This document shows positions 1-64,000 of a DNA stretch of 64,000 nt, piece after piece. The stretch is taken from positions 930,001 to 994,000 of the forward strand of contig OZ218965.1 of NCBI GenBank assembly GCA_965112735.1, written 5' to 3'. Every line of letters starts with the position of its first letter. Position 1 is the stretch's first letter. The translations under genes were made by a program, and so were the position numbers. Below the pieces are notes generated by a model. The model ran no database searches, was not told the origin of the DNA, and saw only the letters and a list, made by a program, of their open reading frames with translations. Source of the DNA: Phaeosaccion multiseriatum. Its lineage: Eukaryota; Protista; Ochrophyta, other classes.

Positions 1-1019
1 CATCCGCCGGCACCGGAGCTTGGAGTCCACCCTTTGTGGGCGGATGTGCATGGGCAGCTCGAGCCTAATGACCAGCACGGAGGAGAGCACGACGAGGGAG
101 TGGAGGAGACGAAGGGGTCGGGTGCTGCTGAGCAGGTTGGTTGCCAGGCACGTGCAGCACGGCTCGAGCATCTGAGGCTCTACAAGAGGGGGCCTGGCTG
201 CAAGCAATTGGGCATGCAGGTGGGTGCTCACTTGCTCGTTCCTGCTAGATCTGACGCCTCTCCATATCCCCCCTTGTGCTCTGCTTGCCCCTCGCTCTCG
301 CGCCGCTTCAGCCGCCCCCGGGTTTTGAGGTGCGCGAAAGTAGCGCCGTGCTCTCAACAGCAGCAGCAGCAGCAGGGTCGGTGACCGCAGGAGTGGTCGA
401 CGCCGCACCCGCCTGCTAACAGCACAAGGCTGGTAAGAGAGAGCGAGGCGAACGAAGGAGGGGGAGGGTCGTGAGGCGCAAGGCGTCTTGGGTTCGGTGT
501 GTGTGGAGTTATTTGCATGAGAAGCAAAGAATGTTTCGCTGAAGCGTCTTCCCACCTGGTCTCTTAGCCAGTGCGCCCGCAGTGCTTTGGCACGTTTCTT
601 CGTTTCTGTCGCCCATCGCCAAGCCCACGCGCAACGACACACTCATACACGCAGCTGTATGTGTGACACCCTATTCACGAGTGTCGTTGCGGCAAGCCAA
701 GCACCGGCTGTGCGTGGGGCGGTGATGGACGAGCGAAATCGAAGTAGAACGGTACTGAAGTACTGCAAATGCATAGACAGAGGAGACAGGAGGGGGGAGG
801 GGGTGGAGAGGGAGAGCGGGGAAACACCACGGGGTTCAGGGTGTGCGATTCGTGCGATGCGATTTGGTTGCCTCATCACTACTTCGAAGTACTTTGTAAG
901 TCGCGGTTCTAGGGGGGGGTAGGGTAGGGCGAGGACTTCCTTCTCATCTACTCACTCTCGATGCCTGGCCGCCGCGGCATGCAGCCAATCCCCTTTTGTT
1001 GCTATATCCTTGTTCTTGT

Positions 1020-1350
1020 CTTCCAGCGCTTCGGCTCGGCAGAGTAGAGCGGAGGCCTCGAGCCATGACCGGAAGAGTGCCCAATGCGGGGGTGGCAGGC
1101 GGTGCGGCGTCTGGGATGAGAGGCGAAGCAAGCGGCAAAGTAGCGGGAAAGCGACAGCTGCTCCGCCTATGCGGTAGCCAGCACACGCAGTTTGCTCCCC
1201 CGCTTCTCGATGGCTGTATCGTGTGATGCAGCCGCCGCTTGCTTCGCCTCTCATCCCAAACGCCGCACCGCCTGCCATCGCCGTATTGGACACTCTTCCG
1301 GTCATAGCTCGAGGCCCCCGCCCTACTCTGCCGAGCCGAGGCGCTGGGAG
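1020..1350. repeat. Inverted repeat, ~115 bp arms (1020-1136 / 1234-1350) with a ~97 nt spacer
   Basis: The reverse complement of 1234-1350 aligns without gaps to 1020-1136, with about 10 mismatches that are almost all transitions. The mirrored ORFs 996..1226(+) and 952..1353(-) reflect this. Confidence 0.9.
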
Positions 1351-3416
1351 CACAGCCAGGATGGTGACAGCGATTAAGCTGCACGCCCAAAGACGAGCGA
1401 CGCACGCGAGTGGTAAACGAAGGGGAGCTTCCCATTGGGGGTAGCAATAGATAGCAGGAGTAGATTGGCATGTATGGATTTACGCAGAAAGTAAGGAGGA
1501 GGGGTCTATTGCACAGACCCGCTAGCATGCGCAGAGAGAGCGGAGCGGAGGATTCAGGCTGAGTTGGGTCCTCAGGGCACCCAAGTAGTACTTGGTCCCA
1601 GGAGGAGAGCAACCGGGGACAGGGGAGGCTGCGTGGTTGGTGCGTCTCAGCGCCGTGGAGGTGCAGTGTGCAGGCTCATTAATTAATTTTAGAAATGAGG
1701 GCAGGGGGGGGGGGTCGAGGGAGGAGTCACCTACCACTCCACCACCCTCTACCTCCCTGCCCCACAGCCGAGACTCTCCTTTGTAGGGAACGTTTGTACC
1801 CGTAATAATAACAACAAGAACAAAATGAACGAGGCCCTCTCCCTACTGCTGGGCCGCCTACCTCGACAACATTAAAGCCTCTCTTAACCTACTCCTCCCC
1901 CAAGGGGGGGGAGCCTTCACAAAACTCAACTCGTCTCGGTGGTTCAGCTCTCACCCTTCCGCTACCTTGCTCCGCTCGTTTCGTGTGTCTCGACTCCATG
2001 GGGGGGGTCCAAACGAGCGCAGGGCATTGCGACAGACAGCGCGGGTGCGTGTGCTCTTTCTGTTGAGTTTGGCAACAAGGTGCGGGCACTATGAGCGCAC
2101 AAAAGGGCCTGACGGAGAAGAGAGGCAGACAAACTTGCGGCGGGAGTTGCGAAGAGCGAGGCTGACGAGGAGCGCGAATCCAGGGGGAGCGGTGAAGCGA
2201 TGGGTGAATATGTCAACGAGTCTGGCTCCGTGAGGCAGGCGGCATGCACGACTAGCAGAGAGGGAGCAGGATCGTGGGCCACGACTATTCAATTGGTATT
2301 GATGTATTTATCATGTTCTGAGAACATCACGCGATAAATACCTCTTCGGCTCTCTTTACTCTACCTTACCTGCTCATCCTTCTCGATCGCGTCGAAGCCC
2401 TTAAGCCGTACAGCCCTGCTCTCCTCCAATCCCGCCCAGCTTCAAGATGCTGCTGCACGACCGTATACTTCGCTCCTCCTTCCCTCTCAGGAGAAGCGCG
2501 GATCGAACACTCCAGGTGCCCATGCGCTCGCTCCTTCTGCTGCGCCACCAGAGTTCAATGGCACGCCCGTCAAATCTCCCGTGGCACCAGTCTCCTCTGC
2601 AGCTAGTGCCGGTGGCGCGGTCGGCAAAGCCCCTGAGCGTGTGCGTAGCACATAGTAGCGTAGAGCAGCAAAGCAAAGATCAAGGGCAGAGGGTATGAGC
2701 AAGAGCTCAGGCAGACCACACGGGGGGGTCGGATCGGTGAGTAGGAGTATGCGCAGCACACCCACCTTGTACGCCTTCTTCGTCCTCATCCGCTGTGCAG
2801 GCGTCGCGTGAAAGGTCGAGACAGCAGTGGCCGGACGCCGCGCAGGTCTGGGCACGAGCGACGAAGCAAGATTATGGCTCGCGGGAAGGGAACGAAGGGG
2901 AAGGGGAAGTGTCGAGTCGAACCTAATCACAGTAGCAGTACTAACAATCTGCGCCTCCGATATTGGGAACAAGGACTGCAAGATCGCCGCCTGACCATCG
3001 AGTGGAGCAGAGCGAGCACCCGTCACACCGTGGACAAATACGTGCTGCGAGTCACGAGAGCAATGACGCTCTTAGCACTTACATTCCCCACTAAGTCCAT
3101 CACCGGGAGGCCACTCACCGCGTGCCCGACGGCGTTGGGAAGACGCAGCATAGCGAGGAGCACGGCAATCGCCGCACTGTAGACCATGGCCATCTCCTCC
3201 CACATGCCGCAGTACGGCGAGGAATGGGAAGGATTGTAAGGACTGGCCTGGCATCCCAACCCGGAGCCCCTCCAATCGGGTGGTCGGGCCAAAGCGCCCT
3301 TGGAGCCTTTTATTTACCTTGGAAATGACAGGACACGCCCCCTTCCTAGGGCATCACAACCAACCCTACCCTGCCAAGACAACGCCTTTGTCTCTCCAAC
3401 CTCTCCTACCACCACC

Positions 3417-4280
3417 ATGAACATCATGCACGTGCTCTTGGGCTTCATCGCCGCCCTCGCCCTCGTCACTGGCGCCACCGTGCCGCTCGTCAAGGAGGAT
3501 CAACGTGAACTGTAAGTGCTGGAAGGATTGGACATGCACATTTGTGCGCCCGCTCTTTTCTTCCTTTGTCTCTGCGTGCCTGTGTCTAGCTTGTCTGGTC
3601 TCTTGCGCTCGACACTGACTTCGCTTCGCGTCTTCTCCTCTCCCTTCGTCACCTCCTCCTGTGGCTACGCGTCGCGCCTCTCTTCTTCCTCTTCCGTGAC
3701 CTGCGCTCGACACGGACTTCGCTTCGCGTCTTCCTTCCTTCCTCTCTCTTCGTCACCTCCTCCTGTGGCTACGCGTCGCGCCTCTCTTCTTCCTCTTCCG
3801 TGACCTGCGCTCGACACGGACTTCGCTTCGCGTCTTCCTTCCTTCCTCTCTCTTCGTCACCTCCTCCTGTGGCTACGCTTCGCGCCTCTCTTCTTCCTCT
3901 GCCGTGACCTGCGCTCGACACTGACTTCGCTTCGCGTCTTCCTCTCTCTTCGTCACCTCCTCCTGTGGCTACGCTTCGCGCCTCTCTTCTTCCTCTGCCG
4001 TGACTGGCCTCGACTCGGACTCGTTCGTCTTCCTCGTCGCCTCTGGTACGCCTCGCTTTGGCCGTTTTTCCCTCCTCGCGCTCCTTTCCACACGCACAGC
4101 TGGTCCGGCTCCAGCTCTGGCTCAGGCTCCGGCTCAGGCTCTCGCTCAGGCTCCTGGCGCTCTGGGTCCGGCTCCGGCTCGTGGGGCGGATACCGTGGTT
4201 GGGGCAAGAAGTACGGCCACAAGAAGGGTTGGGGCTACGGACGGGGCTTCTACGGCGGGTATGGACGCGGATGGTGGTGA
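3417..4280 (+). CDS. Secreted RxL-processed Gly/Ser/Trp/Tyr/Lys-rich peptide precursor, copy 1 (type A, 91 aa); exons 3417-3511 and 4100-4280
   Basis: ACCACC-ATG start, phase-2 intron GTAAGT...CACAG, and AATAAA at 4306. Spliced translation: [91 protein letters not shown]. Confidence 0.85.
3605..4000. repeat. Intronic minisatellite, ~104 bp unit x ~4, in the copy-1 intron
   Basis: The unit GTGACCTGCGCTCGACAC...GGCTACGC.TCGCGCCTCTCTTCTTCCTC starts at 3696, 3800 and 3904, plus a leading unit at ~3605. Confidence 0.9.
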
Positions 4281-4912
4281 ACGGTCCCACAGCCCCGGAA
4301 ATTGAAATAAAATGATATTCAAATGAGATACGTACTATTTATCGGTGTGTTCTTCTCCCGGTCCCGCCTACACCGTATCGACTCTGTGCTGGCACTCATT
4401 ATCCTGTGCATGAGAAGGCTAGAAAACAATCTCCGCTGCCTCCGCTCCCCTTCACGGGCCCATCCCCGGCGAGTAGAAGAAGACAAACGAGGTCGTCTAA
4501 CTCCCACATGCAGCCCTGCTCCTCTCCATTCCCTCTTCAGTTCAAGACTCAAGGCACTCCACATCGCCCTCTATAACGCCAATCACAACCTTCTGTTCAT
4601 CTCACGTCGGGCCATCTCTCTGAGCCCGTCGGCGCACAAATAGTCACTCAGCGGTACCTGCGGAACCGCTTCGGCAGCGGGACCTCGTCCCCCACGCGGC
4701 GTGCCTTCCTCTTCTTCGCTGCACGACGGCTATTGGGCTGCTCCCCCCCTTACCCTTACCCCTGTGCACGAGCAGCGGCAGCAGGGCTAGAGGCGGTGCG
4801 AGACTTCCTCCCTCCTCGCTTCTTGCCCTTCCCTCCCGTGCACGCCTCGCCCTCCTCGCGGCCATTGCGGGGGAGGCCTTCTTGAGCGCGCGCTGTCTCT
4901 CTCCTCAGCCTC

Positions 4913-5232
4913 CTCCCTCGCTGCTGATGCGCGCATGCCTCTCGCACATGCCGTTGCACTTCCCTCCGCGCGCCAGCTTATCACACTCTCCAACGCGGCA
5001 GCGCTTGACCTGAGCCCCACGAGAAATGCAACCGCCTCCTCGCTGCACCTGCTTTTTCTTTCTGGCACCCCTCTATGCGGCAGCGCTTCACCTTCACACA
5101 AACGCCTCCGTTCTTCGCATGCTTGCCACAGCCCTGCACAGAGCAGAAGCGGGCCCCACCAAGTCGACAGCAAAGCCCTTCGCGTAATTAAAGCTTAGCG
5201 CACCTTTCCACTGTACATGTCCTATTTCCCAT
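4913..5232 (-). pseudogene. Decayed WRKY19-like zinc-finger repeat gene (CxxxGCxKxAxxGGxCxxHG)
   Basis: Homologous to 8884-9188 and 55961-56283. The fragments CSVQGCGKHAKNGGVC and KRCRVGECDKLARGGKCNGMCERH are broken by frameshifts. Confidence 0.6.
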
Positions 5233-5685
5233 GATTGCCTGCGGCCAGACACTCGCCTTCCCCTTCTTGCTCGAGGTGCGGAGGGAGAACCACCTGACGC
5301 CTTGACCTCGGGGCTACTGCTCGCTCGTGTCGAAGGCCTCAGCGCTTCCTCCGTCTGCGTCTTGGGCACACGCAAGCTGAGCAAGTGAATCACAGCCAGA
5401 TGGATGGAAGGCATTCGAAAGTCAGGAACACAAGGGACTTACAGGGTTAGAGTTGCATCGGTTGGAAAGGGAGGAGACAGTGACGAGAAGGACCTTTGTC
5501 AAAGAGGGTTGAGGCGACCAGCGTCCTGAACGAGGGGAGAGTTCGGGGTGCCTTCTTACAGGGGGGGGGGGGCAGCAGGCCTGTATCATAGTGTGTGTGA
5601 CATTCCTGTACAGTTACAGAAGATTCATTCACTTGCAAATCTATTGACTGTAGAGTTACTTAGCTCTGACTACCCCTATAGGCTC

Positions 5686-5724
5686 CACGTGGTCATAGTG
5701 CGCACGTGTTGACCTCTTCACGTG
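5686..5724. promoter_or_regulatory. Cluster of three CACGTG (G-box/E-box) palindromes
   Basis: CACGTG at 5686, 5703 and 5719, conserved in the mirror copy at ~55515-55553. Confidence 0.35.
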
Positions 5725-7293
5725 CGATAGTTCTTTCCTAGCAGGAAATCTTTCCTCCGTAAGTAATTTACTCGGTTTTTCACCAAGGCTTTTTCTCGTC
5801 TCTCGGCTCTCCTTTCGTCTACGCTTGCCAGCGCTTCCTTCTCTCTTTCCGAACTACAACAGCCTGCTCCACAAGCCACACACGAGCGGTCTATCAGCAA
5901 GCAGGCCATCCATCCGTAGCACTTACTAGCCTGGGCGGTGCTTGACCGAGAGGCGTTGACCCGGACCAGTAGCAACAAGCCGCTGAGCGTATGGAGAGGC
6001 GTAGATGAGCCAGTGGGGGCGTGAAGGCGAAGCAAACAGCTTCTTGGCAGAATCCAGGTTTTTGAGTATTGGGTAGGTCTTTTTGGGTGGGCCCCCTGGG
6101 GACCAAATGAAGGCCTCAGCTTTGCCAGAGGCCTCCGCGGCGATCCGCCTCCCGCTCGAGAGACATTGTCCCCATTCGCTGCCGAGATCGAGACTTAGGA
6201 TCAAGCAAGAGGACTCACGCACGTGTGGAAGTAGAAGTCGCTTCAAAGAGGAAGCGAGGAAGAACAAAGACACGGCACTGTGAGCGGGCACAAGGGTGGG
6301 GAAGACGCAGCCAAACGCGCTGCAGGAGAAGCACGGATCGAACACTCCAGGTGCCCATGCGCTCGCTCCCTCTACTGCGCCACCAGAGCTCAATGGAACG
6401 CCCGTCAAATCCCCTGTGGGAGCAGTCTCCTCTGTAGCTAGTGCCGCGGTGGCGCGGTCGGCAAAGTCCCTGAGCGTGCACGCAGCACATAGTAGCGTAG
6501 AGCAATAAAGCAAAGATCAAGGGCGGAGGGTATGAGCGAGAGCTCATGCAGGCCGCAAGGGGGGGTCGGATCGGTGAGCAGAAGGCATACGCACCACGCC
6601 CACCTTGTACGCCTTCTTCGTCCTCATCCGCTGTGCAGGCGTCGCGTGAAAGGTCGAGACAGCAGTGGCCGGACGCCGCGCAGGTCTGGGCACGAGCGAC
6701 GAAGCAAGATTATGGCTCGCGAGAAAGGGGTAAGTGTCGAGTCGAACCTAATCACAGTAGTAGTACTCATAATCTGCGCCTCCGGTATTGGTAACAAGGA
6801 CTGCAAGATCGCCGCAATCTGAAGCCACATTCGCCACGAAGGAGCAAGTGACGGGGACGAGGTGACCATCGAGTGGAGCAGAGCGAGCACCCGTCACACC
6901 GTGGACAAGTACGTGCTGCGAGGCACGAGAGCAAGACTCTCTGAGCACTTACATTCCCCACAAAGACCATCACCGGGAGGCCACTCACCGCGTGCCCGAC
7001 GGCGTTGGGAAGACGCAGCATAGCGCAGAACACGGCAGTCGCCACAGTGTAGACCATAGCCATCTCCTCCCATGCCGCAGCACAGCGAGGAATGGTGGAA
7101 GGATTATGAGGACTGGCCTGGTATCCCAACCTGGAGCCCCTCCACAATCAGGTGGTCAGGCCGCACTTGGAGCCTTTTATTTATTTGAGAGGCATCTTGG
7201 AATGACAGGACATACTCCCTCCCTAGGGCATCACAACCAACCCTGCCCTGCCAAGACAACGCCTTTGTCTCTCCAAGCTCTCCTACCACCACC

Positions 7294-8054
7294 ATGAACA
7301 TCATGCACGTGCTCTTGGGCTTCATCGCCGCCCTCGCCCTCGTCACTGGCGCCACCGTGCCGCTCGTCAAGGAGGATCAACGTGAACTGTAAGTGCTGGA
7401 AGGATTGGACATGCGCATATAGCTCCACTTTTCAGTGCCTGTCTATCTTGTCTAGTCTCTTGCGCTCGACACTGATTTCGCTTCGCGTCTTCTCCTCTCT
7501 TCGTTACCTCTTCCTGTGGCTACGCATCGCGCCTCTCTGTCTTCCTCTTCACTGCCCCGTGACGGGCCTCGACTCGGACTCGTTCGTCTTCCTCTTCGCT
7601 TCTGCCCTCCTCGCTCCTTTCCCACACGCACAGCTGGTCTGGCTCCTCGCATTCCAGCTCCGGCTCTGGCTCTGGCTCCGGCTCCTCGAGCTCTAGCTCC
7701 GGCTCTGGCTCCGGCTCCGGCTCCTCGAGCTCGAGCTCCGGCTCTGGCTCTGGCTCCGGCTCCGGCTCCGGCTCCGGCTCCTCGCGCTCTAGCTCCGGCT
7801 CTGGCTCTGGCTCCGGCTCTGGGTCTGGCTCGTGGGGCGGATACCGCGGCCACAAGAAGTACGGCCACAAGAAGTACGGCCACAAGAAGTACGGCCACTA
7901 TCATGCAAGGACCCTTTGGTCACACTCCGGCTCCGGCTCCTCGCGCTCTAGCTCCGGCTCAGGCTCTGGCTCCGGCTCCTGGCGCTCTGGGTCCGGCTCA
8001 GGCTCCGGCTCGTGGGGCGGATACCGCGGCCACAAGCACGGATACGGATGGTGA
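7294..8054 (+). CDS. Secreted RxL-processed peptide polyprotein, copy 2 (type B, 171 aa); exons 7294-7388 and 7634-8054
   Basis: Same exon 1 and phase-2 intron as copy 1. Exon 2 reads (REL)WSGSSHSSS(GS/S)n..[73 protein letters not shown], an open frame with an internal RTL at 7908-7916. Confidence 0.85.
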
Positions 8055-8419
8055 ATATGACCACAGAGACAAACGGGTGACCTCCAGGATAAGCCGGGCA
8101 TATCTAATTTAAACACAATTTTCACCCCTCAACGCTCGCAATGCTGCTTTATCAGCGTCGCTCCCTGCTTTCCCTTCGCGCGCATCTCTGCGCTTCCTCC
8201 CCGCCCTGATCCTCTGTTACTGTCCTCATGCTACTGTATACCTGCTGGTTGGAGAGAAGAAGGAGGCGTAGCGACAGGTCGTAATATATATTCGGTATGT
8301 GTTAGCTCTCTGCGCCCCAACGCCCTGCATGCTCTGCATGGACTTGCCGCCAAGGGAATCTCGGTGGCCTAAAGCCTCGGCGGCTGAGGAGGGTGCCCTA
8401 GCAGCCACGCCATTATTGC

Positions 8420-9840
8420 TCAATCGCTGCCTCTTCACGGACCCATCCCCGGCGAGTAGAAGACAAACGAGGTCGTCTAACTCCCACGCATGCAGCCCTG
8501 CTCCTCTCCATTCCCTCTTCAGTTCAAGACTCAAGGCACTCCACATCGCCCTCTATAACGCCAATCACAACCTTCTGTTCATCTCACGTCGCGCCATCTC
8601 TCTGAGCCCGTCGGCGCACAAATAGTCACTCAGCGGTGCCTGCGGAACGGCTTCGGCAGCTGGACCTCGTCCCCCAGGTGTGTCTTCCTCTTCTTCGCTG
8701 CACGACGGCTATTGGGCTGCTCCCCCCCTTACCCTTACCCCTGTGCACGAGCAGCGGCAGCAGGGCTAGAGGCGGTGCGAGACTTCCTCCCTCCTCGCTT
8801 CTTGCCCTTCCCTCCCGTGCACGCCTCGCCCTCCTCGCGGCCATTGCGGGGGAGGCCTTCATGAGCGCGCGCTGTCTCTCTCCTCAGCCTCCTCCCTCGC
8901 TGCTGATGCGCGCATGCCTCTCGCACATGCCGTTGCACTTCCCTCCGCGCGCCAGCTTATCACACTCTCCAACGCGGCAGCGCTTGACCTGAGCCCCATG
9001 AGCCTCCCCGGTGCACCTGCACCCCTCTATGCGGCAGCGCTTGTCATCACCCCCGTGAGTCACACAAACACCTCCCTTCTTCGCATGCTTGCCGCAGCCC
9101 TGCACAGAGCAGAAGCGGGCCCCACCAAGTCGACAGCCGGAATTAAAACTTAGCGCACCTTTCCACAGTACATTTCCCTATTACCCATGATCACCTGCGG
9201 CCAGCAGACACTCGCCTTCCCCTTCTTGCTCGAGGTGCGGAGGAAGACCACCTGACGCCTTGACCTCGGGGCTACTGCTCGCTCGTGTCGAAGGCCTCCG
9301 CGCGTCCTGCGTCTGCATCTGGGGCACACGCAAGCTGAGCAAGTGAAGCACAGCCAGATGGATGGAAGGCATTCGAAAGCCAGGAACACAAGGGACTACA
9401 GGGTTAGAGTCGCATCGGTTGGAAAGGGGAGGAGACAGTGACGAGAAGGACCTTCGTTAAAGAGGGTTGAGGCGACCAGCGGCCTGCCCAGCGTCCTGAA
9501 CGAGGGGAGAGTGGGGGGGGGGGGAGCAGCCTGCTCCACAAGCCACACACGAGCGGTCTATCAGCAAGCAGGCAATTAATCCGTAGCACTTACAACCTGA
9601 TCTGGGCGGTGCTTGACCGAGAGGCCCAGCAACAACAAGCCGCTGAGCGAATGGAGAGGCGTAGATGAGCCAGTGGGGGCGTGAAGGCGACGCAAACAGC
9701 TCTTGGTAGAGTCCAAAGTGTGTGTCGGTTTTTGGTGGGAAGGTCTCGTTTTGGGTGGGCCCCCTGGGGACCAAATGAAGGCCTCAGCTTTGCCAGAGGC
9801 CTCCGCGGTACTCCGCCCCCCCCTCGAGAGACTTTGTCCC
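8420..9840. repeat. Direct duplicate of ~4440-6170 (second copy of the ~3.9 kb peptide-gene module)
   Basis: Near-identical sequence (ORFs 4756..4959 versus 8735..8938), lacking the ~280 bp G-box segment. Peptide-gene starts are 3877 bp apart. Confidence 0.85.
8884..9188 (-). pseudogene. Decayed WRKY19-like zinc-finger repeat gene
   Basis: ORF 8884..9105 reads QGCGKHAKKGGVCVTHGGDDKRCRIEGC...HGAQVKRCRVGECDKLARGGKCNGMCERH, the repeat consensus common in stramenopiles. Confidence 0.7.
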
Positions 9841-10069
9841 CAATAGACGAGAGAGGAGGTAGACGAGGAGCAGTCATCAGCACCAGTAGGAGTGGTGCTC
9901 CTTCTTTCCCCAAAGCGCAGCTGCTGCGGAGCTTAAGAGCATCATCTGGACAAAGCAAAGACCTTCCGGCACATTCTCTCACCCACTTTGACGCATCACA
10001 AGCAGCGCAGCAGAGAGGAACCAAGCACTCAGCTGAAGCGGAGGAGAGGCTCTACTTGTTGCTCGAGTT

Positions 10070-13000
10070 ATGGCAGGTCCCAACAGTACCACCAGCGGAG
10101 CAGCACAAGCAGGCGCAGCAGGACTAGAAGCAGCAGGAAGCGCCGCGGAAGCTACAGATGGAGGTGTGCCCTCCCACCCCCCTGCTGCGGCCGCTGGTGG
10201 GGGTGATGGCTTCAGACAAAGACTTCCCGCGACTCTCGCGCGAGAAGGAGGAAAGGGTGGAGGGCGGGAGGCGGCAGCAGCCACGGGTGGGGGTGGGCTT
10301 GGAGGCGGAGGAGGAGGGCTGACGCCAAAGAGGACGAGTGGAGGAGGTCTTGCGGCCACGGTGGGGCTGGGGGGCGGGATGAGCCTCAAGGCTGGAGGAC
10401 TCGGGTCCACCTCAGGCTTCCGCTTTGGTGGAGGACGCACACCGAGCAGTGGTAAGTGGGGCATTGGGTTGCCTCTGAGAACTGAAAGACAGCCTCACGG
10501 TTTTTCTACGTCCAAGTTAGACACACTGCGCACAGACTCGATGCCTCACCCGTTGCGTCATAGTTGCCAGACTAACGCGGCTTGCGCCCCATCCAATGGC
10601 GATCTCACGCTTGCCTCTCCTGCAACTGTACAATCCAGGCGCCCCTGCTCGCACAGGACTCCGAGTCGGTTCGGGTTTCAGCGGAGGCTTTCACCTCGGG
10701 GGGCACCGTGGCAGCAGCAGCGGCAGCAGCAGCGGTGGAGGCGGTGGTATGTCTTCCTCCTTCTTCAATCGTACTCAGGCCACAGCACCTCACTCCCATC
10801 CGGCCCAGCCAACGACCCCCGCCCCCACGGAGGCCGCGCCCGCGCAGCTCAGCTCCAGGGGCAGCGGCGAAGGCTCAGAGCGAGGAGGGGCGTCTCCTGC
10901 GGACAGCTTGAGTCCCCTCGAGCATAATCCCCACCACCTGGGGGTTGTGGAAGAGTCGAGAGCCGTAGCGGACACGACCACTCAGGCTGTCGCTGCTTCT
11001 CCCACAACCCCAGCGACGAGCAAGGACAAGAAAGATGCAACCAGAGCGAGCTGTGTAATGACTGCGCCACTTACCCCGGCCCCTATCACACCGGACTCTG
11101 CCTCTGCGTCTGTCTCTGTCTCCGCCTCCGCCGTCGAGATGCGCGGCCACCAGCAGGTCAATGGAGACAAAGCCGCCAGCGACTTTCACGCAGGGCTGCA
11201 AGTCGGGCCTGAGCAGGAGGGCGGCTACTCCCCCAGCCTCTCCCTCGCGGACTCGGCTTCCTGTCGCCCAATGACCTCGGCAACGGCCACGCCTCCCCCC
11301 ACTGATGCTGGACCTGTCTCTGTCGGCGCGCTAAGTGTGCAGGGACTCGGAGAGGCCATAGCGTGTGGCCGTGCTGATGAGGGGCCCGTGCAACAGCAGC
11401 AGCAGCAGAGATTCCAGTCCAGGCAAGGGCCCGAGTACGGAGGGGAGGGGCAGGGGCACGGGCAAGGGGAAGGGCAAGGGGAAGGGCAAGGGGAAGGCTC
11501 TGCTGCAGACCTCCTTGCTGACGCGCTGGCTGCGGGAGGAGGAAGAAGAGTAGGAATAGAAGGGGGAGTGACTACGAGCGAGCAGCAGCCAAACACGCAG
11601 CAGAGCACGCGAGCGCGCAAGAGGAAGCACAAGGCCTTGACCATGGCGGAGCTTGAAGGGGCGAATATCAACACCGTGGGAAGCTACAATCAGAGCAGCC
11701 TCAGCAGTGAGGAGGAGCGGACTCTTGCCTGGCAGGGGCCTATGGACCCCCTTGCTGGTGGCGGCGAAGGCTCGGGCGGAGGAGCGGATGAGGGACGGGT
11801 CGGGGAAGGAGAGGGAAACGATGCTGAACCACGGCGGCAACCAGTCGCGGCGAACAAGAAGCGGACGTCAAAGAAGAAGAGGGCGGGCGCACTGAAGGCC
11901 GGACAAGTGACGAAGGTGAGCACACTGAAGGTCAAGAAGAAGAAGCGCGCGCCGAGGACGACTCTCAAGAAGAAAGGCGGCCCTGGAAAGGAGAACAAGG
12001 GGCAAGGCGGAGATGGTGGGCGGGGGGCGAAAAAGAAGAAGACGACGACGACAGCACGCCTCCACGACTCACCGCGGGCAGGAGGAACAGGAATCGACGG
12101 CGGCTTGCTGACAGAAGGGGCATCGCAGGTGCGAGGCTCGGCGGTGGAGCTCAATGCCGACCCTGCGCCGCTGCAGGGGACGCCTCACACGAATGGAGGG
12201 GGGGTGGCACGCACGCACACGGGGACGGCTCGTGCTCCTCGTAGAGTGACTTGGCAAGACGACAATGGGGAGGGAGGGGCGGGGGCCGAGGAGGAGAATA
12301 CGACTTTCGAAGATATCGACAAGTTGATGGAGAGCGACATGAAGAGGGGTGTGAGAGCAGCTCCGGTGAGTGCGTGCGTGTGGCTGGCTGCTGCCGTGGA
12401 CACCTACTTGAATGGGGCGGCGAGGAGGCAGGCCTTCTCTTGACCTTTTACTGGCGCCTTCTTTCTGCGTTTGCTCACATTGACTTCGTGACCGTCTTAC
12501 TCATGATTGGGCGCCGTGAAGTGACGGTGCTCGCGTGCGCAAGCCTCACCCCGCCCCCTCCCTCTGTTTGGTCTTTTATAGTCGGTGGACGCGTCAACCT
12601 GTGGTGTCGCACGAGCATTTCTTGGCAGAGTGAGTCCCCAGCTCGCTACAGCTATCCACTCTCACAGCTTGCACCTCTCCCCACCACATGTTCTCGCTGC
12701 TCACTCACTCGCTCCCGCGCCTGCGATAGATGGGGGAGGCATCCATCCTGGACAGTGTAGTGGAGATCGAGAGCTTGCGTGCGGAGCTCTTCCAAAAGAC
12801 GAAGACCCTCGCCAACCTCGTCGAGGTAAGCACTGCCCACGTGGGGGCCACTGCAGTCGCCCGTTGCAGTAGCACAGGCCACCCGAAGCACGGCTCGGAG
12901 GCTTCGAGTAACCAGGTCACCAGTGCGCCGGGTGAGGGTGCATAGACCACTGACATTTTGAATGGTCCATGATTGTACCCTGCCTCTGCGGTCACGGTGT

Positions 13001-13964
13001 GGACTTGCCCTGTCTCCAACCGGCCGTGCTTGCCCTCTTTCTCGCTCGTCGACTGAAGGTGACGGACCTGCTTGAGGAGATGAGACTCGGCCTTCCCCCT
13101 GACCAGAGCGCCCCTGAGCTTCATCCCACCAGCGAGCATCTCCCTGGGGAAGGTGGAGGAGAGGCTCAGGACCCAGAAGGGCATCATGGGCGTCTCCCTC
13201 CGATCCGCGAGGAGGAGGAAGGCCAAACCTCTGCTGCTGAGTACGGAGGAGGAGCCGAGGCGGGCAATGACGAGTGGGGGAATAGCACAGCCGGTACCAC
13301 GCAGGCGAAGAGCAAGGACAAGGGAAGGGCTAATGCCCGGGATGGTGCTGCTCCCGTCGGTAGCAGCACCCCCTCCGTTGACGCTCCTGGGCTGGATGGT
13401 AAGGAGCAGAGGCAGCCTAGCCTGGCCTTCCCGCTTCCCGCTGCTCCTGCCGTCGGCGCTGCCGATGCTGCGAGTCATGGACTCCGACCGGCGGGTGAGG
13501 GTGGAGAGGGGGCGCGGGAGGCTTCACCCGACCTTCCTGGGCCGCCCCCTTCCTCACCCACTTGCTCAGCCCAGCCTCATCCGCACAGCCGAGCTCCAAG
13601 CAGACACGAGGGGGAGCCTTGGCAATTCCCGGTCACGGACGGCGGTGGTGCCACGGCAGGCTCATGCTCGGGAGAGGGAGGGCAGGAGTACTTTCAAGCC
13701 TCGGGGCCGGAGGAGGCGAGCCACGCCAGCACTGCCCTTGGAGGTGATGCGGACGGACGAGGGGGTAACGGAGGCGCGCTCAGCAGCATTGGCAGCAGTG
13801 CGGCAAAGGAAAGCACTCCTCCTCAGACGACGCCCGCTCCCTTCGACACTGTGCTCGGGGTTGGAGGGAGCGCAGTCGCCCATGGCGGGCCGGGCCCCAG
13901 GGGCGAAGGCATTGACAACGTCCGTGCCCCCCCGCAGCAGGCTCAGTATATGGATGAAGATTAG
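10070..13964 (+). CDS. Hypothetical low-complexity protein (~1036 aa) with basic NLS-like tracts and a short coiled coil; exons 10070-10451, 10639-12365, 12730-12825, 13059-13964
   Basis: Four ORF segments join through phase-compatible GT-AG introns. Basic tracts include RARKRKHK, KKRTSKKKR and KVKKKKR; the helical segment is EIESLRAELFQKTKTLANLVEVTDLLEEM. Confidence 0.7.
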
Positions 13965-15063
13965 AGCGGCGGTGTTCAAGTCAAGCGCGCAAGGAGCGGA
14001 GCAGCCGGCCACGCTACAGTGTACATGCTCGCTCGAGGGTTGTGCGCCTTTACTTGACTCTAGCTGCTGTGTAAGCATGTGTAGATTGTAGGGAGGGGGG
14101 TGGGTGGTTGAGGAACGCAGGCACACACCTCACTCTGCTGTCCCTTTGTGTTGGCGAGGGGGGGGGGACGGAAGGAGGGAGTTGTGCGCGTGGGTGCGCT
14201 GCTGCTTCCTAGCAACGCGCCAGTCGTTGGGGCCAGTCCAATCGATTCCGATTTCTTTCCGGACACGACGACCGAACGAGCGTTTGACAACAGCGGAGGA
14301 GTGTGTAGCTCAAGTTACAGTAGTGATATAGGAGTAGCAGGCAATGAGGCCCAGTCTCCGCCCTGTACGCCATATACCTCCAAACAAGTTCTGAGTGGGC
14401 CTTCATTGTGGACCCAACTAAATTTTAGTTTCAGTTCTCACTTTTTTTCTGTGAAGTGATGCTCTCACATCTATATGTTTGTTATATAGCAGCGGCAGTA
14501 GGACTCGCGGCAGGAGAATTACGAGGAGAATACTTGTATGTTGCACGAATAGCAGTCACACAAGCAGCGGCGTCACAAGGACATTTCTAAGCGCTGGTCT
14601 TGGGCAGCAAAGAAAATTTGGAAGCCTTGAAGTGATCGGGCCACTTCCGTCGTTTCTGTCACAGAAGCAGCGGCCGCAGCTCAAGAGGAGGCACGAGAAC
14701 TAGCAGAGAGGCAGCGGAGGTGCAGGAATACTCCCAAAGCATCTTCCGATTCAGGATAAGTTTTGTGGGGGGCGACCGTGCGGAGGGAGCGTCTTTGAGC
14801 GGGCCAGCGGCAGGAGGGGGAGGCACGGAGGCGCTGGGCATCAGGAACCGTCCACCGGCTCGAACAAGCCCCTTTTCTAGAGGCCTTGTGGATATGAAGA
14901 AGGGGGCGCAGCAGGCACTGTACCTCCCTGCTCAGCAGAGGAAGGAGGGCAGGAGAAGGCACCGATGAGGCTGCAAGGCACTCCTTTGAAGGCCACCGAG
15001 CTCGTCGCGCTCAAGATTATGCAGCAACTCGAAGAGCAGGGCACAGGAAAGGTCCCTTGCCAG

Positions 15064-15742
15064 GTGCGGTCCGAGTCCCCAGCGGCGGGTCAAGTCATGT
15101 CGCAAACTCGGCCCAGTCAGTTGTGGACGGCCCCTACAACCCCCCAACGTGCTGGAAGAGGAAGTTGTGCGCTGCGCGGTCGTTGACTTTCTTCATCATA
15201 TCTCTTCACAGAGCTGGAGGAATGCCTACGTGAGCAAGCATCTTTCACCATGCACATCACATGGCAGTGTGACGCGGTCCGTGGACCGCATATACCCGGC
15301 TCGGCGGAATGGATACACCTTGGGTGTGAACACACTCGCTTCGGCAGCCATTCAGCAAGACCTTACTATATGCAAGGCGCTGTACAACATGGACTTGTTG
15401 TCCATTTTGTACAGCGCCTTGCATATAGTGAGGTCCTGCTGCATGGCTGCCGACGTGAGTGTGTTCACATCCAAGAGGTACCCATGCCGCCGAGCCCAGT
15501 ACATGCGGTCCACGGACTGCGTCACACTGCCATGTGATGTGCATGGTGAAAGATGCTTGCTCACATAGGCTTTCTTCCAGCTCTGTGAAGAGATATTGGT
15601 CCGCCGCAACAAAAGTCAACGACCGCGCAGCGCACATGCATCCTCCTCTTCCAGCATCTTGGGTTTTTTTAGGGCCCGTGCACAACTGAGTGGTCTGAGT
15701 ATGCGACATGACTTGACACGCCGCTGGGGACTCGGACCGCAC
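15064..15742. repeat. Fold-back (inverted duplication) of the 5' half of the F-box-like/ankyrin-like gene, ~330 bp arms, 5 nt loop
   Basis: Arms 15064-15394 and 15400-15742 are centred on ATGGAC-ttgtt-GTCCAT. Both arms encode AYVSKHLSPCTSHGSVT.SVDRIY.ARR.GY on opposite strands. Confidence 0.9.
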
Positions 15743-16114
15743 TTGCGAGGCTGAGGCGGGGAGAGGGAGGGAGGAAGGAAGGAAGGAAGGAAGAAAGGAT
15801 GGAAATATGGAAGGATGGAAGGATGGAAGGAAGGAAGGAAGGAAGGAAGGAAGAAAGGATGGAAGGAAGGGAGGGAGGGATAGTGTGGGAGTTGCGGAGG
15901 GGGGTTAAGTAGGGGAGGTTGGCATGGTTGAGTGAAGAAGAGTGAAGAGTGGTATTGTTTTCGATTGTACTCATATATGTGTGGAGGGCTTGGGCGGGAC
16001 GTTTTCCATCACCGCATCTCCCCTACTTGAGGTCACTGGGGCCCCAACGAACAACGCAAAACCCCCTCTGCCGTGTCACCCCGCCCTGTCCTCTCCTCTT
16101 CTGTACATCATAAG

Positions 16115-17086
16115 GTGGGCTTTGCAGTCGACACGCACATCTACCGACAAGCAGTGCGCTACGGCCTCACTGTTAGAAAGGAAGAGAAGGACGTCGAGGG
16201 GAGAGTAGAGGAGGCGCTCACAAGGTGAGTTTCAGTTTCAATTAGCTAGAGTGGGTCGCTTTCGTCGGCTGCTGAGAAACACCCTACCCTTTCCCGCCCT
16301 TTCCCTCGCAAAGCTGTGCCATCTCTCTCTCTCTCTCGGGCGCGCGCTCTCCCCCATGGTGTTTATTAGCACCCACCCTCTCCCACTCCCCCCCGCCCCC
16401 CTCTCTCCCCGCCCCGTCTCTGTACCCAAACATGCCTCACCTCACGTCCCCTCCCCTCCCATTCACTGCCATCCCCCTCCTCCCCTTTTCCTGTCCCTGC
16501 TGTCGTGTCCCCTGTCGCCGCCCGAACCTTCGAGCATGCAGCCACCAGCCACTTGCCCGTGAGGACTGGAGCAAGCTGCATGTTCAACTCATCTACTTTG
16601 GCAGAGAGTTTTGCCCGGTGCGTATCGAAGATTGAAGGCGGTGGGGGGGGCGGGGGACTGTAGAGAAGAAAGAGAACATGTCCACATGAACAGGTCTTTG
16701 ACGAACCTTTGTGGGGTTGCTTCAACACGTAGGAGTCAGTTTGGGCATGTCCAGACGTAGCCCATTGTTTGTGTTACGCACCCCAGCGATGCACGTTCCC
16801 TTCCCTCTCTCTTTCTTTGGTGTGGTGCCTCTTGCTCGGATCCTCTGATCATCGTTCGCCTCTCTCTGCCCGTCCCCTCTGCTGCCATCCATCCATTCAT
16901 TCCATCCATCTGTGCATGAAAACACACCCCGAGCAGGCCAAGAAGCACACCCCTGCAGAGTGCCCGATTTGCTGCTGGATCAACAAGGCCGGCAGGGTCT
17001 CGAGTGGCGGTGGAAACGGAGCCACCAGCGCAGACGGAGGAGGGGAAGGAAGAGGAGGAAATAGTACCGAATACAGGAGAGCATAG
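16115..17086 (+). pseudogene. nth: 3' half of endonuclease III (HhH-GPD DNA glycosylase) with introns retained; exons ~16115-16224, ~16542-16617, 16937-17086
   Basis: Spliced reading: VGFAVDTHIYRQAVRYGLT...VEEALT / REDWSKLHVQLIYFGREFCP / AKKHTPAECPICCWI. This carries the catalytic VDTH motif and a C-terminal Cys cluster; no 5' exons were found upstream. Confidence 0.75.
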
Positions 17087-17963
17087 AAGACGTGACTGCC
17101 GAATCGCTGCAGTCCACCGGCAGAAAGACCGGGAAACACATCATCCTCTATAGAGAGAGGATGGAGCAAATAGAGGCCCGTAACGGCCAAACCTGGCCCA
17201 GCAGCAGCGAGCCGGCTAAGCGAATGGACAAGAACGATGACTCAGTGGGCGTGAAGGCGACGTAAACAGCTCCACGGTAGACGTCCCCCCGTAAGGAATC
17301 CTCAAGCACACGCACGCACAGGGCATCGTATAGTGGTATAGGATAGCAGGCCCGGTCTCAGCCCTGTACGCCATATACCTCCATCCAAGGCCTACCCAAC
17401 AAAATTTCAGTTTCAGTTCCCCCGGGTATTTTCTGTGAAGTGATCGCCCCACGCTGTTTAACAGAGAAGCGGCAGTAAAGCAGAAGCAATACTTGCATGT
17501 TGCACGAGTACCGTTTGCACAAAGCAGCGGTGTGTCACAGGGACACTCCCAAACGCTGGTCTTGGTCGGGACTAAGGGAATTAGAGGCATTGAAGTGCGA
17601 AAGTGGTCTGCCCCACATCGTTTCCTGTTATAGCAGCTGGAGCAGCGGCCGCAGGGGGACAGCGGTAACAGCAAGAGGAGGAAAATAGGACTCGGTGGCA
17701 CGAGAACTAGCAGCAGAGGCAGCGGAGGTTGCAGGAACACGTCAGAAGAATCTTCAGATTCAGGATAGTGCTGTGGGGAACGACCGTGGGGAGGGAGGGT
17801 CTTTGAGCAGACCAGCGGCAGGAGGGGGAGGCACTGAGGCGCTGGGCATCAGGAACCGTCCACCTACTCGCAAAAGCCCCTTTCCCAGAGGCTTTGTGGA
17901 GATGAAGAAGGGGGCGCAGCAGGCACTGTCACCTCCCTGCTCAGCAAGAAAAAGGCACCAACT

Positions 17964-19085
17964 GTGGGGCTGCAGGGCACTCCTTTGAAGGCCACCCTGC
18001 TCGTCATGCTCGACATCATACAGCAACTCGAACAGCAGGACACAGGGAAAGTCCCTTGCCAGGTGCGGTCCGAGTCCCCAGCGGCGGGTCAAGGCATGTC
18101 GCAAACTCCACCCAGTTGTGTAACGCAGAGGGGGGCTTGTCAGATTCCCAACGTGCTGGAAATTGAGAATGTGCGCGGCGTGGTCCTTGACTTCATTGGG
18201 GCGAAGCAATATCTCTTTATTGCTTCGATCAGCTGGGGCTGGAAGAAAGCTTACGTGAGCAAGCATCCTTCACCATGCACATCACATGGAAGTGTGACGC
18301 AGTCCGTAGACCGCATATACTGGGCTCGGCGGCATGGGTACCTTTTGGATGTGAACACACTCACGTCGGCAGCCATGCAGCAAGACCTTACTATATGCAA
18401 GGCGCTGTACAACATGGGCTGTCCGTCTGGACCACGGGTGGTGCGGGGAGCCATAAAGAATGGCAGGCACGGCGTTGCCATCCTGAGGTGGCTGCACGGC
18501 CTCCCTGGCAAAGAGGGATGCCGTTTCGACACACTAGTGTGCGAGTATGCCGCCCTGGTTGGAGCAACGGACAAGCTGGAGTGGCTTCTCTCGGACGAGG
18601 TCAATGCGCCGTTCAGTTTCACCATCTGGTTGACCGCCCTACAAAGCAAGAATCTCGAGGCCATAAAGTGGGTCTTCGAACACCCCAAGATCAGGGCCGA
18701 GATGGAGAGTGCGACAGCCCCTGCTGCCCCGCCGCAACCCCTCTTGGCCACCCAGAATAGTGAGTGGAGAATGGGGGCCAAGTTCGCCATCACCTACAGT
18801 ACTTTGGAGGTGCTCAAGTGGCTGCACGCCAATGCACGTGAGTTCTGTGAGTGGAATCCAGAGCTCTGCCAAACGGCAGTGGGCGTAGCGCAGAGCCTTG
18901 AGATGCTGCAGTGGCTCCGCTCTGAGGAGGTGCGGTGCGAGTGGGACCAGTGGGCCTGCCCTGTGGAGTTGAAGGCATCGGATGAAGCTTCCGGTCACCA
19001 CCGAGAGCCCACAGATCCCGCCGCAATGAGAGAGATTAAGGAGTGGGTGCACGCCAACGGGCATCCTTGCACATGCTCGGACTGA
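17964..19085 (+). CDS. Intronless F-box-like + divergent ankyrin-like repeat protein (LEVLKWL..C.W family); first in-frame ATG at 18006
   Basis: N-terminal VVLDFIGAKQYLFIASISWGWKKAY box, followed by repeats LEAIKWVFE, LEVLKWLHANAREFCEWN, LEMLQWLRSEEVRCEWD and EWVHANGHPC. The 5' leader is frameshifted relative to the copy at 47022-48425. Confidence 0.75.
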   Translation: MGLQGTPLKATLLVMLDIIQQLEQQDTGKVPCQVRSESPAAGQGMSQTPPSCVTQRGACQIPNVLEIENVRGVVLDFIGAKQYLFIASISWGWKKAYVSKHPSPCTSHGSVTQSVDRIYWARRHGYLLDVNTLTSAAMQQDLTICKALYNMGCPSGPRVVRGAIKNGRHGVAILRWLHGLPGKEGCRFDTLVCEYAALVGATDKLEWLLSDEVNAPFSFTIWLTALQSKNLEAIKWVFEHPKIRAEMESATAPAAPPQPLLATQNSEWRMGAKFAITYSTLEVLKWLHANAREFCEWNPELCQTAVGVAQSLEMLQWLRSEEVRCEWDQWACPVELKASDEASGHHREPTDPAAMREIKEWVHANGHPCTCSD

Positions 19086-19932
19086 TGCAGCTCGGATGCG
19101 AGCTGAATGAGAAGGAGAGACGGCGTGCGCCTGTAAAGTTGGGACGGCTTATGCCTCCTGCCACACGGAGCTGATGGGCCGCGAGTGAGGGAGCGAAAGA
19201 TCTTTAAGCCCGTCCGAGGGTAGCGGCCGCAGCTGCATGCCACAGAGGCAACGCAGTGTCCTTCTGTGTACGGCTTCTACAGCCAATTGTGCAGCTCTCC
19301 AATGCGTCGCTCCGCCCCGCGCAATTTCTTTTAATTAAACAAATTGAAAAAATAATCAAGGATGAGAGTGTATGTGGTTGAAGAGAAAGGGTGTGTTCTA
19401 CAGCAGCGGGCACTACCAACTATGGCACACGCACGAATGCGCGCAGCGCGAACCGTGGTGGTGTAGGATAGCAGCAATGGGGCCCGGTCTCCATATACTT
19501 TCAACCTAGTCCTGAATGGGCCTTCATTGTTGACCCATCTAAATTTCAGTTTCAGTTCCCCACTTTTTTCTGTGAAGTGATCGCCCTCACATCATTTGTT
19601 GTTGTACTCAGCAGCAGGAGCAATACAAGGAGAGTACATGTATGTTGCACGAGTACCCGTTGCACAAGCAGCTACTCGTCGCAGGAGTACTCCTCAGCGC
19701 TGGTCTTGGTCAGCAAGGATTTTTGGAAACCATTGAAGAGAGAGGAGAGTGAGAAAATAGAGAGGAAAGGAGTGCAGCGGAATTGCCATGAAGAGGAATG
19801 GTCTACTGAGATGGCCCTAATGCCTTCACCATTCCCCTTGGGTGTTGTGGAGTCAGGCACCGTCCACGAAGACGAGTCGACTCACTCGCCCAGGCCCCAA
19901 GAAGTCAATTCCAGCCAGAGGCCCCGTTTGGA

Positions 19933-20770
19933 GATGAAGAAGGTCCTGCAGGCACATTGTCAGCCCCCTGCTCGACAGAGGAAGGAAAAGAGGAGAAGGC
20001 ACCTATGGGGCTGCAAAAGGTCCCTTTCATTGCCACCCTGCTCGTCATGAACGAGATGATAATGCAAGCGGACGGACGGGGAACGGAAGCAGCGCCCTGT
20101 GAGGGGTCCCTGTCCTCAGCCCGTGGTCAGGCTACCTTGCAATATCAGCCCCAACTAGGAGGGGACATACAGGCGAGTACGGAGCTTGACAAATTAGCCC
20201 GCAAGGTACTTGGAGAGGAATGTGTACGCGACCGGATCGTTGAATACGTCGGGAGTCATCGCTATGCCTTCATTGCTCCGATCAGCAAGAATTGGAGGAA
20301 CGCCTACGTGGTGAGGCATCGACCACTCACCTCAGATTCGAGCGTGAGTGAGTCAATGGAGTGCGAAAACTGGGCTCAGCGGATGGGATACACATTCTCC
20401 TCGTAAACCTTTCCACAGGCAGCGTTGCGTCGCGACCTGAACATGTGCAAGCTGCTGCACAGCCTGGGCTGTCTGTCCGTGGGAACCGGCGGTGACGGCC
20501 GCAGCAATATGGAATAAGGGGCACGGTCATGCTATCCTCAGTTGGTTGAGCCCAATAGACCTCCTCGACAAGGAGAGCTGCCCTTCCGACACCACAGCGT
20601 GCATTGCAGCAGCCTGTAGAGGCGCGGTCGATTGGCTGGAATTCCTAATGGCGGATGATGTCAATGCTCCCTTCGATTCCACCGTCTGGGAGAGCGTGCT
20701 GCTGCCCAACAGTTTTTGCGGAATTACGGCGGGTCTTCGAGTATCCCAAGATCAGGGCCAAGATCGAGAG
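19933..20770 (+). pseudogene. Divergent paralog of the F-box-like/ankyrin-like gene, with premature stop and frameshifts
   Basis: RIVEYVGSHRYAFIAPISKNWRNAY...WAQRMGY, stop at 20404, then HAILSWLSPIDLLDKESCPSDTTACIAAA..DWLEFLMADDVNAPF in another frame. Confidence 0.75.
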
Positions 20771-20780
20771 GGCGACCTAC

Positions 20781-21192
20781 ATCTCGGCCCTGGCTGACCT
20801 TGGGGTGCTCGAAGACCCACTCTAATGCCGCGAGGTGTTTGCTGCTCTGTGGGATGGCCCATCAGATGGTGCATTGAAGGCCACATTGATCTCTTCCGAA
20901 AGAAGCCACCCCAGCTTGTCCGTTGCTCCAACCAGGGCGGCATACTCGCACACTAGGGTGTCGCTACCAGTGGTGTAAGATGGACAGTCCATGTGGTGCA
21001 GCGCCCTGCGTATGCTCAGGTCTCGCTGTAAGGCTGCCGAAGCGAGTGTGGTCACACCCAAGGTGTACCCATGCCGCCGAGCCGGGTATATGCGGTCCAC
21101 AGACTCCGTCACACTGCTATGCGAGGTGCATGGTGAAAGATGCTTGATCGCGTAGGCTTTCTTCCAGCCCCAGCTGATCGAAGCAATAAAGA
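20781..21192 (-). pseudogene. Inverted fragment of the same ankyrin-like family, joined in fold-back to the preceding paralog
   Basis: ORF 20822..21112: SVDRIYPARRHGYTLGVTTLASAALQRDL...DTLVCEYAALVGATDKLGWLLSEEINVAF. Confidence 0.75.
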
Positions 21193-21240
21193 GAAAAATT
21201 AGGTCTAAGTGGGTCTCAGGGACCCAACTAGTCTTAGTGG

Positions 21241-21720
21241 GCCAACGGGAAATGCGTCGCGACTGTTCTTCGAGCTGCCGAACGCCGCAAGAGTGCCAAA
21301 TACGAAGCAGCCTGTGTGGTCATTCGTGCCTCTTCTGCTGTCTGGGTCTAGGTCTATATCGATACTCACGGGGTTAAAATAGGGCTATATTGCTATATTC
21401 AATATTGGTGTCAGGACCACTTTTTCTGGAACGTTCCTTTCCTTCGTTTACGTCCACTCTTTATCTCTTTCCCTTTAAAAGAAGATACCTTCCTCTACAA
21501 GCAGCAGGCTACGAAGACAATAGGAGGCTCCACACATTGACACAGAGCCAGTGAAGTAGTCTCTAAACCCCTTTTAGAGCTCGTGAGCACAGCATACTCT
21601 TTCACCCCCTTGATCTTTGCGACCAACGGGGCCATGGGCGATCGAGCCAACCACTATATCCGACAACTGGCCCAACACTTCCACCGCCGACGAGGCCCTG
21701 CGGATCAACGTCGCAGCACC
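21241..21720 (+). mobile_element. Relics of the C-terminal restriction-like endonuclease region of a CRE-type non-LTR retrotransposon
   Basis: VLRAAERRKSAKYEAACVVIRAS (21265-21333) and YSFTPLIFATNGAMGDRANHYIRQLAQH (21595-21678) match the 'AE..K..KY...C....SFTPL.F...G..G......LA' motif of CRE-like elements. Confidence 0.6.
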
Positions 21721-22240
21721 ATCAAGTGTATGGGCAGGACATCGACAATTGGTATCGAGGAGGTCTATTTCCGTCTAATTCAGGACAGTGGGTGGTGGTT
21801 ATCCGTGCAGTGACGAGGCCGTGTAGGGGGCAAAGGGAAGGGAGAAGGCCGTGTAGGAGACAAAAGGGATAAGGACAAGGGCATACAGGACATTGGGGCA
21901 AGTGTAAGGACAAGAACATCATCATCAAGGGGGTAGTATTGGACATTAGCAACGTCTTTAAATCATACATTCCACTTGGTCAGTCCGTACGTACATCGTA
22001 TAGAACTTGGAGTGAGCGGTAGGCCACTAGTCGGCTACTGAGAGCTGCTCCGGGAAGGGTCGTCACTGCCCTTGGCTCGGAAGCTAACATCACTGGTTGG
22101 CTTCGTGCCCGCATCTCGGTGGCCCTAGTGCGGGTCACAGTCTATGCCTTCGTGGCTCTTGAGTGTCTTGGCGCTGGTAGTTTACGTAATATATGAAAAA
22201 TAGAATTGGCAATGAGAATTTGGATGAGGGCCGACCTCCC

Positions 22241-23305
22241 TCAAATACGTGTGTCTGCATCGTCCAGCAGCGCTTCCCTCACCCACTTGCCTCTGCGGCA
22301 CTCGTGGAACCCCCCTGCGCGGAACTCTCTATACCACTCTCCAATCGTTGTGGCAGCGACAAGGCCGTTCATTTTCGCCGCGACTTGCGGAAGGATCCTT
22401 GACAGTGCGCATTCATGTCGTGCCTTTTGGATCTTCTCCTCAATCCCTCTCGTGTCCTCCCCCCTCTCCAGCTTCTCCCTCCATTCTTTTTCCTCCACCA
22501 GCGCTATCAACTGCTCATGTTTTGTCACTACAATTTCGGCAGTATGCATTGTGGCCATGGCCTGTTGGCTCAAACGTGCGACTGCAGCACGTGTGAGGTC
22601 TTCATAGTGGTCGTACTTGGAGACACACACCTGCCGCTGAGCTTCCTCTCCCTCCTTCCCTTCTCCCTCCTTCCCTTCTTCCTCCCCTGGTCGTGTCCTT
22701 AGAAGAGTGTGCAGATTTCTCCCGTCAATTTGGGCCGCGAAGACCTTAGTGTGAGCCTGCCTTGCTTCAGCCAAGCGGAGCCTCATGACGGGCAGCTGTC
22801 TTTGCCAATACAAACGCCTCAACTCTTCCTTCTTCCTTCCTTTCGCTTCCCTGTAAGTCTTTCTTGTCTCCCTCCAAGCTGGAAGATTCTTACGAACAAA
22901 GACGCTGAACCCGTCGCGAAGATGTTTGGTCTCCATCAGGAAGTCAAGCTCTGAGAGGATGGTACCTGTCTTCTGTCGATGCACCCTCTTTGCGGACTTG
23001 AAGGCTCTCTGCCCGACAGCACCTCCCAGCCCCCTTTCGACCCTAACCTCCTCATCCTCCATCACACCCCCATGTGTATCAATGTAAGTCTTCTCGATGG
23101 TCTTCATTTCTTGAGCGTCGTGTTGGTTGTGTGTGGGGGGGAAGAACCATTTTGAGCCTACCCACTTCCAGTTGCTCGACGTGTGCGATGCATCACCCTT
23201 GGCTTGCTTGTGCGACCTCTTTCTGTCTGGCACGCAGCCTCGAAAGCGCACTTTGCCGTCCTCTTTTCGTGGGTTTGACAACTTGGGCTCCTCCCTCAGG
23301 GGCAT
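22241..23305 (-). mobile_element. Intronless 354-aa ORF, probably the truncated N-terminal/HTH part of a Tc1/mariner-related transposase
   Basis: Long ORF without introns in an intron-rich genome. Its end, TIGEWYREFRAGGFHECRRGKWVREALLDDAD, resembles the HTH-linker 'W...F...G......RG.....LL.D.D' of eukaryotic DDE transposases; no DDE domain follows. Confidence 0.4.
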
Positions 23306-23686
23306 GGTCAGTGACTTTTCCGACCTCTTCTCCTTCGACTCAGATCTTGCTCCTCAGAGCTTTTTTGTTCGTTTTGACGCCCTCTAGCGATATACACCGT
23401 AGCCCGCTCAAAATTCTGTTGTCATTGCGCTCGTCTGCCTATCTCAACCACCCCATGTGTCATTTCCCCCCTTCGTGTTTTTCAAATTTACACCCCCCAA
23501 TTGGTTCTACAGTACACCTCGCGGTGAGGCCAGAGGAAAAAACTGTGTGGAAATCGACTCGAATCATCCAACCACGATTTAATTTCGATTCCCTTACTTC
23601 ACTTCGTATGAGTTTGCGTTAATAAATAAAAGCAGCTTCAAGGGTGGTGCTCAACGAGGCAATCGGCTTCCTGAAGGACCAGCACT

Positions 23687-26600
23687 ATGGTGCTTCTGAA
23701 AGTGAAGGGGAAGTACAAGGGGGAGGTGGAAATTCCGGACGGATTGGGGGGCACGACCGTCGCCGTGCTCAGAGAGCTTCTTTCCGATGCGAGCTCCATC
23801 AAGAGGGCGGACCTGCGGCTCTTGTCTAGTGAGTGCCTTGTCCAGCCGCTATTTTCCCTAGTCTTCTCCGATGGCTTCTCGCTTTGGCTCGCTGTCTGTG
23901 GTGGTACGGCAGCGGTGCTTGACATCATCTCACACCTCTCTGTCTGCTATAACCCTTGCAGCTTCCGGTTTGATTAGGAACTTGCTCTTACGTAAAGCAT
24001 TGAGTCCAGCGACACACTACTGTTCTACTTCTGCTGGTGCACCTCATAGGAAGACCGATCAAATTTCTCTCTGTAACTCCCCCACCCCCGCCCCCCTTCA
24101 ATGTGCCTTGACAGGTGGCAAAATTCTGAAGGACGAGCCCAACACGGCGACGCTTGAGTCCTGGGGAGTCCGCCCATCGTCCACCATCATGACCCTCGTC
24201 CAAGTACGTGTGTGTATGTGTGTGCGTGTGTATTGTTAGTGAGCCTGCATAGACTCAGATCTGTTCTCCTGCCCCCTCCCCTTTTATCATTTATCTGCGG
24301 ACCCCTCAGGAGTCAGAGGAAAAGTTACAGCGGCAAGAGAAGAGGAAGGAGCACTGCATGAAGCTGGTGGACGCAGCAGGAAAGCTCGCCAAAGTGGCGG
24401 GGGTAACACATCACGACGGCGGGGCCCATGCCAACTCCTATGGGGCAGGGTCACCCGAGCCTTCGTCCTCCTCGTCTTCAGGCTCCTCCACGCGGTCTTC
24501 CTTCTCCTCCGGATCCTCAGGGGCCTCCTACGAGAGCGACTGGGGGGGAGAAGAGGGGACTGGTGATGCTGCTGCTCGACGCAGGGCCCCGAGGCTGGAG
24601 CTCATGAATCAGGACGGGCAGGCCATCACTCTACCGCCCGAGCAGCAGAAGAAGATCATTGAAGGGATGCTGTTGCATGACAAAGGTAAGGGAAGGGGTG
24701 AGGGTGGCGGTGGCTTGTGCGGTATGTGTGCCATGAAGCAGTTCAGGGGGGGAGGGGGGGGGGGGGTGATGGTATGGTTTCCGCCTTTCCATTGCAGACT
24801 ACTTCGTAGTACTTCATACTGACCACTTACATTTACCATTGCCTTCGTATTGCATAGGCCGGGGCTACATGCGTCGTGCGGCAATGAAAAGAGAAGGCAT
24901 ATACCCCACACGTCAAAGGGGGGGAGGGGGGGGGGGTAGGCGGCGAGCCAGGCCCTCCCAAGAGGATGTGGCCGTTACCGGGACTACGCGGAAAGAGTCT
25001 CCGGACCAAGGAATGGTAAGTCAGTGTGGTGGGGTGCGCACGTCTTTCCCTTGGGGGGCCTGGGAAGTCCATCATCCGCGTCGGCTTGCTTGCTCCACCG
25101 TACGACTCGCCTTCACCTCACTTCGGCCAAACCCCCTCCTTCAGTCGGGAAAGAAACAAGCGTTACAATTTACCGAAGGATGAGGGAGGATGGCGAAGTT
25201 GCTTTGAGCATGAGAATACAGTGTATGGGAAGAATGTTAACGGGGAGAGTTGGGGAACATTGGGATGTCAATGGAGAGGTCAATGGAGAGGTCAATGGAA
25301 AGGTCAATGGGGATCATGTTGGGGACATTGGGGAGGGTGGGTAGGTTGGGGCAGCACACCTCTTGACCGCCTTCTCTTGCACCTCTCCCCTTCCTTTCTC
25401 TTTTCTTCCCTTCCCTGCCCCCGACCACCACCAGCCATCGCCACCACCGCCGCCGCCGCCGCCGGAGCAGCAGTACCAGCAGCAGCAGGATGAAAAGGAG
25501 GGGGCACCGTCCATGAATCCGGGTGTGAAGGGTGGGGCGGAGGAGGAGGGGAAGGGAACGGCGGAGGACAAAGAGAAGGACAAGGAGAATGAGAAGGAGG
25601 GTACGAAGCCAGGGAAGGGGAAGGCGACGAAGCGGCGACCGGAGGTGGAGACGGAGTCGGAGACTGTTGAAGAGCTGGAGGAGCAGGCCCTGTTGTGCTT
25701 CGTCAAGGCCAAGGAGTGCTTCTCGCTCACGGACCAGGCCCTTGTCCAAGCGGTGGACAACTTCCCGCTGCTGTGCCTGGACCTGGTGTGGCTGCTCTTC
25801 CTACGACGGTGAGAGACTTGTGTGTGCCAATCCAATCCAATACGTACCGGATTTTGGGTGGGCATCATGCCGTGGGCCACAGGAGCGCCAACTACTGCTG
25901 TATCACCAGCTGCTGCGGTGCCACATTCGTGTCCCTTACGGCGTGAGCGCCCATGTCTCTGCCTCTGACTCTTTGTCTCTGTCTCTGTCCTTCTCTCTCC
26001 TCATGCCCTCCTGCTCATGCCCTCATGCTCCTCACCCATACGCTGACTGGCAGGGACCTCTCTAACCTGGGCATGGCGGAGTCCCTCCTCCTTGAGGCGG
26101 AGAGGGGCCTGCAGAGGACACACGGGAAGAACATGGAGAGGCTTGTGGCGCTCAAGGGGGAGCACTGCGCTGAGCTGTGTCTCTACCCGAGGTGCGAGGG
26201 AGGGAGGGAGGGAGGGAGGGAGGAAGGGAGGGAAGGAGGGAGGGAGGGGGGGAGGAAGGGAGGGAGGGAGGAAGGGAGGGAAGGAGTGAGTGAGTACGTG
26301 CGTGTATGTGAAGAGGCACATCCGGGCGTATGTGAGAGGCATATTGGTGGTGCATGTGAGAGGCATATGGGGCAGACAGGGCCCTGGCGAGGAGCTCCGC
26401 AGACGCAGCAGCAGTAGCGACCTTGACACAAGCGGTAGCAGCCTTGACACAAGCAGTAGCAGTCTTGACACGAGTGCAGACCATCTTGTGCGGGTGGTGT
26501 ATCGATCCTGACAGAGGACTTACCTTGGCGTGCCTTGCTGGCTCCAGCACCTTAATGCCCCTCCACTCTCCTTCTTCCTGCTGCCTCGCCCCTCGCTACC

Positions 26601-28720
26601 CGCCTGTGCACGCACGCACCCACACACACGTTGCCGTCCTACAGACTCAACCTGCTGCAAGGAGTCGTGGCGTTTCATAAGGGCGACGAGAGCACCGCCA
26701 CGGTCAAGATCGGATTGGGTACGCACCCCATCGTAGCGCTTGCTTGTGCTGCTACCCTCGCCTTATGTGCTGGCTAGTCCCTCTTACGTATGTGCTGCCT
26801 AGTCTCTCTTATTGTACGTTGAGGAAGTGTGAAAGGTGTGGTACAAACGGGTGCATTGGTCACTGACCTTTTCAAGCCCTTCTCTACCCTCCCCCCCTGT
26901 CTCCCATCTCCCCTCTCCCCTCTCCCCCCTCCCCTGCCCCGCCTACCACACGGAGACAGCCAAGCAAGAGTGCTTGAGCCTGTCGGTCCAGCCCTCTGCT
27001 GTGGCCCTCTTGAAGGCCCAGGCAGCGTCGCTGTACGGACAAGTGGAGGACAGAGTCGCAATCAGAGCCCTTCGAGCATCTAAGGTGAGGCACCATCGCC
27101 AGCAGCAGCGGTATCAGCAGTAGGGAGGGGAGGGGAAGGAGAGAGGACGCGAGGTAGAGCGCTCAAAGCAGCGGGCAGCTGTGGCCGGCGTGGAGGGGAA
27201 CGACGCGGAGGAGCTTTGCGGGTACAATTTCTGTGTTTTGCCTTTTGAAACGCCTCAACCCACCGCGCGCGCACACACACTCCCCGTTCGAACATCTGTT
27301 GTTGGCTGCTGTATCACCACCTGCTGACGTGCGAACATCTGTTGCTGCTGCTGTATCACCAACTACTGATATCACAAACGGCTGATGCTTATCCAACTGC
27401 TTGCACCTTTCAGGGCAACTTGGACGGCGCCCTGGGGTACCTGGAGCAGCTGCGCCAGAGGAAGGTGCGTGCAACATCCCGTGCCTATGCCTACACCAGA
27501 GAGAGGGCGGCTCTCTCCCATGTCCTTCATTGCGTTGAAGAAACTGAGAAGGTCCTTCATCTCCTTCTCAGTTTCTCCACGCCTTCGGTGGTAAAAGAGA
27601 AGAGAGAAGAGGAAATCCGATGTGCCCTGTCTAACGGTTTCTCTCGCCACCCTTCTCACGTGCCTGCCGCTTGCGTGTGGGGATGCCCAATCTTATGTGG
27701 GTGCCCAATCTTGTGGGCATGCACAACTGTTTTGTTTCTTCGACAGACGCGGCAGGAGATGGAAGTCGCTCACCGCGATAATGAGAGGGCCATGAAGCAA
27801 TACGGGAAGACGGCTGACGGAAAGGTACACGCATATATATATATATATAGAGAGAGAGAGAGGGAAAGAGAGAGAGAGACAGAGAAGACAGAAGAGAGGG
27901 CGAGAGAGAGAAGAGAGGGAGAGAGAGAGGGAAAGGGAGAGGGGGGGACGAGAGCAGGGGGTCCCCTTGGATGGCAGCACACACCGTGAACATCAAGCAA
28001 TAGCCCTCCATCGCTGCAGCTCACGCACGCACCCACGCACGCACCCGCGCACCACGCTCTCTCTCTCTATCAGGACTACGTGAACGTGCTGCTGGTGCGG
28101 TCACTGGGGGAGGCGCTCGGAGTGATCCAGGGGGGGAAGAGAGGACGCCAATCGGACACAAGCGCCGCCGCCAGGTCAGGGGCGCGCGCGAAGGGGGAGG
28201 GGAGGAGGCGAATGGAAGAGAGAAGGGAGGCAGGGAGTGAGGGTGGGGGCGAAGGAGAGGGAAGGGAGGGAGGGAGGGAGGGAGGGAGGGAGATGTATTG
28301 CCGGTGGTGCATGTGTTGATGTGTGTGGGTGTGCACGCAGAAACCGGGGGTCTCGCCTCCTTCGCTGACCTCGAGCATCGAATCCCTGCCCTTCCCGCCC
28401 GTGCTCTCGTGCGTGCGTGCGTGCGTGCGCGTGTGTATATATGTGTGCGTGTGCCTCCCATCCCCCCCCTTGCTTCCCTATGACACTGCAGCGCTTCGAC
28501 TTCGCCTGGCAGCGGCGGCGGTGGCGGAAACCCTCCTCTGTCCGAGCTTGACGTGGTGGAGGCGCTGCGGTGGAGCAACAATAACGAGGCTGACGCCATG
28601 GTGCGCCTCACTGCACCGGCTTGGATGAGGGGCGGCATGATGGAGGTGGATGGGCCGGCAAGGGAGGGGGCGGGAGGCGGTGGTAGCTCAACGGATATGG
28701 AAGTGGACACTCCCGAAGAA

Positions 28721-28751
<31 letters not shown>

Positions 28752-29378
28752 CGAGTGATGTATCACCAACTACTGTTGCAACTGAAGGACGAGAGCGCAG
28801 GCGGGGTAGGCGGAGAGGAGGGGACATGGCAGGTGAGACAGGAGAAGGGGAGGAGGCAAAGGAGACAGACAGACCAGAGGCCCGACCTTGATGCATCGGG
28901 CCGAGATGAGAGAGGGCAGAGAGGGCAGCGGAGCAGGGGTGGATGGGGAGAGAGAATCGACGGTTACATTTTTGGGGATGATTCGAGGCAGCCAGCTTCC
29001 CTTATCGGCTCGTCACACCCCCCTTCCCCACCCTTCTTCCCCTCGTCTCGCTCTTCCGCCTTCCCTCACCCCCTTCCCCCTCGTCCCTCTCGTCGGGCAG
29101 GCGCTGAGGCGGAAGAGGCGCCGCCCACTGAGGAAGAGAGGGCTCTATTCAGAGAGATTGAGGCCGACGTTGAGCGCGACGAGGAGGGACACCTCGACAT
29201 GACTCTTCGCGAGGAGACACTGGCGGCGGAGATGTACTGGCAACTGCTTGTGGGAAATGCCAAGATGCTCGATGTGGGCCGATGGGAGAGGGATATCGAG
29301 CGGCTAAAGCAGGAGGCAAGGATGAAAGAGGAGGAGGAGGGAGGCGGGGGGGGGGGAGGAGGAGGAGAAGAAGGGTAG
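23687..29378 (+). CDS. NUB1: NEDD8 ultimate buster 1 homolog (UBL + NUB1 helical region + UBA), ~13 exons
   Basis: Motifs in order across GT-AG introns: UBL LRLLSSGKILKD..TLESWGV; LELMNQDGQAITLPPEQQKKIIEGMLLHDKG; AVDNFPLLCLDLVW; HGKNMERLVALKG..ELCLYPRLNLLQGVVAFHKG; AIRALRASKGNLDGAL; QYGKTADGK; DEEGHLDMTLREE. Confidence 0.9.
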
Positions 29379-29770
29379 GGAAGAGTAGGGTGGGAAGGAG
29401 ATGTGAAAGACGAGGGAGACGGCCGGAGGCAAAAAGGGGAAGGGGAGAAGGACGGCGAGGAGAGAGATGATGATGTCGAGTGAGGAGCCAATGGGATCCA
29501 CCGTGATGCGTTGCTTTGGTCGTGAAACGTTAGTATGAGATTGAATGAGCCTCCCACTCCCTTGGTTTGTCTCGGGCCTTCTCTCCCTTCTTGATTGCCT
29601 CGGGCCTTTTCTCCCCTCTCGCTGCTCGAAGCAGCGGCTTCTATGGACGCCACACCACTCCCATGTGTTATCGATGCGGTACTGTACTGGCGGTAGTACC
29701 TCATTCACTGTAGTATATGCAGGAACTACCTTCTTTCTCCATATGCGTCTATGCCTCTATGCGTGCTCTA

Positions 29771-32700
29771 TTACGCCCAGCTAATGGTGGCATTCTCCCA
29801 GTCATCGCCCAGAGCAACTGCACGGCCATCACCACCCCCACCCCCACCCACAGCCTCACCCGCACCCCCGCCACTCCCTCTTCCCCCGGCCTCGGCTTCA
29901 GGGCCTTGCCCGTCTTCAGTGGCTCCAGTGCCGGCTCCTTCAGCTGCCATGTGGCCCCTTTTCTTGCCATCTACTGATGCGGCGGAGGGCCCCCAATCAA
30001 GGCCGAAGTGATCGAGTATGTCGAGCTGATCCTTGAGGACGCTCTCGCGCTTCTCCTTCAAAAGGCTGTCCAGTCGGAGTTTGGTCCGCTGTAGCGCTCC
30101 TCCCTCCGTGGTGGTCGTGGTCGGTGGTGGGACGGCAGCAGCAGCAGCAGGAGCAACAACAACAGTTGGTGATACAGCAGCAGTTGGCGATGCAGCAGTG
30201 ATTGGCGAAACAGCAGCAGTGCTGCGGGAAGCCCAAGGTACGGGGGCAGCAGCCGAAGAGAATGAAGGGGCTATGGCGGGGGTAGAGTCGATGACATCGA
30301 ACGCATCAAGGGCACCTCCTATCCCCGCACTTGCACTTGCACTTGCGCTTGAGGCAGGCTCTGAAACCACCGCTCCCAATTTGCCGCCTCTGAGAGAGCC
30401 CTGCACCGTGCCCCCGCCGGGTTGTTGCTCTCGAAGGTCTGGGTTCCCCGCCTCCTCCTCCTCCTCCTCCTCCTCCTCCTCCTCCTCCTCCTCCTCCTGC
30501 CCCCACTCTTGCCAAGCCACTGCACCCTCCTCCCCGCCCTCGCTGCCCTCGCTGCTGTATCTGCTGCTGCATCTGCTGCCATCGTCACCCGCGTATGCCT
30601 TCAACACTTGCGTCAGAGGGTCGTCAGCGTCAGCCCCTAACGCCAACGCGACCCCCGCGTCCCTCTCGACAGACCTCTCAGCCCCAACGTTCTCCCCGTC
30701 TGTTGCCATCCGCCCTTGTCCTTGTCGTGCGTCTACCGAGCCACCCCCACCACCGTGAAGCCGCGACTCTCTCCCCTGAGACTGAGACTGCGGTTGTGCC
30801 ATTTGTGACCGTGCCCCCCCTGCCCTCCTCATCGATTCAGAAACCTCCCTCTTCCTCCCCCTCCTTAATCTCCCCCTCACCCTTCCCTGGCTGACTACCG
30901 TACTGGTAGCGGTCCTTTGGGCCAGCATTGTCTTCCCCCGCCGCCCCGCCCCTTCCCCTCTCTCCTCCTTCTTCTCCTCCTCCTCCTCCTCCTCCTCCTC
31001 CTCCTCCTCCTCCTCCTCCTCTTCCCCCTGCTGCTGCTGCTGCTGCTCCTGCGGAAGTAGCACCAACTGCAGCTGCTGCTGTTGCTCTTGGTGTATCACC
31101 AACTGCTGCTGCAAAACCTCCTCCATGCTCCTCTGCCGCAGCAGGTAGGTCGAGTAGCATCGCTCGCACACCGACACCGCGTCATACAGCACTGCCCTCT
31201 GCCGCTGACTCAGACCCCCCAACACCTCCGCCCGACGCCTCTCCACCGCCCTCCTCGAAGGGGGAGGAGCGGATGCAGATGGCGACTGTGAGGGTGAAGG
31301 TGGATGTAGAGGCGGCGGAGGTCCAGGAGAGTAGAGAGTCACTCGCCTCTCGAGCTGGGCCGCGTTCTGACCCGTGTACGGGACCACTGCCGCCGCAGTA
31401 TCACCAACTGCTGTATCACCAACTGCTGCTGCTGAAGGTGAGTAAGGAACCTGTGGATTGATCACCTCGTCGCCCTCATGCCCGCTCTCTGCCCCTGCCC
31501 CTGTGTCTGCCTGTGAGTGTGCTTCTGCCCCTGCCGCTGCTCCATGTGGTTCGCCCCGCTCTACCGCTGCTTGGTGTGCTTCTCCTCGCTCTACTTCCGC
31601 TCTTCCTCTTCCTCCTTCTCCTTCTCCTTCTCCTCCTCCTTCTCGTCCTTCTCCACCCCCTCCTCCTCCTCCTCCTCCTCCGATGAACTCATCGTACAGC
31701 CCGTCGAGCACCAGCACTTTGTAGGGCAGATCGAACCTTCTGGTTGCTGCTACTCCTCCTCCTCCACTACCCCCTCCGCCTCCTCCTCGTCGTCCTCCTT
31801 CTCCTCTTCTTCGTCCTCCTCCTCCGGTGCCGTCTCCCCTTCTCGCTTCACACGCGCCCCCACCCCAGCCTTCTTCCTTGCCCTCCTTCTCGGCCTGGAA
31901 ACCCTCCTGCTCCTCCTCTTCCTCTTCCTCCTTCCCCTTCTGCTGCTGCTGCTGCTGCTGCTGGTGTACCTCTATCCTTTGAGTGGTTCCACAGCCGCCA
32001 CTCACACAGTAAGCACCCGGGCAGGCCGTGGTACCCTTCCGTCTCGCCCGCGCCTCCTTCCCACCTCTTGAACCCCCCCCCCCGGGCAACCCGTCGTCTC
32101 CTCCTGCCCGGTAGGGCACCAGTGCCAGTCCTCCTCCTCCCCCTCCTCCCCCTCCTCCTCCTTCGCTGCCGCCGCTACCAACTCCACCACCACTAAACGA
32201 CAAGCCCTCCCTGCTGCTGCCTCTGCTACTGCCACTGCCCTGGGCCTTGGCCAGATGTGTGAATCTGAAGGCCTTAACCTGCGTCATCCACCACTTCCCC
32301 TCCCCGTCTTGGATGTAGTCCGCCGCCAGCTCCTCCACTTGGATACGGCCCAGCGTTAGGCTGCCATCCTCCGCACTGCTACCGCCGCACCTCCCTCTGC
32401 CACCCTTGCCCCCCTTACCCCTGTCACCATCTCCATCATCATGGGCCCGGGCCATGCCTCTTCGTCGGCCGCCTTCACGCCCTCCTCCTCCTCCACCTCC
32501 TCCACCACCGCCTCCTCCTCCTTCTCCCCCTCCTTCTCCTCCTCTTCGTCCTCTTCCTCCTCCGCTTCGACCACCACCACCACCAGTTTGGCCGTAGCTT
32601 GGTATGTCTGCGTGTGTGTCTGCGTATGTGCGCGCGTGTGTGTCTGCGTTGCTGCCTCCTCCGCTTTCCAGTGCCCGTGCAAGAGCTGAAACCATGGCCT

Positions 32701-34685
32701 TTGGTTCCGCCCAGCTCTTGCTGCTGCCCTGACTCTTGGTGATGCTGCAAGAAGCCCCAAGTTGCTCTGCAACTCGAGGGGATACAAGTACATTAAGGAT
32801 GGGGAGGGGATGGCAGCGGACGGGGAGGGGAGGGGAAGGCAGTGGATGAGAAAGGCGGGGAGGATTGGGTAGCAATGCATGGTTGCGATACCAACACTAT
32901 TCATCAAATACACACTCACCTGACGCTGACGTCACGAACGGATCTGTATCCGTGACTACCCAACAGTGGCTGGACTTGCCTCTCCTGTGTACGTATGTGT
33001 GTGTGTGTTTGTGTGTTATGTGTGTGTGTGTGTGTGGGTGTGTATGTGTGTGTGCGTGTGTGCGTACGTGTGTGTGCGCAGCAGCGCAAGGATTGGATCA
33101 ATAGCCGCGACAGGGGGAAACTGGTCATGGGTTGAGCAAGTAGCAAAGAGAGTCCATCTGGAGCCCTCTGTCTGTGTACCTCTCTACAACACCCCGCCCG
33201 TCGACCCCAAGCCCCCCCCCCCCCCCCCTTACGCACAGGTACTTAATACCCTTCTTCACCTGTGCACAGCGCGTACGGTCCAGCTGGCGGGGCCCTTGGA
33301 ACTGACGTATGTCTGGAGGGCCCAGCAACAGGCGCCGCCGGAGCCTTTGGAGGGCAGGAGCAGGGGGGAGGACGAGGAGGACGACGAGGAGGACGAGGAG
33401 GAGGACGACGAGGATGGAGGGAGGAGGCCGTCGGAGCATTTGGGCAGTGGGGTGTCTCCTTCTTCCCTTCCTGGCGGGATGAGGAGCCCCTCCTCGCCTG
33501 CTGCAAGGAGGCTCTCGTTGTGTTGGTCTTTGTGCTTGTGCTTGTTGTTGCTCTGTAGTGCTGGGTGGGGTGAGCTATGACCTCCCTCCTCGCCGTCCTC
33601 GCCGTCGTTTTGACACTCTTGACAGCCCTGGCACCTCTCAGCAAGGGCCCTCACCAGTGCGGCATCAGCCTGCATGTGGCATCATGTGTATGTGGGGGGG
33701 GACGTCTAGTGGTCAGCGACAAGCACACGAGAGGATATCGGGAGAGAGGGAGAGAGAGGGGGAGAGGCGCGAGGACAGCGCTCCCCCATGATGACTCCGC
33801 CGCAAGTAGTCCATTCCCCACCCCCCTCCCCTCCCCCCGGGAAAGTTGAATGTTCCGTGAAGGTTCCTCCACCCCCTACGCTCCACACCGAGCGGCTTGA
33901 CCCCTCACCTCAGAGACGCTGTGCAGCAGGGAAATGTCGTTGCGGCGGAAGGTGTCCCAGTCCGCTGCCGGCCGCTTCAGCACGGCCACTGGGGGGCTGC
34001 AGCCGTCAGAAGGACCAGGGGGGGAGGGGGAAGACGGCAGCAGCGAAGGCAGAGACGTCGTCGCCGCCGTCGGACCCCCAAGGGCCGAAGAGTCAGCTGC
34101 GGGGGCCCGCACAGCGTCTGGGGCCTTTTTAAGAGGATGGCAGTGCATGGTAGTAGATGGCAGTGAATGGGTCTGAGGCTGAGGCTGGGGCTGAGGTTGG
34201 GGCGGGGGCCGCTTACTGCGGAGGAGCTTCTTCAAGACACGCTTCCTCTCCTTGACGGACGTGAGGAGGGTGGAGCTCGGCACGGAAATTATCTGGGCAG
34301 CAGGCAGAAGAGCGCAAGACAAGGTGCCAGGACAGAGGAAGGTTGAGGGGTGAGTGGGTTTAAGACAAAGATATCCTCGCTGGAATGCCTAAGGTACTGG
34401 CTGAAGGAGCGGTGGAAGAAAAGAGACGGCACTTCCTCTCCCCACCATCGCCGGCCTCTACCGGGCTCACTCGGCCGACCTCTCGCCCTCTCCCTCTTCC
34501 CTCTCCCCCCCCCCTCCTTTAAAAAGGAGCCGCTTAAGTCTGACCACACCTACCTCACGAGTGAGAGCACCGTCCACATCGGTACGGAGCAGCACAAGCA
34601 CCTCTACCCGACCCACTGCATCTCGTCCCCCCTTCTTCTGCATGGAGGCCGTTCGCCCACCAACGCACTCGCCTCCGCTCCCCTC

Positions 34686-34719
<34 letters not shown>

Positions 34720-35513
34720 TATCCAAGCAAAGTAGTAGGCATTCGAAGCTTGATCCCGTGCGGCAAAAACTTTAAGAAGAACAGACCCGGAAGGAGCAGT
34801 CTCTGTGGGTGTTGCTGCGGCCGAACCTGCCCAACACGGGGGTTGTTGGTAGCTGAGGGTTGGGGGCAGCGAGGATAGCGCAGGTCCAGAAGATTCGACT
34901 TTCTGTATATCGCCTCCAGCACTCTCTGTGGTGGTGGAAGGCCGCTGCTTCTACGACTCGTCGTCCGTCTCCTTCCCCTCCCAGACAGCAAGTCCCAATC
35001 TCCCACTTCGCTGCCGCCGCTGTTGCTGTCTCTTGAGTCTGTCGGGCCCGTACATCGCTTCCCCCCTGGTGCAGACATGGGCTCAAGGTGTAGCGGCCTT
35101 CGACGTGGCCTCCTCCTGCCGTGCTGCGAGGGAGGGAGGGAGTGTGAGCGTGCCAGTCTGCCACGTCCTCCGTTCAGCGTCGCGGCCAGTCCATCCTCCT
35201 CCAAGCATCCACCTCCTCCGGATGATGATTTTCTTCGAGCAGGATAGCTGCCCTTCTTGGGTCTCTCAAGTGGGGCCAGGGGGGGTGGGACGTCGCTGCC
35301 GTACCGATCTACCCGCCTGCGCGCCCGCCTGACCGACTCGGCAATACTAGCACTAGTCGCTGTAGATGTGGAGGAGATGGGCTCTCCGAGGGCCCTCTTG
35401 AGGCCATCGAGCCATCCTTCATCGTTGCTGTTGGACCGCATGTAGCGGCGCTGCTGCTTGGCGTCGTAAGGTGGTACTTGCCCATCCTTGGTCGACTTCA
35501 CTCCAATCCTCAT
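29771..35513 (-). CDS. Large multi-exon hypothetical protein with a conserved-looking module (ELAADYIQDGEGKWWMTQVKAF ... CPGAYC ... LPYKVL ... LYDAVSVCERCY) embedded in low-complexity sequence
   Basis: ORFs 34467..35513, 33876..34322, 33243..33644 and 29771..32875 on the minus strand, with intervening splice signals. The motif set recalls an uncharacterised protist family. Exon boundaries are approximate. Confidence 0.65.
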
Positions 35514-35860
35514 CGCCTCCTGCTTCCTCAGCCCATGTTCCTCCTTTCGCCTCTAGTTCAGCTCTAGATACGGGGGCTCTAGTGACACTATCCCCCTCTT
35601 CGTGCCCCTTAACTCTCTTTCAACGCGCGCCAGCTGCAGCAACAGCAAAGGAAAAGGAGAACTTTGGACATGGGGCCCGAGCGGATGGCACTGGAGGGTG
35701 GAGGAAGGGCGACCTGTAAAACATTCTTTGAAAAAAAAGAAAGAAGAAACCAAGCCACGACACAGTAGTCGCGGTGGCAGCAGTTTATTGCATAGAACCA
35801 GTAGCAGCAGCAACGGCAGCAGTTGGAAGGACAGAGGACCAGAGAGGGATTGGGGAAGAG

Positions 35861-37157
35861 ATGGTGAGTAGAGGCATGGCTTCGACGGGGATTCACAGCT
35901 GCAAGAGTTCTTTGCCTGCGATTTTGGCGTCGTCCTTGTCTAACCCCGCACTCTCCTGCCTCCACTCGCTTCCCTACGTACATGCGAGGCAGGTCGACTA
36001 CTCCAAGTGGGACAATCTCCCTTCCTCTCCTTCGGACGATGGGGAGGAGGAAAGGAAGGGTGAGGGCGCGTTTGAGGCAGCAGCAGACCCGTCGGTCGCA
36101 GCAGCAGAGAGGAAGCGAGTAGTTTCCCCACCTTCGTCGTCTTCTCCCGCCCCCGCCTTCTCAGGGCCGCCGCTGTCATCGTCACAAGCCGCTGCGACAG
36201 ACTCCTCGCACGAGAACGACTCCGCCACGCTCATTGGATACACCATCACGAGGGTATCTGACGGGTCGGTGGTGGATCAGACAGAGGTTGATGACGACGC
36301 AGCTGCAGTCGTCCAAGGAGAGGTGGATTGCACCTTCCAAGTGCCGTCGGTGCTTGTCCCAAGCCTCATCACGACCCCTCTTCACGCAAGAGGAGGTGAG
36401 TCTTGTGCACGTAAGCGGTGGGTTGCCTGTACTAAAGTCTGTGCCGTGTCGAGTATGACGGAAAGCCTCCCACAAGCGACGCTCCACCTCTGTCCCTCCC
36501 ACCACTTCCACCTGCACAGCTCCTCCTCTCCTGCGCCGTGCCCTTAACCACCCAGCAACCTACCCACTCTGTGACCTCTGTCCTCTGTCACACCTCTTTG
36601 ACCCTCCCAACCGGACCCAACGCAACCCAAAACCAAGGAATGTTTGAGCTCACCCGGGGTGCCTCTCCAGGCACTGTGGTGTGTCGCTTCTCGAGTCCCT
36701 TCCCGCACGTAACGGCCGAGGCTCTCACGGACCGCATACGGCAGAGGTTTCTCGACCCTTCCCCCCCAGGGGCCGAGGAGTGCAGCGTTTCATGAAACTG
36801 GAACGACACGATGATGACGGCGCGAGAGCGGCCAAGAGGGGGAGAAGTGGAGCGAATGAGAAAGAGATGTGCGCCCCTACGTTTGAGCCTGATTCACGCT
36901 CGTGGCCGGTGGTACGTGGTCACGCAGCTAGAGCAAACCCGACCCAAGGCCATCCACCCACGTGCTGCTGCTTTGTCTTGGGGGTTGGCCTCTTTCGGCC
37001 GGGCATGCGTGTGGTCTTGGAGATGGATGGGGCCGCGGAGAGGAGAGGAGCAGCATCTCCACCAGGAGAAGCCCCCCGCTCTAGCCCCAGCAAGAGCAGC
37101 CAGCACAGAGGGCACCAGCAGCATCAGCGAGGCAGGGTTCAGAGCCAGTGGCGGTGA
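35861..37157 (+). CDS. Hypothetical protein starting M|VDYSKWDNL (Cdc37-N-like leader motif), with an ATG-only first coding exon; 3' end uncertain
   Basis: GAG-ATG|GTGAGT at 35861, acceptor CAG|GTCGACTACTCCAAGTGGGAC at ~35993, next exon at ~36638. There is a possible homopolymer frameshift at ~36762. Confidence 0.5.
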
Positions 37158-37172
37158 AAGAGAGAGAGAAGG

Positions 37173-37220
<48 letters not shown>

Positions 37221-38282
37221 GAAGGGAGAGAGAGAGATCGAGCTCCTGCCACCCGCCTCCACTGCAGCCACAGCCAAAACAAGGCCGAGTACTGGGCCCG
37301 GCGCAGGGGCAGGCATCTGGACGTGTCTCTTCGCCCCTCTCCCGGCCTGCCTCACCTCGTCGAGAGGAGCAGCAGCCGCGGAGAGAGGAAGATGTCTCTA
37401 TCGCCCGGGAGGAGGGCCTGTCGAGAGGTAAAAGCTGTACAGCCCGGCGGAGGGTGGAGGGATGAAAGGGCAGGTCGGGTTGGAGAAACCATCCACTACA
37501 TCCACTGCCATCCACGACATCCACTGCCATCCACCGCCGTCGAGAAGGAAAGGTCATGAAGGCTCGGGCTGCTCAAGTCCGTTGCACGAAGGGGCACACG
37601 AAGGGGCACACGAAGGGCTTTTCGGGCCCCAAGAGGCGGTTTCTCCGTGCCAAGTGGTCAGGAGAGGTAGGGAGAGGCAGGAAGGAGCAGGATTGGTTTC
37701 GATTGTCCACGGACTTGATTCTCTCGATCTAAACGCTCTCGCCACACGTCAATGCTGAGCGGGAGGCGAAGGCATCTCAGAGGCGTGTGAAGAGGGGGTA
37801 TGAGCGAAGCAAGCAGGAACAGAGTCAGACAAGGAATGGGGGAATGGGGGGCTTGCACAACAAGGAGGGGTGCCCGTGGAATGAAGAGGCGGGTTGTGCA
37901 GCACCTCGATAGGACGAGTGTGGAGAGCCCACTCCTTACAGGCGGGATGAGCGCGTCATTCCACTTGCCCCGATTGGCCGATCGATTGGTTGCATATTCC
38001 TTCATCTTTTCTGCTTTGACTAAGTAAGCTTACTTACGGGTGAAAAATGTAAAATCGTTCCTTCTTCTGCTCCTACCTCCTATGGTGTATCCTGTCCCGC
38101 GTGTGGGCCTAATCACAGCTCTGTTGCACTTAAACAAACAGAGTTCGCGCACATAGTCCTCTCTCCTCCTCCTCCTCCTCCTCCTCCTCCTCCTCCTCCT
38201 CCTCCTCCTCCTCCTCCTCCTCCTCCTTCTGCTGCTGCTGCTGCTGTCTACTCCAATCTCATGCCCCCCACGCCCCACTCCT

Positions 38283-41200
38283 TTAAACGTTGCCTTCCTC
38301 CACGCCGTCCCCTGTGGTATCGCTGAAGTCTCCCCCCATCATCAGCTCGTCCTCACTCCCATCGTCAGACACATTGTCAGACCCATTCTCAGACCCCTCG
38401 TCGCCTCTCTCTGCGCTGCTCTCAGCCTCGCCCCCAAGTTCAGCAACGGCAGCAACGGCAGAAGTGCTGGCAGTCCCCTGCGTATCACCCCCCCCTCCAC
38501 CATCGCCACCATCCGCTGCCTTCCCAGCACCCTCCTCCTCCTCCTCCTCCTCCTCCTCCTCCTCCTCCTCCTCCTCCTCCTCCTCCTCCTCCTCGTCCTC
38601 CTCCTCCTCCTCCTCCTCCTCGTCCTCCTCTTCCTCCTCCTCCTCCTCCTCCTCCTCCTCCTTCTCCTCCTCCTCCTCCTCCTCCTCCTCCTCCTCCTCC
38701 TCTTCCTCCTCCTCCTCCTCCTTCTCCTCCTCCTCCTCCTCCTCCTCCTCCTCCTGCTGCTGCTTCTTGTCCTCCTCCTCCTCCTCCTCCTCCTCATCCT
38801 TCTCCTTCTCCTCCTTCTCCTCCTCCTCGTCCTTCTCCTCCTCCTCGTCCTTCTCCTCGTCAACATCATCATTCTCATCTCGTTGCCCTGATTGGCTCCA
38901 TTCGTACTCGTCTTGTTCCTCCTCCTCCTTCTCGTGCTCCTCGTTCTCCTGCTCCGCCTCCCCGTCCTTCCCCTCCTCCTCCCCCTCCTTCCCCTCCTCC
39001 TCCTCCTCCTCCTCCCCCTCGTCCTCCTCCTCCTCCCCCTCCTCCTTCCCCTCCTCGTCTGCCTCCACCTCAACTTCCTCCTCCTCCTCCTCCTCCTTCT
39101 CCTCCTCCACATCATCAACAACACCACTCCCTTCTGCGCCGCCAGCACTACCACTGCCCGCCCGGGACTCGACAGAGGCTGCGCTCTTCCTGCCCGCCGC
39201 TGAGGATGAACACGACAACTCGGAAGCCATCATAACCGAGTCGGTGCCGCCGGAGGCCTCGCTACTCATCCCGGTCACTTCGCTGCTCATCGCTCCAGAC
39301 AATTGGCTACTGCCTCCCTCTATACCGCTACTGGCGGCGCTGCCCCCTCCTTGTACTCCTGCTCCTCCTCCTTCTGTGCCGGACAGTTTCCTCTTCGAGA
39401 ACGCCTTTCCCAGCACCGCTTCTATCTCAAGGTCCTCGTCCTCCTCCTTGTAGTCATCCCCTTCGTCTTCATCGCCAGTCTCGGGTGCGCTCGTCTCCTC
39501 TTGGTCCTTCGTCCCTGCTGCCTCTTCCTTCTCCTCCTCCTTCCCCTTCGCGTCCGTCTCATTCTCTTCCTTCTTCTCCTCTTTCTCCCCCTCTTCCACT
39601 TTTGCGTCCCCACCGGGAACCCCTTCATGCTCCGCTCCTTGGCTATCCGTGTTTACTCCCTCCACTCCCTCCTCCTTGTCCTCCTCCTCCTCATCTCCTC
39701 CCTGCTTCATCTCCTCCCCCTTCTCCTCCTCGTCCTCCTCAGCCTCCATACGGGTCTTGTCAGCCCCATCCTCCATCCCCTTCTCTCCTTTCTCGTCATG
39801 CACCTCACGTCTCTTGCCATGACGTACGCCTTGTACTCCCTGCTGCACAGGAGTTTTGATGGGTGGAGCCTTCTTCTTGTAGGGCTTGGACGCTGCAGTG
39901 GTAGGAGCAGCAGCGGTTGGTGATACCGTAGATGCCCTCTCCTTTGAGGCCCCATGGTCAGGCACAACCTTACCCCCCTTCCCATGCGGCTCCTTCGTCG
40001 TCGCCGATGCAGTAGCAGGTACATGCTTACCCATCTCACTCTCCTTTGTGCGGGCCATCCTGACCTGCGCATCCAATGCCCTCACTCCACAGTCCTCATG
40101 ACCAGCAGCTTGCTGAAGGCGACCCCCGCGACTGCAACCACCCTTCTCCACCAGCAGGTAGGCCTTCCCCTCCGCCTCACCGTCATCCTTCATAGCCCCC
40201 CTGGGGCTCGTCCTTCCCCCGGTGGACCACAGTGACGTCATCGCTGCTGCTGCCGTCGGAGCTTCTCTTGCCTGCGTGGCCAGCGCCTGTGCCGCTGCTG
40301 CGAGTGCCGCTAAGTGCTCTGCTCTGCTCAACACGGCCTCTCCGTACTCGAATATGGCAACAAGCCAACGCGCAAGGGCGAGGCTCGCTTGGGAGGCTCG
40401 CGCCACCTGAGGGGGGAGAAGATTTGCGTATAAGGGATGCGCGGATCCCCATGTACCTATACCCTTCACGTCACCCACCCCCTCTACCCACCCTCCCACC
40501 TCACGCACCCACCCACTCCCACCCATTCTCAGTCCCACTCTCCCACCCACCCACCCAGTGAATCATTGCCTTACCTTGGGCAGCGCCATGTCCTCGTCCA
40601 GCACGAACCTCCGCATGGCGGTTATTCGGACGGCAGGCACGGCCTCTCTGTCGATGGAGTGCAGCGTCTCAAACAGGCAGTAGCTGTTGCCCAGCAGCAC
40701 CTGGCAGTTTCAGTTTCAGTTTCAGTTTCAGTTTCAGTCAGACTTATGTTCAGTTTCAGGTTCAGATGCAGGTAGTTGCCCCCAGTGGAGAAGGAGGTTG
40801 CAGTTGCGAGTTCCTGAACTTGAACTGAACTGGTACCAATACCAACACCACCAGCCCATCAGTCAGTGCACGAATGGTTGGTCAGCGTCAACTCACTCAC
40901 CTGGCGGATACTAGAGCGTGTGGGGCGGAGTCCGAGTAACACGGCAAGGGCCTTGAGCACCAGCAGCAGGGGCCGAGGAGGGAAGGCGAGGCTCGACAAC
41001 TCCACAAGGTGGGGAATTTTGACACTTGGCAACATACGGTCCACACGTCGCCCCAGCGCCAGGATTCTGTTCTCTTCCTGCTCCCTCCTCTCCCTCTCTC
41101 GAGCGGCTTCTTCCTCCTCCGCGACTCTCTTCGCTGCCGCCGCCGCCGCCGCTGCCGCCTGGGTCCTCTCCTTGTTCTTGCTCCGCCGTCCACTACCATC

Positions 41201-44200
41201 TAAGTCGTCGTCTTTGCCGCCTTTGTGGTCTTCCTCGTCGTCATCATTCTCAAAGTCCTCGTCCTCATACACCGCTGCACTCACCCCGTCAGACTCGTCC
41301 CACCCTTCATTGCCATACTCATCCTCATCCTCCGCCACCTCCACCACCCCAGTGAGCGTGCACTCCAGCACTGCTTCCCCCCCCCCCTGCATCCTCCCCT
41401 CTTCTCTCCCGGGGTGCGGTGCCGCTGCTGCCCCTCCCCAAGCCGCTGAGCGGGGGCCGTGAGCAGTGGCCGGGCGGACACGCGAAGACGATGTCGAGCG
41501 CTGCTGCCACCAGAGAGGGGAGGGGAGGGGGTCGGAGTCGGGGTGCGTGGGTGTGCGGGTGCGTGAGTGCGTGAGTGCGTGAGTGCGTGAGTGCGTGGGT
41601 GCGTGGGTGCGTGAGTGAAACGGAAGATAAAACGCATACAGACAGCAAGTTCGGGGGGAGTGGAGAGGAGCGGGTAGTTGAGAGCGTTAGGTGGGTGGGG
41701 AGGGACGGGGGAGTTAAGGGCCCCGAACCGCTCCATGAGCAGAGGGGGCGGAGACGGCAAGCAGAGACGGTCGGCCCCTTTCCGATGTCCTTCCCAGCCG
41801 ACCGTTACTCCCGTGTGAGCGGTGCGCGGCAGCTGCTGACCCCACGCCCCACAGACTCTCTCTCTCCTCAGCCGTCCTCTCTCGAGTGTCGGTGCCCCGC
41901 CTCCTCTCCCCCCCCCCCCTTCCTCCTCTCTCTCCCTCTCTCCCTCCCCTCCCTCCTTCTGATCCAATGTGCCTTACCTGACTTTGACTGCAGTCGAAGC
42001 TTTTCCCCTCCTGCTGATCCAAGAAGCCCTCTCCCCCTCCTCCTCCTCTTCCTCCTCCTCCTCCTCCTCCTCCTCCCCCCGGCACCCTTCCCGCAGCCGC
42101 AGTTGACAGCAAATCTGTTGCCATGTGGAGCCGCAGCAGTGGAGCACTGGCGGGCCGTTTGTGCTTTTTGTGTGGTCGAGTAGCGTTGGTACTGCCCGGA
42201 CTCGCTTGCTTCACCGTGCAGGCGAGCCGCCTATACAGCTGCGCTGCAGTTCCTCCTCTCCCCCCCTCCCCTTCTCCTCCTTGTACTCCTCCTTCGCCCC
42301 TTAGTCCTACCGTCACCCCCACTTCCCCTGCTGCTACTTGCCCCCCCCCTCCACCTCCTCCTTCCTCGTCGGCCGGAAGCATGTTGTGTGCCTCCAGCCA
42401 GGAGCGATTGGCCGCGAAGCAAGTAGTACTCCACGCCGGCTTCCTCCTCTTGCCACCGGCGCTGTGCGTCCTCCTCCCCCCTCTCACTTGCTGCCTCCCC
42501 TGTCCCCACCCATCTCTCCCATCTCCTTCTCCCCCGAGTATTGCCGCCGGAAAGTCCGACAAGGTCGTCGCCGCAGGAGCAGCAGGAACGGTCCTGGCCA
42601 TTCTATTGTCCTTGCCATTGTTATTGTCGTCGTCCTCCTCTAGTATCGAACACCTCCAGGAGGAGGAGAAGGCAGCACAAGCCGAGGAAGGCCTTTGTGT
42701 CTCCGAGTCGTCGCCAGGGTGCACAAAGGACGGGGACGGGGGGCCCCCTGGCCCGACGGCGGGTGCCTCCCGAATAGAGGGAACTTTCCTCATGATGTCC
42801 TGCCTTAGTTGGGCGTGAACTTGCTCGACAGCCATGGCCTTGCGCATTGCGTCGACGGTGGGATACTGCCCTCCCGAGTAGCCGGCCCTGACCTTGACCT
42901 TTGTTTTAGTTTCAATCGGTTGGTCAAGGTTCGTGCGGGCAGGGATGGACAAGAAGGAAGGAGTGTATGCGTATGTGAGTGTGTGCGAGAGAGAGATGGA
43001 TAGAGAGAGAGAGAGAGAGAGAAGGGAGAAAGAAACGGAGCAATCGCAGGGTGAGGAGGGGTGATGTGGTGTGCTCCTCTTGACAGTGGACATACATTGA
43101 CACGTTTCTGAATAACGATGTCATCGACACGTCGACAATTCGACGAACACTGGCATATGAAGCCATGAGAGCTCTGCACTATTGAACCGTTTCAGAAAGC
43201 GTATTGGTGTGGGGGGTGGCAAGTAAGCCTCAGGTCCAAACAAGCCTTGCCTAACGTACCTGTGCCAGCTGCTTCAGCAGACGCTTCTTCTGCTCTGGGG
43301 TGAGGTGGTGCTGATACCTCGAGAGGCCTCCGTTCGTCTCAAGCATCTCCTGCTTCTCTTGCTCCTCCAGCTCCTTTTGCTGTCGTCTTCTCCGCTGCAG
43401 CTGGGCCTGACGCCGGCGTTGACGCAGCTGTTTCTGGCGCTCCTTTCGCAGCAGCTCGTCCTCCTCCCCTACCCCATCCGCCGCAATGCAGACCCCATCA
43501 CCGTCCTGATCGCACGCCGCGGGTGTCCTCTGAGTGCCCCCCCGTCCAGTTCGACCTGCTGGGCCATCTCCCGCGCTGTTCGCGCTTTCTTTCCTGCACA
43601 TTCTCCTCATGCTCCTCTTCCTCAGGCTGGCGGGGCTGTATGTCCAACATGTGGTCAAGGGAGGCGCCTCGCCGCTCTTTCCAGTGGTGGTCCCCGCTGC
43701 TTTGGTCATACTAATGTCAAGCGCCGTTACACCCACCGAGATGGTAGCCGAGGTCGCAGGATTAACGTTGATAGTGCTGGGCACGCAAGACGTGTTAAAG
43801 GTTCTGGGCTGCGTAAAACCCGGGCCTGAGAGAAGCTGCGAGTTCAGAAAGGAAGAGCAGAGGGAGGGTAGACAGAACGTGACGGTGGGGAGGGGGGCTT
43901 CTTTCCCCCCTTTATCTCTGTTCTTCTCTCTGAGCGTGGCAAAATTCCGCTCTTTCGGCCCATACTGTAGTTAACTTTAGTAGCAGGCCGTGGTATCATA
44001 TTTTTTCCCTCCTCCCTTCTGCTATAACTGCTACTCACCGCGGAGGTTCGCCGCGGTCTAGAGGGCATAGCCCCCATGCTTGCTGGCCGCAGTGGGAACG
44101 TTGCGGTGCTGCGCTTATTGGCTGGGTCGCCCTCATCGCCTCCCGGCTCGGGCTTCGTCTTTCGTGCCAACACCGGCGCTGTTCTCTCTCCCTTGGCGGT

Positions 44201-44260
44201 AGTGGGACGCGTCTTGCCCCCACCACTCACTGGCTGATGCTGGGGCACCATTAATCTCAT
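38283..44260 (-). CDS. Large multi-exon protein with a stand-alone dynein stalk microtubule-binding-domain-like region and a very long Glu-rich C-terminal tail
   Basis: Exons ending at 40901, 40700-40575 and starting at 40406 splice to MLPSVKIPHLVELSSLAFPPRPLLLVLKALAVLLGLRPTRSSIRQVLLGNSYCLFETLHSIDREAVP...LPKVARASQASLALARWLVAIFEY. The last exon is dominated by GAG codons. Upstream exons are approximate. Confidence 0.7.
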
Positions 44261-44431
44261 CCCTCCCCCCCCCCTTTGACCCTGCTAGGGAGCTTGTCGT
44301 ACACACCGCAGATGCGCAGATGAGTGGGGTGTTGGTACTATTGTAACGCCAGGCCCATCTGTGAACACTGACTTACCGAACCAATCTGATGCATCATGTG
44401 TGTTCTCTCAAGAATAAAAAGGAGAGCTGTA

Positions 44432-45544
44432 ATGACGGCATGCTATAGGCTCGCTCTAGGTGTGATAGCTCTTCTTTCCTCGCTTTGCGTCGCTCGAGTC
44501 CAGGCATTTGTTGCGCAGGGGGTGGGGACGCAGGGAAGTAGGAGCAGGAGCTATCAAAGGTACGAAGAAGGATCGGGCAGGGTCTAGATACTCTCCCAGG
44601 CTCTCGATCGACCTCCCTATGCTTCGTCTCTCGATCACCCTGTAACATCTCGCCCTCTTGACGCAGAGCTCCGACTGAGGTGGCAGCAACCTCCCACGAC
44701 GTGACCTTTGTCCACGACGGAAAGGAGACTGTGGTAGCTGTGGAGGAGGGAACGTGGTTTCTCGATGCCATGGAGGGGGCAGGCCTGGACGCGCCCCACT
44801 CATGCAGGTGCGATAGTCCTTGTGTCTCGCCGGGGAGGAGGTTCTGATGTTGGCGGGATCGAGGTGTGAGCTTCCGTCTTCTATGCCCCGTTCTTCAGAG
44901 GCAAACGCATTGCCTCATCTCGCGGACACCCACACTTCATCTCCTCGTGCCCTTTTCTTCTCTCGTCGTGGCGGGGGGGGGGGTTGCTGCTGTGGGTGGC
45001 ATTTTCTTTGCTAATCTAATACCCTCCTCTATCCCTTTCCCTCTCCCTGTCTGGGGCGCATTGACCTGACCCGGTGGGGGGGGAGCAGGAGCGGGCTGTG
45101 CACTGAGTGTGCGGCGATGGTGACGTCAGGAGCGGACAACGTGGAGAGAGATGCGGCGGTGCTCGACCCTGCGGTCTCTGCCAAGGGCTTCATCCTCACG
45201 TGCTCTGCGAGGTAAGGAGGGGAGGGTTTTGATATAGCAGAGCCGCAAGGGTGAAAGGAAGGCCCCCATCTCCTCCTCCTCCTCCTCCTCCTCCTGTGTG
45301 TGCGTCTATCGAGCATCGAGCATGAAGAAGAGGCCATGGAACTGCATCCACACCTGTTCTTTCTTTCTTTCGTTCTTTGTGTCCTTTCTTGGTCTGAGGA
45401 CTCAGTCACCTCGCTGCATGCCCTGCTGCCCTGTTGTTGCGTTGCGTGCTCACCGTGTGCCCTCAGCCCCAAGGGACCCGGGATAGTGATGGAGTGTGGT
45501 GTTGGCGACCGTATGTACGACGAGCAGGTGAGGAGGCAAACGAA

Positions 45545-45582
<38 letters not shown>

Positions 45583-45810
45583 TGTTGGTCACATTTCTAT
45601 CATTCACCCTCTGAGCCGTACGAAACCGCCCCCACCCCCTCTCTCTCTGCCTTGTCTCTTCTCTCCCTCTATCTCTCCCCTCCCTCCCTCCGGTCCCTCT
45701 CTCTTCCGACGCCGACACAGTATGGGAGCTTTCGAGCAGACCACGAGGCGATGCAGAGCAAGGACAAGCGGCCGGGTTCCTTCCCCTTACCCACCCAGGA
45801 GGCCGCATAG
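44432..45810 (+). CDS. Plastid-targeted [2Fe-2S] ferredoxin with a C-terminal extension (FdC2/Fed2-like); exons 44432-44559, 44667-44807, 45089-45211, 45467-45527, 45721-45810
   Basis: Signal peptide + VQA-F presequence. FLDAMEGAGLDAPHSCRSGLCTECAA...GFILTCSA gives the C-x4-C-x2-C...C pattern; the tail reads DRMYDEQYGSF. All introns are GT-AG and phase-compatible. Confidence 0.9.
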
Positions 45811-46039
45811 GCTTTGAACGCCTCTGATCTCATGAGAGAGGTGCTTCTTCAGCACCACAGCCTCTCAGAAACCAACACTGTTCTTGAGGTACTGAAAAAA
45901 AACAAAAAAACAACAAAACTTCTTTATCTTTTACGTTCGTTCATGCAGCTTCCGGCAATGGCGTACAGTGCGAGCATTTGCAAGCTGCTGGGGAGAGAAG
46001 AAGCCCTTTGTTCCCCTTAATATTGGGAGAGGAAGCTCT

Positions 46040-46680
46040 TTACTCACCCTCCTTGTAATAGAGCAGTTGCAAGGGCACCCGTTCGCGTGGGCCCATTCCG
46101 CAATTTGCTGCAAAGGGGTGGGATTTCTGACTGATGTGTCTGAATTTGACAGTAGGGGTGTAGGACAGACCCCCTACTCCTATATACACATGGCCTCCTC
46201 TGAGCGGAGCCACTGCAGCATCTCGAGGCTCTGCCCTTCCATCACAGCAACTTTGCACAGCTCTGGGTGATTCCATTTGCACAAATCACGCGCATTGGCG
46301 TACAGCCACATAGGGCCATCTCAGTAGACCATTCCTCTCCATGGCAATTCCGCTGCACTCCTTTTCTCTCTATTTTCTCACTCTCCTCTCTCTTCAATGG
46401 TTTCCAAAAATCCTTGCTGACCAAGACCAGCGCTGAGGAGTGCTCCTGCGACGCGTCGCTGCTTGTGCAACGGGTACTCGTGCAACATACATGTACTCTC
46501 CTTGTATTGCTCCTGCTGCTGAGTCCTACTGCCGCTGCTTCTGCTGTTACAAATGATGTCAGGGCGATCACTTCACAGAAAAAAGTAGGGAACTGAAACT
46601 GAAATTTAGATGGGTCAACAATGAAGGCCAGCTCAGAACTTGGTTTATATGGCGGAGACCGGGCCCCATTGCTGCTATCC
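46040..46680 (-). pseudogene. Internally deleted ankyrin-like paralog (5' leader fused directly to the C-terminal repeats)
   Basis: 46310-46680 mirrors 19460-19820, then jumps to PELCKVAVMEGQSLEMLQWLRSEEAMC...QIAEWAHANGCPCNCS. Confidence 0.7.
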
Positions 46681-47021
46681 TACACCACTACGGTGCGCGC
46701 TGCGCGCGTTCTCTCTTCAACCACATACACACACACACACACACTCTCATCCTTGATTATTTTTTCAATTTGTTTAAGAAATTGCGCGGGGCGGAGCGAA
46801 GCATTGGAGAGCTGCGCAGTTGGGCTGTAGAAGCCGTACACAGAAGGACACTGCGTTCCCTCTGTGGCATGCAGCTGCGGCCGCTACCCTCGGACGGGCA
46901 TAAACATCTTTCGCTCCCTCACTCGCGGCGCATCAGCTCCGTGTGGCAGGAGGCATAAGCCGTCCCAACTTTACAGGCGCACGCCGTCTCTCCTTCTCAT
47001 TCAGCTCGCATCCGAGCTGCA

Positions 47022-48425
47022 TCAGTCCGAGCATGTGCAAGGATGCCCGTTGGCGTGCACCCACTCCTTAATCTCTCTCATTGCGGCGGGATCTGTGGGC
47101 TCTCGGTGGTGACCTGAAGCTTCATCCGATGCCTTCAACTCCACAGGGCAGGCCCACTGGTCCCACTCGCACCGCACCTCCTCCGAGCGGAGCCATTGCA
47201 GCATCTCAAGGCTCTGCGCTACGCCCACTGCCGTTTGGCAGAGCTCTGGATTCCACTCACAGAACTCACGTGCATTGGCGTGCAGCCACTTGAGCACCTC
47301 CAAAGTACTGTAGGTGATGGCGAACTTGGCCCCCATTCTCCACTCACTATTCTGGGTGGCCAAGAGGGGTTGCGTCAGGGCAGCAGGGGCTGTCGCACTC
47401 TCCATCTCGGCCCTGATCTTGGGGTGCTCGAAGACCCACTTTATGACCTCGAGATTCTTGCTTTGTAGGGCGGTCAACCAGATGGTGAAACTGAAAGGCG
47501 CATTGACCTCGTCCGAGAGAAGCCACTCCAGCTTGTCCGTTGCTCCAACTAGGGCGGCATACTCGCACACTAGTGTGTCGAAACGGCATCCCTCTTTGCC
47601 AGGGAGGCCGTGCAGCCACCTCAGGATGGCAACGCCGTGCCTGCCATTCTTTATGGCTCCCCGCACCACCCGTGGTCCAGACGGACAGCCCATGTCGTAC
47701 AGCGCCTTGCACATATTAACGTCTTGCTGCATGGCTGCCGACGTGAGTGTATTCACATCCAAGAGGTACCCATGCCGCCGAGCCCAGCATATGCGGTCTA
47801 CGGACTGCGTCACACTTCCATGTGATGTGCATGGTGAAGGATGCTTACTCACGTAGGCTTTCTTCCAGCCCCAGCTGATCGAAGCAATAAAGAGATACTG
47901 CTTCGCCCCAATGAAGTCAAGGACCACGCCGCGCACATTCTCAATTTCCAGCACGTTGGGATTTTGACAAGCCCCCCTCCTCTGCGTTACACAACTGGGT
48001 GGAGTTTGCGACATGCCTTGACCCGCCGCCGGGGACTCGGACCGCACCTGGCAAGGGACCTTCCCTGTGTCCTGCTGTTCGAGTTGCTGTATGATGTCGA
48101 GCATGACGAGCTCGGTGGCCTTCAAAGGAGTGCCTTGCAGCCCCATAGGTGTCTTCTCCTGCCCTCCCTCCTCTGCTGAGCAGGGAGGTGACAGTGCCTG
48201 CTGCGCCCCCTTCTTCATCTCCACAAAGCCTCTGGAAAAGGGGCTTTTGCGAGTAGGTGGACGGTTCCTGATGCCCAGCGCCTCAGTGCCTCCCCCTCCT
48301 GCCGCTGGTCTGCTCAAAGACCCTCCCTCCCCACGGTCGTTCCCCACAGCACTATCCTGAATCTGAAGATTCTTCTGACGTATTACTGCCACCTCCGTTG
48401 CCTCTGCTGCTACTTCTCGTGCCAC
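47022..48425 (-). CDS. Intact intronless F-box-like + ankyrin-like repeat protein (likely start ATG at 48218 or 48146)
   Basis: 467-codon open frame, near-identical to 17964..19085. Confidence 0.8.
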   Translation of the reverse strand: MAREVAAEATEVAVIRQKNLQIQDSAVGNDRGEGGSLSRPAAGGGGTEALGIRNRPPTRKSPFSRGFVEMKKGAQQALSPPCSAEEGGQEKTPMGLQGTPLKATELVMLDIIQQLEQQDTGKVPCQVRSESPAAGQGMSQTPPSCVTQRRGACQNPNVLEIENVRGVVLDFIGAKQYLFIASISWGWKKAYVSKHPSPCTSHGSVTQSVDRICWARRHGYLLDVNTLTSAAMQQDVNMCKALYDMGCPSGPRVVRGAIKNGRHGVAILRWLHGLPGKEGCRFDTLVCEYAALVGATDKLEWLLSDEVNAPFSFTIWLTALQSKNLEVIKWVFEHPKIRAEMESATAPAALTQPLLATQNSEWRMGAKFAITYSTLEVLKWLHANAREFCEWNPELCQTAVGVAQSLEMLQWLRSEEVRCEWDQWACPVELKASDEASGHHREPTDPAAMREIKEWVHANGHPCTCSD

Positions 48426-48871
48426 CGAGTCCTATTTTCCTCCTCTTGCTATTACCGCTGTCCCTCTGCGGCCGCTGCTTCAGCTGCTATAACACGAAAC
48501 GATGTAAACAGCGTGGGGCGATCACTTCACAGAAAAAAAAACCGGGGAACTGAAACTGAAATTTAGTTTCCCCCTTGGGTAGGCCTTGGATGGAGGTATA
48601 TGGCGTACAGGGCTGAGACCGGGCCTGCTATCCTACTACAGCGCGCGTGTGCTTGAGGATTCCTTACGGGGGGACGTCTACCGTGGAGCTGTTTACGTCG
48701 CCTTCACGCCCACTGAGTCATCGTTCTTGTCCATTCGCTTAGCCGGCTCGCTGCTGCTGGGCCGGGTTTGGCCGTTACGGGCCTCTTTTTGCTCCACCCT
48801 CTCTCTATAGAGGATAATGCGTTTCCCGGTCTTTCTGCCGGTGGACTGCAGCGATTCGGCAGTCACGTCTT

Positions 48872-49622
48872 CTATGCTCTCCTGTATTCGGTATTATTTC
48901 CTCCTCCTCCTTCCCCTCCTCCGTCTGCGCTGGTGGCTCCATTTCCACCGCCACTCGAGACCCTGCCGGCCTTGTTGATCCAGCAGCAAATCGGGCACTC
49001 TGCAGGGGTGTGCTTCTTGGCCTGCTCGGGGCGTGTTTTCATGCACAGATGGATGGAATGAATGGATGGATGGCAGCAGAGGGGACGGGCAGAGAGAGGC
49101 GAACGATGATCAGAGGATCTGAGCAAGAGGCGCCACACCAAAGAAAGAGAGAGGGAAGTGAACGTGCATCGCTGGGGTGAGTAACACAAACAATGGGCTG
49201 CGTCTGGACATGCCCAAACTGACTCCTACGTGTTGAAGCAACCCCACAAAGGTTCGTCAAAGACCTGTTCATGTGGACATGTTCTCTTTCTTCTCTACAG
49301 TCCCCCAGCCCCCCCACCGCCTTCAATCTTCGATACGCACCGGGCAAAACCCAACTTGCCAAAGTAGATGAGTTGAACATGCAGCTTGCTCCAGTCCTCA
49401 CGGGCAAGTGGCTGGTGGCTGCATGCACGAAGGTTCGGGCGGCGACAGGGGACACGACAGCAGGGACAGGAGGAGGGGAGGAGGGGGATGGCAGTGTATG
49501 GGAGGGGAGGGGACGTGAGGTGAGACATGTTTGGGTACAGAGACGGGGCGGGGAGAGAGGGGGGCGGAGGGGAGTGGGAGAGGGTGGGTGCTAATAAACA
49601 CCATGGGGGAGAGCGCGCGCCC

Positions 49623-49655
<33 letters not shown>

Positions 49656-49858
49656 CAGCTTTGCGAGGGAAAGGGGGGGAAAGGGTAGGGTGTTTCTCAG
49701 CAGCCGACGGAAGCGACCCACTCTAGCTAATTGGAACTGAAACTCACCTCGTGAGCGCCTCCTCTACTCTCCCCTTGACGTCCTTCTCTTCCTTTCTAAC
49801 AGTGAGGCCGCAGCGCACTGCTTGTCGGTGGATGTGCGTGTCGACCGCAAAGCCCACA
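48872..49858 (-). pseudogene. nth: Second copy of the endonuclease III 3' fragment, further degraded
   Basis: Mirror of 16115-17086. The first acceptor AG is lost and there is an indel after LIYFG. Confidence 0.7.
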
Positions 49859-50271
49859 TTATGATGTACAGACGAGGAGAGGACAGGGCGGGGTGACACG
49901 GCAGAGGGGGTTTTGCGTTGTTCGTTGGGGCCCCAGTGACCTCAAGTAGGGGAGATGCGGTGATGGAAAACGTCCCGCCCAAGCCCTCCACACATATATG
50001 AGTACAATCGAAAACAATGCCACTCTTGACTCTTCTTCACTCAACCATGCCAACATCCCCTACTTAACCCCCCTCCGCAACTCCCACACTATCCCTCCCT
50101 CCCTTCCTTCCTTCCTTCCTTCCTTCCTTCCTTCCTTCCTTCCATCCTTCCATCCTTCCATCCTTCCTTCCTTCCTTCCTTCCTTCCCTTCCTTCCTTCC
50201 TTCCTTCCTTCCTTCCTTCCCTTCCTTCCTTCCTTCCTTCCTCCCTCTCTCTCCCCGCCTCAGCCTCGCAA

Positions 50272-50952
50272 GTGCGGTCCGAGTCCCCAGCGGCGTGTCA
50301 AGTCATGTCGCATACTCAGACCACTCAGTTGTGCACGGGCCCTAAAAAAACCCAAGATGCTGGAAGAGGAGGATGCGTGTGCGCTGCGCGGTCGTTGACT
50401 TTTGTTGCGGCGGACCAATATCTCTTCACAGAGCTGGAAGAAAGCCTATGTGAGCAAGCATCTTTCACCATGCACATCACATGGCAGTGTGACGCAGTCC
50501 GTAGACCGCATATACTGGGCTCGGCGGCATGGGTACCTCTTGGGTGTGAACACACTCACGTCGGCAGCCATTCAGCAAGACCTACATACATGCAAGGCGC
50601 TGTACAACATGGACATGAGAAGTCCATGTTGTACAGCGCCTTGCATATATGTAGGTCTTGCTGAATGGCTGCCGAAGCGAGTGTGTTCACACCCAAGGTG
50701 TATCCATTCCGCCGAGCCGGGTATATGCGGTCCACGGACCGCGTCACACTGCCATGTGATGTGCATGGTGAAAGATGCTTGCTCACGTAGGCATTCCTCC
50801 AGCTCTGTGAAGAGATATGATGAAGAAAGTCAACGACCGCGCAGCGCACAACTTCCTCTTCCAGCACGTTGGGGGGTTGTAGGGGCCGTCCACAACTGAC
50901 TGGGCCGAGTTTGCGACTTGACTTGACCCGCCGCTGGGGACTCGGACCGCAC
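50272..50952. repeat. Second copy of the ankyrin-gene fold-back hairpin, 7 nt loop
   Basis: Centre AACATGGAC-atgagaa-GTCCATGTT (loop 50615-50621); mirrored ORFs 50402..(+) and 50556..50867(-). Confidence 0.9.
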
Positions 50953-51167
50953 CTGCCAAGGGACCTTTCCTGTGCCCTGCTCTTCGAGTTGCTGCATAAT
51001 CTCGAGCGCGACGAGCTCGGTGGCCTTCAAAGGAGTGCCTTGCAGCCTCATCGGTGCCTTCTCCTGCCCTCCTTCCTCTGCTGAGCAGGGAGGTACAGTG
51101 CCTGCTGCGCCCCCTTCTTCATATCCACAAGGCCTCTATGCGCATGTCCAATCCTTCCAGCACTTAC

Positions 51168-51262
51168 AGTTCACGTTGATCCTCCTTGACGAGCGGCACG
51201 GTGGCGCCAGTGACGAGGGCGAGGGCGGCGATGAAGCCCAAGAGCACGTGCATGATGTTCAT
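51168..51262 (-). pseudogene. Secreted peptide precursor copy 3: exon 1 only, exon 2 deleted
   Basis: [31 protein letters not shown] plus GTAAGT donor. About 30 nt into the intron the sequence switches (~51138) to the ankyrin-leader sequence equivalent to 14878. Confidence 0.85.
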
Positions 51263-53251
51263 GGTGGTGGTAGGAGAGCTTGGAGAGACAAAGGCGTTGT
51301 CTTGGCAGGGCAGGGTTGGTTGTGATGCCCTAGGGAGGGAGTATGTCCTGTCATTCCAAGATACCTCTCAAATAAATAAAAGGCTCCAAGTGCGGCCTGA
51401 CCACCTGATTGTGGAGGGGCTCCGGGTTGGGATACCAGGCCAGTCCTTCCTCGCTGTGCTGCGGCATGGGAGGAGATGGCCATGGTCTACACTGTGGCGA
51501 CTGCCGTGTTCTGCGCTATGCTGCGTCTTCCCAACGCCGTCGGGCACGCGGTGAGTGGCGCGTGCAGGTGCGCTTGTGTGGCCTTTGAGCCCCGTGTTCT
51601 CTGGCTCCGCAGCAGGTGGTGTCTGGGCCTCCCGGTGATGGACCTTGTGGGGAATGTAAGTGCTGAGAGCGCCGTCGCTCTCGTGACTCGCAGCACGTAA
51701 CTTGTCCACAGTGTGACGGGTGCTCGCTCGCTCTGCTCCACTCGATGGTCACCTCGTCCCCGTTACTTGCTCCTTCGTTGCGGATGTGGCCTCTGATTGC
51801 GGCGATCTTGCAGTCCTTGTTCCCAATACCGGAGGCGCAGATTATGAGTACTACTACTATGATTAGGTTCGATTCGACACTTACCCTTCCCCTTCGTTCC
51901 CTTCTCGCGAGCCATAATCTTGCTTCGTCGCTCGTGCCCAGATCTGCGCGGCGTCCGGCCACTGCTGTCTCGATCTTTCACACGATGCCTGCACAGCGGA
52001 TGAGGACGAAGAAGGCGTACGAGGTGGGTGTGGTGCGCATGCCTCCTGCTCACCGATCTGACCCCCCCGTGTGGCCTGCCTGAGCTCTTGCGCACACCCT
52101 CCGCCCTTGATCTTTACGTTGCTGCTCTACGCTACTATGCGCTGCGCGCACGCTCAGGGGCTTTGCCGACTGCGTCACCACCACTAGCTACAGAGGAGAC
52201 TGGTGCCACGGGAGATTTGACGGGCGTGCCATTGAACTCTGGTGGCGCAGCAGAGGGAGCGAGCGCATGGGCACCTGGAGTGTTCGATCCGTGCTTCTCC
52301 TGAGAGGGAAGGAGGAGCGAAATAAGGTCGTGTAGTAGCGTCTTGAAGTTGGGCGGGATTGGAGGAGAGCAGAGCTGCACGGCTTGAGGGCCTGAACGCG
52401 ATCGAGAAGGATGCGCAGGTAAGGCAGAGGAAGGATAGAAGGAGTAAAGAGAGCCGAAGAAAGGTACTACCCCGCGTGATGTTCTCAGAACATGATAAAT
52501 ATATCAATACCCATTGAATAGTCGTGGCCCACGATCCTGCTCCCTCTCTGCTAGTCGTGCATGCCGCCTGCCTCACGGAGCCAGACTCGTTGACACAGTC
52601 ACCCATCGCTTCACCGCCCCCCCTTGATTTACGCTCCTCGTCAGCCTCGCTCTTCGCAACTCCCGCCGCAAGTTTGGCTGCCTCTCTTCTCCGTCAGGCC
52701 CTTTTGTGCGCTCATAGTGCCCGCACTATGTTGCCAAACCCAACAATATCTCCTCTCTCCTCGGATTATCTCGGGCCCTTATCCTCGCTCGCTCTCCGAA
52801 GCAACCCGGGCACGTCGCTAGTCGAAGCAGTTTGTACGCTATACCAGCGGATCTTCTTTTTTAAATCCTGAGTCTCGACGCCTGCACAGGATGGTCTCTC
52901 GGATCGCCGCCGAGACCTCTGGCAATCAGCCTCTACCGTAGAGCTGGTTGCCTCACCAATACGCCCACTTAGCCATCTAGCCTCTGATTCACTCATTCAC
53001 TTTAATGCTTGCTTCGCCTTTACGCCCCCACTGTCATCTACACCTCTCTATCGCCGTGAGAAGGCAGAGCGGACGGGGATCAACGCAGACAGGGGCGCGG
53101 GGAAGGAAAGGTTCGGTGTAATCGGCAATACGGCGACAACGCAAGAGCGCCGCTTCAACAACCAACTCGAAGCAATTGCCAGTGTGTTGATTTCGTGATT
53201 CAATTATGTGTTATCCTGACCCCGGCTTATCCTGGGGTTGTCCTTTATCCT

Positions 53252-53862
53252 CTACCATCCATGGCCATGTCCATGACCGTAGCCGTGCCACCCACGGAGG
53301 GTTCTTGCGTGCCATCCACCGTACTTCTTGTGGCCGTACTTCTTCTGGCCGCCCCAGCCGGACCCAGAGCCCCAGCCAGAGCCAGAGCCGGAGCCGGAGC
53401 CAGAGCCTGACCAGGACCCAGAGCCGGAGCCGGAGCCAGAGCCTGACCAGGACCCAGAGCCGGACCTCCAGCTGTGCGTGTGCGAACGGAGCGGGAGGAG
53501 GGCAACATGGCCAAAGTGAAGAAGGAAGACGAACGAAGACGAACGAGTCCGAGTCGAGGCCCGTCACGGGGCAGTGGAGAGGAAGAAAGAGAGGTGCGAT
53601 GGGTAGCCACACGAAGAGGTAACGAAGAGAGGAGAAGACGCGAAGCGAAGTCAGTATCGAGCGCAAGAGACCAGACAAGATAGACAGCCACGCAGAGACA
53701 AAGAAGAGGAAGAGAAGAGCGGAGCAAGCTGGGTCACAATGCGTATGTCTTTGTTTCAAGCACTCACAGTTCACGCTGGTCCTCCTCGGCGAGCGGCACG
53801 GTGGCGCCAGTGACGAGAGCGAGGGCGGCGATGAAGCCCAGGAGCACGTGCATGATGTTCAT
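53252..53862 (-). CDS. Secreted RxL-processed peptide polyprotein, copy 4 (type B, 104 aa); exons 53862-53768 and 53471-53252
   Basis: [104 protein letters not shown], with a GTGAGT...CACAG intron. Confidence 0.85.
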
Positions 53863-54166
53863 GGTGGTGGTAGAGAGCTTGGAGAGACAAAGGCGTTGTC
53901 TTGGGAGGGTAGGGTTGGTTGTGATGCCCTAGGGAGGGGGTATGTCATTTCCAAGATATTTTGGTATCTCTCAAATAAAAGGCTCCAAGGGCGCTTTGAA
54001 CCGACCACCCGACTGGAGGGGCTCCGGGTTGGGATGCCAGGCCAGTCCTTACAATCCTTCCCATTCCTCGCTGTACTGCGGCATGGGAGGAGATGGCCAT
54101 GGTCTACAGTGCGGCGATTGCCGTGCTCCTCGCTAAGCTGCGTCTTCCCAACGCCGTCGGGCACGC

Positions 54167-54324
54167 GGTGAGTGGCCTCCCGGTGATGGACTTTGTGGGG
54201 AATGTAAGTGCTCAGAGAGTCTTGCTCTCGTGCCTCGCAGCACGTGGTGAGTGGCCTCCCGGTGATGGACTTTGTGGGGAATGTAAGTGCTCAGAGAGTC
54301 TTGCTCTCGTGCCTCGCAGCACGT
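54167..54324. repeat. Perfect 79 bp tandem duplication upstream of copy 4
   Basis: GGTGAGTGGCCTCCCGG...CTCGCAGCACGT occurs twice; the mirror region near 6910-6990 has a single copy. Confidence 0.85.
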
Positions 54325-55960
54325 ACTTGTCCACGGTGTGACGGGTGCTCGCTCTGCTCCACTCGATGGTTACCTCGTCCCCGTCACTTGCTCCTTCGTG
54401 GCGAATGTGGCTTCAGATTGCGGCGATCTTGCAGTCCTTGTTACCAATACCGGAGGCGCAGATTATGAGTACTACTACTGTGATTAGGTTCGACTCGACA
54501 CTTACCCCTTTCTCACGAGCCATCATCTTGCTTCGTCGCTCGTGCCCAGACCTGCGCGGCGTCCGGCCACTGCTGTCTCGACCTTTCACGCGACGCCTGC
54601 ACAGCGGATGAGGACGAAGAAGGCGTACAAGGTGGGCGTGGTGCGCATGCCTTCTGCTCACCGATCCGACCCCCCCTTGCGGCCTGCATGAGCTCTCGCT
54701 CATACCCTCCGCCCTTGATCTTTGCTTTATTGCTCTACGCTACTATGTGCTGCGTGCACGCTCAGGGACTTTGCCGACCGCGCCACCGCGGCACTAGCTA
54801 CAGAGGAGACTAGTCCCACAGGGGATTTGACGGGCGTTCCATTGAGCTCTGGTGGCGCAGTAGAGGGAGCGAGCGCATGAGAACCTGGAGTGTTCGATCC
54901 GTGCTTCTCCTGCAGCGCGTTTGGGTGCGTCTTCCCCACCCTTGTGCCCGCTCACAGTGCCGTGTCTTCGTTCTTCCTCGCTTCCTCTTTGAAGCGACTT
55001 CTACTTCCACACGTGCGTGAGTCCTCTTGCTTGATCCTAAGTCTCGATCTCGGCAGCGAATGGGGACAATGACTATCGAGCGGGAGGCGGATCGCCGCGG
55101 AGGCCTCTGGCAAAGCTGAGGCCTTCATTTATTTCCCAGGGGGCCCACCCAAAAAGACCTACCCAATAACTCAAAAACCTGGATTATTCTGCCAAGAAGC
55201 TGTTTGCTTCGCCTTCACGCCCCCACTGGCTCATCTACGCCTCTCCATTCGCTCAGCGGCTTGTTGCTACTGGTCCGGGTCAACGCCTCTCGGTCAAGCA
55301 CCGCCCAGGCTAGTAAGTGCTACGGATGGATGGCCTGCTTGCTGATAGACCGCTCGTGTGTGGCTTGTGGAGCAGGCTGTTGTAGTTCGGAAAGAGAGAA
55401 GGAAGTGCTGGCAAGCGTAGACGAAAGGAGAGCCGAGAGACGAGAAAAAGCCTTGGTGAAAAACCGAGTAAATTACTTACGGGGGAAAGATCTCCTGCTA
55501 GGAAAGAACTATCGCACGTGAAGAGGTCAACACGTGCGCACTATGACCACGTGGAGCCTATAGGGGTAGTCAGAGCTAAGTTAATGAATCTTCTGTAACT
55601 GTGGGAATGTCACACACTATGATACAGGCCTGCTGCCCCCCCCCCCCCCGAACTCTCCCCTCGTTCAGGACGCTGATCGCCTCAACCCTCTTTGACGAAG
55701 GTCCTTCTCGTCACTGTCTCCTCCCTTTCCAAGCGATGTAACTCTAACCCTGTAGTCCCTTGTGTTCCTGACTTTCGAATGCCTTCCATCCATCTGGCTG
55801 TGCTTCACTTGCTCAGCTTGCGTGTGCCCCAGAAGCAGACGCAGGACGCGCGGAGGCCTTCGACACGAGCAAGCAGTAGCCCCGAGGTCAAGGCGTCAGG
55901 TGGTTCTCCCTCCGCACCTCGAGCAAGAAGGGGAAGGCGAGTGTCTGGCCGCAGGCGATC

Positions 55961-56283
55961 ATGTGGGAATATAGGAGATGTACTGTGGAAAGGTGCGCTA
56001 AGTTTGAATTCCGCGAAGGGCTTTGCTGTCGACTTGGTGGGGCCCGCTTCTGCTCTGTGCAGGGCTGCGGCACGCATGCGAAGAACGGTGGCGTTTGTGT
56101 GAAGGTGAAGCGCTGCCGCATAGAGGGGCGCCAGAAGCAGTGCAGCGAGGAGGCGGTTGCATTTCTCATGGGGCTCAGGTCAAGCGCTGCCGCGTTGGAG
56201 AGTGTGATAAGCTGGCGCGCGGAGGGACGTGCAACGGCATGTGCGAGAGGCATGCGCGCATCAGCAGCGAGGGAGGAGGCTGA
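55961..56283 (+). pseudogene. Decayed WRKY19-like zinc-finger repeat gene
   Basis: RRCTVERCAKFEFREGLCCRLGGARFCSVQGCGTHAKNGGVC..KRCRIEG / GGGCISHGAQVKRCRVGECDKLARGG, split by a frameshift. Confidence 0.7.
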
Positions 56284-56949
56284 GGAGAGAGACAGCGCGC
56301 GCTCATGAAGGCCTCCCCCGCAATGGCCGCGAGGAGGGCGAGGCGTGCACGGGAGGGAAGGGCAAGAAGCGAGGAGGGAGGAAGCCTCGCACCGCCTCTA
56401 GCCCTGCTGCCGCTGCTCGTGCCCAGGGGTAAGGGTAAGGGGGGGAGCAGCCCAATAGCCGTCGTGCAGCGAAGAAGAGGAAGGCACACCGTGTGGGGGA
56501 CGAGGTCCAGCTGCCGAAGCCGTTCCGCAGGTACCGCTGAGTGACTATTTGTGCGCCGACGGGCTCAGAGAGATGGCGCGACGTGAGATGAACAGAAGGT
56601 TGTGATTGGCGCTATAGAGGGCGATGTGGAGTGCCTTGAGTCTTGAACTGAAGAGGGAATGGAGAGGAGCAGGGCTGCATGTGGGAGTTAGACGACCTCG
56701 TTTGTCTTCTACTCGCCGGAGATGGGCCCGTGAAGGGGAGCGGAGGCAGCGGAGATTGTTTTCTAGCCTTCTCATGCACAGGATAATGAGTGCCAGCACA
56801 GAGTCGATATGGTGTAGGCGGGACCGGGAGAAGAACACACCGATAAATAGTACGTATCTCACCTCCCTCCCTCCTTTTCTCCACCCATTGTAGGTTTTCA
56901 CTTGAATATCATTTCATTTTATTTCAATTATCCGGGGCTGTGGGACCGT

Positions 56950-57710
56950 TCACCACCATCCGCGTCCATACCCGCCGTAGAAGCCCCGTCCGTAGCCCCA
57001 ACCCTTCTTGTGGCCGTACTTCTTGCCCCAACCACGGTATCCGCCCCACGAGCCGGAGCCGGACCCAGAGCGCCAGGAGCCTGAGCGAGAGCCTGAGCCG
57101 GAGCCAGAGCTGGAGCCGGACCAGCTGTGCGTGTGGGAAAGGAGCGCGAGGAGGGAAAAACGGCCAAAGCGAGGCGTACCCAGAGGCGACGAGGAAGACG
57201 AACGAGTCCGAGTCGAGGCCAGTCACGGCAGAGGAAGAAGAGAGGCGCGAAGCGTAGCCACAGGAGGAAGTGACGAAGAGAGAGGAAGACGCGAAGCGAA
57301 GTCAGTGTCGAGCGCAGGTCACGGCAGAGGAAGAAGAGAGGCGCGAAGCGTAGCCACAGGAGGAGGTGACGAAGAGAGAGGAAGGAAGGAAGACGCGAAG
57401 CGAAGTCCGTGTCGAGCGCAGGTCACGGAAGAGGAAGAAGAGAGGCGCGACGCGTAGCCACAGGAGGAGGTGACGAAGGGAGAGGAGAAGACGCGAAGCG
57501 AAGTCAGTGTCGAGCGCAAGAGACCAGACAAGCTTGACACAGGCACGCAGAGACAAAGAAGAGGAAGAAAAGAGCGGGGGCACAAAAGTGCATGTCCAAT
57601 CCTTCCAGCACTTACAGTTCACGCTGGTCCTCCTCGGCGAGCGGCACGGTGGCGCCAGTGACGAGGGCGAGGGCGGCGATGAAGCCCAGGAGCACGTGCA
57701 TGATGTTCAT
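56950..57710 (-). CDS. Secreted RxL-processed peptide precursor, copy 5 (type A, 89 aa); exons 57710-57616 and 57124-56950
   Basis: ...[69 protein letters not shown]. The intron has ~3 minisatellite units, and AATAAA lies downstream. Confidence 0.85.
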
Positions 57711-59324
57711 GATGGTGGTAGGAGAGCTTGGAGAGACAAAGGCGTTGTCTTGGCAGGGTAGGGTTGGTTGTGATGCCCTAGGGAGGAGGCATGTCCTGTC
57801 ATTTCCAAGGGAAATAAAAGGCTCCAAGGGCGCTTTGACCACCGGATTGGAGGGGCTCCGGGTTGGGATGCCAAACCTTCCCATTCCTCGCTGTACTGCG
57901 ACATGGGAGGAGATGGCCATGGTCTACAGTGCGGCGATTGCTGTGCTCCTCGCTGTGCTGCGTCTTCCCGACGCCGCCGGGCACGCAGTGAGTGGCGCCA
58001 TGCAGGTGTGTTTGTGTGTACTAGCTACGGTACCCAGGAGACTGGTCCCACGGGGGATTTGACGGGCTTTCCCTTAGGCTTTGGTGGGGGAGACACCTCG
58101 GCAGCCGGGAACTTCTTCCTCCGCGGGGGGCGAGGTGAGCACGCGAATTAAGGCAGCAGAGGGGGTGGAGTGTTCGATCCGTGCCTCCTGAGCACGACGA
58201 GCGGCGCAGCAGCGGCTGTGGACAACCAACAGAACATCCCACCCAACCTCCGCATCGGTATAGGCCGAGGAAGAGGCGGCCGTAACGGCAGCATAGGAAG
58301 AACAGCGAGTGAGGACACCGAGGGACGGGATGGGGGTGGAGGGGGGGGGGGGGCAGCTTTGGCGGGTTCTAATCCAGAGTATGGCAGTGCGGGTACCCGT
58401 ACAGTGAGTAGGGGCCCGTCCTTTTTCCTCCTGACACCTATCCGCTGAAGTTTTTTTTCCAATATCTCTCTCTCTTAACACTGCTGCTTTCCTGTTTCTT
58501 TGGCGGGGTCTGAGCCGTGTGAGCTGTGATGCTTAGGGAAAAAATCTTCTTCTTCATTTTATCTCCTTTATTAGTATACTGTACTCAAATGCGAGTACAT
58601 AGCAGCGCAACTCAGGGCTTCTCCTCCTCTTTGTTTGCGGAGGTTCCCGAGCTGCACCGCTCCCTCCCTTCCCCCCCCCTCAAAAAGAGCAATTACATAC
58701 TCGTGCCTCACGCCGCGCTTTGCTCTGTGTCCGGCGCTGCTTCAACGAGCAGCCACGCCCAATGCCCAAAGGCCCAATGGCCCAGCGGCCCCAACGGCCT
58801 CAGAGGCCCACCTCCCCACTAGGCAGCCTCTGCTGGCAGGGGGGTTGGCGCTAGTGTGTGGCTATTGTGTTTCTCAACCTTCCACCTCCAGGGCCTCCTC
58901 CCTACATACTTGGCTTGGCTTCGAACGCGCTTAAAAAAAAAGGTTCTACAGGACGGAGTTTGCGCTTCGGTTACTCGAGGCCCGCGCTTCCGCGTGCGCC
59001 GATCCATACCGCTGCGCTGCTGCCGCCGTTGCGCGGCTGCTGCTGCGTTGCGGCTGCTGTGACTGCTGCTGCTACTGCTTATGTTGCTGTTTCTTCTCCC
59101 TCTCCCTTCGCCCGCATCGTTCCTCGCCGACCTCACTCATTGCCTCGCCCCTTCCCTCTTCGCTTCCCTTGCAAAACAAGCAAAGGAAACAACGAGGCCA
59201 AAGAACCTGGCAATGCCCGAGAACAGCGCGGGGGAGGGGGGGGGGGTTGAGGGTACTCCGATACCGACGGGGCCACCCCATTCACTCCTCTTGGCCCATA
59301 GACTGAGAATGGTCATCAGTGTCG

Positions 59325-63068
<3,744 letters not shown>

Positions 63069-64000
63069 GACGCTATCTCTATTAGGGCTGGCTGCTGCTC
63101 CAGCAGGTGTTTATCGACACGACACACTTCGGCCCCACGGGCGTCTTTTTCCTCACTCCTCCTTCATCCCGATGAAACGTTAGCTGCAGCACTCCCCCCT
63201 CGCCCTCTCTTGGCGGCGGCGAGGGACTAGCACACAGGGAAAGAGATTGAGGGATCTATAGACCTATTGCAGTGTTGCGCACGCGTGATAGCATAGATAG
63301 ACGAGTTGTTTGGAGAGAGCAACTTCGTAACGTACCGTTAGACAGACGTCTGGAAACCCTCACCTCCATTTCCATGACTCACTCGAGTCCTGAAGCAGAG
63401 GTTTTAGTTGAAGCTCGGAAGGAGACAGAAAAGCAAGCAAAAAAACAGAAAGGGCGACAACAACATCTCTGTGTGGGAGTGACAGTGGGGAAGTGAGTGG
63501 GGGAAGTGTCGAGAAGCTAAGTCGGAGACCTGGAGACGGTTTTCTGCTTTCTTTCTTCCAGTAACAGGAGTGTGGCTTTGACGGCACACGAGTGCAACCT
63601 GCCCCTTCAACAACGACTGTGTGGAGTGACAGGGGGGAGTGACGGGGGTCAGGCGCACTTAGCTCCCAGACCTTTCTTGTTCGAGCGGCAGGAGCTGTAG
63701 GGCGCGATTCAGGCTCAGCGGGGATGGAGGGGCGCCAGCGCAAGGGTCGGGGCCAGAAACGGGGCGGCTTGGGGGCCAATTGGGTAGCTGTGGCGTCCAC
63801 TCCGCACCTAATAGCCAGTACAGTGGCCTTCTTGCTGGCCTTTCCCTATAATAGCGGCAGAGAAGGCAGCGCTGGGCGACAGAATGGCGTTGCGGCCTTC
63901 TCCCTGCCTGGCACGCCCTTGCCCAGCAGGGGCAGCATCGCTTCCCCAGGAGGAGAAGGAGGAGGCGGGTGCCGTCGCTGCCCTCCCCTGAATCTGGCCG

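Follow-up and report, generated by a model that had tools for sequence, protein, structure and literature searches.

The known systems that come closest to the locus reported here include the silaffins and cingulins of diatoms. Silaffins are recognised by repeated KXXK motifs (X = S or G) lying 1-6 residues apart and by the pentalysine cluster, defined as 5 Lys within 12-14 residues (PMC5501833). In diatom silaffin-like proteins, RXL stands a short way behind the signal peptide, at repeat-unit ends or in both places, and the combination of a signal peptide with an RXL domain, as well as the removal of this domain, is documented for diatom wall proteins (PMC5525289, PMC4557024). RXL domains are also present in Parmales (PMC10328945), and cingulins are built of KXXK-containing regions alternating with Trp- and/or Tyr-rich regions (PMC4557024).

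Parallels are also found among other secreted peptides. Infection induces the nlp-29 cluster of C. elegans, which is believed to code for Gly/Tyr-rich peptides and has diversified through local duplication (PMC2453101). Modular Gly/His/Tyr repeats drive the condensation of extracellular squid beak proteins (PMC6884462), and shepherin I consists of nearly nothing except Gly and His, with one Tyr (PMC10698721).

We analysed a 64-kb stretch of DNA, hereafter the window, and found in it an orphan gene family whose products are best read as low-complexity pro-peptides that are secreted and serve in the extracellular matrix, in adhesion or in defence.

Organisation of the gene family

The window carries a two-exon gene family with four intact copies and one broken copy (Table 1). 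Five copies of exon 1 and four copies of exon 2 make up the whole complement in the window, and the copies occupy the arms of an ~18-kb inverted segmental duplication. The preliminary description of this DNA had listed five copies; every coordinate and junction that it gave checks out, the fifth copy being exon 1 only. In this copy (g3), homology to the family stops about 30 nt into the intron.

Exon 1 is 95 nt long in all five copies. The intron starts with GTAAGT (GTGAGT in g4), ends with CACAG and lies in phase 2, so that the Leu codon of R-E-L straddles the junction. The lengths of exon 2 (181, 421, 220 and 175 nt) are all congruent to 1 modulo 3, whereas those of the introns (588, 245, 296 and 491 nt) have no common remainder. 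The upstream region, including the TTTTATTT box and the ACC before the start codon, is 93-96% identical across all five copies; its elements are named TATA-like and Kozak-like from their sequence. AATAAA is present downstream of the stop codon in g1 and g5.

Table 1. Positions of the gene copies and their parts in the window
Feature	Coordinates	Strand	Description
g1	3417-3511 + 4100-4280	+	intact, 91 aa
g2	7294-7388 + 7634-8054	+	intact, 171 aa
g3	51168-51262	-	exon 1 alone; broken off inside its intron
g4	53862-53768 + 53471-53252	-	intact, 104 aa
g5	57710-57616 + 57124-56950	-	intact, 89 aa
g1 upstream region	3300..3416	+	TTTTATTT (TATA-like) ~105 nt 5' of ATG; putative 5'UTR; ACC preceding ATG
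g1 exon 1	3417..3511	+	predicted signal peptide, then 13-aa piece ending R-E-L
g1 intron	3512..4099	+	GTAAGT..CACAG, phase 2; contains a 104-nt unit repeated 3.8 times in tandem
g1 exon 2 (type A)	4100..4280	+	Trp-punctuated Gly-Ser tract, Trp/Tyr/Arg/Lys/Gly block, TGA
g2 exon 1	7294..7388	+	same sequence as g1 and g3 exon 1
g2 intron	7389..7633	+	
g2 exon 2 (type B, two modules)	7634..8054	+	module 1: long Ser/Gly tract, three KKYGH units, H-A-R-T-L
g2 exon 2, module 2		+	Trp-Ser-...-WGGYRG, then TGA
g3, beyond family homology	beyond ~51138		start of ankyrin-like/hairpin segment
g4 exon 1	53768..53862	-	acidic piece is the A-E-E-D-Q variant
g4 intron	53472..53767	-	GTGAGT..CACAG
g4 exon 2 (type B)	53252..53471	-	Trp-punctuated Gly-Ser tract, 14-residue stretch, 14-aa Gly/His/Trp/Tyr tail, TAG
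g5 exon 1	57616..57710	-	98.9% identity to g4 exon 1
g5 intron	57125..57615	-	104-nt repeats, one fewer than g1
g5 exon 2 (type A)	56950..57124	-	equals g1 exon 2 except one 6-nt Gly-Ser unit

Reading frame of exon 2 and the predicted precursor

The list of open reading frames for this DNA shows only off-frame shadows of the family, as had been noticed earlier; these are Ala/Pro and Pro/Glu frames, for example 7516-8112 (+) and 7520-7885 (-). The proposal that a phase-2 intron joins an exon for a signal peptide, an acidic piece and R-E-L to an exon for a Gly-Ser tract and an aromatic-cationic block is supported by the sequence. Three diverged lineages, namely type A (g1/g5), g2 and g4, have all retained the ATG, the GT donor and AG acceptor, the intron phase (2) and a stop codon immediately behind the aromatic block. 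All three nucleotide differences between g2 and g4 in H-A-R-T-L are synonymous, as are both differences between g1 and g2 in W-G-G-Y-R-G; the variable sites of exon 1 comprise four synonymous and two non-synonymous ones.

The Gly-Ser arrays are tied to the family. Three tandem GGCTCN units are matched 43 times, with 0.04 matches expected by chance, each time within one of the four copies of exon 2 and in its coding orientation; the arrays always lie 3' of a signal exon on the same strand and nowhere else in the window. Of 37 occurrences of single-base variants of GGCTCC, 29 carry the change at a wobble position of the Gly-Ser frame, an excess that is not significant when distinct hexamer types are counted (4 of 7); AGCTCC, the other array variant, still holds a Ser codon.

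The preliminary description had also seen selection in the frame-keeping of exon 2. The shared remainder of all exon-2 lengths stands, but it argues only weakly for selection, since the units that vary are repeats of 6, 15 and 39 nt. The evolution of the family has been mosaic. Indels in the intron include lengths that are not multiples of three, and short indels are frequent in the aligned 3' flanks. The synonymous-only differences in the conserved motifs are better evidence of selection than frame-keeping. The Ala/Pro frame is likewise open in all four intact copies; we rejected it as the coding frame of exon 2, since it needs a non-AG acceptor, ends at no stop shared by the copies and would read the hexamer variants as P/L/Q/R substitutions. 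Upstream DNA is conserved as strongly as the exons in every comparison of copies, and so are the intron and 3' flank of g1 and g5; much of the similarity is therefore due to recent duplication or gene conversion and not to coding constraint.

In all copies, exon 1 specifies a predicted signal peptide that leads through a short acidic piece to R-E-L. The signal peptide was called by inspection of its tripartite form: a 12-residue hydrophobic core (Kyte-Doolittle 2.9 over 9 aa) is followed by the small residues T-G-A just before the likely cleavage site. R-E-L occupies residues 30-32 in every copy, and R-T-L closes a module in g2 and g4. The predicted mature parts are 57-139 aa long, with a pI of ~10.7 and a charge of +7 to +13, and the exon-2 products amount to 6-13 kDa as encoded, before any internal cut. 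Composition confirms the earlier remark that Asp, Glu and Cys are lacking, and N, P, V, I and M are absent as well; Ser makes up 23-42%, Lys 5.0-7.0% and aromatic residues 9-23%, and the Gly/Ser tract spans 27-66 residues. A, T and L are otherwise absent from the mature part, which marks A-R-T-L as a distinct motif; the g2 module restarts directly after it.

Searches for relatives and sequencing reads

The family had been described as hidden, and it has no relative in the protein collections searched: none was found in 1.84 billion protein representatives, a 5.8-billion-cluster collection, JGI metagenomes or the ESM Atlas, where the top score was 0.69, to unnamed bacterial clusters. Exon 2 of g1 gave 0 phmmer hits against the 1.84 billion representatives, and homologous-protein searches with residues 19-59 of g1 exon 2 and residues 64-139 of g2 exon 2 were blank. 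JGI metagenomes returned nothing either for protein patterns or for a degenerate exon-1 DNA pattern, and the 32-aa unspliced exon-1 ORF was not found by exact look-up. Short two-exon low-complexity genes of this kind slip past ORF tracks and public protein sets.

A Pfam scan of 18 long ORFs of the window produced weak ankyrin and Atrophin-1 matches, all under the curated cut-offs, and the scanned DNA held no tRNA or Rfam matches. The type A tail also gave a tblastn match at 15758-15922, a purine-rich repeat that does not belong to the family. We also discarded an oomycete-style RxLR reading of R-T-L-R in g4, which lies 88 residues in and is accompanied by no dEER, in a host that is an alga.

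The only sequencing runs that contain the locus come from one 2024 sample. Reads cover introns and intergenic DNA evenly, and contigs are unspliced across 4099/4100, with no joints at 3511/4100 or 7388/7634; the runs are accordingly read as DNA and neither support nor refute splicing.

Proposed function, rival explanations and known systems

The explanation that we tentatively favour, with confidence a little short of even, is that these are unannotated, lineage-restricted and locally amplified nuclear genes for pre-pro-peptides of a wall, matrix or adhesive, and not true silaffins. Once expressed and spliced, the product would be sent into the ER by its N-terminal signal peptide; the route is probably secretory rather than plastid, because the likely cleavage site is not followed by Phe, Trp, Tyr or Leu. 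The 13-residue acidic piece ending in R-E-L would probably be removed by an endoprotease resembling the RXL-type enzyme proposed for diatoms, and the conserved internal H-A-R-T-L of the type B copies would probably be cut likewise. Disordered, strongly basic peptides (+7 to +13) would thus be released, each with a Gly/Ser spacer tract, where O-phosphorylation or O-glycosylation is likely, and then a stretch crowded with Trp, Tyr, Arg, Lys and His. Their most likely role would be that of a self-associating extracellular material that binds wall polymers or surfaces, or condenses, through cation-pi, pi-pi and electrostatic contacts. The function is assigned here only through analogies of composition.

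A bolder form of this proposal, which we regard as decidedly doubtful, is that in an apparently non-silicifying, non-diatom ochrophyte diatom-type signal/RXL processing releases self-assembling polyampholyte peptides with a modified Ser/Gly tract and an aromatic-cationic tail. If it were true, the precursor logic of silaffins would be older than, and independent of, silica biomineralisation, and the orphan family would represent a new kind of algal peptide that forms condensates or acts as an adhesive.

Other readings of the locus have to be weighed against the matrix or adhesive one. An antimicrobial host-defence role, in which membrane- or wall-active cationic tails rich in Gly, Tyr, Trp, Arg and His are released from a conserved prepro region and clustered, fast-diversifying copies reflect microbial pressure, appears unlikely. 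The exon-2 products are indeed small even before any internal cut (6-13 kDa), strongly cationic and rich in Gly and aromatic residues; the conserved prepro exon, hypervariable mature exon and local clustering of the genes parallel the nlp-29 cluster of C. elegans (PMC2453101), and the 14-aa tail of g4 after R-T-L recalls Gly/His-rich shepherin I (PMC10698721). However, a neutral Gly/Ser tract of 27-66 residues is atypical in such a mature part, an acidic pro-piece of this length could not neutralise the cationic part, no similarity to known families emerged from phmmer or the ESM Atlas, and most of the diversification comes from repeat slippage rather than from demonstrated positive selection. 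Biomineralisation in the manner of silaffins and cingulins, with phosphorylated Ser tracts and cationic tails templating silica in a wall, scale or cyst, is very improbable: the absence of KXXK, a Lys content of 5-7% and the lack of a pentalysine cluster in three of the four copies speak against it (criteria in PMC5501833), although the signal peptide, RXL, Ser-rich basic repeats and RxL at module ends match such precursors (PMC4557024, PMC5525289), as do Ser at 23-42% and the 6 Lys within 12 residues in g2.

It appears unlikely, too, that the copies have no functional product, either because they are not transcribed or because they are decaying relics left by a recent segmental duplication; the open Gly-Ser frame would then be a by-product of a hexamer microsatellite beside a signal-peptide-like ORF. 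Such relics would fit the absence of the genes from all protein sets searched, the truncation of g3, the several open frames, the in-frame indels expected from 6-, 15- and 39-nt units, and non-coding DNA about as conserved as the exons (upstream everywhere; intron and 3' flank in g1/g5). They would fit less well with the fact that three diverged lineages retain the start codon, splice sites, phase and stop, with conserved motifs that differ by synonymous changes only, and with GGCTCN arrays tied exclusively to the signal exon. In animal serglycin, Ser-Gly repeats are the attachment sites of polysaccharide chains, and long uninterrupted Ser-Gly arrays in a predicted secreted product could by the same logic form a proteoglycan-like wall polymer core, anchored to anionic wall polymers by the aromatic-cationic tail. 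This is the most remote of the readings: the Ser-Gly sites have no acidic residues beside them, the family shows homology to no core protein, and the reading would require suitable transferases.

Nematode NLP/CNC peptides, to which the nlp-29 cluster belongs and which are presumed to be antimicrobial, are processed at dibasic sites, not at RxL, and to our knowledge they contain no Gly-Ser tract; phmmer with g1 exon 2 found no similarity to them in the 1.84 billion representatives. Their likeness to the family lies in small, predicted-secreted Gly/Tyr(/Trp/Arg)-rich peptides whose genes are tightly clustered and diversify through local duplication (PMC2453101). If cut at R-T-L, g4 would free a 14-aa Gly/His/Trp/Tyr tail whose composition is near that of shepherin I. 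Shepherins are cut from a Gly-rich precursor bearing a signal peptide; they have GGH repeats, no Trp or Lys and no Ser tract, and show no homology to the family.

The His/Tyr/Gly repeats of squid beak HBPs, which resemble the type B tail, drive pH-dependent condensation (PMC6884462). Like HBPs and mussel-type Gly/Tyr/Lys/Trp adhesives, the predicted peptides set aromatic and cationic "stickers" in disordered, Gly-rich "spacers", and the family, if expressed and cut at RxL, would offer a compact natural set of "sticker-spacer" secreted peptides of 6-13 kDa as encoded. Unlike HBPs, they lack GHGxY repeats; HBPs and mussel adhesives are animal proteins, and the likeness is one of composition only.

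Ser at 23-42% lies above, and Lys at 5.0-7.0% below, the thresholds for silaffin-like proteins, which Scheffel et al. reportedly put in 2011 at about 18% Ser and 10% Lys. KXXK occurs in 0 copies, the lysines lying in KKYGHKK, and the basic charge is split among Lys (5-7%), Arg and His. Lysines cluster in g2 (6 in 12 residues) and number at most 4 in such a stretch in g1, g4 and g5. A Trp/Tyr-rich block is present as in cingulins, without the KXXK regions and their alternation. The family proteins are, moreover, far smaller than diatom silaffin or cingulin precursors, show no sequence similarity to them and belong to an apparently non-diatom alga. The silaffin/cingulin likeness claimed in the preliminary description holds only as an analogy of layout (signal, RXL and Ser-rich region), KXXK being absent, Lys low and a pentalysine-like cluster confined to g2.

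Within that layout, the N-terminal ER signal peptide (by inspection) and RXL after it and at module ends are both found. Should the peptides be expressed and cut at RxL, RXL-type processing would reach unrelated cargo beyond the silica proteins of diatoms and Parmales, in another ochrophyte. With silaffins and cingulins the family shares a Ser-rich, basic, repetitive, low-complexity composition and, with cingulins, a Trp/Tyr-rich region; with the RXL wall-protein precursors of diatoms it shares a signal peptide, a short piece leading to R-x-L and an RxL at the end of an internal module.

Gene models and predicted products

On re-reading the sequence, the coordinates given for the five loci in the preliminary description matched exactly. 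The four intact two-exon copies (g1, g2, g4, and g5) yield spliced products that end at a stop codon, and in the fifth copy, g3, exon 1 is followed by some 30 nt of intron, with family homology lost near position 51138.

Copies of the peptide family, with the opposite-strand start codon upstream of each
Copy	Strand	Exon 1	Exon 2	Exon 2 length (nt)	Intron length (nt)	Spliced product (aa)	Opposite-strand ATG (strand)
g1	+	3417–3511	4100–4280	181	588	91	3193 (−)
g2	+	7294–7388	7634–8054	421	245	171	7063 (−)
g3	−	51262–51168					51476 (+)
g4	−	53862–53768	53471–53252	220	296	104	54093 (+)
g5	−	57710–57616	57124–56950	175	491	89	57913 (+)

Local BLAST gave an exact count of five first exons and four second exons in the window. 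Three tandem GGCTCN units are matched 43 times, in every case on the coding strand of one of the four second exons, with 0.04 expected from shuffled sequences. Exon 1 is 95 nt long, which places the intron in phase 2, and the Leu codon of the R-E-L motif is split by the junction. The introns have a strong pyrimidine bias on the coding strand, start with GTAAGT (GTGAGT in g4), and end with CACAG; in the type A copies (g1 and g5) they contain a 104-nt tandem repeat, with 3.8 copies at 3636–4021 in g1 and one copy fewer at 57191–57518 in g5. Features that fit a normal small gene are a conserved TTTTATTT box some 105 nt upstream, the ACC preceding the ATG, and an AATAAA 3′ of the stop codon in g1 and g5.

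The N-terminus has a hydrophobic core of 12 residues, then T-G-A and a 13-residue piece, ATVPLVKEDQREL, which takes a variant form in g4 and g5. The mature part, that is, the residues after R-E-L, is 57–139 aa long, with a pI of about 10.7 and a net charge of +7 to +13, and comprises 31–38% Gly, 23–42% Ser, and 9–23% aromatic residues. It had been proposed to lack Asp, Glu, and Cys, which holds in the computed composition: D, E, C, N, P, V, I, and M are absent from it in all copies. Type A products end in a dense Trp/Tyr/Arg/Lys/Gly block, while type B products (g2 and g4) carry KKYGH repeats followed by H-A-R-T-L, the only place in the mature part where Ala, Thr, and Leu occur. After R-T-L, g2 has a full second module (Trp-Ser-His-Ser, a Gly-Ser tract, and WGGYRG) and g4 a tail of 14 aa composed of Gly, His, Trp, and Tyr.

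Coding status and search for relatives

The openness of the Gly-Ser frame is of little informative value, since the Ala/Pro frame is likewise open in all four copies. All exon 2 lengths equal 1 modulo 3, and the intron lengths have no remainder in common. The exon 2 length differences are thus in frame, as had been stated earlier, but their use as evidence for selection is weak because the variable units are repeats of 6, 15, and 39 nt, which preserve the frame by themselves. The case for coding rests better on other features. Three diverged lineages all retain the start codon, both splice sites, the intron phase, and a stop codon directly behind the aromatic block. All base differences are synonymous in the H-A-R-T-L codons between g2 and g4 (3/3; CAT/CAC, AGG/AGA, CTT/CTC) and in W-G-G-Y-R-G between g1 and g2 (2/2), and the variable sites of exon 1 comprise four synonymous and two non-synonymous ones. 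Of 37 occurrences of single-base GGCTCC variants, 29 differ at a wobble position when read in the Gly-Ser frame, an excess that is not significant when distinct variant types are counted (4/7); AGCTCC, the sole other variant in the arrays, retains the Ser codon. It should be noted that upstream DNA, and in g1 and g5 also the intron and 3′ flank, is conserved at the level of the exons, and a good part of the similarity is therefore due to recent duplication. Overall, we consider it likely that the copies are real genes; that the loci are a non-expressed relic retains some probability.

The sequencing runs matching the locus, compared over 3300–8200, came from one 2024 sample of unstated library kind. 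The reads cover introns and intergenic DNA evenly, the contigs continue unspliced through 4099/4100, and these DNA-like libraries contain no joints at the predicted junctions; such cover is DNA-library behavior and therefore bears neither for nor against splicing. The contigs also contain intron variants unlike every copy in the window (e.g., 21 other letters at the 7601/7519 joint), which would fit additional family members at other genomic sites.

Two word-indexed searches of a collection of 5.8 billion clusters, with length ranges wide enough for full spliced products, returned no relative and not even the window's own proteins. A phmmer search with g1 exon 2 found no match among 1.84 billion representatives, two metagenome scans gave none, the best score in the ESM Atlas was 0.69, with unnamed bacterial clusters only, and the 32-aa unspliced exon 1 ORF is absent from protein records. 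The family, called hidden in the preliminary description, is indeed unannotated and, within the reach of these searches, an orphan. Distant relatives would be masked by composition filters and fast repeat evolution.

Inverted duplication and neighboring sequences

All family copies are located inside the arms of an inverted segmental duplication (approximately 2.0–19.8 kb, +, versus 58.0–46.3 kb, −; identity 94–98%). The arms are separated by some 26 kb of central sequence, and each contains a tandem unit approximately 3.9 kb long. The copy order is mirror-symmetric, with type A outermost and type B next, and the truncated copy occurs in the right arm only. By exon 1 and upstream haplotypes, g1, g2, and g3 are the same and g4 groups with g5, their first exons being near-identical, whereas by intron and exon 2, g1 groups with g5 (99–100%), and g2 shows a looser relationship to g4, with about 90% identity over the alignable parts and large indels between them. 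The copies are thus mosaics, which points to gene conversion or recombination that affected the 5′ end only.

The break in g3 lies within the intron and adjoins an ankyrin-like/hairpin segment, which occurs a second time at 14878–17460 with no exon 1 ahead. Each family ATG has, roughly 225 nt upstream and on the opposite strand, a conserved ATG that opens a signal-peptide-like ORF (MAMVYSAAIAVLLAMLRLPNAVGHA) followed by GTGAGT; this may be a head-to-head partner exon with a common promoter region, for which no convincing downstream exon was found. At 38283–40550 (−), a long ORF unrelated to the family has extreme poly-Glu/Asp/Lys tracts, with a poly-Ser shadow on the plus strand, and accounts for the strong GC and AT skew there. 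A 354-aa ATG ORF at 22241–23305 (−), within a lower-GC stretch, has zero Pfam matches; among the Atlas clusters closest to it are HTH/DDE transposase-like families with weak scores (0.71–0.87), and it may be a transposon remnant.

Proposed processing, role, and known systems

The known plastid-targeting motif of ochrophytes has an aromatic residue or Leu next to the signal-peptide cleavage site; neither stands directly after the likely site here, which argues against plastid routing. The product would instead be imported co-translationally into the ER and lose its signal peptide, after which an endoprotease would cut after R-E-L and, in type B, also after R-T-L. The Ser/Gly tract may be modified, and disordered peptides would be released extracellularly, where aromatic-cationic "stickers" and Gly/Ser "spacers" could favor self-association and binding to anionic surfaces.

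We favor a role in the wall, the matrix, or adhesion over defense alone because the mature part keeps a long neutral Ser/Gly tract. Defense peptides are nevertheless a serious rival, against which the same tract counts and to which the nematode peptides compared below are relevant; biosilica-forming peptides are unlikely.

Taken together, the sequence data confirm the observation in the preliminary description and support its interpretation in part: the family is an unannotated orphan whose precursors resemble those of diatoms in layout. The diatom "RXL domain" is the stretch after the signal peptide with R-x-L at its end, removed by an unidentified protease, and the motif recurs at repeat ends in silaffins, cingulins, frustulins, and silacidins (PMC5525289, PMC4557024); Parmales silicanin homologues also carry RXL domains (PMC10328945). 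The family shares the signal peptide and R-x-L part of this definition, which is where its proposed silaffin/cingulin architecture appears to hold. Unlike silaffins, it has no KXXK motifs (X = S or G), a screening criterion in PMC5501833, its Lys content is 5–7%, and a pentalysine-like cluster is found in g2 only; unlike cingulins, it lacks alternating KXXK and Trp/Tyr-rich regions. Assignment to either group was rejected on these grounds, and the likeness is one of precursor layout. In composition, the tails resemble shepherin I, which is rich in Gly and His (PMC10698721), and the clustered, fast-diversifying, presumably antimicrobial Gly/Tyr-rich peptides of nematodes (PMC2453101). A third resemblance is to the modular Gly/His/Tyr repeats that cause squid beak proteins, which are likewise secreted, to condense (PMC6884462).

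Follow-up and report, generated by a model that had tools for sequence, protein, structure and literature searches.

A conserved HARTL motif in two paralogous genes of Phaeosaccion multiseriatum as a candidate internal RXL processing site

One five-residue motif, HARTL, is conserved in the second exon of two paralogous genes (c2 and c4) located in a stretch of 64,000 nucleotides of Phaeosaccion multiseriatum, which was analysed as a whole and is referred to as the window. As read from the sequence, this is the present extent of the finding, and the motif is, on the same grounds, older than the split of c2 and c4 and was retained in both copies. Tentatively, we regard these two genes (type B) as encoding two-product precursors, in which both RXL sites, REL at the end of the leader and RTL within HARTL, would be cut by a diatom-like secretory endoprotease. 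This reading is quite possible without being probable. The interpretation of HARTL is partly supported, because the motif is isolated by its composition, has diverged by synonymous changes only and is found in a diatom-like RXL layout.

Both genes belong to a two-exon family of five copies (c1 to c5), which were found by means of a word from exon 1, ATGCACGTGCTC, occurring at five places in the window and at none in shuffled sequences. Six-frame motif scans of the window revealed no copy or fragment besides these five, and a search of the window for other genes combining a signal peptide with RxL yielded none outside this family. The product of exon 1 consists of MNIMH, a hydrophobic core, TGA and an acidic stretch of 12 residues closing in Q-R-E-L. 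Exon 2, which begins with C-TGG, encodes a basic domain rich in Ser, Gly, Trp, Tyr, His and Lys. The donor site (overall GTRAGT; CT/GTAAGT, in c4 GTGAGT) is situated within the Leu codon of REL (phase 2). Since the intron thus lies inside this codon, the leader and the mature domain are encoded as separate exon modules. The introns are pyrimidine-rich, about 245–590 nt long and carry a conserved CACACGCACAG at the 3' end.

Gene c2 (7294–8054, forward strand) comprises exon 1 (7294–7388), encoding the putative signal peptide and the acidic pro-stretch up to R-E-L, a pyrimidine-rich intron of 245 nt (7389–7633; donor from 7389, acceptor CACACGCACAG) and exon 2 (7634–8054; 139 amino acids plus the stop codon at 8052–8054). 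Gene c4 (53862–53251, reverse strand) has exon 1, also with a 12-residue pro-stretch, at 53768–53862 and exon 2 at 53251–53471 (72 amino acids plus stop codon). Type A, which lacks the internal RxL, is represented by c1 (3417–4280, forward strand; exon 1 3417–3511, intron 3512–4099, exon 2 4100–4280) and by its mirror copy c5 (56950–57710, reverse strand; exon 1 57710–57616, exon 2 57124–56950; 98.4% identity). The introns of type A contain a 104-nt tandem repeat (3.8 copies at 3636–4021 and 3.0 copies at 57222–57518). Type B introns lack this repeat, and most of the difference in length between the introns of the two types is due to it. The remaining copy, c3 (51138–51262, reverse strand), retains only the leader exon and approximately 30 nt from the start of the intron, where a rearrangement into fold-back DNA interrupts it; exon 2 is missing.

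The copies are distributed over a large inverted segmental duplication (2061–19819 versus 46311–57996), the arms of which are mostly 90–98% identical and lie about 27 kb apart. Copies c1 and c2 are found in the left arm; c5, c4 and the truncated c3 belong to the right arm. Both arms differ by deletions, and the region of about 7422–14878 has no counterpart in the right arm. A fold-back of about 690 nt (86% self-complementary) is located directly behind the break of c3 at 50268–50956 and is also present in the left arm at 15061–15746.

The N-terminus encoded by the leader exon resembles a signal peptide, with MNIMH, a hydrophobic core of 12–13 residues and a c-region of small residues (TGA); the best 11-residue window of the leader reaches a mean hydropathy of 2.88. 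Signal peptidase probably cuts after ...VTGA. The subsequent pro-stretch, TVPL(V/A)(K/E)EDQREL, occurs in five of five copies and directly precedes W and a Ser/Gly block in the copies possessing exon 2. When the leaders were compared (3417–3512, 7294–7389, 51262–51167, 53862–53767 and 57710–57615), 96 of 96 bases were identical among c1, c2 and c3, and c4 and c5 were found to share the exchange of V-K to A-E as well as several silent changes; the leader haplotypes follow neighbourhood and not gene type. This grouping by neighbourhood, despite the 98.4% mirror identity of c1 and c5, suggests that the leader exon has been gene-converted locally and independently of the mature exon.

Exon 2 of c2 is composed of a long Ser/Gly block, WGGYRG, three HKKYG repeats, Y-H-A followed by RTL, a second Ser/Gly block, WGGYRGHKHGYGW and the stop codon. 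HARTL occupies positions 7902–7916. As an earlier note on this DNA had claimed, c2 and c4 contain an internal RTL. In c2 it is AGG ACC CTT (7908–7916) and in frame with exon 2; 7908–8054 extends from the Arg codon of RTL to the stop codon of c2. HARTL is likewise read in the exon 2 translation of c4 (CAC GCA AGA ACC CTC, 53297–53311). In c4 the motif is followed by a tail of 14 residues made up of His, Gly and Trp (53296–53254) and by the stop codon, and the literal RTLR(G) reported for this copy is indeed present. These readings presuppose the splice model of exon 1 and exon 2, which was derived from the sequence. The use of different codons for the two RxL sites was also reproduced: REL in the leader of c2 is CGT GAA CT/C, interrupted by the intron, and the internal RTL is AGG ACC CTT in c2 and AGA ACC CTC in c4.

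HARTL occurs once each in c2 and c4, in both cases just behind a Lys cluster. It is absent from type A, in whose exon 2 product W and a Ser/Gly block are followed by WGGYRG, a short Lys cluster and a tail of Gly, Tyr, Arg and Trp. About eight residue types make up exon 2. The exon 2 products of c2 and c4 each contain a single Ala, a single Thr and a single Leu, all of them within HARTL, and type A contains no Ala, Thr or Leu past the Leu at the exon junction. If the residues of exon 2 of c2 or c4 were shuffled, R-x-L appeared in 4.2% of the shuffles.

Between c2 and c4, HARTL differs at three bases, all of which are synonymous (non-synonymous differences: 0); the chance of this outcome is 0.019 under equal rates, or 0.037 if only transitions are considered. 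The adjacent KKYGHKKYG shows one synonymous change in 27 nt, and the dipeptide between it and HARTL is changed (HY versus GW). The flanking non-coding DNA of c2 and c4 is 82–86% identical, which corresponds to a divergence of roughly 14–18%. In a blastn map, the promoter-proximal part and the leader of c2 matched c3 at 95–99% and c4 at only 82%, and the flanks of c3 and c4 are about 86% identical; c2 and c4 are older paralogs and do not mirror each other across the large inverted duplication. Since the sharing of HARTL is one evolutionary event, the statistics draw on 15 bases. The support for a translation of the proposed frame and for purifying selection on HARTL is modest but real. Contigs of short reads (four runs of one sample) cover 7865–7999 with zero differences, and HARTL of c2 is therefore not an assembly error.

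Another explanation, which we consider possible but rather unlikely, is that the genes are real and HARTL is an uncleaved spacer or a relic; the repeat in c2 would then originate from slippage or unequal crossover of hexamer-repeat coding DNA, and R-x-L would be coincidental. A chance of 4% for RxL is not negligible in this context. In the protein alignment, the 13 C-terminal residues of c2 share columns with the tail of c4 and with that of type A (RGFYG--GYGRGWW). Compared with c4, c2 is longer by about 32 residues (W and a Ser/Gly block), which lie between RTL and this common tail. The DNA of the extra block matches exon 2 of c1 and the first unit of c2 itself. Aligned in this way, the second unit of c2 resembles an insertion of a Ser/Gly block that separates RTL from the tail common to all copies with exon 2, as the spacer explanation would have it, and the Ser/Gly blocks consist of tandem hexamer and 39-nt repeats, which are prone to expansion. 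Furthermore, Trp-led modules occur every 6–30 residues in all copies with exon 2, and a W behind RTL is thus expected anyway.

These observations also weaken two statements of the earlier note. It had claimed that the unit restarts after HA-RTL in c2, and W-S-H-S-G-S, the second Ser/Gly block and WGGYRGHKHGYGW, the latter including WGGYRGHK, do follow RTL up to the stop codon. However, W with a Ser/Gly block is a recurrent element all along these proteins, so that such a restart is not unique to the position of RTL, and an expansion of the hexamer repeats could explain it. The different, His-rich peptide whose release from c4 had been proposed is the 14-residue tail found there, but type A keeps the homologous tail attached without a preceding RxL; an obligatory release of the c4 tail is therefore not implied. 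In one respect the case is stronger than the note had put it, as HARTL is older than the divergence of c2 and c4 and persists in both. On the other hand, an uncleaved spacer leaves unexplained why the sole Ala, Thr and Leu are united in one motif belonging to the same RXL class as that of the leader, and why three of three substitutions in HARTL are synonymous.

Cleavage at both RXL sites, the reading preferred here, has its closest parallel in the biosilica proteins of diatoms. In many of these proteins the tripeptide RXL closes a pro-region behind the signal peptide, which an unknown protease removes (PMC5525289). The basic repeats of Sil1p are each closed by RRIL or RRNL, which are missing from the mature silaffins, and in frustulins, cingulins and silacidins RXL is found at the ends of repeats; a general RXL endopeptidase was proposed (PMC4557024). 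Silicanin homologs of Parmales also contain RXL domains (PMC10328945). In comparison, the proteins described here show the sequence features of an N-terminal ER signal peptide (MNIMH, core and TGA) and a short pro-region ending in RXL before a low-complexity domain. In c2 and c4 an internal unit also closes with RXL on its C-terminal side, which is not the case in type A.

Like Sil1p of Cylindrotheca fusiformis (PMC4557024), the type B proteins combine a putative signal peptide, a pro-region up to RXL and a basic domain rich in Ser, Gly, Lys and Tyr with R-x-L closing a unit. Unlike Sil1p, they have one internal site instead of seven and a single Arg (A-R-T-L) instead of RRIL or RRNL, and sequence homology is lacking. 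Moreover, they are rich in Trp and His and come from a non-diatom alga with no known link to silica. With the cingulins CinW and CinY and the silacidins of Thalassiosira pseudonana (PMC4557024, PMC9650480) they share the organisation as RXL-punctuated, putatively secreted low-complexity precursors and the alternation of Trp- or Tyr-rich with Ser/Lys-rich segments; however, cingulins comprise several hundred residues and silacidins are acidic, whereas the proteins of this family have 90–170 residues and are basic. Lys clusters also occur in this family. A pentalysine cluster is defined by 5 Lys within 12–14 residues in a Ser-rich context (PMC9650480); c2 formally reaches this count with 6 Lys, both in 12 and in 14 residues, and c1, c4 and c5 stay below it with 4.

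Since no homology to known proteins was found, the case for membership in the biosilica type is one of layout. The earlier note had compared RxL as a processing site to silaffin RRIL/RRNL, to PEXEL and to oomycete RxLR. By analogy, the silaffin part of this comparison appears tenable with respect to the position after the Lys cluster and to the acidic pro-stretch with RXL, but the residues and contexts of PEXEL and RxLR do not agree with those observed.

If the preferred reading applies, c2 and c4 would be genes for small, secreted, disordered and strongly basic proteins (pI of the exon 2 products approximately 10.7). The leader exon would supply an ER signal peptide and subsequently the acidic pro-stretch of 12 residues closing with R-E-L, and in type B HARTL would separate the Lys/Tyr/His cluster from the C-terminal aromatic/His module. 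One RXL endoprotease of the secretory pathway would cut REL as well as RTL, as was inferred for the precursors of silaffins, silacidins and cingulins. Two silaffin-like units of 94 and 45 residues before trimming would result from c2, the second one being the candidate product encoded by 7917–8051; c4 would yield one unit and the 14-residue His/Gly/Trp peptide, and type A a single product. The P1' residue varies over the REL and RTL sites (W, W and R), which counts against cleavage at both of them. Splicing, secretion and cleavage of the c2 and c4 products are what we infer from this layout, and a mineral, metal, adhesive or antimicrobial role of the peptides may be envisaged. Metal binding by the GH repeat would be pure conjecture.

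It is unlikely that the loci are not functional genes at all, being either a duplicated low-complexity repeat beside a short ORF or a decaying family, in which case the interpretation as peptides would be meaningless. The truncation of c3 fits this explanation, and alternative frames are open in the repeats, the Ser/Gly DNA being open in several frames. A search for RNA runs holding the locus found none; only four runs of one sample were obtained, whose contigs contain no exon-exon joint. As the contigs from these runs cover the intron of c2 at exon-like depth, the runs behave as DNA, and the negative outcome of the search for expression evidence counts in favour of a non-functional locus. The same applies to the lack of any homolog or annotated protein in the searches.

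For these searches the exon products were submitted to the databases separately and not as a spliced protein. A Pfam scan with four exon products gave no match. In the word-index protein search with exon 2 of c2, Ser/Gly words dominated the output and none reached E ≤ 0.001; the searches with the tails of type A and c4 provided no candidates. A HMMER profile search with the four exon 2 products against 1.84 billion representatives resulted in one match (E 1.3e-4), which was rejected as a relative, because it aligns only (SG)6 of a repeat protein of 1621 amino acids and thus reflects low complexity. No relative was detected in feature searches of the ESM Atlas, none of 599 pattern matches from a metagenome scan with exon 2 of c4 was confirmed by tblastn, and the DNA pattern of exon 1 had 0 matches in metagenomes. 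The family is thus an orphan in the word, profile, metagenome and Atlas searches. Small two-exon genes of low complexity are usually not called and are penalised by bias filters, so these blank searches are weak evidence of absence.

Several observations argue against non-functional loci. Four copies retain the signal-peptide-like leader, the canonical donor and acceptor sites and the frame in spite of the turnover of the introns, and the preservation of the leader exon, the GTRAGT donors and the CACACGCACAG acceptor, while intron length ranges from about 245 to 590 nt, supports the reading as genes. The donor of c4, although altered from GTAAGT to GTGAGT, corresponds to the consensus as before, G-W-stop is retained with differing stop codons, and the differences in leader and HARTL are mostly synonymous. 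GC3 amounts to 0.81 in the proposed frame, although it is 0.83 in one alternative frame.

A host-targeting function of RTLR in c4, or of RxL in general, after the manner of oomycete RxLR or apicomplexan PEXEL is very improbable. In PEXEL/TEXEL motifs of Plasmodium and Toxoplasma, Arg is located at P3 and Leu at P1, the motif is cut in the early secretory pathway, and the pentamer reads RxLxE/Q/D or RRLxx. The positions of Arg and Leu are the same in the sites described here; however, the contexts are REL-WS, RTL-WS and RTL-RG, so that P2' is S or G and not E/Q/D as required in the pentamer, and lineage and purpose are different. The comparison to PEXEL therefore does not hold. In oomycete effectors, RxLR is located a short distance behind the signal peptide, in most cases together with dEER and a C-terminal effector domain. 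The regular expression RxLR literally matches c4, and oomycetes are stramenopiles as well. In c4, however, RTLR lies near the C-terminus (58 residues into exon 2 and 14 residues from the C-terminus; only 13 residues follow it), neither EER or dEER nor a WY or other effector domain is present, and c2 reads RTLW. RTLR in c4 is best read as a coincidence, and this part of the earlier comparison does not hold either.

The link to the subtilase S1P/SKI-1, which had also been suggested, was likewise not borne out. Substrates of this enzyme require a basic residue, Arg or Lys, in position P4 (RXXL or RX-hydrophobic-X), but here this position is occupied by Gln (QREL) or Ala (ARTL), and Arg stands at P3. 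An origin of HARTL from duplicated intron-acceptor or spliced-leader DNA was rejected, as the similarity is too weak. The shepherin polyprotein of plants and the GHG-type histidine-rich proteins of squid beak are secreted, Gly/His-rich proteins, and shepherin is released from one precursor. His-Gly repeats in such peptides are linked to metal binding or coacervation. With these proteins the family shares a putative signal peptide and a Gly/His/aromatic low-complexity sequence, a resemblance in composition only; linkers and processing rules differ, and no homology was detected.

RXL has been treated as a trait of diatoms (and Parmales), and many RXL-type families in a non-diatom alga would extend its range. 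It would be a bold and, in our view, doubtful generalisation that the secretory pathway of ochrophytes uses RXL endoproteolysis as a general maturation code, one that predates silica formation in diatoms or is independent of it, and that a portable leader exon is used here for the release of small peptides rich in Trp, His, Gly and Lys from multi-unit precursors. Such peptides would possibly be metal-binding, adhesive, antimicrobial or mineral-directing. If true, the RXL code would be older and broader than silica formation. Internal RXL sites, if cut, predict defined small peptides, and the 14-residue tail of c4 would represent a short and easily synthesised test substrate for finding the RXL protease.

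Beside this family, the ORFs of the window are typically of extreme low complexity. Nine large ORFs yielded no informative Pfam match, an ORF of 615 amino acids had no exact counterpart among recorded proteins, and a search of Rfam was blank. A CCT microsatellite of 578 nt (38531–39108; about 190 units) corresponds to a poly-Glu tract in an ORF of 755 amino acids on the minus strand, and a large ORF at 29771–32875 (reverse strand) contains QQQLVIHQEQQQ. The word CTGTATCACCAACT (reverse complement AGTTGGTGATACAG) is located inside a 42-nt tandem repeat at 27285–27369. At 44432 (forward strand), a short ORF possesses a signal-peptide-like N-terminus up to ...CVARVQA, followed by F. This N-terminus would correspond to the bipartite plastid-targeting pattern of ochrophytes and fits a complex red plastid.
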